NCBI RefSeq assembly: GCF_018977255.1
Contig: NW_024704742.1
Location: forward strand, 87,732,001-87,796,000
Direction of reading: 5' to 3'
Length of the DNA stretch: 64,000 nucleotides
From: Callorhinchus milii
Lineage: Eukaryota
Shown in pieces: positions 1 through 64,000 of the stretch (its first letter is position 1; each line of letters starts with the position of its first letter). Position numbers and translations under genes: made by a program. Under the pieces are notes generated by a model. That model had not been told where the DNA came from, searched no databases, and saw only the letters and a program-made list of their open reading frames with translations.

Positions 1-551
1 TTTCTGTCCTTAATGTTTTCATCATAGTAGTTCAACTAAACTATTTTGTTAATGGTCTTAAAGCTGCAATGCTATTATAAACTTCAATGCCAAGTGGTTT
101 TCTTCCATTATAAATGTTACATTTTTATTTTTGTTCAAATTCCACTTTTCAAAAATCCTCCACGTAAATATTTATATAACCTTAAAGTATGGAAAATGGA
201 ATACCTAGTCTTACTAAAATCCACTGTTGATAGTCATTCCGTACACCTTGTGAAATTATCAGATTATTTGCAGGTGTCTGGCCCACATTAATTCTAGCTG
301 TGGTCTGTTGAAGCTTTAAGTAGCTGGGTGAAAGATATGGAAAAGCTTGATGTTGACTGAACTATAAATAATTACTTTCTGATATAGTACCTTTCCTGTT
401 GGGAGGACATATTGAAGTACTTCACAGGAGTTGCTGTAAAAAAATTCTATTTAATAGCCTAAATCAACAGCCTATTTGCACATAGCAAACTGCCATGAAG
501 CAAGTGGTCCTGTGAAGGGAATGGTACCTAACCACTGAAACCACTTTACAG

Positions 552-773
552 TGTGTCCATGGATAAACGGGAAGGTGAAGTCAGCATTTCCAGACTTGTC
601 GACGTTGAAATGCCTGTCGGAATTGCCGTGGACTGGGTCTACAAACACATCTACTGGACTGATCGTGGCACCAAAACCATATCTCTGGCTACTTTCGATG
701 GAACCAAAAAGATGATGCTCATTGGCACCGATCTAAGAGAACCAGCTTCAGTAGCAGTTGATCCAATAACCGG
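552..773 (+). CDS. Gene A exon: YWTD propeller (SMDK...[15 protein letters not shown]...AVDPITG)
   Basis: AG at 550-551, GT at 774; ORF 553..801. Confidence 0.92.
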
Positions 774-3700
774 GTACTTATTAACTGTCATTTTGATGTA
801 ATTCCAAGAAATGACTTTTACAGTTGAACATTTTGTTAGAAAATCTATCCAATAAACGAATGCAAAGTTTTGGTTGTGGGATGACTGCAGTGAAGGTCTA
901 AGGACTGATCCTCTGCTAATTGAACTGCTAATTATTCAGCCACTTGTGCTATTTGCAGCAAATCTAAGCAGTGTATTCGGCCTGTAGGGCAAGGCAAAGT
1001 GAGGGTCTGTTTCAAGGCATACAAAATGTCTCTTGTCAGGTTAAATGTGGCTGCATTAGCTTTGGTCTACTATATTCCAGCTGATAGTTGTATGAATGCA
1101 AGGAGATGATAGGGATACAATGGGAGGTCAACCAAGTTCAATGTGTCTAATTAATTTTGCAATAGAGATTTTCAGTCTGTTTGCAGTGGCTTACAAACCT
1201 CACCTTTGCCAGCTCTGTCAGCTTCCCTATCAATTAAAATGGTTGAAAGATCATGTCAAAGTTCTGAAATGGGTTAGTTTCTCCTGGGATTAGAGTTCCC
1301 TTTCTTCAGGAATTTGTTGGTTAAATTCAACGAAATCTTTAAGTGCTCCAGGGCTTTGTCCTATGAAGGGTGCTGTGAGGTTTGTATGGAATTTTTATTA
1401 TACATTTACTAAGAAGTTTGTATGGAACTTTTACTTATGCATTGGTGCCTCCCACTGAATTGTTTGCATTTAAACTAAGTTGTGAAATTGAATAGTCTCT
1501 CTATATGCAGCAACAAAACTGTTAATCTACAAAGATGTTTTTGTAGTAATGCAATAGCTATTGTCACCATGTTTGATTTAGCACTTTTTATGACAAAGGG
1601 CCATCTCAAAGTGCTTTGTGTAATAACTAACTAATTAGTATTGTAGATTAAAGTGATGTATGCAATTGTAGGTGATAAAACAACGTTGTGTTCAAAGGTC
1701 ATTTGTAATTTGAACNTTTTTTGTCTTAAAGGTTTATTTATTGGTCAGACTGGGGTGAGCCAGCAGCAATTGAAAAAGCAGGCTTGAATGGTGGTGATCG
1801 CCAGCTCTTAGTTAACAAAAAAATTCAATGGCCAAATGGCATCGCACTAGGTAAGTAGAGTAGATTTTTTTAAACAAGTTTGAATCTTCAATTACTGGTG
1901 TTTGGTTTTGAAATGATTCATACTTTGCCTCCAGATTATGTGAAAAGCCGCCTGTATTGGGTTGACTCAAAACTGCACACCTTGTCTAGTGTGGGCCTAG
2001 ATGGTCAAGATAGAAGAACAGTGCTCCATTCTCCACAATTCCTTGCTCATCCTTCTGCTGTCTCGTTGTTTGAGGTAAGGCGTAACTTTCCAAAACATGT
2101 GACTGAAAGTATTTCTTATGAAGATGATGTTTAACTTGGTTATATCAGCATCCAATTTCAAGCTATAGTCCTGTAGCCATCAGATGTACCAATGTGACTG
2201 AAGAATTTATGAGGTGGTTGAGAAGCATTAATATGTTGGTAAATCAAGTCTCGTTAACTCTACATTCATATCTCGGCAGAGTTTGGAAGAATATGGCTTG
2301 CATCCATTATTTGTGCTGCTTTTAGCTTAACTGAACTTGAACTGGGGACACAATGTTTGTAGTTGCACAAGGGAATCTTTCTTGGAGAGCATTTGCTTAT
2401 CAGCATTTTCCTGGAATAAACTTTAAAATGGTCTTCTCCTAGGATCGTGCCTTCTGGATTGATGAGGAGAGTAAAGCTATCTATGCAAGCAACAAGTTTA
2501 CAGGAGACGATGTGTTGATTTTAGCCTCCAACCTGAACGAACCTCAGGACATCATTGTTTTTCATGAGCAGGTTCAACTATCTGGTAAGGAATTCAACAA
2601 TGGGGAATTTTTGCTTCTCGTGAGAATCATCCTGATTGTTACATTGGATGGAATTTGTATGTGAGGTATGTCAATCCTCAATGTTTTATTCACAGGCAAA
2701 AACGGGTGCACCAATTTTAAGAATGGAAGCTGTGAATACTTCTGTCTCCCCGCTCCTTTGTCTAATGGTCTTTCAGCAAAATATGTCTGTGTGTGTCCGT
2801 CTGGAATGGAGTTGTACAATGGACTACAATGTAGAACTGGTAGGCAAAATTTTTAGCTAACTGTACAGAGAAATTACTTAATCTGAAGGTGTATTGAAGG
2901 GATATTTGTCGGTGAGTCTTTGCTTTGGCATATTGAACTAGAAATTCTATTTATCCCACGATGACATTTTTAGGACTGTTTAAGTATTGGAAGTTAAAAT
3001 GCTACCAACGTAATAATAATAATCCTTGCATTTGATATAGCGCTTTTCACGTCGGGAGGACGTCCCAAAGCGCTTCACAGAACACACTGTAAAGTGAATT
3101 GACTGTATATTTGTGGGCAAACGCGGCAGCCAATTGTGCACGGCAATGTCCCACAAACAGTCGTGGATTGAAAATGACCAATTTATTATTGTTTTTGGTT
3201 TTGGAGGGATTATTATTACAACTGTACTGATGCCAAACTTTATAGAAAATGTTTTGCATATTACATTATGCTGAATAATTATCAAGCTAATAAAATGGGC
3301 CATTTGAAGATAACTGGATGCAGATGTTTCTCTACCTAGTCAGATGTGTGATGGTCCTGTAGATCTCTGGCATTGCAGAAGGACTCTGGGATGGAGTTCC
3401 AGAGAACAAGGGCTGAATGGCTGAAAGCTTGTCTTCTGATAGTGGGGAGATGAGGCAGGGGCATTGTACATTCCTGCTCTCAACCAGGTTTCTACGATTG
3501 GTCGTCCATAGGTTTGGCGCAGCAACTTGTATTTAATACTGAGCAACATCTTTTGACTATAGTTTCTGAATTTCTAGCATCAGTGATTTTAGGAAGCATT
3601 GTGCAGATTGTAGAGCTGAAGAGGTGTGGGCATACTAAAATGGAATAAAGCGAATTGTATAAGCAAATGCCCAGCATTTTGAAAATCTGAATGTTTAGTT

Positions 3701-4982
3701 CCATCAGAGCCAAAATGAATTGAATTATTATGCAGCTCTATAATGGTGACTAGACTGGTTGAACTTTTTTTTTAAAAAAAGCATTTTAGTTAAATTGTCT
3801 TCCTCTAAATGTTTACTCTAGTCAATCGACGGAAGGTGTTAAGTTATTTTTCTTTATTTTCAGTATCAAAAGCAATGACTTTGGCTCCTGCTGGTCTTAC
3901 AAAGTTAACACAATCCAGAAGTATACAAAGCATATAAGTCTCAAATTATTTAACCTCAAGTCTTAGTCAAGTCTATTCATCCAGCAACTAAGTTACATTT
4001 CATTTTTTCAGCATCTATACACTATACTGCTGCATCGATAAACACTACTGGACAAACTACAGCAATTTCAATTTCTGAAGGGACTTCAACTGAACTCGCT
4101 TCCAATTTCCAAAGAACACTTCCGACCGTTTTGCCCAATTCCAGAGGTAATATAATAATCACTGATCAGCAGCAGTAATTAAGACAAAAAAACATTTACA
4201 CTAACTTTTTCCACTCCATGACCACTTTCACCAAGAGACTTCTTCCAGACCATGCAAGTTTATCGTCTCCTTTTAAACAATTTAATTGCCATAGTTTTTT
4301 CATTGGAAAAATTCTTTCATAAATGAGGTGATGTAGCTTTATATTGTTTTCTTTTCCTTCAGAAAATACAACTCGAGATCTTTCTCCTTGCTTTCAAATA
4401 CTCACCAACTCCCCTACCCTTTGTACCCTGGTTGCTCCCTGTGCTAAGCAGTTTCCTTTCCCACCTTAATACTTTACAACTGCTTTTATTTTCTCCCTTT
4501 CTTTTTCCTCCCCAACTCTCCACAAAGTTCAGGCTTCCTTTAGCTGTATGAAGCACTTTGAAATGTCATGACACTGAGAATCTATCAATAAATTGCAAAA
4601 AAATACATTTTATTTCCAGATTTGAATCCAGGTGCTTCAGTTCATAAATCAGGAAATTCTACTGTTGCTGGCTGGGTTGTCTTTATCATGAGTAAGTACA
4701 GTTCATAGAAAACTTTATTTTTCTGATGTCAACATAATTTTGTTTCATTGAAAGCATAACTGCTTTTGTTAAGGAACTCGAGCTTAAGTTAGTCAGTTAT
4801 TCCTTGACAAATGCAAGGATTTACTAAGTCCTTCTGACCAGTCTTTCCCCTGTATTTCAGTGTTAGTGGCAATAGTTGGTGTAGCTGGCTATCTGAAATG
4901 GCGAAGCTGGCGAAGTAGGACACACCAGAGCATGAGCTTTGAGAATCCAGTCTTTCATCGTGATGATGTTGAAGAGAAATAA
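552..4982 (+). CDS. VLDLR: Gene A: VLDLR-like receptor paralog, 3' portion (5' end lies upstream of the window); spliced
   Basis: Exons 552-773, 1732-1850, 1935-2074, 2443-2584, 2696-2839, (3864-3920 tentative), 4012-4146, 4620-4691, 4861-4982. GT-AG boundaries, continuous frame, YWTD/YWSD/YWVD blades, EGF-C, TM, FENPVF, TAA at 4980-4982. Exon sizes 119/140/142 match the LDLR/VLDLR layout. Symbol denotes family; probably a paralog, not the canonical orthologue. Confidence 0.88.
1732..1850 (+). CDS. Gene A exon: propeller ([20 protein letters not shown]...IQWPNGIAL)
   Basis: 119 bp, AG / GTAAGT. Confidence 0.92.
1935..2074 (+). CDS. Gene A exon: propeller ([10 protein letters not shown]...[11 protein letters not shown])
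   Basis: 140 bp, AG / GTAAGG. Confidence 0.92.
2443..2584 (+). CDS. Gene A exon: propeller end ([21 protein letters not shown]...)
   Basis: 142 bp, AG / GTAAGG. Confidence 0.92.
2696..2839 (+). CDS. Gene A exon: EGF-C
   Basis: [17 protein letters not shown]...CVCPSG...C, six Cys; phase 1-1. Confidence 0.9.
3011..3217 (-). mobile_element. tRNA-derived SINE, 3' half
   Basis: Near-identical to the body and tail of the full copies at 31875 and 45334. Confidence 0.85.
3864..3920 (+). CDS. Gene A tentative small stalk exon ([19 protein letters not shown])
   Basis: Strong pyrimidine tract plus CAG at 3861-3863; weak donor A|GTATAC; 57 bp, frame-preserving. Confidence 0.35.
4012..4146 (+). CDS. 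Gene A exon: Ser/Thr-rich O-linked stalk
   Basis: [26 protein letters not shown]...TVLPNSR; its end resembles gene B stalk end TVLPSSK; AG / GTAATA. Confidence 0.8.
4620..4691 (+). CDS. Gene A exon: juxtamembrane and first half of TM
   Basis: [26 protein letters not shown] / GTAAGT. Confidence 0.85.
4861..4982 (+). CDS. Gene A last coding exon: TM end and cytoplasmic tail with FENPVF
   Basis: [40 protein letters not shown]. Confidence 0.88.
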
Positions 4983-4992
4983 ATAAAATAAA
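4978..4992 (+). terminator. Candidate polyadenylation signals overlapping gene A stop codon
   Basis: Overlapping AATAAA hexamers in aataaataaaataaa, followed by T-rich sequence. Confidence 0.45.
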
Positions 4993-6025
4993 AATTCAGT
5001 TTTAAAGTATCTTGACTGTTTAATTGTTACTTTTTTTATATAGAATCAAATTGTGGTAGATGTACTGAAACTACTGCAAGATCAACATTGCCCTGAACTC
5101 TGTTCAGGTGGATATTAAAAGATCCTGTGGCATCCTTTGAAAAGCAAAGGGAGTTTCTCCGAGTGTCCTGACCAACAATCCTCCCAATAGTAATTTATCC
5201 ATCGTTGTTCGTCAGATATTGCTGTGTGCAACTTGGTTGCTCTGTCACTTACAAATATTCACTCGAAAGTACTTTTGATATGTTTCAGTGTGATCATGTG
5301 CTGCACTAACAACAACAACTTGCATTTCTATAGCGCCCCTCACTCAGGGTAGTGTCCCAGAGAGCTTAAAACACTAAAAGCAAGAAACTCTTCCCACAAA
5401 TACCTTCTCAGAATTGACGAAAGAGCACCAGACAAATTTGTCCTATTCTAGTTATGACCTGAAAATTGTCTGCAGCTTGGAGTTGCTGCTCTACAAAGCA
5501 ATTCTTATTTGACACTAGTGCGTATTTCTGATTTCAGCCAAAAGGTGGGAAAATTGATTTAACTAACAAGAATTTATTTTCCACATTCATTTGTTTAGAA
5601 TGTTTAACCACAGAGATCCAGGTTACTGCACAATGCACAGATGGTCTGGCATTGTAAAAATGCAAGTTCTTTCCACCTCTATTTACTTAAGCACAATAGC
5701 TGAGATTAACCCTGCATAATTAAACGTGTTCATTAAAATCTCACACTGAATATTGTATTGGATACCTTGAGTGAGGCAAACACACTAAGTTCCCAATAGT
5801 ATTGTACACCATGTTATAGGAGCAAGGGCAGTGTGTATTATGATCATTCATCAAGGAACATTCAGCAGTGTTTCCAGGGGGAGGGGGAGCAATTAAAATT
5901 ACCAAGAACTGCCCTCGGCACACAATGAAGTAGCAAATGAACAATAAGTAGTACCTGTTGGAACCTGATGATTTCTGGTATCTAGGATTCCCAATGTTCT
6001 TTACCTCCCTTTATGAACAGATTGA

Positions 6026-6362
6026 GAGTGAGTCAGCTTGGCTCAGCTGGTAAAACTCTCACCTCAATGAGTTCCAGACCCATGTCGGAGTTTGGAAGTC
6101 ATTGCATTGGCTGATATTCCACTGCAATGCTGGGGTTTGCTGGGAGGTGCCATTCTTCGGATGAGACTTTAATTGATGCCCCGTTAATCTGTTCAGGTGG
6201 ATGGTAAAGATCCAACGGCCCTACTCAAGAGAAGGGAGCTTCTCCCTGTATCGTGGCCAACAATCCCCCAGCTAAAATTAGTCATTCACTTCACTGGAGT
6301 TTGTGGGACAATTACTGTGGCAAATTGGCTGCTGCATTCACCCACACAAACTCCACTTTACA
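6026..6362 (+). mobile_element. Older SINE with Deu-like central domain
   Basis: Degenerate tRNA-like head (ggctcagctggtaa) then ggaggtgccattcttcggatgaga...caggtggatggtaaagatcc; related fragments near 5095, 8860, 11120(-), 27050, 34610(-), 54040, 63695(-). Confidence 0.6.
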
Positions 6363-8049
6363 GTACAGTAAAATTTGTATACGTCAGGACCATAATATTT
6401 AATGTGACTTGCATAAAGTATGAGTTACAGACAAACTTGCATAAGTAGTATAAAATCTGATTTAATCAATCTACACTGCATGTGTACTTCAATGCAGTCA
6501 GTAAGTGCACATCCATCGACGGATCAGAACTTCATTTCCTGCGAATCAATGCAACCGGTAAGTGCGGTAGCAGGGTTAGTAGTTAGGAGATGATTTGAAA
6601 ATACTAGCTGTTTCCATTGCTGCTTCGCTTGCAACCAAAGGATCCAATATGGAATGCAGACAGGCATTTCATCTTGATGCTCGTCTTGGAGTATAGATTT
6701 CTTTTGGGCGGACACTGCGTTTTAATAATGTAATTTTGTTGTGGTTACCGCGGCTTAGCTTCGTCTATGTTCTTTATTGTGATCCAACCGCTTGGCTACG
6801 TGTGTGCTCTGTGACGCAGGATGCCACAGCGCCACAGTCAGCTGGCGTGCCCACCAGGTATGACTGCAGTGTGTTGATAAGGTATGTACACAGTGATGCA
6901 TGATGCAACAGCGTCACTTTGACTTGGTGGCCACTAGGTGTAACTGCAGCAAAAACACAAAACTGAAAATAATTCATGAATGATAGGAGATACCCAAAAG
7001 CAAATATGCCCATGTTACTCCCAGTATCAAGACCTTTCCGATGAGGTATAAATCAGTCTCTGTGTTAATCGGTTATTGAGATCCTATTTGAAGCGCAGAT
7101 AGACATTGTCGTTTTATTAGTATAAGATAGAAGTAGAAAGATAATGACTAATGCAAATAAATTAAGTGGTGTTTGGTAGGATACAGAATGGGACTCAGAT
7201 GCATGTACAATTTCATCAATTGTATGATTTATAAAGGTATTACCATTTATCCTGTGAAACACTTTAAGACTTCCTCCTGACATAAAAAGTGCTCCACCAC
7301 TTGTAAGGATTATTATAAATTATACATATTTTTAAAAACAAAGCTTTGTATAAAAGCATTTTTTTTGCAGAGGGAAAAACATCCACTCTCTCCATTCAGT
7401 GGCTAAAGGCCATTTGGAGTAAATTATTACAAAATTATTTTTGGATATAAACTAATACTGCAAGCCAGTATTTTTCATGGGCCATGTCATTTTGTATATT
7501 ATGCAGAAATTTTTATGCAGAATTAAATGGGCCGTGAAAAAATAAATTAAAAATGACCTTCAATGGGATTGACGAGTGCTACTATTGGGTGAAAATAGTG
7601 GGCCGCAAAGCAAGAGTTGGGGCCAAAAATAGGGCTCCAAATTAAATGGATTTACAGTATGGAAGTTGTAGAAAGGCCATTCAATTCTAGGATGCAACAA
7701 TGAAAATGATTGAATATAATTATAATTCTTTCATTTGATATTGTGCCTTATCAAGTCATTGAGAAGTCTCAAAACACTTCACAAGATATACTGTAATATT
7801 AATAATCCTTGCATTTGACATTGTGCCTTATCACATCTTTGAGATGTTTCAAATCACTTCACAGCATATACTGTAAAGTGAATTGACTATATTGTGAATA
7901 ATAAATGTAAATGTCTCCATTAACATTTATTTTGACGTCAACAAACAGCACTGGGCTGTCAAATCGCAACAGAGATAGTGAGATGGAAAGGTGGACTAAA
8001 TGTTGACAAGCCGGAAGCCACACTCTGGCTCCCATCAATGTCTTCTGTC

Positions 8050-8563
8050 CTGCGACTCTGACCTCTTCAACCTCCCCGGTCTATCTCTCAGACTCACCAA
8101 AACTGTGCACAACCTAGGAGTCGGGTTTGTCCTTCCTTCCCCACATCCGGTCCCTGACTAGGATCACCCTCCTCTGCCACAGTGCCAGCCTCCGACCATA
8201 CGTTACCCAAGATGCAGCAGAAACCTTCATCCATGCGTTCATCACATCCCAACTCAACTTTTCGAGTGGCATCTTCTCCGGTCTCCGTTCGACTTTTCTC
8301 CAACCTCCTGATTGTCCCTCATGGCCTCCATTCCACCATCGGTGGCCGAACTTGCAGCCACTAGGCCCTGAAATTCTGGAATAATTTTTCTCTATCCCTC
8401 TGCCTTTCCCCTTCCTTCTCCATCTTTAGATCATGCCTGAGGACCTTCCTCTTTGACTGTGCCTATGGTCAACTCCCTCCGGTTTGGCGTTGTGCTCTGC
8501 CACTGTCAAGCGCTCTGGGACACTATCTTGTGTGAGGGGCATTGTACAATTGCAAGTTGTTGT
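8050..8563 (+). mobile_element. L2-clade LINE 3' fragment, degenerate
   Basis: Translates FLPHIRSLT...AETFIHAFITSQL; ends in ttgttgtt tail. Confidence 0.75.
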
Positions 8564-11500
8564 TTAGGATCAGTGTTGACAGAGGCTGGGCACTAGGTTG
8601 CCTGCCCACCTTCCCAGCCACAAGTAATGTTTAATCATTGGTAGAGCAGAAGGGGAAGGAATGTTATTTAAATGTACAGACTCTCAGTCTACAATGAAAC
8701 CTGTCAGTCTAACTGTAAAATATTTTTAGATTTCATTTTAATTCTTTACTAATGAGAACACTTGCTTTCCCCACCCTCCCACCCCCTATTCCTAGCTTAC
8801 AAAATGGACCATTCACTTTGATTACTTCTGCAGACAGTCCACCACACTCTAAATTAAGGACAGATGAACGTCAAAGACCCCATGGCACAATTCAGAAAGA
8901 GAAAGGAGTTTTTCCTCTTGTCCTGGCCAACAATATTCCAAATAAAATTGGATATTTACTCCATGGCTATTTTTGCAACATTGCTGTGTGCAAACTGGCT
9001 GCAGAATTTGCCTCCATGTTCACTACACTTTGCAGCACATCCTGGAAAACACTGAGGTGTTTTGATGATGTGAGTAGGGGCTATATCAAATGCAAATTTT
9101 AATGTGACCAAAAGCGTTTTCTTTCACCTACAAAATAGTCAATCCACTTTATAGTATATCCTGTGAAGCGCTTTGAGACATCTCAATGACATAAGCCAAG
9201 GATTATTATTAATNAAAAAAGTTAGATTATCTTTAAATGAGGCCTTGCAGGTCCATGAGGAATAGAAAACCAATGTAATAAAGGTAATATTGAGCCTGGG
9301 AAGAGGATCTTAATGAGCTGGGTGTGCAGTGTGTGAGTTGTAAAGGATCTGCAATGGAAAGAAATAACTGATAACTGAGAGATTAAAAAATATATTAAAA
9401 ATATAACAACATTCATTCACTATATGAACAACTGGTTTCACAAAATATGTAAGTGTGGTGACAGTTCATAAATTAATGAGGGAAGATGATTTCTGAATTT
9501 CTGATTGAAGCTGAACAGTAGCTGCAAGAGGAACACTCTCTACATTATTAAAGAATAATTAATTGCCACTATACTTGTCAAATCTGGACTGTTCACCTTC
9601 TGAAAACAGTACTAAAATGGGTTGTGCGATACATCTGTCCACTTTCTGAATTTCAAATGCAGTTAAAAATTAACCACTGAGTAACTGACTTTCTGACAAA
9701 TTGCAGCACTGTATCTGAGACAGCCCAACACACACTCTGGAGTCCCCAAGTCTTGGCTCTTGGTTACCTGTGCCTAATACTTTCTGGAATTAGATAAGCA
9801 GGATGCGTCCCTCCAGAGAGAGAGTGCGCATTCCATTCCAACAATCTTTCTCTGAGATTTCCATGTGTAGGTGGGATGCATGGAAATATCAACTTGGTTT
9901 GGATACTCTTAAGCATGGTGATGGGTTTCTGCTGACCAAAACAAAATCTGAGACATCTTTTAGCTATTTAAAACCCAAGGAGCATGGGGCAGACTGGAAA
10001 ATAGCGCACAGGCTGGAGTGTGTTTGAATAGGAGGTTGAAGGTCCTGAAAATTATGTGTTGAAGGTTAGACAGCCGTTGGAGCTTTGTGAGTACAGAGAG
10101 TAAGGGTGGGGTATTTCAACAGCAGCCTTTCTATCTCCTGAGGGAGTTTCTCTTTCCTGGTGTCCTGGCCAACAATCCCCCATCATAATAATAATCCTTG
10201 CCTTATCACATCTTTGAGACGTCTCCAAGCTCTTCGCAGAATATACTATGAAGTGAATTGACAAAAGGTGCTGATCTGGCCAGTCTGCACGTGAAAGAGA
10301 GCGGTTATACTAGCAGAAGGGTAAATCTGCATTTGGGCAAAGCTGCTTTCAAAAGCACGTCTGTACAATACATGACACAATAAAATATTCATAAAACGCT
10401 GTAAATTCATCACACAGCAATCAATGACTCAGTTAGTGTTCAAGTGCTTCTTGGCTGCATTGCAACCAACCCACAGAGAAATGTGATGAACTGTTAACAC
10501 TCATTTAATTAAAAGTAATTAATTTTAACATAATGGGTGAATATTACCAAAACTCATGAATATGATTCATATGTGACATGTGGCTGACTGTAGCTCTTTT
10601 GTGGCTAAATGTTCCTAAGGCTTATAATAATACAATAATAATCCTTGCATTTGATATAGCACTTTATCATGTCATTGAGACATCTGAAACGGGCTTCACA
10701 GAATATACAGTAAAGTGAATTGACTGTATTGACTTTGTGGGTGAAATATAACTCACTGTACTGTTGAGATAATAATGATATATCTAATTCTTTCTCAGAT
10801 ATAATGGTACAATATTTGAAGCTAATCTCCCTCACACACTTGTTTCAAATACAGAAATATCATGACCTGTATTATATTCGGTGGCAAAAAATAACTAACT
10901 TCTCAAAACAAATAAAAACACTGTTTGCATGCCACATATTTCTAAAGTGTAATTGAAAACAATTTTGAGAAGACTGAAATTTTTACACACAAACTTGCCT
11001 AATATACCTATCATCTTCTTAGCTGCAAGTGATAATAATATCATCATCATAATAATAACAGTTGATGTATGATGTTGAGTACATCTCAGAGCACCTTACA
11101 TTTCTGAGGAATGTATTTTGTAGAAAAAGGCAGAGGCCAATTTGTGCACAGCAATGTCCTACAAACACCCACAAAGTGAATAACCAATTTTATCTGGGGG
11201 ATTACCAGCCAGAACACCAGGAAAAATTCCCTTCTCTTTTTCAAGTAGCGCCACAAGATCTTTCACATCCACCTGAACAGATAGATGGGACTTTAGTTAA
11301 TAAGTCATCTGAAGGACAGATCCTCTGACAATACACCCTGCACCACATTTGAGTGCCATCTTAGCCTGTGAGTTCAAAGACCAAATGCGGAGCTTGAATC
11401 TCTCAAGTGACACTTGGCTGTGGCAGAATAGAAGGGAACATGTTATGTGTTCGGCAACACTTCCCTTATTTACAGCACCTCCCCATATAGTTTGGTGTAT

Positions 11501-11623
11501 GGTGATAAATTATAATGTGTGGATGAATTTGTTATGTCAATATCAAGAGTGGGAAATTGAACCAAGATTTATTTAAATTAACAGCAATATATGAGAAAGT
11601 ATGACTTTCAGTCTGTTAGAGTA

Positions 11624-11800
11624 TTAATAATAATAATCCTTGCATTTAATATAGCACTTTTCACGTCTAGACGTCTCAAAGTGCTTCATAAAATAGACTG
11701 TAAAGTGAATTGACTGTATATTTGTGGGCGAAACGCGGCAGCCAATTCCGCACAGCAGTGTCCCACAAACAGTCGTGGATTGAAATGACCAATTTTTTTT
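11624..11800 (-). mobile_element. tRNA-derived SINE, 3' part
   Basis: aataatccttgcattt tail plus family body. Confidence 0.8.
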
Positions 11801-12393
11801 AATACTTTTGTATTGACATTGAATGTATCATATTTCTATATAAACAGGCACATCCTTACGTTCATATAGACCTGATTTTCATTTTGCTCAGGAAATGCTC
11901 TGTAAATGCATTTATAGAACAACCAGCTGATAATATTCAGGCGGATAAAGACTCAAAACTTTCATCAGTTCCACTTACTTTGCAATATCTTAAGTTCAAC
12001 CAACATTGTAAATTGAAAAGAAATCACAAGAGATCACTTGTATGTAGAAAGTCCCTCCACTTATTTGATCTCATCTTTCCAAAATACCCATCTTGTTTTC
12101 CTCCCATCACAGCATCAAGTTGTACATCATTGGAGTCAGTCTCTTTCGGTGAACCTTCAACCATAAGCATTGTTAAAAAAAAAAATAAACACCCCATTGC
12201 AATCTGCAGTGAAAATGAACTGACCAACAATGAACACAGTAATCGTATCAGGTACTCAGCCTTCTGTGGACGGTCTGCAAGCAGTAATGTAGGTGACCTG
12301 ACTGATAGGCGTTCACCATGCAGTTATTTAACAAGGTAATTGAGTTGGTATGTTCACACCGGCAGCTAGTTGTGCTATGATTGCTTACACTGG

Positions 12394-12436
12394 TATAAAA
12401 TCGCGTTGCTGCTGCAGCTGGCTGTAACTCTCAGTT
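12394..12436 (+). promoter_or_regulatory. Candidate TATA box and Inr-like motif of gene B
   Basis: TATAAAA at 12394-12400, TCAGTT at 12431-12436, about 100 bp upstream of ATG 12500. Confidence 0.5.
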
Positions 12437-12499
12437 CAATGAAAAGGGATCTCGACAAGTAAGCAGATTTAGGACATCTGCTTCCATCAGAGCTGTGAA

Positions 12500-12569
12500 A
12501 TGATACCTTTTCGAGTCCCTTTGCTATTCTTGTTGGCTGCATGTTTATATTTCAACAACTGCGTGTACG
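12500..12569 (+). CDS. Gene B exon 1: signal peptide [24 protein letters not shown]
   Basis: ATG, hydrophobic core, phase-1 donor G|GTAAGT. Confidence 0.85.
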
Positions 12570-15500
12570 GTAAGTGACTTTCTTAATCCTGGGCTCGTGT
12601 GCAAACTGCTTCACTTGGATTCTCTTATGTTAATGTGAGGGTTTTTTTTGAGCAATAAAAATTGCTCAGCGAGAATGCACAATGATTTGCACCTTAAAGT
12701 GATGGATCTATTTGGAGCTGCCAATAAATATGCATTGGATTCCGCGAGCTCAACACGTATCAAACAATAGGTTTGTTTTGTGTAAGACTCTTAGGTACAT
12801 GCGGTAAAGTGCATGGTCTAACTGCTAACATGACTTGCTGCAATTATCCATTCAATGAAAGATTTCAACACCGAGACCTAATGTGTTAAATATTGCATGA
12901 ATCGCATAATCTGGGTCATTCAATTAGAGCAACCTAGCTCCAAGCCTGCATTGTGTCCACTTCAATAAATTGTTCTCATTGTACGTGGACAGTTTGTATT
13001 GCACGTTGTTCTGCATAATTCAAATAGAAAAAAAATAAATGCACGTATTGCAAGCTTTTTAAATGCGGTTCCAGTATCCTTCTGACACCATCTCTTGTTT
13101 CTTTCCTCCCTTTTCTTCCACCCCTATTCTTTAACAATATCAGTTGGATTTCGAAATAGATTTCCACTATAGCACTGAGTAGGAGCTGTACTCTTGTGAA
13201 GCTGGAGCTGATAGTTATATGATAGTTAGGAATGCAGAGCTATTGAATACTTTGTATTCAGCAAAATATTTCTTAAAAAAATGTAAGTGTGGAAAACTAT
13301 GCTCCCAAGGATATCTTTAAGCTAAACAATAAATTGAAGTGTGTATTACTTATATCTGTCCCTCTTTACATCTAACTTTAACTAAAGTCTGCTTTTTGGT
13401 AGGGTGTAAACTGAAGCATCAAATGAAACTGTTGCTTTTCTGCTCTTAATCCTGCTAATGACTTCTTTTCATTCGCAGGGTCTTGTGACATAACTCAGTT
13501 TCAGTGCAGAAGTGGACACTGCATCGCTTTACAGTGGAGATGTGATGGAGATGATGACTGTACTGATGGGAGTGATGAAAGTTTATGTGGTGAGTTGTTG
13601 GATTCTTAATTCCTCACACTGCACCATCTCTATTCTTTGATTCCTGTTAGCTTTGGCCCTCTTTCTAGTGAAACATGTCATTTAAGTTCCGTTCTTAACT
13701 GCTGTTATCCCTTTGCCAATGAAATAGCCGCTTGCATACAATGTAGATTATAACAAGTGCAGTATTTCTCTGTTGTTGTGTTTCATTATATACAGAAGAA
13801 TATTAACTATTTGAATCCTTAACAAATTCTAGTGTCGAGTAGTGAATGACTTCCTTTCCTAAAGGTAGTTAAGGCTATGGAGTTCAGTTATTCAACAGCA
13901 ATGCTAAACTTGTCAGCCAGAAGTACACTGTAACCCTATTGCTTTTTGATTAAACTATGGCTCCTGTAACAATTTTGGAATATGTGTTCTCTATTCCTCT
14001 ATTGACCTGTACCAGGGGTGTCAAACATGCAGTCGCTGACAGCCCGTGAGGTGATGTTTAGCAGCCCACACCATTAGTTTCTAAAATCGCATTGCATGAG
14101 TGACATTCTCATTAAGTCATTGCCAGTTCACAGTGTTAGTAAGAATAGCCAATTAGAGTGCTCATGTATACATAATAACTGCGCACACAACTGCATTGAG
14201 TAGAATTGTGAAGTCGTATTACAACTTTCTTTTACTTAAGTACAGTATTATGCAACAACAAAATTACATTTATAGAGCATCTTTCACGTTGGGAGGACAT
14301 CCCAAAGCACTGAAAAGTCAGGTGTCGGGGCCCGAGTATGGGGGAGGGGTGGTGTAAGGGTGAGGGAAGGCAGAGAGGTGGGAGGGAGACCAAAGGCACG
14401 GTCAAAGAGAAGGGTCTTGAGACCGGCCTTGAAGGAGGCAAGGGAGGAAGCGAGGCGAAGGGACCGTGGAATGGAGTTCCAGAGTGTGGGGGCAGAGAGG
14501 CTGAAAGCCCGGCCACTGATGGTCGTGCGGGAGACATGGAGCAGGCCGGAGCCTGATGAGCGGAGGGAGCGGGCAGGTTGGTAGGGAGTCAGCAGGTCAG
14601 AGAGGTAGGAGGGGGCAAGGTATGGATGGCCTTAAAGATGAGGACGAGGTTCTTGAACTCAATCCTCTGGGGGATGGGAGCCAGTGGAGTCAGGAGAGTG
14701 GGAGTGATGGGATCGCGGAGCCTAGTGCGTGAGAGTACATGAGCTGCAACTTTATTGTGGTTCAGCCCACCAAGTGAATAGTGACTTAAATGACACTTGA
14801 GGCCAGATGAGTTTGAAACTCTTGTCCTAGACTTGTATATAAAGATGTGGTGCCTCTCGCTGAGCTTAAGATGATGCTGGACACGGTGGGTGTTGGGAGG
14901 AGGGAAGGTGACTAAGAATGGTTCAGGAAGTAGATTTGAATGGGAGTTCCGGTCACTGCAGTGTTGGACTAGATTGATTTTAATGTGGTACTTGAACCCA
15001 TTGCTTTCAGACCCCAGAGGTGAGTATGCTACCAACTGGTTCAAGATGACATTTCTTCCCCAGAATATTATGATTTGGCAAGATTGCCAAGATGTAGTGA
15101 TGATGATAATGAATAATAAATATTAATAATAATCCTTGCATTTGATATAACACATTATTACATTGTTGAGACATCTCAAAGTGCTTCACAGAATATGTTG
15201 TGAAGTGGATTGACTGTATTTTTGTGGGCAAAATGCCCAGTTGTACTGGCAAGTTGACAGGGAGCTGAGCATAACACTAGCTGATGCAGTAAATGTTTTG
15301 CTGGGAAATTTACCAAGCCCTAAATCTAGAACACCTGATGGGTTGAACGACCTCCTGTTTCCTATCTTCCTAAGCGAAGAAACTGGATGTTTTTAAAGTT
15401 GAGAGCCAAGGGGTGTGGAGGGAAGTTCAACTTTACATCCAACTATCTCTAATCTAACATGGGTGTGCATGCCAATGAGAACAAATGTTGGCAATTTTAG

Positions 15501-18500
15501 GTACTTTTTGGGAGGAGGGGAATTAGTTTTGCGTATGTAAGAATTTAGATGCTTGCAGTTGATGTACAATAATGCTTCTGCCCACCAACTTTTTTTTAAA
15601 AAAGTGAGTATTAGTCTAGTATCGTATGTAGTGACTTCACCCTACAAAAGTTGCATTTTGTTTTAGATGCAGGTGTCCTTATTGAATGAACTTTAGTGGC
15701 TTAATAAGCTTGGAGTACAGCTGCTAGTGTAATTCAAAGGGGATTGTAAGGATGGAAATCCCATCAAATGACTTCAAAAAGTCCAGTGTAAGAAGACTGT
15801 CTTTGATGGTTGTGTTCCTCATATTAAACTGATAGATTAAGATCACCTGCATGAATCTTAAAATATATTCTCCTGTTTACTCAGCTAAGACTACTTGCGG
15901 ACCATCTGACTTTGTGTGCCACAATGGAAAATGCCTCCCTCTTAAGTGGGTGTGTGATGGTACATCGGACTGTGAAGATGGATCTGATGAAAGTCTGCAA
16001 GTGTGTCGTAAGTATTTTGGGGTAGAAATGAGACAACAACAAATTGCATTTATAGAGCAACTTTCACATCGGGAGACTAGTCCAAGGCCCTGAACAGTGA
16101 AGGTTTGCACCCTAGCTGGGGATTGGAATCTAGAGGGGTGGAGGGCAAAAGGGATGGAAAGGTGACTAAAGGCATAGTCAAAGAGGAAGGTCTTGAGATG
16201 GGCCTTGGATGGAGGCAGAGGGGCACTAGGATGGAGTTCCAGAGGGTAGGGGCAGAAAGGCTGAAGGCCTGACTGCCAATGGTGGAGTTGGCACAGTGGG
16301 AGATGTGGAGCAGACAAGTGTCTACCGAGGACAGGGAGCTGATGGGTTGGTAAAGAACATGTGTGTGTAACACATTTCTTGTGTCCTTTCCTTAGGTTTC
16401 CCACCTAGTCCTAGTACTTCTAATGGCATTTTTGCTTATTTTACATTTTTGGCCAACCTCCTCATGCTAGTTCACTTGTAGCATGGTTGACTCATGGTAT
16501 CTCTGAAGTTCAGTTCACTTGTTACACTTCTAGCTTCTGTGTATTCTGTGCACAACCTGTGCTGAATAAGTATTTTTATTGCATGCTTCATTATAATGTG
16601 GGGTCTAAGTTTACTCCTTGGGTTAGCACCTGCCAGATAAGTTCCCCTGTTGCGATTCACTTGTGGTGCACTGACCACAGCCAAATCTCACTCATAATTT
16701 AGGGACTCTTAACGGAAGATTTGAGATCCTAGCAACAGCTATGCCTTCAGCCTGCTATTGCTTGGGATTGGTATTGCAGTACTTCTGATCTGAGGAGTTT
16801 CATCTGCCCTCACAAAGAGGAAGTGGAGATGTGCACAACCTGTGCTGAATAAGTATTTTTGTCAACTCAAGGGTTAAGGAAAGACATTGATTTTGTTTTC
16901 TTCTTCCCCAGACAGTAAAACTTGTCCAGCCAATGAAATGAGCTGTGGCCCAAGATCTCTTCATTGTATTCCCATTTTGTGGAAATGTGATGGAAGAAAG
17001 GACTGTGATGATGGCAGTGATGAGATTAATTGTGGTACGTTTTAGTTTGGCAACTATCCTAGACAATTTTCAAGGAAGGGAGTTAAAAATAAATTGTCAG
17101 TTCCCCTTAAGCCCCACAAAATATACAGTCAATTCACTTTACAGTATATTCTGTGAAGTGCTTTGAGACATCTTGAAGATGTAATAAGGTACTATATCAA
17201 ATGCTGTTATTATTTTTAAAAATTATGTAATGCCGCATAAGCCATACAGACCTAAGGTTCAAGTTTTGGCCAGATTCTTTCTAAATCTTATAAATCTGAT
17301 TACAAATTGAGTTAAAGAGAAAATGTGATTAAGTTGCACAAAAAAATGACTTAAACTATTTTAGGCTCCAGGCTTAATATTTTTCTCTGAGAAACTCCAT
17401 ACATTGCACCCATATTTACTGGTGAAGATCTTCACACCAAAGTACATAGTGTGGCATTTGTAATCCAGCTGTGCATTCAATGCAAATGTCAATACTATTG
17501 TACATGAGAAAAATCTATAAAAGCTCAATGTTAATTATCCTTGCATTTGATATAGCATCTTTACATAGAAACAGGAGTAGGCCAATCAGACCCCTGTTTT
17601 TCCCCCATTCTATAAGATCGTGGCTGATCTGTACCTCGAGTCTAATTACCCTCCCTAACCCGGTATCCCTTAATATCTCACTATCTAACCATCTAGGTCT
17701 TCAAAATATGAATGGATCCAGCATCTGCAGGCTTTTGGGAAAGAGAGTTCCAGATTTCCACTACGATTTGGGTGAAAAACTGCCTCCTAATTTCACTCCT
17801 AAATGGCCTAGCTCTAATTTTAAGATTATGCCCATTGTTCTGGATTCCCCTACCAGAGGAAATAGTTTCTCTGTATCTACACTTTCAAATCCCTTTTGAT
17901 AAATTGTTTGTCATAATATCTCAAAGTACTTCACAGACTATACTTTAAAATTGTAACTATTTTGTACCTTGTATCTAACAAGATTCTACCATCTCTCAGG
18001 TCAGATAACTTGCAGTCCCCTGGAGTTCACGTGCTCCAGTGGCCGGTGTGTTTCCAAGACCTTTGTCTGCAATGGGGAGGACGACTGTGGTGATGGAAGT
18101 GATGAACAAACCTGTCATTCATCTTCCTGTGGTCCACATGAGTTTCAGTGCAAGAATTCTGAGTGTATCCCCTTGAGCTGGGTGTGTGATAACAATGCCG
18201 ACTGCATGGACGAGTCTGATGAAACTGCAACAAGTTGTGGGCATACGCTGCCACCTCTCGTGGACTGTTCTTTTAATGAGATCCAGTGTGGTTCAGGCGA
18301 ATGTATCCATCGCCAGTGGTACTGCGATGGAGATGTGGACTGCAAAGATGGAAGCGATGAGAAACACTGTCGTAAGTTGATCAACTCTTCTTCCATTGTG
18401 GAGATTAATGTATTTCCTTTCAGTTCCCACTGACGAGAAATAAGTTAACATTAACAACAAAATTACATTTGTAAGGCACCTTTCACATGCCTTACAAGGA

Positions 18501-21500
18501 GTACATCCCAAGGCTGAACAGTAAGGGATGCAGACCCGAGTGTGGGGGGGCAGGATTGGGATGAGGGAGGCCAGAAGGGGTAGGAGAGCAGCTGAAGGCA
18601 CGGTTAAAAAGGAGGGTCTTGAGTCATGCCTTGAAGGAGGCAAGAGAGGGGGCAAGGCAAAGAGATTATGGGGTGGAGTTCCAAAGAGTGGGGACAGAGA
18701 AGCTGAAAGCTCGGCCGTGGATGGTAGGGTGGGTTAGGCTGGGGACCTGGACCAAGCCGGAATCTGCTGAGCGGAGGGTGTGGACAGGTTGTTTGAGGGT
18801 CAGTACATCAGATGTAGGACGGGCAAGACCATGGAAGGCCTTGAAAGTGACTGCTTGGAAATTAACTGGTTAATAAATAAACTTTCTTAATGTCTGTGAA
18901 AGCACACAAGTTCCTGACTTTATTTAGACTTGTGATAGGCTATCATGACCAAGCTGAGGCAAGAAAGTTTGTTTATGATACACATTCACCATCTATTGGG
19001 AATTCACACATATACACACAAACTATAACCTTTCGCATATTTGTAATACAAATATAATATTCCTACTCTTTAAAATTTCCATTTGAATTAATGGAAGAAT
19101 GGAAATTCTGATATAAGCTAAAATGATTACAAAGCCTTCAACGAGAAGGTGAACCACTCCATTAAGAATAACTATTGCAATCAAATGACTCTGGTCCTCC
19201 TCTAGAAATATTATTGCACCCTAATTCGCCTAGCACATTACTTAGAATAGGTCCATGCCAATTTTAATCTTAATTGTGATGCATTTAACTTTTAGCTCAG
19301 ACGTGTGGACCTGGTCACTTCAGGTGTAGTGATGGTAGCTGTATTCCTGAAAACAAGAAGTGCAATGGATATCAGGACTGCAGTGACGGCAGTGATGAGA
19401 ACTGCAACAATGGTAATGGCATAAATCAACAACTTGTGTTCATATAGCGCTCTTCACACAGGTAGGATCTCGAAGTGCTTAACAGTAGCATATCTTGATG
19501 CCTAGCCGGGAGGGGACATGACCAAAGGCACAGCCAAAGAGGAAAGTATCCAGGTGTGACTTGAAGATGGGCAAGATTGAGGCAAGGAGTTTCCAAGATT
19601 CAGATAATCTTGGATAAGTGTACATATGGGAATGTTCAACTGGTATCTGGCATATGAACACTTCACCTCACAGCTAGGACAGAACCTCAGTGTCTTGTTT
19701 GACTCCATTGTCCTTTTAAACCCCACATCCATGCTCTGACCCATTTAGCCTTTCCCCCATCCTCTCCATTACTTCTCCCCTAAGGTCACCAATACCTTTA
19801 TCCATGCTTTCAAATGTCCAGGCTAGACTAGGCCAACTCTCCGCTCACCGGACTTCCCAATTCTTACCTCCACAGGTTGCAGAGCATCCAGAAGTCTACA
19901 GCTCACCTCCTTTCCTGCACTAGGCTCACTGAGCCTAATCAATCATTTTCTCTTCAGCAGGCATAGAATGTACAGGACCAACTGACTTCAAATGTCAAAG
20001 TGGAGAATGTATACACTTTACCAAAGTGTGTAACCACCATCAGGACTGCAAAGATGGGAGTGATGAGCCCCTCAAAACCTGCGGTAATGCCTTTTTCTAA
20101 CATTGTTTGACTGAGACTTAATCCAGATTAAAATGTACACTGTTCACATGATATGGTATTTGCACCTGAGATGTATATTGCTTTCTGTTAATGCTTGAAG
20201 GGCGAATTGTTGTTCTGTCACTTCTGCTGTATGATTTCATTTCACTCATCAAAATGCTTCCATTGGATTCTGTCTAAAATCATGTACTGGGTTCCAATAT
20301 CCATCAACTAAATGTGATCGATGCCTTACTGTGTGAAACCCTATCCCACATCATTGAAGTTTCTTGCATCCAATTAGAGTAAAAAAAATGCTTCAAGGTA
20401 AAGGATGGTATATTTAAAGATCCAAGTCTTCTCTTTCAACTGACGCACAACTTTTACTTCATGAGTACATCAACTTCACGACTGACTTCAAAAAAGAAAT
20501 ATTTTTGGATGACTCTAAAATTAGTCTAAAAGGATGTCCTGATTCTGTAGTTCATGTTTCACAGCTGCCATCGGATAGCATTGTTCTGGTTCATATATGG
20601 AATGGAATTTTGCCTACAAAAGTCACTACATGAAATCACACAGCCAGAAGTGACAGAACAATAACTCACCCTTCAAGTAATAGACGCTTAAAAAATATAA
20701 TAATTTGCTCATTTAATCCACAACTGCTTGTTGGACACTGTTGTGCGCAATTGGCTACTGGTTTAGCCCACAAAATATACAGTCAATTCACCTTACAGTA
20801 TAATCTGTGAAGCGCTTTGAGATGTCTAGAGGACATGATAAGTTGCTATATCAAATGCTATTATTACACTTAATATAGTAAATCCTGTAAAGCTCTTTGA
20901 GACATCCTCCAAAGTAAAAGTTGGTATATCAGGTGTATCAAGTTTTTATGTAGCATTGGGGGTGGGGGGGTTCTGGGAGGGTTTGCTCCTTGTCATACAT
21001 TTGCTGTTCTGCCAAGCTGCCAACTAATGTATCTTCTCTAACCATCCTTGATCTGATAACTATTTTGCTCCAAGTATTGTTGTAAGCCTTGACAAGGCAT
21101 CAGATGTCTACCAAACAAACATTTCCATTTCACAATAGGCAGTTCATGTGTAAACACGATATTTGCTGCCATAAATGGCAGCCATGAAACTTCTAACTGC
21201 AGTGTTTCGTGATTCCACACACGCCTGTTTACCGAGCAGTAAGTAAGAACCCAGTTGTGAGTTGATTGATTGATGGATCACTTTCCAGGGGTAATAATCC
21301 CTCCAATAAAATGACGATAATTTGGTCACTCAATCCATGACTGTTAATGGGACACTGCTGTGCCCAATTGGCTGCTGTGTTTCGCGCACAAAGTATCTAG
21401 TCTTTATATTCTCTGAAGTGTTTTGAGACGCCTCAACAATGTGATAAGGCCCTATATCAAATGCAAGGATTATTATTTCAGAATATCCTTTAAATAATTT

Positions 21501-24500
21501 TATTGTCATTTCCTTACTCCATTCATGTTGAATGTTGATGTCTACCAGCAACAGACGGGGAATCAAGTTGACATCTCATCCAAATGATGGTACTTTCTGA
21601 TAGTGTGTTCAGATAGCTTTCAATGAGTGTTTCCTTCACTTCACACTCCATCATGTACTGCCCTCTCCTCCCTACCTCGTCCTCAATTAAGCAGCTACTA
21701 AAGTAAGTGCTGAAATGTGGGATCTTCCTGTTTTCTAGATGTCAATGAATGTTTGATGAGCAATGGCGGCTGCTCTCATACCTGCCTCAATCTTATCATT
21801 GGACACAAGTGTGACTGCCCTGTTGGCTTTGAGTTGGTTGATGGGAAAACTTGTGGTGGTAAGTTGACTGACCTGTTAATAAGATGAAACATTCTGGTGA
21901 AAAGATTCTAATTCTATATTACTGACTCTTCAGATATTGATGAGTGCCAACAACCTGGAACCTGCAGTCAAATTTGCATCAACGTAAAGGGAAGTTATAA
22001 ATGTGAATGTCGTGAGGGATATCACATGGATCCAGCTCATGGGGATTGCAAGGCAGTAGGTAAGAAATGAGAGCAGGAACTTTGGGAATAGATGAGAATG
22101 CCCTCTGTTAACTTCTATTGTGTCCCAATTGTTCAGAATACAATTAGCAAATGCACAGTGTGTAAATTGGCAATATGTTACTTTGTGACCAGGGAGTTTG
22201 AATTGAATGCAAATGTGTCAGTCTTATGGCTAGCTTTTATCCTGTACCTTCACCAGATATTTTGCCCTAGTTGACACAATATTCAAATTGTTTCATTTTC
22301 TTGAACGGAGAACACTAAACTTTAATATCTTGCATTCCCCACTGCTTTTTTGGGTGAGATTTGTCTTGAAGTGTAGTCGACCATTTAATTTCCTCTCGCC
22401 CCTTCCTGCCCCAATGTTCTGTTATCTTGGGTTAAGAGAATATATCTTGCACGCAGGGAAAGAAGCGCATTTGATCTTCACTAATCGCCATGACATCAGG
22501 AAAATAGGACTACTCCACAAAGAGTACACCCAGGTAGCTGTCCAGCTGAGAAATGCTGTGGCAGTAGATGCTGACATTGTTGCACAGAGAATCTTTTGGG
22601 CTGACTTGGGAGAGCGGGCAATATTCAGGCAAGTTAAATACTAACTTAAAATTCTCTAATAATAATCCTTGCATTTGATATAGCATCTTATCACATCTGC
22701 GAGATGTCTGAAAGCACTTCACAGAATATACTGCAAAGTGAATTGACGGTATATTTTGTGGGTGAAACGCAGCAGCCAATTGCACACAGCAGTGTCCCAC
22801 AAGCAGTCATGGATTGAAGTGACCAATTTTTTTTAATATATAGTCAGCTTAGTGCCTCAAAGGGCAGTCAAACAGCCCACACAGAACTTACCTATCACTG
22901 CAATGTCCAAGCACAGTCAACACAACTAATTTGAGTTACAATTTGCTTATTTCAGCTATAATTGCACAGTGTAATACTATGAATTCCTCAATAATATAAT
23001 ATGGAATATAAGACCAGTGAGTGTTATACTTAGAACCAAGATTCATTTTAGATTAACTAAGCTCCGAGACACTATCCTGTGTGTGGATGGTGCTATATAA
23101 GTGCAAGTTGTTGTTTTATTTTTGCTCACCCTCCCTCAATAGTGATACAGGCCATTAATGTTCTATGCTCAGTCTCAAGTCTGTGATAAGTTAGTCAATT
23201 TCACCAGGCACAGAAGAGCAAGGTTAACAATTAACCTCAATATCCCTAGCTAGAGATGGGAAAACCCATCAATAGCCTATATTTCCCAGTCCTAATAATT
23301 GTCAATTTGAATGGTGTCAGCAGACTGGCTGAAGTGAGAAGATCCTAACATTTTTCACCGGTATATCTCACCAACAGGAAGACATAAAACTATCTTCCCC
23401 CAATAAAGCTAATATTGTTAAGAGTAATAATTGTAACTTAATATCACTTTACCAAACTAAAAAAATAATGGGTTTAAACTGAGGATGCAAAAAACCTGAA
23501 TAATTTTTTTCAACAATTGTTGACTTGTTTTTTGGTCTGCAAGCAAATCTGCTTTAAACAAAATTCTTAGGCATTCAATTTGGATTTGCACTATTACACC
23601 ATTATAGATGTACATGTGTATGCACAACACCAGAATAGGTCAATAAACCTCTTTCTAATGGATAACTATACAAACATTCCTGTAACTCATCTGTCAAAGT
23701 ATAAGTTGCTTAAGAACAAAATTACAGGTCAGGAGGACGTTCCAAGGCCCTGGACAGTCAGTGTTTCAGACCCGAGCTGAGGGTCAGGATTGGGGAGGGT
23801 GGGAGGGAAACAGGTTGATCGAAAGCACGGTTGAAGAGAAGGGTCTTGAGTTGGGTCTTGAAGGAAGAGGGGGAGGACTAAGTGATGGAATTTCAGAGGG
23901 TAGGGGCAGAGTGCCAGAAGGCCCATCCACCAATTGTGGGGTGGGGGGCGTGAAGCAGGCCAGAGCCCACTAAGTGGAGGGAACAAGCAGGATGGTAGGG
24001 GGTTAGGAGGTCGCAGAGGGGGAGCAAGGCCATGGAGGACTTTGAAGGTGAGGACCAGGATTTTGAACTGTATCCTCTGTGTGATGGGAAGCCACTGAAG
24101 TCGGGTGAGAATGAGGATGATAGGATCACAGAGCCTGGTGAGGGAGAAGAACGGGAGAGCATCATTAGTAATGGTGTAAAAGTAGCTACGCTCTCGTACT
24201 AGCATTTCTGTGCTCTTCCATGATGCAATAAATCCTGAGGGAAATATGAGTGTATGATCTAATATGAGATGACTTAATTTCCCCCCCACACAAAAAAAAC
24301 AACTCTCTGCTGCTTATGAGCAAATGTAGATCAGCCAGAGAAAAATTAGTCCTTCCCATTCTTTAGGTTTAAGTGCACAACTAGTGCTTAAACTCATTTT
24401 GATTTTCAATGTCTTTGTTCCTCAACATATCGACAAAGTTTTGTTGTACTGCAGTTGCTCGATGCTCTTACCATGGTTTCCTTCTGTTTATAGTCTGTCC

Positions 24501-27500
24501 ATGGATAAATGGGACGGTATCTCCAAAATTGTTGATGTCCAAACACCTGTGGGAATTGCTGTGGACTGGGTCTACAAGCACATCTACTGGACCGATCAGA
24601 GCGCTAAAACAATATCTGTGGCTACCTTTGATGGAACTAAAAGGACGACTCTTTTTGACACTGAACTAAGGGAACCAGCTTCTGTAGCAGTTGATCCACT
24701 ACTTGGGTAGTGCAATTTAATATTGGATCTTGCTGGGATTGCAGATGCGTGAGACTTGAAATTTACTCAAAGTGGGGGGTGGGGTGAATACATGTGCTGT
24801 CTCAATATTGAATTATATTGGCAATGACAGTGCTCATTCATAGAAAGAATGGTATCCTCTGCTCCTAAAATGTCCTAACGTGGCTCCATGACTTGTTTAG
24901 ATTATTTTGTAGAATATTACTAAAGTGATTCTACAACTAAATTTGGTGAATTGCACAACAAAAATGAAGGGCATACAAACAGAGAATATAACTTTACAGT
25001 CTATACCTAAAATGAAAATCTTGCCTATAGAAGCCATATTAACAATAGCCCATCAATTCTTCATTCCACTTTTTTGGCTCATTACATCAGGCTAATAGAA
25101 AATGCATTACCATGTCGAAAATGCTGTTGGCTCTTAATGTTGATGCAATAGCTCCACTCATTCATCTGAATATATTAATTAATAGCAATTTAACAGACTT
25201 TTTTTGCTTTTTTTTTTTAAAGCTTCATTTACTGGTCAGACTTTGGTGAACCAGCAAAGATTGAGAAAGCTGGAATGAATGGTGTTAATCGCCATGTTCT
25301 AGTTACCACAGACATCCAGCGGCCAAATGGAATAGCACTTGGTGAGTGAATATAGTAAACCAACAGTAAGACCAGTGTTCAGCATAAGCTGCCTGCTAAC
25401 AAAAATCACTATTTCTAGATCTTGTGAATGGTCGTCTCTATTGGGTTGACTCAAAGCTGCACACGCTGTCCAGCATAGAGCTAAATGGGTACAATCGCAG
25501 AACTCTGCTTCAGTCACACGAGTTCCTTGCTCACCCTTACGGAGTTGCAATATTTGAGGTAGGGCATTGATACTTCACTGTGACAAATTCTGCTGAAGTT
25601 GTGAGTAATGGCTCCTCCACAGAGTGTTGGAGGCATTCAATACTAGCTCTACATCTATGTCTTTAAGTGTGGGAAACTACAGGCCTTGTTAAAAATCTTT
25701 GGCTCAATGAATGGATAATTCTTTATTGTCCCGAGTAATGTAAAACAGCAAGGTTTAAAATTTTACTTGTAGTGTACACCAAACTAACTAAGGTTGTAAT
25801 ATTAAGAACAAATTGTGTCCTGTATCTACTCGATAGTGAATCTTCTCTGAAATTGCATAATTCTCGTAGATAAGAATGATGCTTGATTATATCACCTTGT
25901 GTCTTACCTCGGAGCATTTCACAGAATTTTACTGGGACATGTAATGACTATTTTGTAGATAAACTAATGATTCATTAGAGCAAAATTTAAATATTAAGGA
26001 ATCTATATTGAATAGATTCAGTGCCTTTTGCCCGAAAACTAATATTAAATCATGACCATGCTATATTTGTATGTCATATATGAAGAAAAATGTTGTCTGG
26101 AGTACCTGGTTGTATATTGACTGCTGTGGAATAATAGCTGATTCTTGGCCTAAGTAACTTGAGCTTATAAATTTCTCTAGGATCACATTTTCTGGACTGA
26201 TGGACAGAATAAAGCCATCTACAGTACCAATAAATTCACAGGAAATCTAAGGTCTTTAGCCTCCAAACTTGAGGAGCCTCAGGACCTTATTGTTTATCAT
26301 GAGCTAATACAGCCATCTGGTAAGATATTAATTCTGTTCGACTTGAGTGACTTGTTTCTGGTCAACTTGCTCAGAGCTCGATTGTATTTACTGGGCAGTT
26401 GTATGTATTGGTCAATGAAGATCAAGTTAAAGATTAACTTAATTATACAGACGATATAGTTCTGCTGTAGTAATCAACTCCTTTTCCTTCCACCCACATC
26501 CCAGGAGTGGAGCGGTATTATGGCACTACATTATTGACCTTTAGTGTTTATCGCTGTTCACTCTTTTATTGTTAATTGGCTCCTAATGCTCTTACTGAAA
26601 GCCCAAATATTGATTGACATCAAATAAATGCTTCCAGCAGTGCACTTAATATTCAGTACCCTGTACTAATTTGGCAAAAATGGCATGATGGGTGAGGTGC
26701 TGCAAATTGTATACTGAGATTGTTCAAATTGCTTTACAGGCAGAAACTGGTGCAATGACTCCCTGGAGAATGGAGGCTGTGAATACCTATGCCTCCCTGC
26801 TCCTCAGATCAATATTCACACCCTCAAGTACACCTGTGCTTGTCCCCCTGGAGTGCAGTTGGAGCATGGAAAACAATGCAGAAAAGGTACCCATTTCTTA
26901 CTTGCATTTCCCAGTTTGTATCCAGCATAACCAGGGTTTCATTGCAACTGAGCATCTTTGAACTTGTAGCCTCTTGGAGTTCTTCCTCTTATGTTGTGCT
27001 TTTCCTCTGTGTGTTGTGGATCTGAGTCCCCCATCTGTAGTCTACATTCAGTCTAGGCTGGTGTTCCAATGCAGTGCTGGTGGTGTAGTTCTTGAGATGA
27101 GGCCAAGGTTCTGTCTGCCTGTTCAGGTGGACAGTAAAGATCTCATTTCCCTATATGAGCAGGGAGACCATATTTCTGCTGGTGTCCTGGTCAACAATCT
27201 CCCAAACAGTCATTCCCTTCATAGCTGTATGTGGAACATTGCTGTATGCAAATAGGCTGCCACATTTTCCCACGATATAGTTGTTTTACTCTAAAGTATC
27301 ATATGAAATGCTTTGAGACATCCTAACATGGACGCAATCAAATGTTATGTAGCATTTAGTGTTAGTCCTTAGTGCATTTGGTATACTGCCTGACTAAGTT
27401 TTTTTTATATTAAAAAAAAGCTGAACAGATTGGGTGGTCTTGTAAACTGTCTTGCCCTCTTACTATTGTTGTAACTAAAGGAACAGTAGCTTTTTTTGTG

Positions 27501-30500
27501 CCCTTTGGCTTGATTTGGTATAAAGGGTCTTTTCTAAACTATGTGCTGATCTTCTCTTTACTGGAAGAAATTACTTTCTGGATTGTACTTTTTGTCAGAT
27601 GACCAAACTGGAACCTGCGGTCTCAATAAATTTGCCTGTGGCCTCGGATCTCTTCAGTGTATTCCAAACTCTTGGAGGTGTGATGGAGAAAAAGATTGTG
27701 ATAATGGTGGTGATGAGGTGAACTGTGGTAGGTTGCCATCTGTCATTTAGATCAAGCTTTGCTGGACTAGGTATAGATGCTTTTGTTGAAAGCTCACCCA
27801 ATTGTCTTTTCAGCACCACTTACTTGCAGTCCACTGGAGTTCACATGCTCCAGTGGCCGATGTGTTTCCAAGAACTTTGTCTGCAATGGAGAGGATGACT
27901 GTGGTGACGGAAGTGATGAACATGGGTGTCATCCACCTATCTGTGGACCTCATGAGTTTCAGTGTAATAATTCTGAGTGTATCCCAATGAATTGGCTGTG
28001 TGATGACAACAATGACTGTTCTGACCAATCTGATGAATCTGAAGAGAATTGTGGGGAGCCTTTTGTACTTGTTACGTGCACACCTGGGGAGATCCAGTGT
28101 ATTTCGGGACAATGTATTCATGAACAGTGGTACTGTGATGGAGACGCAGACTGCAAAGATGGAAGCGATGAGACTGACTGTCGTAAGTAGACTAACATTG
28201 CTCATCTAGGGCTTAAGTTCTCTGTACAAGTAGATGATATACCCCTTCCCACCCCCAGAAAAAGACAGTGTGAACCAAAAAATTGCCAAGAAGCCAGCTA
28301 TTTTAAAGGAAGACTAAAGAGCTGGCAGATGGGCTAAATGATGGTAGGGTGGATGGAATCAAGGCTATAACTCAAAAAATGCTTTTGTGATGGGCTAGAC
28401 ATTAAGAGTATCTTAAACAAAACTGAGCTTGAGCTGCTTTTTTTAAGAGATTCAAGGATAATATCAGAATACAAAAATTGCCTTAATAAAAATCATTGAG
28501 ATGCTACTTTTCACGCCTTTAAATGAATGAAATTGAGGATGGATTATTTCAGTGGATAAAAATGTGCTTCTGCTTAACCAGTTCCTAGAACGTGTGGCCC
28601 AGATCACTTCAGATGTACCGATGGGAGCTGTATCCAGGAAATCAGGAAATGCAATGGCTTTATGGACTGCAGTGATGGTGGTGATGAGACTGAATGCAAG
28701 ATGGGTGAGTGTCATTCATTTCCTGTGTGTGGTATTGGTTCTTATTATTGGTTCTTGTTTCAATTGTCTTCTCCTCCACATCAGATTGCACAGGGCCAAC
28801 TGACTTCAAATGTCAAAGTGGAGAATGTATAGACATCACTCTAGTGTGTAACAGCCATCAGGACTGCAGGGATTCAAGTGATGAACCATTGAAAGAATGT
28901 AGTAAGTAGAATGTAAATGGAGCACCTATCGTTTTCAATCTGCCTGCTTCAATTAGAATTTTTCCATTGAGCTGTAAAATAGCTTTACTCACTACAGTAA
29001 AATTTGTATAATCACTTAAGTCATACATCTGTCCACATTCTATTCAAGAGCTTATATTCTATGCATGTTTGACATGACTCATTTTGCATAAATCATATTA
29101 AATGTATGGTTCCAACTGATACAACTTATGTGAGTTTTACTGTATTTAAACCTTAAAAGGTGCCAAAATGGGACATTGTTTCAAATGTCAACCCAAAAAG
29201 TCAGCTTACAAGCTGTAGGTTTTGCCTGGGTACCAGTTTACTCAATACTAGTTGACACAAAGATTCAAAGTAAAAGATCTTTATTCACTCAGCAACAGAC
29301 TCTGCATTAACATTAATATTATCACATCAGCATACAGTTTTATCTAGCATAACAACTGAAACGTATGTTTCCCACGGTAACATCACACTTCAGTTGGAGA
29401 AAGCCTTGCTCCTTCCTCCTCTGCTCCTCTGGATCTTGTCCTATATACTCTTTCTTGATCATGTTCTATTACCGTGACAAAGGGACTGTTTCACATGCTT
29501 GACCTATGTGCCCCTTACTCATACCTTTCTGTAAATATAACTTCATACAGGGATCTATTATTCCTACTGTTTCACTTATTTATCTGTCTACTTCCTTATC
29601 TATGTCTCAAGCTGAGCTGCTGGCAGTTATTGTGGTTATGGCAAGCTTAGCTTTTCGTATGGCGCAAATAACTTTTACATTGAAATCTTTAACCCTTTCA
29701 AAGCTCTTCCCCACTGTACTATGTTAAACTCACAGGGGCTTAGCAATAGACCTACTGTCAGCTTTCTCTGTAACAAAGCTTGCATGCTGCTTTCTGTCAA
29801 ACCATTTGTAGAATGTTGTTACAGTTGGATAGTTTTTGGTGTATTCATATACGATGTACAATCTTGCTATTGTACTTGCACGCAGAAGGATTGTCGTTAT
29901 TGATGGTCAATAACAATCTTCTTCTCTAAAGACATCAACGAATGCCTGGTGTATAATGGTGGATGTTCTCACATCTGCAAGAATCTTGTGATTGGCTACA
30001 AATGTGACTGTCCTGCTGGCTTTGAGCTGGCTGGGAGGAAAACGTGTAAAGGTAAGTTGACTCCATTTATACAAATAAAAGTTGGCTGACCTCTTATATG
30101 CAAGGATGATTATTATATAATCAACCCACTTTCTTTCCATTGCCAGATATTGATGAGTGCCAAAATACTGAGACATGCAGTCAAATTTGCATCAATTCAA
30201 AAGGAAGCTATAAATGTGAATGTCGCACAGGATACATTATGGATTCAGCCAATGGTCACTGCAAAGCAGTAGGCAAGTACAATGTTGCACTCATTAACTC
30301 AGCTCAATGGATATTTGTCTTGGCATTGCTTGTAAGTTTCTTAAACTACCTCCACAAAATGCATATGTTTAGTGCCCGATATATGGTAAGGAGAAGTCTC
30401 ATTTCATAAGTTATAGCACTTGATTTTTGGGACTTGGGTTTCCATGTGCATATAAACAACTTGCATTTATATAGTTGCTATTCACATGGGGTAGCATCTT

Positions 30501-33500
30501 GGATTGCTTAACCATGACAAAGTCTGGTGCCAATCCAGGGTAGAGAGATCACTGTAAAATGGTGTTAATCTAATCATGTTTTCCATATTGATACTATTTG
30601 GCCACCATACTACTTTTAAATTACGGAAAAGAGGAGTGAACTCCCTTTGTTTTGGTCTGTCTTGAATCCTGCTTAAAAAGCATTTGGTATATCAAGAGTA
30701 AACATGCTAGTGATGCTCTTGCAATCTGCTTTCAAAATATCAAAACATTTCAACTGATTTTCCTTTTATGCACTTCTAAAGGGATTTTCTTTCTGTACAG
30801 GTAAAGAGCCATACTTAATGTTCACTGATCACCATGATCTCAGAAAGCTAGGACTCCACCACAAAGAGTACACCCAGGTTGTTGTACAGTTGAGAAATGC
30901 AGTGGCACTGGATGCTGACATTGCAGCACAGAAGATCTTCTGGATTGACCTGGGACAGCAAGGAATCTTCTGGTAATGCAAGACTTTTCTGTAAATTAAA
31001 ACAAGCTTTTATATTTCAAGTAAATTCCCTTCCACTCCCCTCTCGTGAACTGAACTTTAATGCAGATGCCTTTTATTTTCTCATTTAGTAAATGAAAACT
31101 GAGTGGTACTATTGCTGTCCAAATATTACTGATCAATGTGCCTCTTGAGATATGTTTTGGTTGGTGCTCATCACCTGCAAGCTCCACATTACCTCTGATC
31201 TCCTTCCAGTGCATCCATGGATCAACACGGCGAGTCAGCTGGTATCTACAGAGTTGTCCAAAATACCCAAATGCCTGTGGGAATTGCTGTGGACTGGATC
31301 TACAAGCACATCTACTGGACTGATCGTAGAGCTAAAACAATATCTGTGGCTACCTTTGATGGTACCAAAACAAAGATTCTTTTTGACACTGACCTAAGGG
31401 AACCAGCTTCTGTAGCTGTTGATCCTCTATCGGGGTATAGTATGAAATGTGTTTTATCATTGAAAGCTTGTACCATTGTACAAGACATTTGCTTGATTTC
31501 AAAAAGCAAACCAGTTGAATGCTTAGACTGAAATGTTTGGGTAGCAAAGTGCTTTCCTCCAATCTTGGACCATCATACATGCTAACTTGATATTTTGTTG
31601 TTGAATATTCAGATGCATGTTCAGTTATGAATGTCAACCCAGCTCATTTGGCATCAGTCTCATCTCTCAGTCAATGTTGTAGGTTTAGGCTCCATGGCTG
31701 ACTTTGGCAAGAATTCTATCAAAATGATCTGCCATAAGTGAACAATATAATACTAGACCAGGCTTAGTGCTTGCAGTGCAAGTCAAATAATGGAATATAG
31801 GCCTAAGGTTAAAGTTATTTCAGTTGACTTATCTTAATTACAATACTCTGCATACTTGTATGAGCATGAAAGGAAATAATAATAATAATAATCCTTGCAT
31901 TTGATATAGCGCTTTTCACGTCGGGATGTCGTCCCAAAGCGCTTCACAGAACACACTGTAAAGTGAATTGATTGTATATTTGTGGGCGAACGCGGCAGCC
32001 AATTGCACACAGCAATGTTCCACAAACAGTCGTAGATTGAAAAAGATAAATTTTTATTATTGTTTTTGGTTTTGGAGGGATTATTATTAGGCGTGTGGAG
32101 TAAGGAAACTTGCCCAAGGTTTCGCCCTGCCTGGAATTGAACTCGGGTCTCTCGCTTGCAAAGCGAGTGCTCTAACCACTGAGCTACAGGATTCCACAAT
32201 ACACAATAGTTCAATTATGCTTGGTCTAGTTGTAACAGTGCAGCTAAACTAAACACAAGATCTGCTGTATTGTGTACATAGCCAATCTGAATACAACCTC
32301 AAATAAAAATGATTTGTGAAACCTCTGGATTCTCTCCATTAGTTTATAAAATTGCACTGATGGATCAATATTTGTACTCATGTATTAGCAACTGGATGGC
32401 AAAAAATTCTGTTTCACAGGAATATTCATCACTTTTGTGCATTAGTGATTTTTTTTTCTCATTGGCTTTAAAGATTCATTTACTGGTCAGACTGGGGTGA
32501 ACCTGCAAAGATTGAAAAAGCAGGAATGAATGGTGTTGCCCGCAGACTCCTAGTTACCAGAGAAATTCAGAGGCCAAATGGCATTACACTTGGTAAGCAG
32601 ACACAGAAACATGAAGGCTAATTCCAGTATACTGTTTGGATTGTCAATACTAACGCTTCCCTACTTTTAATCCATAGATCTTGTGAAAAATCGTCTTTAT
32701 TGGGTTGACTCAAAACTGCATTGCTTATCTAGTGTGGACCTAGGTGGAGAGGATAGAAGAACAATACTATTGTCACAGAAATTCCTTACTCAACCACTTG
32801 GGATTGCAATATTTGAGGTAAAGTAATTTCTTCATACCTCAATACAGTAGCAATTAACTTCTACAGAGCTATTAATTCTACTTCAGACTGCCACAGTACA
32901 TTCAGGTAAATTGGAGAAATTATTTGACATGCTGTAATGGTCTAGTACTGTGAATTTGCTTGGTAAGCAAACTCTTCGACATTGGTTGTCAGTCTATTGA
33001 ACAAAGTTCAGTGGAATAAATGGATTCATCTTCCACCAAAGTACAAGATGAAACTTGCAAGAACCATGTGATCTGAAAGGCATGGAATTCTTGATTTTTT
33101 ACTTCAAATTCCTTGGTTAAAAGGAGCAATGTTAAGATTAGATTTTCCGGCATAGGTAGATTTGCTTCCCTCTCCACCCATTAGTGGCCATCTATAGGAT
33201 GGAATATTCAAGTCTCTTGGCTGAGTTGGTATTCTCCAATATTAATAATCCTTGCATTTTATGCAGCACCTTATTACTTCTTCGAGGTGTCTCAGAGCAC
33301 TTCAAATTTACTGTAAAGTGAATTGACTATATTTTGTGGGCAAAAAGCAAAATTGAGCTGTTTTGGGTTTGTTTCCCCCCCTTCCCTAAATGGCAAACCT
33401 AAATGGCTCCAGTAACATTTCAGACAATCCCTGCCTGTTTGTGTGCCCATGTGCTTTAGGAACCTTCAATTCCCAGCATTATTTAGGATAAATTTCTCCT

Positions 33501-36500
33501 ACCCATCTGCCATTTTCCATGGTATGAAATTGGATGCTTCAAGACTATCAAACTTTTCAAAAACTTTCTACTAGGGGAAGCAGTTCTACATGGAAATATT
33601 AGAATAATTAGGGCTTCACAATTAAAGGTATTGCTAGGGTCAGTGACTTCTAGTGCATGAATTGAGCAACAAACTGGCTGAAGGTTTCTTTTTTTACTGT
33701 GCTGCTGAAGAGAATATTTTAGCACGTATTAACCTCTTGTTACCTTGGGCAAGGATCACCTGATGTGCATATTTCTGAATAGCTTTTTAATTCCTCTTAA
33801 ATGTCTTGATAGGATCGCATCTTCTGGATTGATGGGGACAGTAAAGCCATCTATGGAGCCAATAAATTCACAGGAATGGATATAGCAACTTTCGCCTCCA
33901 ACCTTAAGGATCCTCATGATATCATTGCTTACCATGAGTTAACACAGCCAACAGGTAAGAAACTGGTAAGCTAACATCACAAGGAAGGGCAATGCTAACT
34001 ACAGTTTACAAACCAAAGGCAATGTCTGACCAAAAATCCTTTAGATTAAGTAGCTGTAATATTTCTCATTCTAAAAGGCCTTTCTAATCCTATCCCTAGC
34101 TGTGTATGTGCTGCCATCCTTTCAGTTCCCTAGCTATGCATATAATAACCCTTGCATTTGATATAGTGTTTTTCACGCCTTCTAGACATCACAATGCGCT
34201 TCACAGAATATACTGTAAAGTGAATTGACTGTATATTTGTGGGCAACACGCGGCAGCCAATTGTGCACAGCAGTTGTGGATTGAAGTGACCAATTTTATT
34301 TTTTATTCTTGAGGGATTATTATCAGGCGTGTGGAGTAAGGAAACTTGTCCAAGGTTTCGCCCTGCTGGGAATCAAACCCAGGTCCCTCGCTTGCAAGGC
34401 GAGTGCTCTAACCACTGAGCTACAGGACACATGGTGTAACACTTCTCTTTTTCTAATATACCTTACTTGACATCACTTTTTCATTTGTAATTTCATATTC
34501 GCTTCATATTTTAATTCTTCAAATTAATTTCATTTTTTTATTACATATTTCAATACCTCACATTTTAATGTCACATTTATTTCAGATTTTACAATGCCTC
34601 ACAACAGGATATACTGTAAAGTGGATGACTGTATTTTGTAAGCAAAACGTGGCAGCCAGTTCTGCACAGCAATGTACCATGGATTGGGTGACCAATTTTT
34701 ATTTGGGGGATTGTTGGCCAGGACACTGGGCGACATTCTCTTCGAATCCTTTACGATCACCTGGACAGGCAGACAGGACCTTGATTTAATATAANTTTTT
34801 TCTTTCTGTAAAGCATTTGGTATGATGGGCACTTGTTGAGTGCTTGGTAGCACTGGCTGCAACCAACAGACCTCTTTATTGACCAGATTACGCACATACA
34901 GTACTGTTGCCAAACTGCTTTCTAAGTGCTAGTATCTCGCCCCGTAAATGTTGCAGCTGCACCAATAGCCTGGAACTATGTTCCCATGAGTACTTTCTCT
35001 GTACAGTCACCTGTACAATAGCTACCCACCTTAAGGAATGTGGATAGAACAATAAAGTTGGTTGTGAGCAGAATGCTAGTCCCTCAAATTCCTTGTGGCT
35101 GATTTTATTCAACATATTAATGTGCTAGTCTAGAACCCAATGATCCCCATGAGCACTTCAATAAATACAACAAAATTACATTTCTATGGTGCCTTTCATG
35201 TTGGAAGTGCGTTCCAAGCGCTGGACAGTTAAGGGTTTGCACCCGAGCTCAGGGTTGCAATTGAAAGGGTTGGAGGGTAGTGGGGTGGGAATGTGATCAA
35301 AGAGGAAGGTCTTGAGTTGAGCCTTGGAGAGGCAAGGCAGAGGGATTCAAGTTAGAGGGTGGAGGCAGAAAAGCTGAAGGCCCGATTGCCAATGGTGGAG
35401 CAGACGGGGTGGGAAACGTGATGCAGGCTAATGCATGTCAAACAGATGGGTTGGTATGGTGTTAAGAGGTCACAGAGGTAGGGAGGAGCATGATCGTGGA
35501 AAAATCTTAAAAGAATACAATAATTTTGCAGATAGTTGCCAGGCCTGGTAATAAAATTACTTGACTGTAGGGATTTGTGTGCAAATCACCAAGTCCTGTT
35601 TATCTAAAATTAACTTTTGGAAACTTTTTTTGCAGGCAATAAGTTGTGCAATGAGGATTTACAGAATGGAGGCTGTGAATTCCTGTGCCTCCCAGCTCCT
35701 CAGCTCACTGTTCATTCCTCACAATATGTCTGTTTGTGTCCTACTGACATGGAACTTGAGCAGGATAGACATCGCTGTAAAATAGGTACATTTAGGCTTC
35801 TTGTTGCCCTTTATTTAAAAAATATATAGTGGACGCTTAACTCGCTTGTGACTCCACCTGGGTAGATGGATGGCTGGACAGCAATGCAGATTTTAAAATT
35901 ACTCTTTTACTAATGGAAGTACAATACTATACAGTGCATTCAAATCTGAAACTAGTTATGTCAGCTAGACACTGAAATAGGACATAGCTGTTCTTTAGGA
36001 GTATTTTGTAATGCCATCAAAACTGATCTGGGCCTGAAGTAACCTGAATTTGTAAGCATCTGTACAGATTTATGTCACTGCACACATTCCAAATTTCTTG
36101 TGTTGGAGTGATGCCCTCAGTAAACAAATTGGTCCAAGATCCAGAGTTTTGGCTTTTCAATTGTTTTAAGCCAACATTCCATCAATCTCTCAAACTTGTT
36201 TTTAAGACTTACACTTAATGTGATTCCACTATGTTTGAGCAATGTGCAACAATTACAAGCCAGGCCCTTCTGTCTTGAATGTCTCAGAAGAGACCTTATA
36301 AAAATGAGTAACCTTTTTTTAAATGGGTCTGAAAGCAAGCCCAGAACAACTTTCAGATGTGCTGATAGAACAAAAGGGCATAATTTCTAGATTGCAAATG
36401 ACCAAATTAAGGATGGACCTGTGGGTAAATGACAAACTGGTTCCCAAATAGGGTGGCTTGATGAACACTACCCTCAGTTTAAAATAACTTGCTGTGGAAG

Positions 36501-39500
36501 GACTGTAAGATGGGTATCTGAAATATCAAAAAACATTTTTCATCCAAATTTCTTGTGGAAAGTGACTCCCCATCTAGTGATGCTGAAACTGGGACTTAAA
36601 TATTTGTGGAGGATAATTTGGATTAATGTACCCTGGTATAGTTACTTGAACCATATTTTTAGAATCTTCAGTGGCCTCCACTTTCAAACTTACAGCTGAA
36701 TTTTAATATAGTAAATGCACTTAAACCTGCCCAATTTTTTGTATTGGTGGGGGGAAGGATTGGAAATGGAATTAAACTTGCATCCGAATACCACAATTTC
36801 CTCTCCTTCAAATTTTAGAACAGTATCAGTCCTTCCTCTTCACATTTCACTGTCAAACAGCTTTTTGCAGAATCCAAATATTGATCAGATATCATTATGT
36901 ACTTTTTTTACATATACCAGCCTACTGCCTGTTCATGAATAATTCAATACAATAGCTTTTCAGTTTAACAGTCTGTCTTGCCAGCAGCAGTCTTGTTTAC
37001 TTGCTATACACAAATGCAAACAATAACCCTGTACAACAGCTTGTGCAGGATGCTTAAAGTGCAGAATTCTAGATAATCTGTAATTAAGTTAATGTATTCA
37101 ATCCATACCACTGCTTGTAGTGGTTATTTAAAAGGTTTAAATCTAGTTTTTCTTTGGGTAAATATGAGCGAGGTATGTTTTTTTTTAAAAAAAGGATTGG
37201 AAGAGTAAAGCCATGTGTAGGTGCCATACGTATGTGTAATTATGTGTAACTTGGATTCTAAGCATAGTGACGGGTTTCCACATGTCTGACACCTACCTGA
37301 CTAAAAATTATTGCCTAGACTTGCAATAACTCCTGCATTATAATTCTTGGCTTCAACAAATTATTTGATTTCATTTAGTTAATGCTACTTGTGGAGCATT
37401 TGACTTCATGTGCAACAACGGACAATGTGTGCCTGCAAGGTGGCAGTGTGATGAGAACGATGACTGTGGAGATGGATCAGATGAAAGCCCAGAAGTCTGC
37501 CGTAAGTATTGCCTTCGATAATCAAAGCAACATCTCTTTACACATTTGTTTTAATATCTTGAAATGCTTTGGTACATGCACTTTGGGTTTCAGTATAGCT
37601 TAAATTGTCAGCGCATTTAATTTGTGTATAATGTCCAGCTCTGATTTCTTTTTCTAGGTTTAATCTTAAATTCCACCATCCAGGGATTTTTTCAATTTCA
37701 CTTGCTCACAAAATGCAATTTCTACACTTTACAATAAATCCTGTACTTGGGCTTTGTGGCATGTGTGCTTTATCAAATGCTGTTACACTGAATGATCAGT
37801 GCTCTGTATAGTCCACTGAATTCTTGCATGTGTAGATTTGACTTGTACATCTTGTAATTTAGTCTGACCAGCTTGCACACTACCATCCTGAATGTTGCAT
37901 TTAATACAATAGTTGAATAGCCCCTTAACTTTCTCAGAATAGCTTGTACAGCTAAGGTTGGCTCATGCTGAATCCACTTGACCATTGCAATGACTAATAG
38001 TAAAGGAGCCAATCCCATAGCATATTGGTTAGCGCACTGGCCCACAAGTGAGAAGACTCGGATTCAATTCCCAGTTGGGGCAAAACCTTAAGCAAGTTTC
38101 CTTATTCCACACGCCTCTGTTTACCCAGTAGTAAGTAGGAACCCAGTTGTTCAATTGGCGGATCACTTTTTGGGGATAATCCCTCTTTATATAAAAAAAA
38201 TTTGGGTTACTCAATCCACAACTCTTTGTGGGACACCACTGTGCCCAATTATCTGCCACATTTGACCCACAACATAGTCAATTCACTTTATAATATATTC
38301 TACAAGTGCTTTCAAAAGCCTCAACGATGTGATAAGGCACATGTCAAATGCAAGGATTATTATTGGATGTAAAAGGCTAATCACGAGTATCCTGCCTCTG
38401 CTCAGTATGCATAAACTAAAGAGTGCTTGAAATGCTTGTTTCAGATATGAAAGGATGTGGCCTGAATGAGATCAGCTGTGGACCTGGATCGCTCCACTGT
38501 ATTCCAGTCTCCTGGAAATGTGATGGACAGTCAGATTGTGACAATGGCCATGATGAAGAGGGCTGTGGTATGAACCATCAATAACCATTAACACTCAAAA
38601 GGGGGGTAGGGGAGATGGGAATTAACCTCAAGGGGGAAGAGGATGGAAGAAAAAGCAAGAAAACTCCATGGTCATAAAATGGCTAAGTGGGTGCAAGTCC
38701 CAAGCATCTAGGTTATGCCAAATAGTACAGCTATAGTATATTTCATGGACAGAACCTCTCAGTACCTCATCTGGGATTTCCAGTTCATCTGAGGCATGGG
38801 CACAATGTTCATCTCTGCAGCAGCTGTACTACTGCTTTGGGTGTTGCCTATGTAATTGTTTAAATGTAGGTTGTCAATCAATTGGCGAATTGCTTTCCTG
38901 GGTAATAATCCCTCCAAAACAGTCATTCAATCTGTGACTGTTTATGGGATATTGTTGTGTGCAATTGGCTGCCGCATTTCACCCACAAAATACACTGTCA
39001 ATCTACTTTACAATATATTCTGCAAAGCTTTGAGATGTCTCAAAGGCATGATAAGGCGTTATAATCATGCAAGGATTATTTATCTGGGGGAAGAACACAT
39101 TTTGCTTGCAACTTAAATCACTGAACATATCACAAACCAGCTCAAGTGCATAAGATATCCAGGCAAGAAGCTCATTTTTCGGGTTGCATGCTGAAAAACT
39201 TTTACAACAAAACAACTTTAGGGGCCATCAGTGTTTGGTTGTCTACTAGGATGAACTTTGTTTTAGGTATTAAGTACCAAATGGCATTTTTCAGGCATTC
39301 CTACTTGCAGTCCACTGGAGTTCGCTTGCATCACTGGTCAATGCGTCTCCAAGACCTTTGTCTGCAATGGAAAGGAAGACTGTGCTGATGGAAGTGATGA
39401 ACACCACTGTGCTGCATATTCCTGTGGTCCACATGAGTTTCAGTGCAATAATGCAGAGTGCATCCCATCAAACTGGGTGTGTGACAACAATATTGACTGT

Positions 39501-42500
39501 TCAGACAAGTCTGATGAAACTCCAGACCGCTGTGGGCACACCCCTCCCTCTCCTGTAATTTGCTCCCCCAGTGAGTTCAGATGTGCTTCAGGAGAATGCA
39601 TCCACTACCAAATGTATTGTGATGGAGATACTGACTGCAGTGATGCAAGTGATGAAACTAATTGTCGTAAGTATATCAACTTTTTGCATTCACTTCTTCA
39701 CGCACAGGCTCTTACAACTTATGAGCCAGTTTGGTTCTATGTGTTCCTACTATTGAAATGTTGGTTATTTTGGTCAGCTGGGTGTCCATTGCCAAGTTAC
39801 AAGTATCTAACTCGACTGGATACCACATACGCCAACTACGCATGGCAGTTTCCTGGAATAGAATATACAAATCTATCATCAAGACAACAGAGGATTCACT
39901 TATTTTGTAGCCAAGCCGATCACCTTGAAGCTCCAAGGAGACCATCCTTACCTTTTTCTTTACCCCCTTCCCCTGTAACAGTCATCTGAGCACTCCAGAT
40001 TATGTAACTCAAATCTCTTGGGTGGGTCACCTTTATTTTAAACTAGTTTAAGGGCACCATTAAAATTCAAATACTGTATTAGTAACTTCTAGACATTGCC
40101 CAGTGGTGTTGTGCTGGAATTTGATTTAACCCAAATCTTTGGACAAGTGTCCCAAAATCAATGTCATGACCCTATGGCTCAATAATTGACAGTAGGGATG
40201 GTATGATGTCTGTTTACTTCTTGGTGGACAAATTGGCACTGGTGGAATAGCGGTTTCACTTTCACATGTTAAATATTTTTAGAGATCTGCACTATAGGAT
40301 GCAAACTGCAGAAACTCTTCTCCTTTCCTAGCTAAAGTCTACTGACTGAAACTTCATCAAAATAACTTTATACACATGCTGTTGGAGTTTCTTTTGAAGC
40401 TGAAAATTTATCTATACACTGCACTTTTAATGCAATGGTCCAACTTCGAGTACCACGTCTCATGAAAATGGTAATTGAGCACCTAAATGAGTGGAGGTGG
40501 TTCACTTCAGGATCTAGTCAATTGTTTCCACCTTTGGACCAAATAGATCATAGATGTTGCATTTTTCATTCCTTGTTCGGTACAATACTGAATTCAAGCG
40601 AGGTTTGGGTGTATGAGCTATACTAAGGTATCAATCACCTGATTTAACTTTCAGCTCGTCGAAAATGCAGACTTGATGACTTCAAATGTGGTGATGGTAG
40701 CTGTATTGCTGCAAGCCAGAAATGCAATAAGTTTAGGGACTGTACCGATGGCAGTGATGAAATGAACTGTACAACTCGTAAGTGCACCATTTAACCTATT
40801 CTACTGTGTCATTAGATGTACTGCTGTTCAGAATTAGCTGCTACATTTCACCCACAAAATGCAGTCAATTCACTTTATAATATTCTGTGAAGCACTTTGA
40901 GACGTCTCAATGATGTGATGAGGCGCTATATCAAATGAAAGGATTATATTATACTTCAAGCTTAACTTTTTTTGCTTTTTCTTCTGCAGCTGCAGTCTGT
41001 GAAGGGATCCATGACTTCCAATGTCAAAGTGGAGAATGCATTGACTTGGCCAAAGTGTGTAACCGACTGCAGGACTGTGCAGACTGGAGTGATGAACTGC
41101 TTGCAGAGTGTGGTAAGTGGCTTCGAGTTGTGGATTACATTGTCCCATTTATTGGACCATAAATAAATAACTGGAGTTTCTGTTTAACTTCTTTTTGCAA
41201 TTGATTTCCATATTGGTAACTTGTATGAATTGAAATACCTTGTATTTCTAGTATGAGACACAATGTGTGATGAGTAAGCTTCCCACTACATGAACTAGCT
41301 TTGACCTCCCTTGCTATATATAATTTGAGCATTCCCTGTACATTTACCCATTTTACCCCATTATGCTTGCCTCGTTTATATTAAAAAAAATTGAGATCTG
41401 CCAAGTTGTGAAGTTGATTTGGCCTTGCTGTTTCCAAGCATGTAACTAGAAAACGATACAAACTTGTATTTATATAGTGCCTTTTAAGTCAAGCACTCCC
41501 AAAGTGCTTAATAATTGCTTGGCACCTAAACTAGTAAGCGTAGGTCTTGAGACGGACCTTCATGCAGAGAGAGCAAAGAACTGGTGGCGAGAGCTATTTG
41601 AGCAAAGTAGCGGTGCACAAAATGAGTGTTGCCACTCTACAGACTATTAACTACACGCCCAACTATAACTTTATCAAAATAGCTTTCTCATGCACATACT
41701 GTTGGAGTTTCTTTTGTTGCGGCTGTACAGTAACAGATTAAGCTCACTGCTCTAATGTCTATTGTCCTGGGATATAAAATGCTCAACTAAAATTTTGTTC
41801 TCTGTGCAGATATCGATGAATGTCAAATGGACAATGGTGGCTGTTCTCACATCTGCCAGGATCTTCATATTGGTTATGAATGTGACTGCCCTGTTGGCTT
41901 TCAGTTACTTGATGAGCTAATGTGTGAAGGCAAGTCGACTGACTAGTTATTAACTGGAGAAATTGTCTTTCTTTACAGCTAAAGGATATTAACTTATCTC
42001 TGCAGATATCAATGAATGTAGGAATCCTGGGACCTGCAGTCACATCTGCATCAATCTGAAGGGAAGCTACAAATGTACATGTAATGAAGGCTACCATATG
42101 GACCCAGCTACAGGGAGTTGCAAGGCAGTAGGTAAGTAGACTTGCTCCACTTTGCACCTGTTCGGGTAAATAACCATTTTCAATCCCACTGCACTTCCTA
42201 TGACACTCCAATAGTACAACAACAAAATTACATTTGTAAAGTGCCATTCACACGAGCCAATCAGGAGAGCCTCAGTCTTGCTGAAATTCAGCTGTAGAAA
42301 GTTGGCTCTCATCCAGGACTTGATGTCTGATAGACAGGATGTCAGTAAATTGAGTAGTTAGAATCCTTTAATGGGATCTTGAACAATACATAATTGCTTT
42401 TAACAAACCTATTGTGCAGAAACGTTGTAACTGCTCAATTTGTGCAATTGTCTTTGCACTCTTTCATGCCTCTAATAGCTGAAGAGCAATTTGTAGGAAG

Positions 42501-45500
42501 GATTGGCTGGACATGGGTCTAATTTTCAGGCCACTGATATTGTAATTGATGGTTGGAAGGCTTATTCTGGATGATATTTTCAGGATAAATGGAGACTTTC
42601 CCAATATCTCACTAACACCAGTGTAATGTTAAGGTTCTGTTGGAAACAATGTGGTAGCTCAAAGGTTTACTACAAGGTCCCAGTTGCCCCCCAGTGATTC
42701 CTATGTACAAACATTATCTATCTAAGACACCAGAGTTACAGGCAGCTAGGTTTGCAATCCTGCTCCCCTCTATGCCTCGCTCTGATTCCTGGCTATTAAG
42801 TGAGATGTCTCTCCACCATCCAATATAGCCAGACCACAGACTTGTTTGTCCTGTTCTGAGGGCATATGCTACAGAGCAGAGAACATTTGAACTAATCGTG
42901 CAAGGCTCGACAATCATCCAATGAAGAACACTTCATTGATGCCGGTAGGGACTGACTTAATTTATTTCCTACCTAGGAGGAAAAGAGCCCTACTTGATCT
43001 TCACTGATCACCATGACATCAGGAAAATAGGAGTCTACCACAAAGAATACATCACAATAGTTGAGCAGCAGAGAAGTGCTGTGGCACTAGATGCTGATGC
43101 TATAGAACAGAAAATCTTCTGGTCTGATGTGGGGAAGAAGGCAATTTTCAGGTAACTTAGAGGCATGAATTCAAAACTCGACTAAAGGCATGAAATCTCT
43201 CATGATCTTGAGGCTTAAGATTCTTTTCAAAATAATTTTCTATGATTCTGTAGTGATGGAAGTTTTGGAAGCTTTTCCAAACCAGAATAGATTAAGTTTA
43301 ACATTCTACAGATCATAAGATTTTTGTCTTACAAAGTTTTTGTTGTCTTAAAACAAAGCAATAGACTTTTCATGTATTTGCAGGTTCAGTCAATTAAAAA
43401 TTAGTTGTGCAAATCTGGCCACCCATTTGCCTTGCCAGAATTAGAATATGACCTGTACTACATGTCTTAATTTAGTCCTGATTGTTTGGATCTAAGTGGG
43501 TTATAGCTAAATTGTACTCATTAATTGTACTGTAACTTGTTCAGTTTTACTGTTTGTCTACAGCAAACCAAACATTAAAATAGTGAATGTTCATTATAAC
43601 TGATCAACTTTTTGTCTTGCCACTAACCTTGCAGTTTGTCCATGGATAAAACGAAAGCTGCAACTAATATTTCCAGAATTATCAAGGATGTTCAAATGCC
43701 TGTGGGAATTGCTGTAGACTGGGTCTACAAGCACATCTACTGGACTGATCGTGGCACTAAAACCATATCTGTGGCTACCTTCGATGGAACCAAAAGGACC
43801 ACTCTCTTTGACAAAGATCTGAGTGAACCTGATTCTATTGCAGTTGATCCAATAAATGGGTATTGTTAAATTAGCCTTACTGTGTTAAAAACAACAACTT
43901 GACCTGCATCTTCTAAATCATCCCAATGCTATATTTGGCATTTTTTAAAAATCTAATGCTATTAATTGGAAATCTCTAATCAGGTTAGCATCTTCTGCAT
44001 ACTAAGAGCCTAATACAATGTGCACATGGGCTGATTTCCAAACAAAGTACAATAAAATGAATGGAAGGCACTGCATATAGGAGGCAAATACTGTATTGAT
44101 GTGATAGATCATGGGGGCAGAGGGAGAAACAAAGATCTCAAGGTGTTGGTCAACATTATTCACCATGTTGATGCAGAAAGTAAACCAGATGCTGAAGTAT
44201 ATTGCCAAATCAGTTAAAATTCCTAAATACTTGAGCTACAATTTTCTGATTAGGTTGTACCTAGAGTGCCAGATATAGTCTGGTTGACTGAAGGGGATTG
44301 CCCAGATTCTAAAGGTGATACAGAAAAGTATAGTAATGCGACTTTCATAGCAGCAAATGAGGAATAATGAGTGTAGAGCAAACAACAGATAAAAGGGTTA
44401 GAGGTGAGGATCCTCTATTTTAGAGCTAAGAGTAGATGTATATCCCACAGACATGTTCACAAATATTTTTGATCAGCCGGGTGTCTGACACGTGCAGAAA
44501 TCCATCACCATACTTAAGAATATCCAAACCAAACTGACAATTCCATGCATCCCAAGCTACACATGGAAATCTCAGAGATAGATTGTTGGAATGCAATGCA
44601 CTCTCTCTCCCTGGAGGGAAGCATCCTGTAAACTTTCAAACTGCTACACTTTTTAAAGTGCCTCAAGATGGTTTCATGCACAGATAATTGTGCTCTTCAG
44701 ATCTGCTTTACTTGAGCATGTGTTCACGATTAAGCAGGATTTCTTAGTTGTGACTAGTGTTCTTTCCTTTTAAAGGTTCATGTACTGGTCAGATAAAGGT
44801 GAAGTGACAAAAATTGAAAAAGCAGGAATGAATGGTGTTGATCGCCAAATTCTAGTTAAAGGTACACCAAAGCCGAATGGTATTGCACTTGGTAAGTAAT
44901 ACTAATTCCGTGTGTACTAAAAAAGGGCACTTTGTCAGTCTGGTTTTATATCCATGCTATTCTTCTCAGATCTCGTAAAGAACCGCCTCTATTGGGTTGA
45001 TGTAAAGCTCCACACGTTGTTTAGTATAGACCTAAATGGTAAGGACAGAAGAACTGTACTGGAGTCACAGAAGCTACTTGCTTATCCTTCTGCTGTTGTA
45101 TTATTGGAGGTAATGTCTCAATTGTGTTCTGAAATATTAGCAGCAGGCTTGTCTGGTTGAAAATATAACCCAGTTCTTCTAATGAAGAATGTTTGCTTAT
45201 AGTCCCAAATCTTTGTATACAATGGATTATTTGAATGTGCCAACTGATTTAAGGCACAGTCAAAACTATTATCTTAAATTTAAGATAATTGGCAAAAGAA
45301 CCAGAGGAGATTTTTTTATATACGGAATTGTTTGGAGTCCTGCAGCTCAGTGGTTAGAGCACTCGCTTTGCAAGTGAGAGACCTGAGTTCAATTCCAGGC
45401 AGAGGGCGAAACCTTGGGCAAGTTTCCTTACTCCACACGCCTAATAATAATCCCTCCAAAAACCAAAAACAATAATAAATTGGTCATTTTCAATCTACGA

Positions 45501-48500
45501 CTGTTTGTGGGACATTGCTGTGCGCAATTGGCTACTGCGTTCGCCCACAAATATACAGTCAATTCACTTTACAGTGTGTTCTGTGAAGCGCTTTGGGACG
45601 TCCTCCGGATGTGAAAAGCGCTATATCAAATGCAAGGAATATTATTATATTATTACACCCTGGCATGAACTAACTGAAATGGTGGTGGAAATGGATTCAA
45701 TAACTTTCAAAAGGGAATTAGATAGGTACTTAAAGAAAAAAATTGCAAGCATTTGGGGAAAGAGCAGGGGAGTGGGGCTGATTGGGTAACTCTTCCAAAG
45801 AGCAGGCATGATGGGTCGAATGGCCTCCTTCTGTGCTGTATAATATTCTATGATCTATTAAATAGTTGTAGCTGATTTGTCAGATGAGGTATCACTTCTC
45901 CTTGCAAATAGGACAAGATATTCCATGAATTTGCCTCTTGTTCACAATGTCATGTCCAGTTTGGGTTCTCAATCCTGCCAAGTACAGTGGTGATGAAGTT
46001 GAAACTATTTACAATGTTTGGTGGAAAGGTTTGCCTGAAGCACTAGTGATTCATGGCTCTGCCTAGTGTAGTGCCCATCTTTTACAAGCTCAGGGCACTA
46101 GTTGAAGCACTTTTAGCCTCAGAACCCCTTGAATTAAGGACCCAATTCCTGATCACTGTAAAGATCCTTACAACACTGGAAGAGTTTTCTTCTTCAGCCA
46201 AGTGGCTTGTTGGTGCTCACTATTTAAGGGTAACCATGAAAAATGGTCACTTGGGTATAACCTGCTTAGTTCACCTCCAGACAAATTAAGTGCAATGAGT
46301 CGCTCCATACATCTATCTACTTGAATGAACTTTTAAAGCATGGGTGTTGAAGTTATGTAAACTGTTAGAGAATCTCTGTAAGAAACTATAGATGTAGTAG
46401 TAAAATTTGTATTTGCTCTAACAATTCTAGGATTATGTCTTCTGGGCTGATGGAATTAACAAAGCCATCTACAGAGCCAACAAATTCACAGGAGAATCTG
46501 TGGTCGTTTTGGCCTCTCATCTGAACAACCCTCAAGATATCATTGTTTATTCTGAGATTATTCAGCCAGCAGGTAAGCAATCTCTTGGCATGTAAATGGT
46601 GTTGCAGTAAAACTGTTCTGGTAATGTAGGTGAAAAGCTAAACATACAAGGTTAATGCTAACAAGGCTTATGTATGGCTGGTTACCAGAATCTGACTTTG
46701 ATCTGTATGAATAAACATGATTTGAGATTTATCTTGTTATGAAGGCATTTTTATTCCATACTTTGAAATTGAATAATATTGCTAAAACGTATTAGAGTTG
46801 GAGGTGGGCTGCACACCACACAGATCAGGAAAGTGGTGCAGCCTAACTCCCTCACCAAATACTGCTGTGACACACAGCAGTCTGGTGATCCTTTGAGTGG
46901 GGCTAATAAAAGTTCTTCCCTCCAACTCAATACACTTGAAGTAGACATTGTGCCAAGTGGCTGTGCATTGAAGCCATGCCAATGTTGTAGTAGCTTTAAG
47001 TCCTGTAGCTCAGTGGTTAGAGCACTTGCCCCACAAGCAAGAAACCTGGTTTTGATTCCCGGCACGGTGAAACGTTGGGCAAGTTTCCTTACTCCACACG
47101 CCTCTGTTTACCGAGCAGTAAGTGGGAACCCAGTTGATAGTCGATTGGCAGATCGCTTTTCCGGGGGGTAATAATTCCTTGAAAATACATTTTAAAATAA
47201 ATAAATAAAGTGTCACTCAATCAAAGGCTGTTTGTGGGATACTGCTGTGTGCAATTGGCTGCTGCTTTTGCCCACAAAATATTCACTTTACAGTATATTC
47301 TGTGAAGCACTTTGAGACAAATGCAAGGATTATTAACATAATAAAATGGGCAGGGGGAGGTCTCTAAAATGTATCTGGTATAAGTCATTAAGAGTTTTTA
47401 GGACACTTTGTTGACTTCTTCTAGGCAAAGACTGGTGCAACCAAAAGATCAAGGATGGAGGTTGTGAATACCTATGTCTTCCTGCTCCTCAAATTAACAG
47501 TCACTCGCCCAAATATATCTGTGCATGTCCATCAGAAATGGAACTCCAAGAGGATGAACAACACTGCAAAATAGGTACACAATCTTCTGAAACTATGATG
47601 CTCTAATACATGAGCCAGCATCAGCTTTTATCACACTAATACTTGATGGCTACAGTAGGAAGTCTCAAGAAATAGCTGGATAATTAAAGGTAGTCAATGG
47701 AGGATAGCTATAAACTCTTCAAAGTTTGAATCAAGCCCTCCAGGATCTATTTTAAGACCTTCGTAAGCTTAATGTGCAACAATATTAAACTTTTAACCGT
47801 GATGCCCAAATCAGAAGACTTCAATATCAGGGATTTAGACTGGTAAGTATCTATCTGACAGATTCAGTGTGCATAACTCTTGTGTAGGACCCAGAACTAA
47901 TGGACTAAAAGGAATGTTAATCAGTGTCTGGACTCAGCCACTTTAACCTGCTCCAGCTGTCCTGCAACTTGTTCCCTTTCACTCTGGTGGGATCTTTCTC
48001 TTGTACCATTTTACCAGGTACTCTTTTGGGAAAAAAAAACCCGCTAATGTAGGGCTCCAGCAATTCTTCCTAAGCCTAAATCCATTTAACTGGGTTGTTG
48101 CCATGAGTCCATCTCTAGACTTTGAACATTGCTCCTCACAGCAGATCTTTAAGTCTCTCGTCTATCATTTTACTGAGATCTGAGGTAATGCGTTGTAGTT
48201 ATACCCCTGTTTTGATGAATGCAGACCAATTGCCTATAAACTGCATTGATCAATTTTTGTCTTCATTTTTGGCTCAAAGCATGGTCAGAACCCTTCAGTC
48301 TTGCAAAGTAATGAGACAACCTGCTGTTAATGTAAAATGTTGTCTTCCCTTTTCTTTCCAGTAACTCAGTATAGAATAAGACCCTCTGCTTTACCTACAC
48401 TTGCTTCTAATGACTCCACAAAAGGCATCCGTTCCAGTCTGCAAACAGTTTTGCCAAGTTCTAAAGGTAATTAAATTTTGATTTGAATTTGTGCTCGACA

Positions 48501-50681
48501 TGGTGTGACTTGTATTTCAAGCTTCAACCAAACGTATAATTCTTATTGGATTTTGTTAGGTAAAATGTTACCTATATGAGCTAATAACTAGGATATGGAG
48601 AGAATCCTACTATAATAGCCTGCCAGGTTAAGAAATCTTGGAACCAACTTTGAATCTGCTGAGTTGTAGATGAGTTTCCCACATTGCGTTGGATAACTTT
48701 AGTAAATACCCAGTTTTCCAGACTAAGGTATGTGGAATTCAAGCCAAGCCGGCCTGGACCCAAAGCCTAAACTAAATTTCAGTGGCTGCATGTAGACTCC
48801 CACCAGCCCAGCGCTCCCTACGCACACCAATGCTCCACTAAGCAGCCTTTCAGATGGGGATATCGACTTAGACTCGGATTGTTTGAATCCCACAAACAGA
48901 AAACTGGCTTATTTGCTATTCTCTGCTTGTGGGACTCAAACAATTACAAGGCTGGTACCAGCATTTTTGACAAATGTCAATACCAGCATTGTAATTACAC
49001 TTAATCAGAAATTCCAGCTTGCCAGATCTCCTCTTTATTCTATTTTCTTTCCCCTCCTACCACCATCAGTCTGGTGAGCCTGGATTGGACTCTTTTGAAT
49101 TTCAAGCTAGATTGTAACCTTGATTCTTGACCCCATGATTCACTGAATGTTTTTGTGAACCTTTACTGTGTTTACTTTACTAAAACTTTACTATGAGATT
49201 CCTCCATGTTCAGAGCAGAACTGAAATAGGTCAATCAGGTGTTGGTACAAACAACAACAACAAACTTACATTTATAGAGCGCCTTTCACGTCGGAAGAAC
49301 ATCCCAAAGCGCTGAACAGTCAGGTGTCGGGGCCCGAGCATGGCGGGGGGGTGGTGTGAGGGAAGACAGAGAGGTGGGAGGGATACCAAAGGCACGGTCA
49401 AAGAAAAGGGTCTTGAGACCGGCCTTGAAGTGGAGTCCTGTAGCTCAGTGGTTAGAGCACTCACCTTGCAAGCGAGACACCTGGGTTCAATTCCAGGCAG
49501 GGCAAAACCTTGGGCAAGTTTCCTTACTCCACACGCCTAATAATAATCCCTCCAAAAAACCAATAATAAATTGGTCATTTTCAATCTGCGACTGTTTGTG
49601 GGACACTGCTGTGCGCAATTGGCTGCTGCGTTTCGCCCACAAATATACAGTCAATTCACTTTACAGCATATTCTGTGAAGCGCTTTGAGACGTCTAGAAG
49701 ATGTGAAAAGCGCTATATCGAATGCAAGGATTATTATTATTGAAGGTTGCAAAGGAGGAAGTGAGGCGAAGGGACCGTGGGATGGAGTTCCAGAGTGTGG
49801 GGGCAGAGAGGCTGAAAGCCCGGCCACCAATGGTAAGGCATGTCGGGTGGGAGACATGGAGCTGACCAGAGCCTGATGAACAGAGGGAGTGGGCAGGTTG
49901 GTAGGGAGTCAGCAGGTTAGAGAGGTAGGAGGGGGCAAGGCCATGGATGGCCTTAAAGGTGAGGATGAGGATCTTGAACTCAATCCTCTGGGGGATGGGG
50001 AGCCAGTGGAGTCGGGGGAGGGTGGGAGTGATGGGGTCACGGAGCCTGGTGAGAGTACACGAGCTGCAGAGTTTTGGATGATCTGCATCGTGTGAAGGGA
50101 AGAGTTCGGAAGGCCGATGAGGAAGGAGTTCCTGTAATCAAGCCTTGAGGTGACAAACTGCTGTCAACAATTCACCAAGTCTGGTTTATTGTTATTATTT
50201 ACTTGGTTTTGGCATTGGCTATCTTGACACTAGCTGCCCTTTAGAAATGTTTTTAATGAGGTTTTTCTTGCATAAGGTATTACTTTGTGGAAATGCTTTA
50301 CGTTTCCCTTAACTTTCAGATGTAAATTCAGGTACCTCTTACAAAGATGAGAAGCCTGGCAAAGGAGCTGCAGTTGGCTGGTTTATCCTTGCTATCCGTA
50401 AGTTGATAACTACTTTTGACTGTCTTAAACCATCTACCAAAATAGCTTAATCTTGTGGACATGTTAGTTCAGTAAGTGCTCATTGTACTTTGTGTTCTAC
50501 AAAGGTTCTTGACTTTGTTTAAGGGTGTTTCTAATATAGGGTAAAATATTAAGCCTCTCTGATTTTTCTTTCAGTGCTCTTGGCTGTAGCTTGTATAGCT
50601 GGTTACCTCAAATGGCAAGACTTGCAAAAGAAGAGCCTGCAGACAAATAGCTTTGAGAACCCATTGTTTCAGAATGAATAA
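12500..50681 (+). CDS. VLDLR: Gene B: VLDLR-like receptor with triplicated ectodomain (8+6+7 LA repeats, 9 EGF, 3 YWTD propellers, single TM); 43 exons, about 2165 aa
   Basis: Manual splicing of the exons listed below gives 6498 nt in one frame. Module 1 has the eight-LA (LR8) layout with a 372-bp three-LA exon. One signal peptide exon and one TM/tail only. Symbol denotes family; a derived paralog. Confidence 0.88.
13479..13589 (+). CDS. Gene B exon 2: LA1
   Basis: [35 protein letters not shown]. Confidence 0.92.
14252..14750 (-). mobile_element. L2-clade LINE 3' fragment
   Basis: [18 protein letters not shown]...IPQRIEFK; (caa)n tail; matches copy at 58565. Confidence 0.85.
15885..16007 (+). 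CDS. Gene B exon 3: LA2
   Basis: [37 protein letters not shown]. Confidence 0.92.
16033..16352 (-). mobile_element. L2-clade LINE 3' fragment
   Basis: [17 protein letters not shown]...[10 protein letters not shown]. Confidence 0.8.
16912..17034 (+). CDS. Gene B exon 4: LA3
   Basis: [37 protein letters not shown]. Confidence 0.92.
17565..17900 (-). mobile_element. CR1-like LINE 3' fragment
   Basis: catagaaacaggagtaggcc end and body recognised as CR1-type from memory; no search run. Confidence 0.6.
18000..18371 (+). CDS. Gene B exon 5: LA4-6
   Basis: 372 bp, three LA repeats; ORF 17969..18433. Confidence 0.93.
18448..18850 (-). mobile_element. L2-clade LINE 3' fragment
   Basis: Same 3' end as copies at 14252 and 58565. 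Confidence 0.8.
19296..19412 (+). CDS. Gene B exon 6: LA7
   Basis: [34 protein letters not shown]. Confidence 0.9.
19958..20083 (+). CDS. Gene B exon 7: LA8
   Basis: [44 protein letters not shown] tandem acceptor (alternative start 19961). Confidence 0.9.
21739..21858 (+). CDS. Gene B exon 8: EGF-A, module 1
   Basis: [16 protein letters not shown]...; 120 bp. Confidence 0.92.
21934..22059 (+). CDS. Gene B exon 9: EGF-B, module 1
   Basis: [15 protein letters not shown]...CKAV; 126 bp. Confidence 0.92.
22457..22628 (+). CDS. Gene B exon 10: propeller 1 start
   Basis: [18 protein letters not shown]...IFWADL; 172 bp; GC donor. Confidence 0.9.
22657..22833 (-). mobile_element. tRNA-derived SINE, 3' part
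   Basis: Family tail and body. Confidence 0.8.
23725..24160 (-). mobile_element. L2-clade LINE 3' fragment
   Basis: [28 protein letters not shown] in ORF 23729..24289. Confidence 0.85.
24494..24706 (+). CDS. Gene B exon 11: propeller 1
   Basis: [15 protein letters not shown]...AVDPLLG. Confidence 0.92.
25223..25341 (+). CDS. Gene B exon 12: propeller 1
   Basis: [20 protein letters not shown]...IQRPNGIAL; 119 bp. Confidence 0.92.
25419..25558 (+). CDS. Gene B exon 13: propeller 1
   Basis: [10 protein letters not shown]...[11 protein letters not shown]; 140 bp. Confidence 0.92.
26181..26319 (+). CDS. Gene B exon 14: propeller 1 end
   Basis: [21 protein letters not shown]...HELIQPS; 139 bp. 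Confidence 0.92.
26740..26886 (+). CDS. Gene B exon 15: EGF-C, module 1
   Basis: [23 protein letters not shown]...CRK. Confidence 0.92.
27599..27727 (+). CDS. Gene B exon 16: LA3-type repeat, start of module 2
   Basis: [37 protein letters not shown]. Confidence 0.9.
27814..28182 (+). CDS. Gene B exon 17: LA4-6, module 2
   Basis: 369 bp; ORF 27777..28190. Confidence 0.92.
28582..28704 (+). CDS. Gene B exon 18: LA7, module 2
   Basis: [35 protein letters not shown]. Confidence 0.9.
28785..28901 (+). CDS. Gene B exon 19: LA8, module 2
   Basis: [38 protein letters not shown]. Confidence 0.9.
28995..29142. mobile_element. Small Tc1/mariner (Tigger-like) MITE
   Basis: TA|CAGTAAAATTTGTATAA ... 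TTATGTGAGTTTTACTG|TA, imperfect TIRs with TA flanks; related copy from 6366. Confidence 0.6.
29932..30051 (+). CDS. Gene B exon 20: EGF-A, module 2
   Basis: [15 protein letters not shown]...; 120 bp. Confidence 0.92.
30147..30272 (+). CDS. Gene B exon 21: EGF-B, module 2
   Basis: [15 protein letters not shown]...CKAV; 126 bp; GC donor. Confidence 0.9.
30801..30972 (+). CDS. Gene B exon 22: propeller 2 start
   Basis: [18 protein letters not shown]...IFWIDL; 172 bp. Confidence 0.92.
31210..31434 (+). CDS. Gene B exon 23: propeller 2
   Basis: [15 protein letters not shown]...AVDPLSG; 225 bp. Confidence 0.92.
31875..32196 (-). mobile_element. Full-length tRNA-derived SINE
   Basis: Head with A box (tagctcagtgg) and B box (ggttcaattcc), (att)n tail. 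Confidence 0.9.
32474..32592 (+). CDS. Gene B exon 24: propeller 2
   Basis: [20 protein letters not shown]...IQRPNGITL; 119 bp. Confidence 0.92.
32678..32817 (+). CDS. Gene B exon 25: propeller 2
   Basis: [12 protein letters not shown]...[11 protein letters not shown]; 140 bp. Confidence 0.92.
33813..33954 (+). CDS. Gene B exon 26: propeller 2 end
   Basis: [21 protein letters not shown]...; 142 bp. Confidence 0.92.
34143..34428 (-). mobile_element. tRNA-derived SINE
   Basis: Same family, head and tail present. Confidence 0.88.
35166..35500 (-). mobile_element. L2-clade LINE 3' fragment, degenerate
   Basis: caacaaaattacatt tail plus family 3' body. Confidence 0.7.
35636..35785 (+). CDS. 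Gene B exon 27: EGF-C, module 2
   Basis: [20 protein letters not shown]...CKI; 150 bp. Confidence 0.92.
   Translation, partial: AISCAMRIYRMEAVNSCASQLLSSLFIPHNMSVCVLLTWNLSRIDIAVK
37379..37501 (+). CDS. Gene B exon 28: LA2-type repeat, start of module 3
   Basis: [37 protein letters not shown]. Confidence 0.9.
38015..38364 (+). mobile_element. tRNA-derived SINE, diverged longer variant
   Basis: Degenerate head, internal ctctgtttacccagtagtaagtaggaacccag segment, caaggattattatt tail. Confidence 0.75.
38445..38567 (+). CDS. Gene B exon 29: LA3, module 3
   Basis: [37 protein letters not shown]. Confidence 0.92.
39295..39666 (+). CDS. Gene B exon 30: LA4-6, module 3
   Basis: 372 bp, three LA repeats. 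Confidence 0.92.
40655..40777 (+). CDS. Gene B exon 31: LA7, module 3
   Basis: [35 protein letters not shown]. Confidence 0.9.
40990..41112 (+). CDS. Gene B exon 32: LA8, module 3
   Basis: [38 protein letters not shown]. Confidence 0.9.
41810..41929 (+). CDS. Gene B exon 33: EGF-A, module 3
   Basis: [16 protein letters not shown]...; 120 bp; GC donor. Confidence 0.9.
42006..42131 (+). CDS. Gene B exon 34: EGF-B, module 3
   Basis: [15 protein letters not shown]...CKAV; 126 bp. Confidence 0.92.
42977..43151 (+). CDS. Gene B exon 35: propeller 3 start
   Basis: [18 protein letters not shown]...IFWSDV; TAGGAG tandem acceptor (alternative start 42980). Confidence 0.9.
43635..43859 (+). CDS. Gene B exon 36: propeller 3
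   Basis: [17 protein letters not shown]...AVDPING; 225 bp. Confidence 0.92.
44776..44891 (+). CDS. Gene B exon 37: propeller 3
   Basis: [20 protein letters not shown]...TPKPNGIAL; 116 bp. Confidence 0.92.
44970..45109 (+). CDS. Gene B exon 38: propeller 3
   Basis: [10 protein letters not shown]...[11 protein letters not shown]; 140 bp. Confidence 0.92.
45334..45654 (+). mobile_element. Full-length tRNA-derived SINE nested in a CR1 remnant
   Basis: ggagtcctgcagctcagtggttagagc head to attattat tail. Confidence 0.9.
45660..45860 (+). mobile_element. CR1-like LINE 3' end (5' part at about 45280-45330)
   Basis: [11 protein letters not shown]-terminus; gatgggtcgaatggcctccttctgtgctgta...ttctatga tail. 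Confidence 0.7.
46431..46572 (+). CDS. Gene B exon 39: propeller 3 end
   Basis: [21 protein letters not shown]...; 142 bp. Confidence 0.92.
46999..47335 (+). mobile_element. tRNA-derived SINE, longer variant
   Basis: gtcctgtagctcagtggttagagc head; caaggattatt tail. Confidence 0.85.
47425..47574 (+). CDS. Gene B exon 40: EGF-C, module 3
   Basis: [34 protein letters not shown]...CKI. Confidence 0.92.
48362..48466 (+). CDS. Gene B exon 41: Ser/Thr-rich stalk
   Basis: [35 protein letters not shown]; 105 bp, phase 1-1. Confidence 0.8.
49249..50155 (-). mobile_element. L2-clade LINE 3' fragment interrupted by a SINE
   Basis: Colinear with the 14252 copy on both sides of 49431-49740. Confidence 0.85.
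49431..49740 (+). mobile_element. Full-length tRNA-derived SINE with TTGAAG target-site duplication
   Basis: ttgaag at 49425-49430 and 49740-49745. Confidence 0.9.
50320..50397 (+). CDS. Gene B exon 42: juxtamembrane and first half of TM
   Basis: [28 protein letters not shown] / GTAAGT. Confidence 0.87.
50575..50681 (+). CDS. Gene B exon 43: TM end and tail with FENPLF
   Basis: [35 protein letters not shown]. Confidence 0.88.
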
Positions 50682-50689
50682 TTGTATGA

Positions 50690-50695
50690 AATAAA
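50690..50695 (+). terminator. Candidate polyadenylation signal of gene B
   Basis: AATAAA 8 nt after the stop codon. Confidence 0.45.
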
Positions 50696-51007
50696 AATGA
50701 TTTTACACTAAATTTGGTGCCTTGGTTAATGGTAATCATTATGTAGATAGGAGGGGAAGATCCTAGAAGATAGTTTATTTCAGGTTTTGAACCGTTTCTG
50801 CATCCCACTGGGGTGAGGGGAACGCATTTAAAGTAAATGTGCAAATATATTTCAGTTGATCTTAGTCTACTCATGGTCATGTATTTCATTTATTCAACAT
50901 GCATGTTGCATGGTAGACTTTACAGGGGTGAAGTGGAGATCTAATACTTGATAAAGGATTTACAAAACCCCTTAAACTGGTTGCATTTTCAGGGTAGCTT
51001 TTTATGA

Positions 51008-51348
51008 TGATAATCCTTGCATTTGGTATAGCGCCTTATCAAATCTTCAAGAAGTTTCAAAGTGCTTCACAATATACTGTAAAATGAATTGACTGTATAT
51101 TTTGTGGGTGAAATGCAGCAGCCAATTGCACACAGCAGTGTCCCACAAACAGACGTGGATTAAATGACCATTTTTTTTGAAGGGATTGTTACCCCCGGAA
51201 AAGCCAATCGACTGACAACCGGGTTCCTATTTACTGCTCTCTTACTGTAATCAGGGGCAGATGGAGTAAGGAAACTTGCCAAATGTTTCACCCTGCCTGG
51301 AAATCAAACCCAGGTCCTCTCTTGCTTGCAAGGCAAGTGCTCTAACCA
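51008..51348 (-). mobile_element. tRNA-derived SINE
   Basis: Tail plus most of head (gtgctctaacca). Confidence 0.82.
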
Positions 51349-54300
51349 ATCTTTTCAGCCACCTTTCAAAAAGGTGTCCTGTAGAATATTTGTCTACATA
51401 TCCAACGTGTGGTTGGTTGCTCATCTGGTTCTTGAAATGAGTGAATTGTGTACAACTTCAAGACTTGTAAATGTGACCATACGATGCCACAATTCAACTG
51501 TAGTCTGTTGTACATCCTACAGCACATGCTCTCAACTGCAATTCACTTATTTTTTCCCCCTCAAGACTGCAATTCTGTCTTCTCACAGCAGGTGGTGCTG
51601 TTGCAAATGCTGATGCCTTTCAATTTACTATCACTGAACAAATGCTAATGTTGTTGTTGTAGTGAGGGCATTAGGAAGTTTTTCTTTCTTTATCCTTCTC
51701 CCTATATTAATCACTCCTTTTTTGACTGCAAAAGCATATTCAATTAAGAAGTACATTCCTTTTTAATTTTTTAGCTCCAGTAATCAAATGTTCCTGACAA
51801 TAGACTCCACTCCTGAAACTAACATGCTAAAATGTAAAGCTTAATTATTATAAACTTTAATTCATCAAACTGCCATTTTGCAATACATTATGCCTACATC
51901 AACATGCCTGTGGCAAATTAGATTTGATTAACTTCTCCCTGATGTCCTCTGAACAGTAATCTTTCCAGTGAGCCTGTGGCATTGTGGAGATTAGACTCCA
52001 TGGTAACCATCCTGGACAGTGCAGCTTTAATGCATATAATTCTGAGATGTCTGCTTTAAATGGATATAGCAAAAGATGGAATATGAACTTTAAGCTGTGG
52101 AGGATAGCGCCTGCCTAATGGCTTTGTCATTAGCTGTCCCTTCAATATTTATTTTCTTCCCCACGTAAGATGTCTTGAAACACATTCATGGATAAACATG
52201 TGATCTAAGTGTACATACACGACAGAAAATGTGAAAGTTCAGTGAATTGCTATCTAAACTGAATACCAAAACAAATGCAAATCTCTTTGACCTAAACTAT
52301 CTGCAATAATCTCTCTAGGAATTTGGAAGTGCAGCTTTAAAAGTACATATTGATGTAATATTCAAGGATGTCACAATACTGTAATGGATAAGTTTAAAAT
52401 TCAGGTCACATCTGTACTGTTTTGAGTAGGGCCGGTTTAAGGTGAAGGCGGTTCTCGGCAAAGGTTGAACTAGGGACTTCCGAATTAAATTTGATGCAGA
52501 TTTCAGAGGCTCAACTAAGCCAAGAGCACAAAGAAGTCAATTTTATTGAAATTGGAAAGCTCCTCCATCAATAACTAACAGATTTGGTTTATCCATAATG
52601 GGTGGAACAGATTGTATATTTCAAGACAGCTTATTATTGTCTCAAAACATTCAGATTTGCAGCTGGATTGTTGGGATTGGGGAAATAATATAGCAAACCA
52701 TTTCCAGTAGAAAATCATTAAAACTAAACAACACAGTTGTGGCTTTTACATAGTTTTTTTTTAAATATTTTCTAATCTTACAACTGTTCAGGGAGCCTAT
52801 AACTACCTGACTCATGAGCTATTTTTTACAGAGGGAAATTTAGAGTTTGAGACCATAGTTCCTGATTGTTAAGAGTAACCACAGGTCCCTAAGCTCCATG
52901 AGCAGAGGCCGACACTTAAAGGTTCTGGTTTTCCAGGATATTATTGCTTAAGCAAAGGTATGGATGGCTGCTGGTTCTGCACTGTGCATAACTGCACAAT
53001 TGAACCCACAAACTTCTTCCTCTAAGACCTTGCTACCAATTGAGCCAGACATGAGCCTTGTGTTAAGTAAGATGTGGGATGTGTTCTGTAATACTGCAAA
53101 TTTTGCCTCAAAGTACAGTTCATAATTAAATTTAGTATACAATATTCACTTCAATGCCCATTTTGCTCATTCGGTGGATAGAGCATGTGATTAGTTTTCC
53201 GCAATATTTCATAATTGCAGGCAACTGAAATTAGCATTGTGGAGTATGCATAAATTTGAGAAGCTTTGCAATTTTCATTGATGGCAATACTCCATGGGGA
53301 TCAGACTTGGAATTTGATTTTATCTAGCCACTGTACATTTTGCTGATGATCATACATTTCCCTCAAAATGCTGTGATATTTCAAAAAATATTACAATGTC
53401 CTCGTACTCAGGATCTCAGAATGGTTTGTTGATTAATTAATTGTGTAAATGCAAGTGATCTGATGCCTTGGGTTAACCACCTGTGGTCCTAAGTACAGCA
53501 TGCTGGAGTTTAACCAACTAATAAAGCCATTATAAACACTGGCAAAATTCCTGTTGCTTGTCCAGCAAGAACTTCACTTATACTTTTGGGCTTTGGCTTG
53601 CAGATGGGAAGAATCCTAGCTCCAGCAAAATCCACTTTTTTGAGTTTTGCAAAAAAAGAAATCCAGCAAACAATTAGATGTTTCTGACCTGCTTGAATTT
53701 TACTCAGCTGGCAATCTCCATTTTAACTTTAAAAGGCAGATTACCATCAAAGAAGGTGCCTGACAGGAGAGCCAGAAGGAATTTGGGCTGAATTCCTGAC
53801 AGGACCTGCAGGATTCACTATTTACAAATCGATTTCCAAATATCACAATTTACTCCTCATTAATTTCTATGTTCCTGGCACTTGCAGGAATATCTGTGGA
53901 GGGAACAAAAACAAGTTTGAATGTGGAGATGAATCAATATTCTAGAGATAGCAAGTACGCATGATGAGGTGAGTGTGGTGTGGGTGGAGTGAAGTCTGTG
54001 ATAGGGTGAGTTTGATGTGGTTAGAGTGAGTGAGGTTCCATCTCATGAGACATTGAACTGAGATCCCCGTCTACCTGTTCATGTAGACGTTAAAGATCCT
54101 GTGGCACTAGACAAAAGGAGAAGGGAGTTTCTCCCAGTGTCATGGCCAACAATCCTCCAAAATAAATTGATCAATCACACTTTATGGCTGTTTCTCAGCG
54201 CTTTGGGACGTCCTCCCGACGTGAAAGGCGCTCTATAAATGTAATTTTGTTGTTTGTTGTTGAGGGACATTGTTGTGCACAAAATTAGCTGGCGCATTTC

Positions 54301-56656
54301 CCTATAAATACATAGTCACTGCACTTCTGCTGTAAATCCTGTGAAGCGCTTTCAGACATCATCCCGACATGAAAGATGCCACACCTAATGTAAGGATTGT
54401 AATTATTTGAGAAACGTCATGAAAAAGGTCTGAACAACCCTCTCTCTCCTTTCCCAATGACTGCTGAATGACAAGTGGCACCAAACCCAGCTGAAAAGCC
54501 TTGGGCGCTATCTTGGATTCCAACCTTGTGGGGATCATTTTCAGAGGTTACTGGCATAGCTCCATTAAGGTTGATCTGAATCCTGTGCATATACCCAGAG
54601 AGACCATTTGTAATCCTTAATTTTATTTTTAAAAATTAGGCCACTGTATGGCATTTTTCCTCTTTGGTTACTCAAATCCAAGCTTCCCACTCAACCTGTG
54701 TCCTGCAAGCAGCCTCAGATAATGACTTGCCCCTTTATTGTTTTACATAAACCAGATAAAATTCGTCATTCAATTTGTGGCTGTTTGTGGGATTCGACCA
54801 TGTGCAAATTAGCTGCTGTTTTTGCCCACAAATAGACAGCCACTGCATTTTACAGTAAAATCCTATGAAGCAAGTAGGATTATTATTGCTGATTTTTTGA
54901 AAAAGGAAAGAAAGCTGCACATATTATACTGTAAATGGATTACAGAAGGATGTTGTATCTTATGGAGAATGCATAAGATGCCATCCTCCTGATGTGAAAA
55001 GTGCTATATAAATGTAATTTGTTGGTGGTGGTGTGTCCGCGTGCAAACCCGGTTTTGGAGTCTGAGCCACACAGTGCATTGACTAACTTTGACATTTCAC
55101 ATGACTGTTGTTAAAGGTCCAAAAAGGGAGGCCAAGGGGGACAAAGGCAGTCATGTTCCTCTAATCTAGAAATAGGCTTTATTCTTCAAAGGTTCTTTGC
55201 AACTTCTATTTAGCACCTCCACCATCCAAAAGGCAGATCGTAGGTATAAACTGTAACAGCTAATAAAGTGGGCAGGCTTTGTTAAAGACTTACAGGTTGT
55301 CCAAAGGAAAAAGATTTGAAATGGGTGGCAAAAGTCATAGATTTCACTGCTCAAAGGTCGAAGGGTCATTGTTGAGGTGCACTGCCAACAAACTCAAAAT
55401 TACATTGGCAAGAGGACAAGGTTTGCAAAGCTCTGAAAATGATAACAGTGAGTGAAAGGTCAGGCCTAGAGTACCAGATGTTTTATCCACAAATATACAG
55501 TCAATTCACTTTATAGTAGATTCTTTGAAGCGCTTTGAGACGTCTAGAAGACATGAAAAGCGCTATATCAAATGCAAGTATTATAGATTTAATTTACATG
55601 TTCTCTGTTCATGAAGTCTGCTAAAATAGTAAAGGTTGTTTGCAAAGCATCATATTTTAAGCAATGTGCCTATGCACATCTCTAAAGTTTCTAACGTACA
55701 AGCAGATGGTCTTCTAAACACTACTGCTATCATTCATCCACCTGCATTTATAACTTTCCTCCAAAATGATGTTTATATGTCTGTCTCGAGTTCCAGTGTC
55801 CATTGTAAGTAATCAATGCAGATCACTAGTTGAAGGATGTTATACAAAATGCACGTTGTTGCCTATCTGTGTGCAGCCACTGAATACTATCCACCTAGGA
55901 AGACGAGGTCATAATCTACAGCCGAGTGGCAGGAAGACCCAAGACTTGCAGCTGGATGTGGCCATGAGACTCTGTATCTGGTGAATCAACAATTACGGCT
56001 GCAGATGGCAGCCATTATTTGCTTTGGTGAAGCAGACTATGTGCCTGCCTAAGCAGACCTGTAGGCAATGTGCACATCGATGTGTGATCTGACAACACTG
56101 CTTTGGTTCATCTGAGTAGCATTATGCAGTTGGGCTGAGCACAGGTGGTGGACCAGATGGGCTCTGTAGTCAATTCATTCGCAACACTAGTACAGAGTCC
56201 TCTTTACCCACCTGTTGGTGTTTGATTTTAAAATCTATGCACATTGACCTTTCAAAAGTCAAGTGTCCAAAAACATGGCCAAAACAACTGGTTATATATC
56301 AATAGGTGAGTAAACTGATGAGACACCATCCATTATTATTATTGATTTGTATGATTATTCTGATTATTTCTATTGTTAGTGTAATGGCTAGTCCCCTCAG
56401 AGGAAACTCCTCCCCATGGTCACTTGTCTCCTCCCCTCTTAGAGAAGGCTCCTTCCCCATGATCACCCAGCTCCTCCCAGAGAGGAGGCACAACTGATTC
56501 ACAAGAGGGGCAGGGGAAGTTAAGGGTTAAAAGACATCCCTGGAGAGGAAACAGACTGCACAGGAGAGAGGAGGTAACAGAGGAGGCCTGAGGACTAACA
56601 CTGAGGCTGTATCAAGGCTGAGAGACATGTTGGGTTGAGGGTGGTGCTTTAAGGAC

Positions 56657-57350
56657 AGCAACAAGATTACAATTGTACAGCGCCTTTCACGTTGCGCTGG
56701 ACAGTGTACAGCATTTCAGACCCGAGCTGGGGTCTGGGGGGGGAAGGGAGAGGAGGGGAAGGGGTGTGGCCCATGACATGGTTGAAGAGGAGGGTCTTGA
56801 GGCGGGACTTGAAGGAGGTGGCGAGGTGGAGTGACTGGGGGATGGAATTCCAGAGGTTGGGGGGCAGAGTGGCTGAAGGCTCTTCCACCAATGGTGGGTC
56901 GGGGGATGAGGAGCAGGCCAGAGCCGGCTGAGTGGAAGGAATGGGCGGGTTGATAGGGGGTTAGGAGGTCACAGAGGTAGGGTGGGGCGAGGCCATGGAG
57001 GGCTTTGTATGTGAGGACCAGGATCTTGAACTGGATCCTCTGAAGGATAGGGAGCCAGTGGAGTCGGGCGAGAGTGGGGGAGATGAGATCAAGGAGTTTT
57101 GTGCGGGAGAGGACACGAGCTGCAGAGTTCTGGATTATCTGCAGTCTGTGGAGGGAGGAGTTGGGAAGGCCGACAAGCAGGGCGTTTGCATAGTCGAGCC
57201 TGGAGGTGATGAAGACATGAACGAGTTTCAGTGGCCTGAGGGGTGAGGTAGTGGCGGAGTCGGGCAATGTTACAGAGGTGAGGGAAGGCTGAGCGGGTCA
57301 TGGCTTGGATGTGGGGAAGAAGACAGTTGAGGGTTGACCTAGGTTCCTGA
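56657..57350 (-). mobile_element. L2-clade LINE 3' fragment
   Basis: ORF 56716..57267: VFITSRLDYANALLVGLP...[12 protein letters not shown]...[30 protein letters not shown]. Confidence 0.9.
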
Positions 57351-57789
57351 CTGGATTATAATATATATATGCTAGATGGTGGAGTTGACAGAGAAACACA
57401 TCCTGCCACCAGCTTCAGAGAGATCATGCACCAGAGCTACGTCAATCAACACTCGCTGCTAGTCATCCAAGTCATCTCTCATTGTGAGATAAAATATACC
57501 CTTATAAAATATATAATACAGTTTATCCTTAAAAGGTTCAGAAGCTCTACCCTGCATGCAGGGTGCTATATAATAATAAATATTTTATTATTATTTTATT
57601 GCCTTCACAATCTTCCCATTTTAGCATCCATCTCTTCTTAAGTCCAGCATCCTAGCCCCAGCCCAGTAACCTGTTCCACCTTTTAGATAACCTCTGTGTA
57701 AAGACATATTTCCTGGTGATAAGTGCAGGCTTGCTTCCACAGTTGCTATTGGACTTTACATGTTTAACCTGGTCATTTGCATCTTAAGA

Positions 57790-57905
57790 TGGACACTGGA
57801 GTACCTCTGACAAAAGGTCATCGACCTGAAACGTTAACTCATTTTCCTCTCTTCATAGATGCTGCCTATCCTGCTGCGTGTTCCCAGTGACTTCTGTTTT
57901 TATTG
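57790..57905 (+). repeat. Retroelement terminal fragment (Penelope-like, from memory)
   Basis: ctgacaaaaggtcatcgacctgaaacgttaac...agatgctgcc...cctgctg motif, which I recall as common in chondrichthyan repeats; class unverified. Confidence 0.4.
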
Positions 57906-58564
57906 TTGGAATACTTCTAATCTCTTAACAACAATAATAACTCTGGTTTAAGACTGAGTGTTTCTTAAATGCTGTGATATTGTACTTGTCAATATACGAA
58001 TGATATATTTCCATGCATAATCTTGGTGTATATAGTATTTTGGTATATATTATATTGTGTTGATGTATTATTTTGGGGAGTAAAGGATTAAATTGTTGTC
58101 GGCTTTAAAAAACCTCTTGAGAGGTGAGGAAGCAAGCTTCTAGGCAGTGCAAACAACTATCGAAAGGATTAGAGATTTAGCCTTCAAGAGAAGTGTCGTC
58201 GCCTTAAATTAAAGAAATCGGGGGTAAAAAAATCCAGCAATATAATAAATACCACCAGGGATAATTATCATATCAATGTTATGAAACATTGAAATGTTGC
58301 ATTTTTGGGGTGTTACACTCGAGGACAGGATATGAGCTGTGAAAGTCTTCAGATCCCACCTGAAGACTCTCCTCTATGATCATTCCTTTGGTCACTTCAA
58401 TTTTCTTCCTTGCTCCGCGTCAAACTGCACCATTTTTATGCGCTCCGAGGCTCCACTCTGCATGCAGGGCGCTACATAAATGCACTTTGTTGTTGTTGTT
58501 GCTGTTGTGTCAGCCTGGTGCAGTGGTAGCGCTCTCACCTCTTTAGTCAGAAGGTTGTGAGTTC

Positions 58565-59940
58565 AACAACAACAACAACAAGATTCAATTTATTGAGCGC
58601 CTTTCACGTCGGGAGGACGTCCCAAGGCGCTGTACAGTTGGGTCAGGACCCGAGCAGGGGGGAAATGGTCAGGGTGAGGGGAGGGGAGGGAGCGAGGAGG
58701 GGGTAGAGAGTCGAGAGGGGAGCTGAAGGTACGGTCAAAGGGAAAGGTCTTGAGACCGGCCTTGAAGGAGGAAAGGGAGGAAGCGGCGAAGGCACTGGGG
58801 GATGGAGTTCCAGAGCCTCGGGGCTGAGAGGCTGAAGGCCCGGCCACCGATGGTAGGGCGGTTGGGGCGGGGGATGTGGAGCAGACCGGAGCCAGAGGAA
58901 CGGAGGGTACGGGCAGGTAGGTAGGGGGATAGTAGGTCGGAGAGGTAGGGGGGAGCAAGGCCGTGAATGGCCTTGTAGGTGAGGATGAGGATCTTGAATT
59001 CGATCCTCTGGGGGATGGGGAGCCAGTGGAGGCGAGCGAGGGTGGGAGTGATGTGGTCCCGAAGCCTGGTGCGGGACAGTACACGAGCTGCAGAGTTCTG
59101 AATGACCTGCAGCTTGTGGAGGGAGGTGCCGGGAAGGCCGGTGAGGAGAGAGTTCCCATAGTCCAGCCTTGAGGTGATAAAGGCGTGGACCAGAGTTTCA
59201 GCAGCGTGAGGGGTGAGGTAGTGCCGTAGTCTGGCGACATTCCGGAGGTGATGGAAGGCGGTGCCAGTTGTGGCGCGGATATGGGGAGAAAGGACAGCTC
59301 AGGGTCGAACAGAACCCCGAGGTTCCTGACCGGCTTTGAGAGGTGGAGAGTGCAGCCTTGGATGCTGATGCTGTCAGCGCCTGAGGTGCGGAGGCGCTGA
59401 CGTGAGCCAATCAGGAGGGCCTCAGTTTTGCGTACGTTGAGCTGGAGAAAGTTATCTCTCGTCCAGGACTCGATGTCGGACAGGCAGCTGTCAGGACATC
59501 GGTGGTCGTGGAGTTGAGGGTAGAGGAGGAAAGGTAGAGTTGGGTGTCATCCGCATACATGTGGAAGTTAACCCCATGTCTGCGGATGATGTCACCGAGG
59601 GGGAGCATATAGAGGGTGAAGAGGAGGGGACCGAGGACAGAGCCTTGAGGAACACCGCACGAGACAGTGCGGGGGCCGGAGGAAAAACCATTTGTGGAGA
59701 CAAAGTGAAGACGGTGGGAGAGGTACGACCTAAACCAGTCAAGGACAGGGCCTTGAAGGTTTAGGTGGGAGGACAAGCGGTGGAGGAGGATAGCATGGTT
59801 GACCGTATCGAATGCTGCCGATAGGTCGAGGAGGTCGAGGAGGCAGAGGGAGCCCTGGTCACAGATGGTCAGGATGTCATTGGTGACCTTGACCAGGGCA
59901 GTTTCTGTGCTATGGGCAGCACGGAAACCCGAATGAAGGG
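58565..59940 (-). mobile_element. 5'-truncated L2-clade LINE with reverse transcriptase core
   Basis: [46 protein letters not shown]; frameshift near 59490; (caa)n tail. Confidence 0.93.
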
Positions 59941-61032
59941 TTGGGTTACCCCTATACATCAAATGCAAGGATTATTATTGTAGCCACAGAATGGCTTGGA
60001 TGAGAAGTTTGTACAAATCTGGGTTGTTCTTCCGAAGTTTAGTTTCAGGTATATCGCTCGAATGTTCAAGGGGAGGGAAATTTACTCTGCAAATTAACCC
60101 TGGGTATCTGACCAGGTGGTGCTAAACGCATGCTCTACTTCTCTGTGCTAATATCCTTCACCTCCGTGAACAGCACATCCAACTAAAAATAAAAGCTTTC
60201 TCTACATTTGTAAAAAAGAGAGTACAAACCCTTTCGAAAATGCATAATGTATTGATGATGAAGAACATGGCAAATGTTATGCAACATCATAGAAGCAAGA
60301 TCAATGAACAAGCAATTAGCATAACCAAGACAAGAGAGTCACAGTACACTCACAAGGGTAGCAGTGCTTGTGGAAGGGAAGTACATTAATAATGTATAGT
60401 GGACAGATGTTGTGTTACAAGCTATTATGTAACACCATACATTCAAGAAGCTGTTTACAAACAATGAATAACCCAACCACACACCACAGAGGCTACACTT
60501 GTCTCAAAATCATAACCTTGCAGCACCTGCAGCAGAAGAGGCTAATGCGATTGGCATAAAGAAAGATTATGTGTGGTATTTCTTACTAATCGTGGACCGG
60601 GACAGGGTGTGATAACCCTGCAGCACAGTGTGTAGTCAAACAGGCTTATGAGCTCCCCTCAACATTTGCAATACAAAGTATATTAAAGTCCGCTAATAGT
60701 AAATTCACAGGTGGGATTTTATTTGGAAAACATGAATGTTTCTATGCTAATACGTCAAACCATTAGCAATCTATACCAGAACTGTTGGTAATTATCTGTC
60801 ATGTTGAACGGTAGCTCGCTAAAATAATTTGTTTCAAAATCAGATCAACACACTTGTTCAAAAAGAAGTGCGGGCCAATGTTTTCAAGTTAACAATGACA
60901 AAACAAATTACCAAAACAGGCAGAGAATAAGGAACTGCAAAGAGTTCAAAAAGGAATAGGACAGGTTTCTGGAAATTTGAAAGGCAAATGTGTCGAAAGA
61001 GAAGAGAGGGGTGAGTGAGATAGATCAATATG

Positions 61033-61440
61033 TGGAGTTCTGTAACTCAGTGGTTAGAGCACTCGCCTCACAAGCGAGAGACCTGGGTTTGATTCTCAGC
61101 AGGGTGAAACTTTGGGCAAGTATCCTTACTCCACACGCCCAATAATAATCCCTCAGGAAAAAAAAACAATAACAAATTGGTCAGTTCAATCGATGACTGT
61201 TTGTGGGCCACTGCTGTGCGCAATCGGCTGCCAGGTTTTGCCCTTTAGTATATTCTGTGAAGACGTGAAAAAGCAAGGATTATTATTTATATTAATAATG
61301 ATCCCTCCAAAAAAATTCCTAAAATGTCTGTGGGACATTGGCTGCAGCAGTCATATCACTTTACAGTATATTCTGTGAAACGCTTTGAGATGTCTCAATG
61401 AGATGATAGGTGCTATATCAAATGTAAGGATTATTATTAT
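61033..61440 (+). mobile_element. tRNA-derived SINE with a second tandem tail segment
   Basis: Head at 61033; caaggattatt tail near 61275 and taaggattatt near 61426. Confidence 0.8.
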
Positions 61441-63694
61441 ATTTTTCTCCCTTCTGTGACTGTCACTGTGCTGCTTCATTTCTGTCATAATGGAGGGAAA
61501 AAATTGTACTTTTGTACATTTCATAACAGATTTGACATGACAATTATCACATTGAATTTCTTGTGAAATGTCTCATTTTATGTCTCATCTTACTTTGTAA
61601 AGATTCAAAGAGACATAAGGCCAGATGTATCCGTGTGCAATATTATGTTTGTCTCAGCATTTGACGTACTGCCTTTCATGTTGGGAAGACATCTCAAAGC
61701 GCTTCACAGGATTCACTGTAAAGTGAAGATATGGTGTATTTTGTAGTCAAACTTGACAGCTAATTTGTGCTCATCAATGTCCCACAGCAAGAAGTGAATG
61801 CCCAACTTTCATCGGGCAATTTTTTGCCAGGAAGCCAGAAGAAACTGCCTTTGTTTGCATTGTAACGCAATAAATTCAAAACCCTTTCGTGTTTCATTCC
61901 CTTGTTGCTGTATATTTTATTAACAATAAAAAGCGCTTTTCATATCACCATATGTAAACATTGGTTGAATTTTCTTCGAAACTCTGGTCCTATAAATATG
62001 TGCTTTCACTCAACTGCAACCAACGCCAACCACGATTTAAAGCAGAGTCAACATTGTTTAAAGACAGTGATGCCATACTTACAGAACCATCAACTCATAG
62101 GGAGACACAATGAGGGAATTGTTTTTCGATTGGGCTCCAGAAACTGAGCGTGTGGACCCTAGAATGAAGTCAGTGCTGGTCTCTGCCTATCCTCTGATGC
62201 GCTGTGTCACATACAGAACACATGCAGGTCTGTTCAAGGGAGGATGTCCAGTTCATTTTAGCCCTTATTGAGAGGCATGCAGAGCTGAGAGAAGGGAATA
62301 TTTATGTGAAGCTATCCAAAGGAGATAGAGCAGTAAATATTACTTTCAGTATTATGACTGTAATGGGAAATCCAACTCATGACTGACCCCACCAAAAGTA
62401 CTGCACGTAACACGGCCTGGAATTTTTACCCAAAACATACCTTGTCACAAATTTCAATGAAACAACTCTTGGGTAAAAATTCCTTCTCTTTCCAAATAGT
62501 TTTTGAGGCGCATTGAAAAATTCTAGGTGTAGTATCAAATGCAAGGATTATTGTCGTATATTAAAAAAATCCTCACTTGGCTGTTTGTGGGACAATTGTT
62601 GGGTAAAAATTGGCTGCAGTGTTTGTGCAAATACAGTCACTGCACTTTACAGTAAAATAACCTGTGAAGAGATTTGAGACATTTTGTCAACGTGATAAGG
62701 CACTACGTCAAATACAAGGATTATATTATCCTTTCTACAATACTTCCCATCCAGCACCATTCTTTCCAAGTGACAGACACATAGGATTGACAACCAACCA
62801 TTCCAGGCCATTCAGGAGAAGATTGTCCATCAACAAACTACTAATGGTACAGTAAATTATCTAGGTCGCTTTCTTTTTTAAAAAAATATTATTAATGATA
62901 ATAATCCCTACATTTGGTATATTGCCTTTCACATTGGAAGAGCACCCCAAATCGCTTCACAGGATATACTGTAAAGTGTGCAAAATTGTTTGTGGTAAAT
63001 ATGGTCTGTAGGTCCACGAACAGATGTTTATTTTCTTGCTTTAAAAATAACTTATTTCAATTTTCCTTCAAGGACACAATATTTTTTTTCCCTTGGGCTT
63101 TCGGAGAAAGTAATCACAGTAGTCTGTTCCTGGCACTGGACCAGGAAACAATACTGTATGGGAAAGGTCACTCAATCTCTGGCATTAAATAAGCAACCTG
63201 CACGTTCAAGGCACATCTGAAAATGTACATCTTTGAACGTGCGTTCAGTTATATTTCCCCTTGGCTCCCATCCCCAGCTTCCAAGCTTCATTAAAGCATT
63301 TTGTGATGTCCTCTTGATGTGAGAGGCGTAATAAAAAAAGACTTGCTCAGTTTGCATTGTTTTCTCTTTTGGATGATAATAAAATTGTACCAACTGAAGT
63401 GCTAAAAAAAATTTTTTTTTGCTAATCTCACCCAGAACAGCAGTGTTTAGGGGATGAACGGGGCAGAGAGTGTCAGCGATCACAATTGCTTTTAATGTCA
63501 CTGGACCAGTCAGGGGGGAAACTGGCCAGAATCCCTTCTCTTGAGTGGAGGCGTGTGTGTTTGTGTGTGTGAGAGAGAGAATCAGAACATTACCTGTGTG
63601 TCATGTTATTTCACAGATAGCACGCTTTTGACACAAACCAGGTAAACCACACAAACACAGCACCTGCACTTGATTTAGCATTCTGCCTGGACAA

Positions 63695-64000
63695 ATAATC
63701 CTTGCAGTTGGTAAAATGCCTCTCATCTCTGAAGGATGTCCCAAAGCACTTTGCAGGATTTTGCTGTCAAGTTCATTGACTGGGCTATTTGCAGGGGAAT
63801 GCAGCAGCCAATTTGCACACAGCCATGTCCCACAAAGAGCAGGATTGTTGGTCAGACACTGTGAGAAACTCCCTTCTATCAAGTACTGCCATGGGAGCTT
63901 CAACTTCCAGCTGAACAGGCAGACGGGGCATCAGTTTAACATCTCATCCAAAGGATAGCACCAACATCAATGCAGCAATTGCATTGGACTATCAGCCTAG
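63695..64000 (-). mobile_element. Deu-like SINE fragment
   Basis: Tail aataatccttgca plus ctgaacaggcagacgggg...gtttaacatctcatccaaagga. Confidence 0.65.

Follow-up and report, generated by a model that had tools for sequence, protein, structure and literature searches.

The probable VLDLRc2 gene of a chimaera: a tandem VLDLR paralogue with its ectodomain cassette triplicated on one membrane anchor

Introduction

VLDLR, also called LR8, is the vitellogenin receptor of oviparous vertebrates, as set out in the introduction of Ohishi et al. 2023 (Genome Biol Evol 15:evad028; PMC10015161). These authors describe three tandem VLDLR genes in cartilaginous fishes, in which the ectodomain of c1 is repeated as three units in c2 and as five in c3. 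Catshark c2 and c3 are reported to be expressed in the ovary only, and it is suggested that a repeated ectodomain may bind several vitellogenins simultaneously. The supplement of the paper lists two accessions of Callorhinchus milii, XP_042202743.1 as VLDLRc2 and XP_042202724.1 as VLDLRc3, and also contains a c3 fragment of a rabbitfish. A full-text word search of the literature found no other paper on the VLDLRc2/VLDLRc3 genes; PMC11772764 just cites the catshark vitellogenin work.

The present analysis concerns a 64,000-nucleotide stretch of the C. milii genome (hereafter the window; G000:C1:87732001-87796000), in which a giant VLDLR-like gene had been annotated from the sequence at 12500-50681 on the + strand. 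We find that this gene is very probably the chimaera VLDLRc2, a tandem VLDLR paralogue with the ectodomain cassette triplicated in one gene, which would act as a multivalent endocytic lipoprotein receptor. The gene is real and correctly read, but it is already known, being predicted in databases and described in 2023. The paper and its supplement entry between them already publish the architecture and the name, along with the species and the function proposed; the initial annotation had cautioned that chondrichthyan VLDLRc duplicates with repeated ectodomains might have been reported, and the caution was justified down to the accession for this species in the supplement.

Results

Gene model and domain content

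Between 13.4 and 50.7 kb, open frames encode LA, EGF and YWTD peptides that follow the VLDLR order three times. The exon chain was built on splice-site score and reading frame, with GC donors permitted. Thirty-nine internal exons were chained in this way, and the model was completed by the first exon and the three 3' exons that close Table 1. The resulting 43 exons encode 2164 codons and a stop without any internal stop, reproducing the single open frame of about 2165 aa originally read. All LA and EGF exons are of phase 1-1, and three introns are of the GC-AG type (donors after 22628, 30272 and 41929). The EGF-C exons of the first two cassettes had been described as joining directly, in phase 1, to the next LA exon, and the chain places both joins to the base (26740-26886>27599-27727 and 35636-35785>37379-37501), with all four exon ends in phase 1. 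The cassette exon sizes of 120/126/172-175/213-225/116-119/140/139-142/147-150 nt are close to the 120/126/172/228/119/140/142/153 of LDLR and VLDLR.

Pfam, applied to the 43 exon translations, gives 21 PF00057 (LA) stretches, distributed by exon as 1+1+1+3+1+1, 1+3+1+1 and 1+1+3+1+1, which is the 8+6+7 arrangement on one transmembrane (TM) anchor that the initial annotation had counted. Six cysteines and an acidic motif of the D-C-x-D-x-(S/G/H/W)-D-E type are retained in all 21 repeats. Per cassette, Pfam assigns three exons to EGF types and four to PF00058, and their order is that of VLDLR; the succession of LA cluster, EGF-A, EGF-B, YWTD propeller and EGF-C is present three times with VLDLR-type exon sizes, also as first described (the reference sizes being general background). 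Seven of the 43 exons fall in no Pfam family, namely exon 1, the stalk exon, both TM/tail exons and, in every cassette, the YWTD exon that comes first. The stalk exon, in which 11 of 34 residues are Ser or Thr, has weak similarity to the stalks of both neighbouring genes, and a hydrophobic TM stretch can be read after it.

Table 1. Exons of the 43-exon gene and of the end of the c3-like gene upstream, in window positions. 'Chain' denotes the splice-site/reading-frame chain and 'contigs' denotes contigs of the runs compared with the model.
Feature	Position	Strand	Basis
c3-like gene, last eight exons	552-773, 1732-1850, 1935-2074, 2443-2584, 2696-2839, 4012-4146, 4632-4691, 4861-4982	+	phase-constrained chain
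Exon 1, ATG and signal-peptide-like stretch, phase-1 donor	12500-12569	+	sole match of a scan for ATG, hydrophobic stretch and phase-1 donor in window 5000-13430
Cassette 1 LA1	13479-13589	+	chain; PF00057, E 3.6e-14
Cassette 1 LA2	15885-16007	+	chain; PF00057
Cassette 1 LA3	16912-17034	+	chain; PF00057
Cassette 1 LA4-6 (three LA repeats)	18000-18371	+	chain; PF00057 in 3 stretches
Cassette 1 LA7	19296-19412	+	chain; Pfam
Cassette 1 LA8	19961-20083	+	chain; Pfam
Cassette 1 EGF-A	21739-21858	+	chain; PF14670/PF07645
Cassette 1 EGF-B	21934-22059	+	chain; Pfam
Cassette 1 YWTD exon 1, GC donor (CAG/gcaagt)	22457-22628	+	chain; no Pfam match of its own; 81% identical to c1
Cassette 1 YWTD exon 2	24494-24706	+	chain; PF00058
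Cassette 1 YWTD exon 3	25223-25341	+	chain; Pfam
Cassette 1 YWTD exon 4	25419-25558	+	chain; Pfam
Cassette 1 YWTD exon 5	26181-26319	+	chain; Pfam
Cassette 1 EGF-C, phase-1 donor to cassette 2	26740-26886	+	chain; Pfam; X1 and X3 contigs cover exon and 27643
Cassette 2 first LA exon (LA3 type), with T869M / C>T site 27643	27599-27727	+	chain; Pfam
Cassette 2 three-LA exon	27814-28182	+	chain; Pfam; joint 28182>28582 in X1, X2, X3
Cassette 2 LA (LA7 type)	28582-28704	+	chain; Pfam; contig joints
Cassette 2 LA (LA8 type)	28785-28901	+	chain; Pfam; joint 28901>29932
Cassette 2 EGF-A	29932-30051	+	chain; Pfam; contigs
Cassette 2 EGF-B, GC donor	30147-30272	+	chain; Pfam; contig joint
Cassette 2 YWTD exon 1	30801-30972	+	chain; contigs
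Cassette 2 YWTD exon 2	31210-31434	+	chain; Pfam
Cassette 2 YWTD exon 3	32474-32592	+	chain; Pfam; contigs
Cassette 2 YWTD exon 4	32678-32817	+	chain; Pfam; contigs
Cassette 2 YWTD exon 5	33813-33954	+	chain; Pfam; contigs
Cassette 2 EGF-C, phase-1 donor to cassette 3	35636-35785	+	chain; Pfam; joint 35785>37379 in X1, X2, X3
Cassette 3 LA (LA2 type)	37379-37501	+	chain; Pfam; contigs
Cassette 3 LA (LA3 type)	38445-38567	+	chain; Pfam; contigs
Cassette 3 three-LA exon	39295-39666	+	chain; Pfam; contigs
Cassette 3 LA (LA7 type)	40655-40777	+	chain; Pfam
Cassette 3 LA (LA8 type)	40990-41112	+	chain; Pfam
Cassette 3 EGF-A, GC donor	41810-41929	+	chain; Pfam
Cassette 3 EGF-B	42006-42131	+	chain; Pfam
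Cassette 3 YWTD exon 1	42977-43151	+	chain; contiguous with next exon in X2 contig
Cassette 3 YWTD exon 2	43635-43859	+	chain; Pfam; contigs
Cassette 3 YWTD exon 3	44776-44891	+	chain; Pfam
Cassette 3 YWTD exon 4	44970-45109	+	chain; Pfam
Cassette 3 YWTD exon 5	46431-46572	+	chain; Pfam
Cassette 3 EGF-C	47425-47574	+	chain; Pfam
Stalk, Ser/Thr-rich, phase 1-1	48362-48466	+	top-scoring phase-1 exon in 47600-50560; 100% in P0125 and P0353
Juxtamembrane part and first half of TM helix	50320-50397	+	chain; P0125 match
Last exon, rest of TM helix and tail; stop 50679-50681	50575-50681	+	chain

The model agrees with a database protein predicted as C. milii LRP-like (P0125) at 2163 of 2164 residues. 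The sole difference, T869M, coincides with position 27643, where runs X2, X3 and X6 (below) show a C>T change. The exon 1 peptide is identical to the N-terminus of P0125 and similar to the beginning of shark c1 and c2 (MIPFRV...). XP_042202743.1 (P0353, 2155 aa), the current RefSeq model of the locus, belongs to the 90% cluster of P0125 and maps to the same exons behind another first exon, MPQRHSQLACPPG..., which does not look like a signal peptide. The model is collinear with VLDLRc2 of Scyliorhinus torazame (P0124, 2165 aa) over residues 1-2164, at 63% identity.

Splicing across the cassette junctions

Contigs of four runs were compared with the region 24000-43900, which holds 25 model introns. 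Runs X1 and X2 (study P1) and X3 (study P2) are taken as RNA by guess, not by record, and X6 is of genomic type. X1-X3 hold 0.23-0.34 of the sampled words, and about 31% of the stretch is exonic in the model. At least 12 of the 25 introns are seen as spliced joints in X1, X2 or X3, with GT..AG ends and in one case GC..AG ends; the latter, listed as 30270>30799, has three ambiguous letters and fits the intron 30272>30801. Among the joints listed for X6, none of these 12 occurs, and X6 contigs run unbroken over both inter-cassette introns (24661-27132, 27113-28253 and 35461-38106).

The initial annotation had proposed long-read cDNA or RT-PCR across the two module junctions as a check. Splicing is seen directly at the second junction: the joint 35785>37379 (listed as 35782>37376, with the cut moved by +3 to give GT..AG) is present in one contig each of X1, X2 and X3 and in none of X6, and a 3032-nt X1 contig starts at YWTD exon 2 of cassette 2 and continues past the corresponding exon of cassette 3. 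For the first junction the support is indirect. The joint 26886>27599 lies outside the joints listed, but a 1306-nt X1 contig carries 27813 at its position 773 and thus has 772 nt upstream, of which the LA exon explains just 129 nt, and contig depths at 26807 and 27643 are equal within each run (48.2 in X1, 41.5 in X2 and 256.6 in X3). The 43-exon gene is transcribed and spliced as one mRNA, whose product has a signal peptide and a single TM anchor; with spliced contigs bridging cassettes and the frame intact, the reading of one gene with three VLDLR-type ectodomains in series holds. Three further joints, 31981>34709, 38151>38946 and 38364>42216, were rejected as introns. Their ends are not GT..AG, their sides measure just 21-23 letters, and X6 shows two of them as well; we take them to be interspersed-repeat joins.

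No stalk, TM or new signal-peptide exon had been noticed between the modules. In agreement with this, tblastn with the 43 exon peptides and canonical VLDLR found no homologue of an LA, EGF, YWTD, stalk, TM or signal exon in the inter-cassette introns 26887-27598 and 35786-37378, and AATAAA is absent from both. Over 256 kb there are only three TM/tail exons (window 4863-4964, 50577-50678 and 107693-107785), the first and third being the only homologues of the last-exon tail found there by tblastn, and there is one signal exon per gene.

The intron 26887-27598 also contains two hydrophobic open stretches, 26962-27030 and 27540-27600, unlike anything in the family. These and a third stretch, 50158-50240, were considered as exons and rejected, as they have no stalk or TM homology and are absent from P0125.

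The tandem locus and its upstream gene

The three-LA exon matches the DNA of the genome at 12 places, every one of them on the + strand and between 87.666 and 87.828 Mb of C1. The gene order on this strand is a c3-like gene, the 43-exon gene and canonical VLDLR (c1; P0018, 886 aa), which occupies 85477-107866 in window coordinates, beyond the window end. A search of window 51000-64000 with Tandem Repeats Finder found no repeats.

For the c3-like gene, a frame-consistent chain predicts 78 exons and 4060 aa, with a predicted signal exon MIPLRLATLLLLAVCLSKSID and six cassettes containing 6+6+6+7+6+7 = 38 LA repeats. The RefSeq protein XP_042202724.1 (P0005), the accession published as C. milii VLDLRc3, has 824 aa only and starts in a decayed partial LA cluster further upstream. 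If the model is right, RefSeq badly under-annotates this neighbour, at 824 aa against the 4060 aa and six cassettes modelled. The first two cassettes of the c3-like gene, A1 and A2 (C1 about 87,669,700-87,692,700), have DNA that is 91-99% identical across exons and introns alike; barring a fault in the assembly, they arose by recent duplication.

Three features of VLDLRc2 as described in PMC10015161 are found here: three ectodomain units in one protein, encoded at 12500-50681; a tandem position beside c1 and c3, at 87.66-87.84 Mb of C1; and a place in a chondrichthyan VLDLR clade apart from bony-vertebrate VLDLR, in a tree rooted on the latter by assumption.

Phylogeny of the cassettes

The cassette tree comprised 54 rows and 603 columns, from LA4 to EGF-C. 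Its rows were the three genes of this genome, shark and ray c1, c2 and c3, and bony-vertebrate VLDLR, with the root placed on bony-vertebrate VLDLR by assumption and LDLR and LRP8 left out as outgroups; groups were named after the tree was seen. The units of multi-cassette proteins form one clade (100/98), which is sister to the chondrichthyan single-cassette VLDLR and lies inside the chondrichthyan clade (100/100). The closest relatives of the 43-exon gene are all VLDLR, and the best LRP1/LRP2 matches are about 30-40% identical. In this tree its cassettes lie inside the VLDLR lineage, but they do not pair position by position with those of elasmobranch c2.

The elasmobranch cassettes sort by position into eight groups, all supported at 100/99-100. 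Cassettes 1 and 2 of the 43-exon gene (B1 and B2) group instead with cassettes A1-A5 of the upstream gene (93/95, not starred), and cassette 3 (B3) is unplaced. Partition trees of both alignment halves also bring B1, B2 and A1-A5 together (SH-aLRT 80 and 85-87), and in the LA-half tree B3 falls, with weak support, beside the final cassettes of c2 and c3. The backbone branches of the tree are short (0.01-0.03) and are drawn open. In AU tests, forcing B1 with c2 cassette 1 costs 33.9 lnL (p-AU 0.0295), and p is 0.165 for B2 with c2 cassette 2 and 0.317 for B3 with c2 cassette 3; holding the nine cassettes of this genome together in a single clade gives a p-AU of 0.273. At the DNA level, the 176 nt at 31263-31438, at YWTD exon 2 of B2, and the corresponding A4 exon are 94.9% identical, a patch that may be a hint of homogenisation.

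Six of seven c2-type rows have the 8+6+7 arrangement (the exception, a Narcine model, is 8+4+6 by simple motif count), and this layout, with extra LA types opening cassettes 2 and 3, is common to chimaera, sharks and rays. Full-length collinearity, the 8+6+7 layout, a c2-like N-terminus and the published accession assignment all favour c2 for the 43-exon gene. Less favourable to c2, or neutral, are the cassette tree, the AU tests and the TM and tail segment, which over 54 positions is slightly closer to c3-type proteins (46-48% identical) than to c2-type proteins (39-43%). Two other proteins were considered as c2 and rejected: P0121 has a tail of the c3 kind and three cassettes that cluster with positions 3-5 of c3, and P0001 is a partial c3.

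A truncated cytoplasmic tail

The tail of the 43-exon gene has 23 residues and contains SFENPLF, ending ...FENPLFQNE, three residues past the motif. Compared with the FxNPxY internalisation motif, Phe replaces Tyr. All 13 c2/c3-type tails, both genes of this genome included, end 3 to 10 residues past F-E-N-P-x-F, and all six tails of c1 and bony-vertebrate VLDLR have FDNPVY followed by about 38 further residues. The conservation of FENPxF in 13 of 13 tails points to selection on an adaptor-binding motif. Phe can stand in for Tyr in the NPVY signal of LDLR, so endocytosis may have been kept whilst functions of the distal tail were lost. With Phe in place of the NPxY Tyr and a truncated tail, the endocytic step is one that we infer. 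The main text of PMC10015161 does not contain the words NPxY, cytoplasmic, intracellular or concerted, and it speaks of 'gene conversion' for VTG only.

Discussion

A rival reading is that three adjoining single-cassette genes, or an assembly artefact, have been merged by prediction. The locus does yield chimeric predictions, as in UniRef A0A4W3HY94 (P0355, 2411 aa), which fuses A4-A5 to YWTD exon 5 of cassette 1. Such a merger is nevertheless extremely improbable for the 43-exon gene, given that cassettes 2 and 3 are bridged by spliced contigs in three runs from two studies, that no more than three TM/tail exons, and a single signal exon for each gene, lie in the 256 kb, that genomic X6 contigs span the inter-cassette introns and that at least five other species have the same three-cassette protein as a prediction. 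The cassettes are moreover just 60-70% or so identical to each other, and so are not a collapsed or expanded repeat. A different doubt concerns what the receptor does. It could be real but have a main job other than yolk uptake, either as a scavenger of lipoproteins or protease inhibitors or as a non-internalising or decoy receptor. LRP1 and LRP2, its multi-cluster relatives, are broad scavengers, and the tail has neither the NPxY Tyr nor the 38 or so distal residues kept by c1 and bony-vertebrate VLDLR. We consider this unlikely, because FENPxF is conserved in all 13 c2/c3-type tails examined and Phe can replace Tyr in the LDLR signal. Catshark c2 and c3 are moreover reported as ovary-only, and VLDLR/LR8 is the vitellogenin receptor of oviparous vertebrates (PMC10015161).

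The third alternative bears on orthology. The gene may share its architecture with elasmobranch VLDLRc2 whilst its cassettes are not one-to-one orthologues, owing to homogenisation with the c3-like gene after the split, by gene conversion or unequal crossing-over, or to partial re-amplification. The grouping of B1 and B2 with A1-A5 in the full tree and in both partition trees suggests this, since elasmobranch positions by contrast each form their own group. So do the AU results, in which the nine-cassette clade is not rejected and the pairing of B1 with c2 cassette 1 is marginally rejected, the near-identity of the B2 exon to its A4 counterpart, and the likeness of A1 and A2, introns included, which would mean that cassette duplication is still under way at the locus. 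On the other side, pairing B2 and B3 with c2 cassettes 2 and 3 is not rejected either, the backbone is short and drawn open beneath groups named after the tree was seen, and sharks and rays have exactly this 8+6+7 layout with its extra LA types, a sign that the triplication is older than the divergence of chimaeras and elasmobranchs. Given such an age, the tree pattern reflects later homogenisation. Taken as a whole, we regard the lack of one-to-one orthology as possible, though we lean against it. The identification of the gene as chimaera VLDLRc2 is our preferred reading.

As chimaera VLDLRc2, the protein would serve in endocytosis as a multivalent receptor of lipoproteins. Calcium-caged acidic pockets in each LA cluster would receive basic residues of the ligand, which, from the catshark report, would most likely be vitellogenin in growing oocytes. 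Each propeller, sitting behind its own LA cluster, would drive ligand release at endosomal pH, as in LDLR and VLDLR. The FxNPxF tail would recruit clathrin adaptors, and at 23 residues it is too short for the distal part of the VLDLR tail. A role in yolk uptake, which we infer, would match the published suggestion and the ovary-only expression of catshark c2 and c3 (PMC10015161).

A broader proposal, which we put forward tentatively and at a little under even weight, is that the array is still evolving and is partly homogenised. Chimaera c2 and c3 cassettes may have traded sequence or been amplified anew after chimaeras and elasmobranchs diverged; the c3-like neighbour (78 exons, 4060 aa and 38 LA repeats as modelled) may have gained its sixth cassette through a duplication of 11-12 kb that is 91-99% identical; and the derived, truncated FENPxF tail common to all multi-cassette members may mark a class of bulk-uptake receptors uncoupled from VLDLR signalling.

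The multiplication of a whole ectodomain by duplication of a phase-1 exon cassette has produced a multi-cluster receptor within the VLDLR lineage, in parallel to LRP1 and LRP2, and such receptors occur in animals with very large yolky eggs. The same point was printed in 2023, so the window provides a confirmation at base resolution and no discovery. Beyond the main text of PMC10015161 are the conservation of 8+6+7 from chimaera to sharks and rays, the truncation of c2/c3 tails past FENPxF, the six-cassette model of the upstream gene and the question of cassette-by-cassette orthology. Specialists may find use in the 43-exon map, in the RNA-supported junctions (from runs that are RNA by guess) and in the three GC-AG introns, as well as in concerted evolution among cassettes as a question raised by a locus with an under-annotated c3 neighbour.

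Amongst known receptors, elasmobranch VLDLRc2 (catshark P0124) is like the 43-exon gene in its 8+6+7 repeats, its length (2165 versus 2164 aa), its tandem locus with c1 and c3 and its short FENPxF tail. It differs in that the chimaera cassettes do not pair with it by position and that the chimaera TM and tail are marginally nearer to the c3 type. VLDLRc3 (catshark P0235, 3423 aa; Mustelus P0233; Rhincodon P0234) and the upstream gene have the same type of cassette, the truncated FENPxF tail and membership of the same cassette clade, but sharks have five cassettes where six are modelled in the upstream gene, and the first LA cluster has 6 repeats compared with 8 in the 43-exon gene. Canonical VLDLR/LR8 has the same exon plan and domain order, its c1 proteins are 66-71% identical to the cassettes, and its eight LA repeats are all kept in cassette 1; however, it has a single cassette and a full tail, with FDNPVY and about 38 residues. 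Teleost Lrp13 is an LDLR-family protein proposed as a second vitellogenin receptor in fish ovaries. LRP1, LRP2/megalin and the arthropod vitellogenin receptors alternate several LA clusters with EGF and YWTD units on one TM anchor, and so follow the general scheme of multivalent endocytic receptors too. In contrast to the 43-exon gene, these belong to separate lineages, are only about 30-40% identical to a c3/c2 query, and are built from unequal clusters rather than from whole VLDLR cassettes.

Organization of the VLDLR locus

A c3-like VLDLR gene with multiple cassettes reaches into the window with its 3' end. Its whole-gene model comprises six cassettes in 78 exons, giving 4060 aa with no internal stops, whereas the RefSeq protein for this gene, XP_042202724.1, has only 824 aa. 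The RefSeq model starts within a decayed partial LA cluster, in which a SINE-like insert splits the 3-LA exon.

At the DNA level, cassettes A1 and A2 of the c3-like gene are 91-99% identical over ~11-12 kb, introns counted. This likeness reflects either a recent cassette duplication or an assembly artefact; a true duplication would give the c3-like gene six cassettes, against five in sharks. YWTD exon 2 in cassette 2 of VLDLRc2 is 94.9% identical over 176 nt to the matching A4 exon, which is far higher than is usual between cassettes, and the patch may be the product of local gene conversion.

Canonical single-cassette VLDLR (c1) lies ~35 kb downstream of VLDLRc2, and is about 95-100% identical to database protein P0018. 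A GC-rich stretch of the window carries open frames with motifs like those of non-LTR retrotransposon reverse transcriptases (..[13 protein letters not shown].., ..YADDTQLY..). Pieces of related tails (..[10 protein letters not shown]..) recur in many VLDLRc2 introns, as do SINE-like fragments.

Features of the VLDLR locus (window coordinates, or positions on contig NW_024704742.1, G000:C1)
Feature	Position	Strand	Remark
c3-like gene, 3' end	window 552-4982	+	upstream extent to G000:C1:87668594
YWTD exon	window 552-773	+	c3-like gene
YWTD exon	window 1732-1850	+	c3-like gene
YWTD exon	window 1935-2074	+	c3-like gene
YWTD exon	window 2443-2584	+	c3-like gene
EGF-C exon	window 2696-2839	+	c3-like gene
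Stalk exon	window 4012-4146	+	c3-like gene
TM exon	window 4632-4691	+	c3-like gene
Last exon	window 4861-4982	+	c3-like gene; tail-bearing
Decayed partial LA cluster (L011)	G000:C1:87664743-87667854		upstream of c3-like signal exon
A1-A2 stretch (L012-L014)	G000:C1 ~87669700-87692700		DNA comparison
A4 counterpart of the patch in cassette 2 YWTD exon 2	G000:C1:87711250-87711425		DNA comparison
A4-like patch at VLDLRc2 cassette 2 YWTD exon 2	window 31263-31438	+
VLDLRc2 last exon	window 50575-50681	+	tail-bearing
GC-rich stretch, RT-like open frames	window 56716-59971	-	GC 0.50, GC skew 0.26
c1 (L021-L025)	window 85477-107866	as VLDLRc2	beyond window

Splicing, variation and database models

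Three VLDLRc2 introns have GC donors (..AG|gcaagt; window 22628/22629, 30272/30273 and 41929/41930), that at 30272 being confirmed by spliced contigs. At window 27643, two presumed RNA runs (X2, X3) and a genomic-type run (X6) have C>T, changing Thr869 to Met, the form carried by the database protein P0125. Another database protein, P0355 (UniRef A0A4W3HY94, 2411 aa), fuses A4-A5 (window -21801 to -10573) onto VLDLRc2 from 26181 on; it is a chimeric prediction, which makes database models at the VLDLR locus unreliable.

Cytoplasmic tails

In all c2/c3-type receptors examined (chimaera, sharks, rays), FENPxF replaces FDNPVY. The stop follows 3-10 residues past this motif in the tails examined, and in single-cassette VLDLR ~38 further residues follow the FDNPVY motif.
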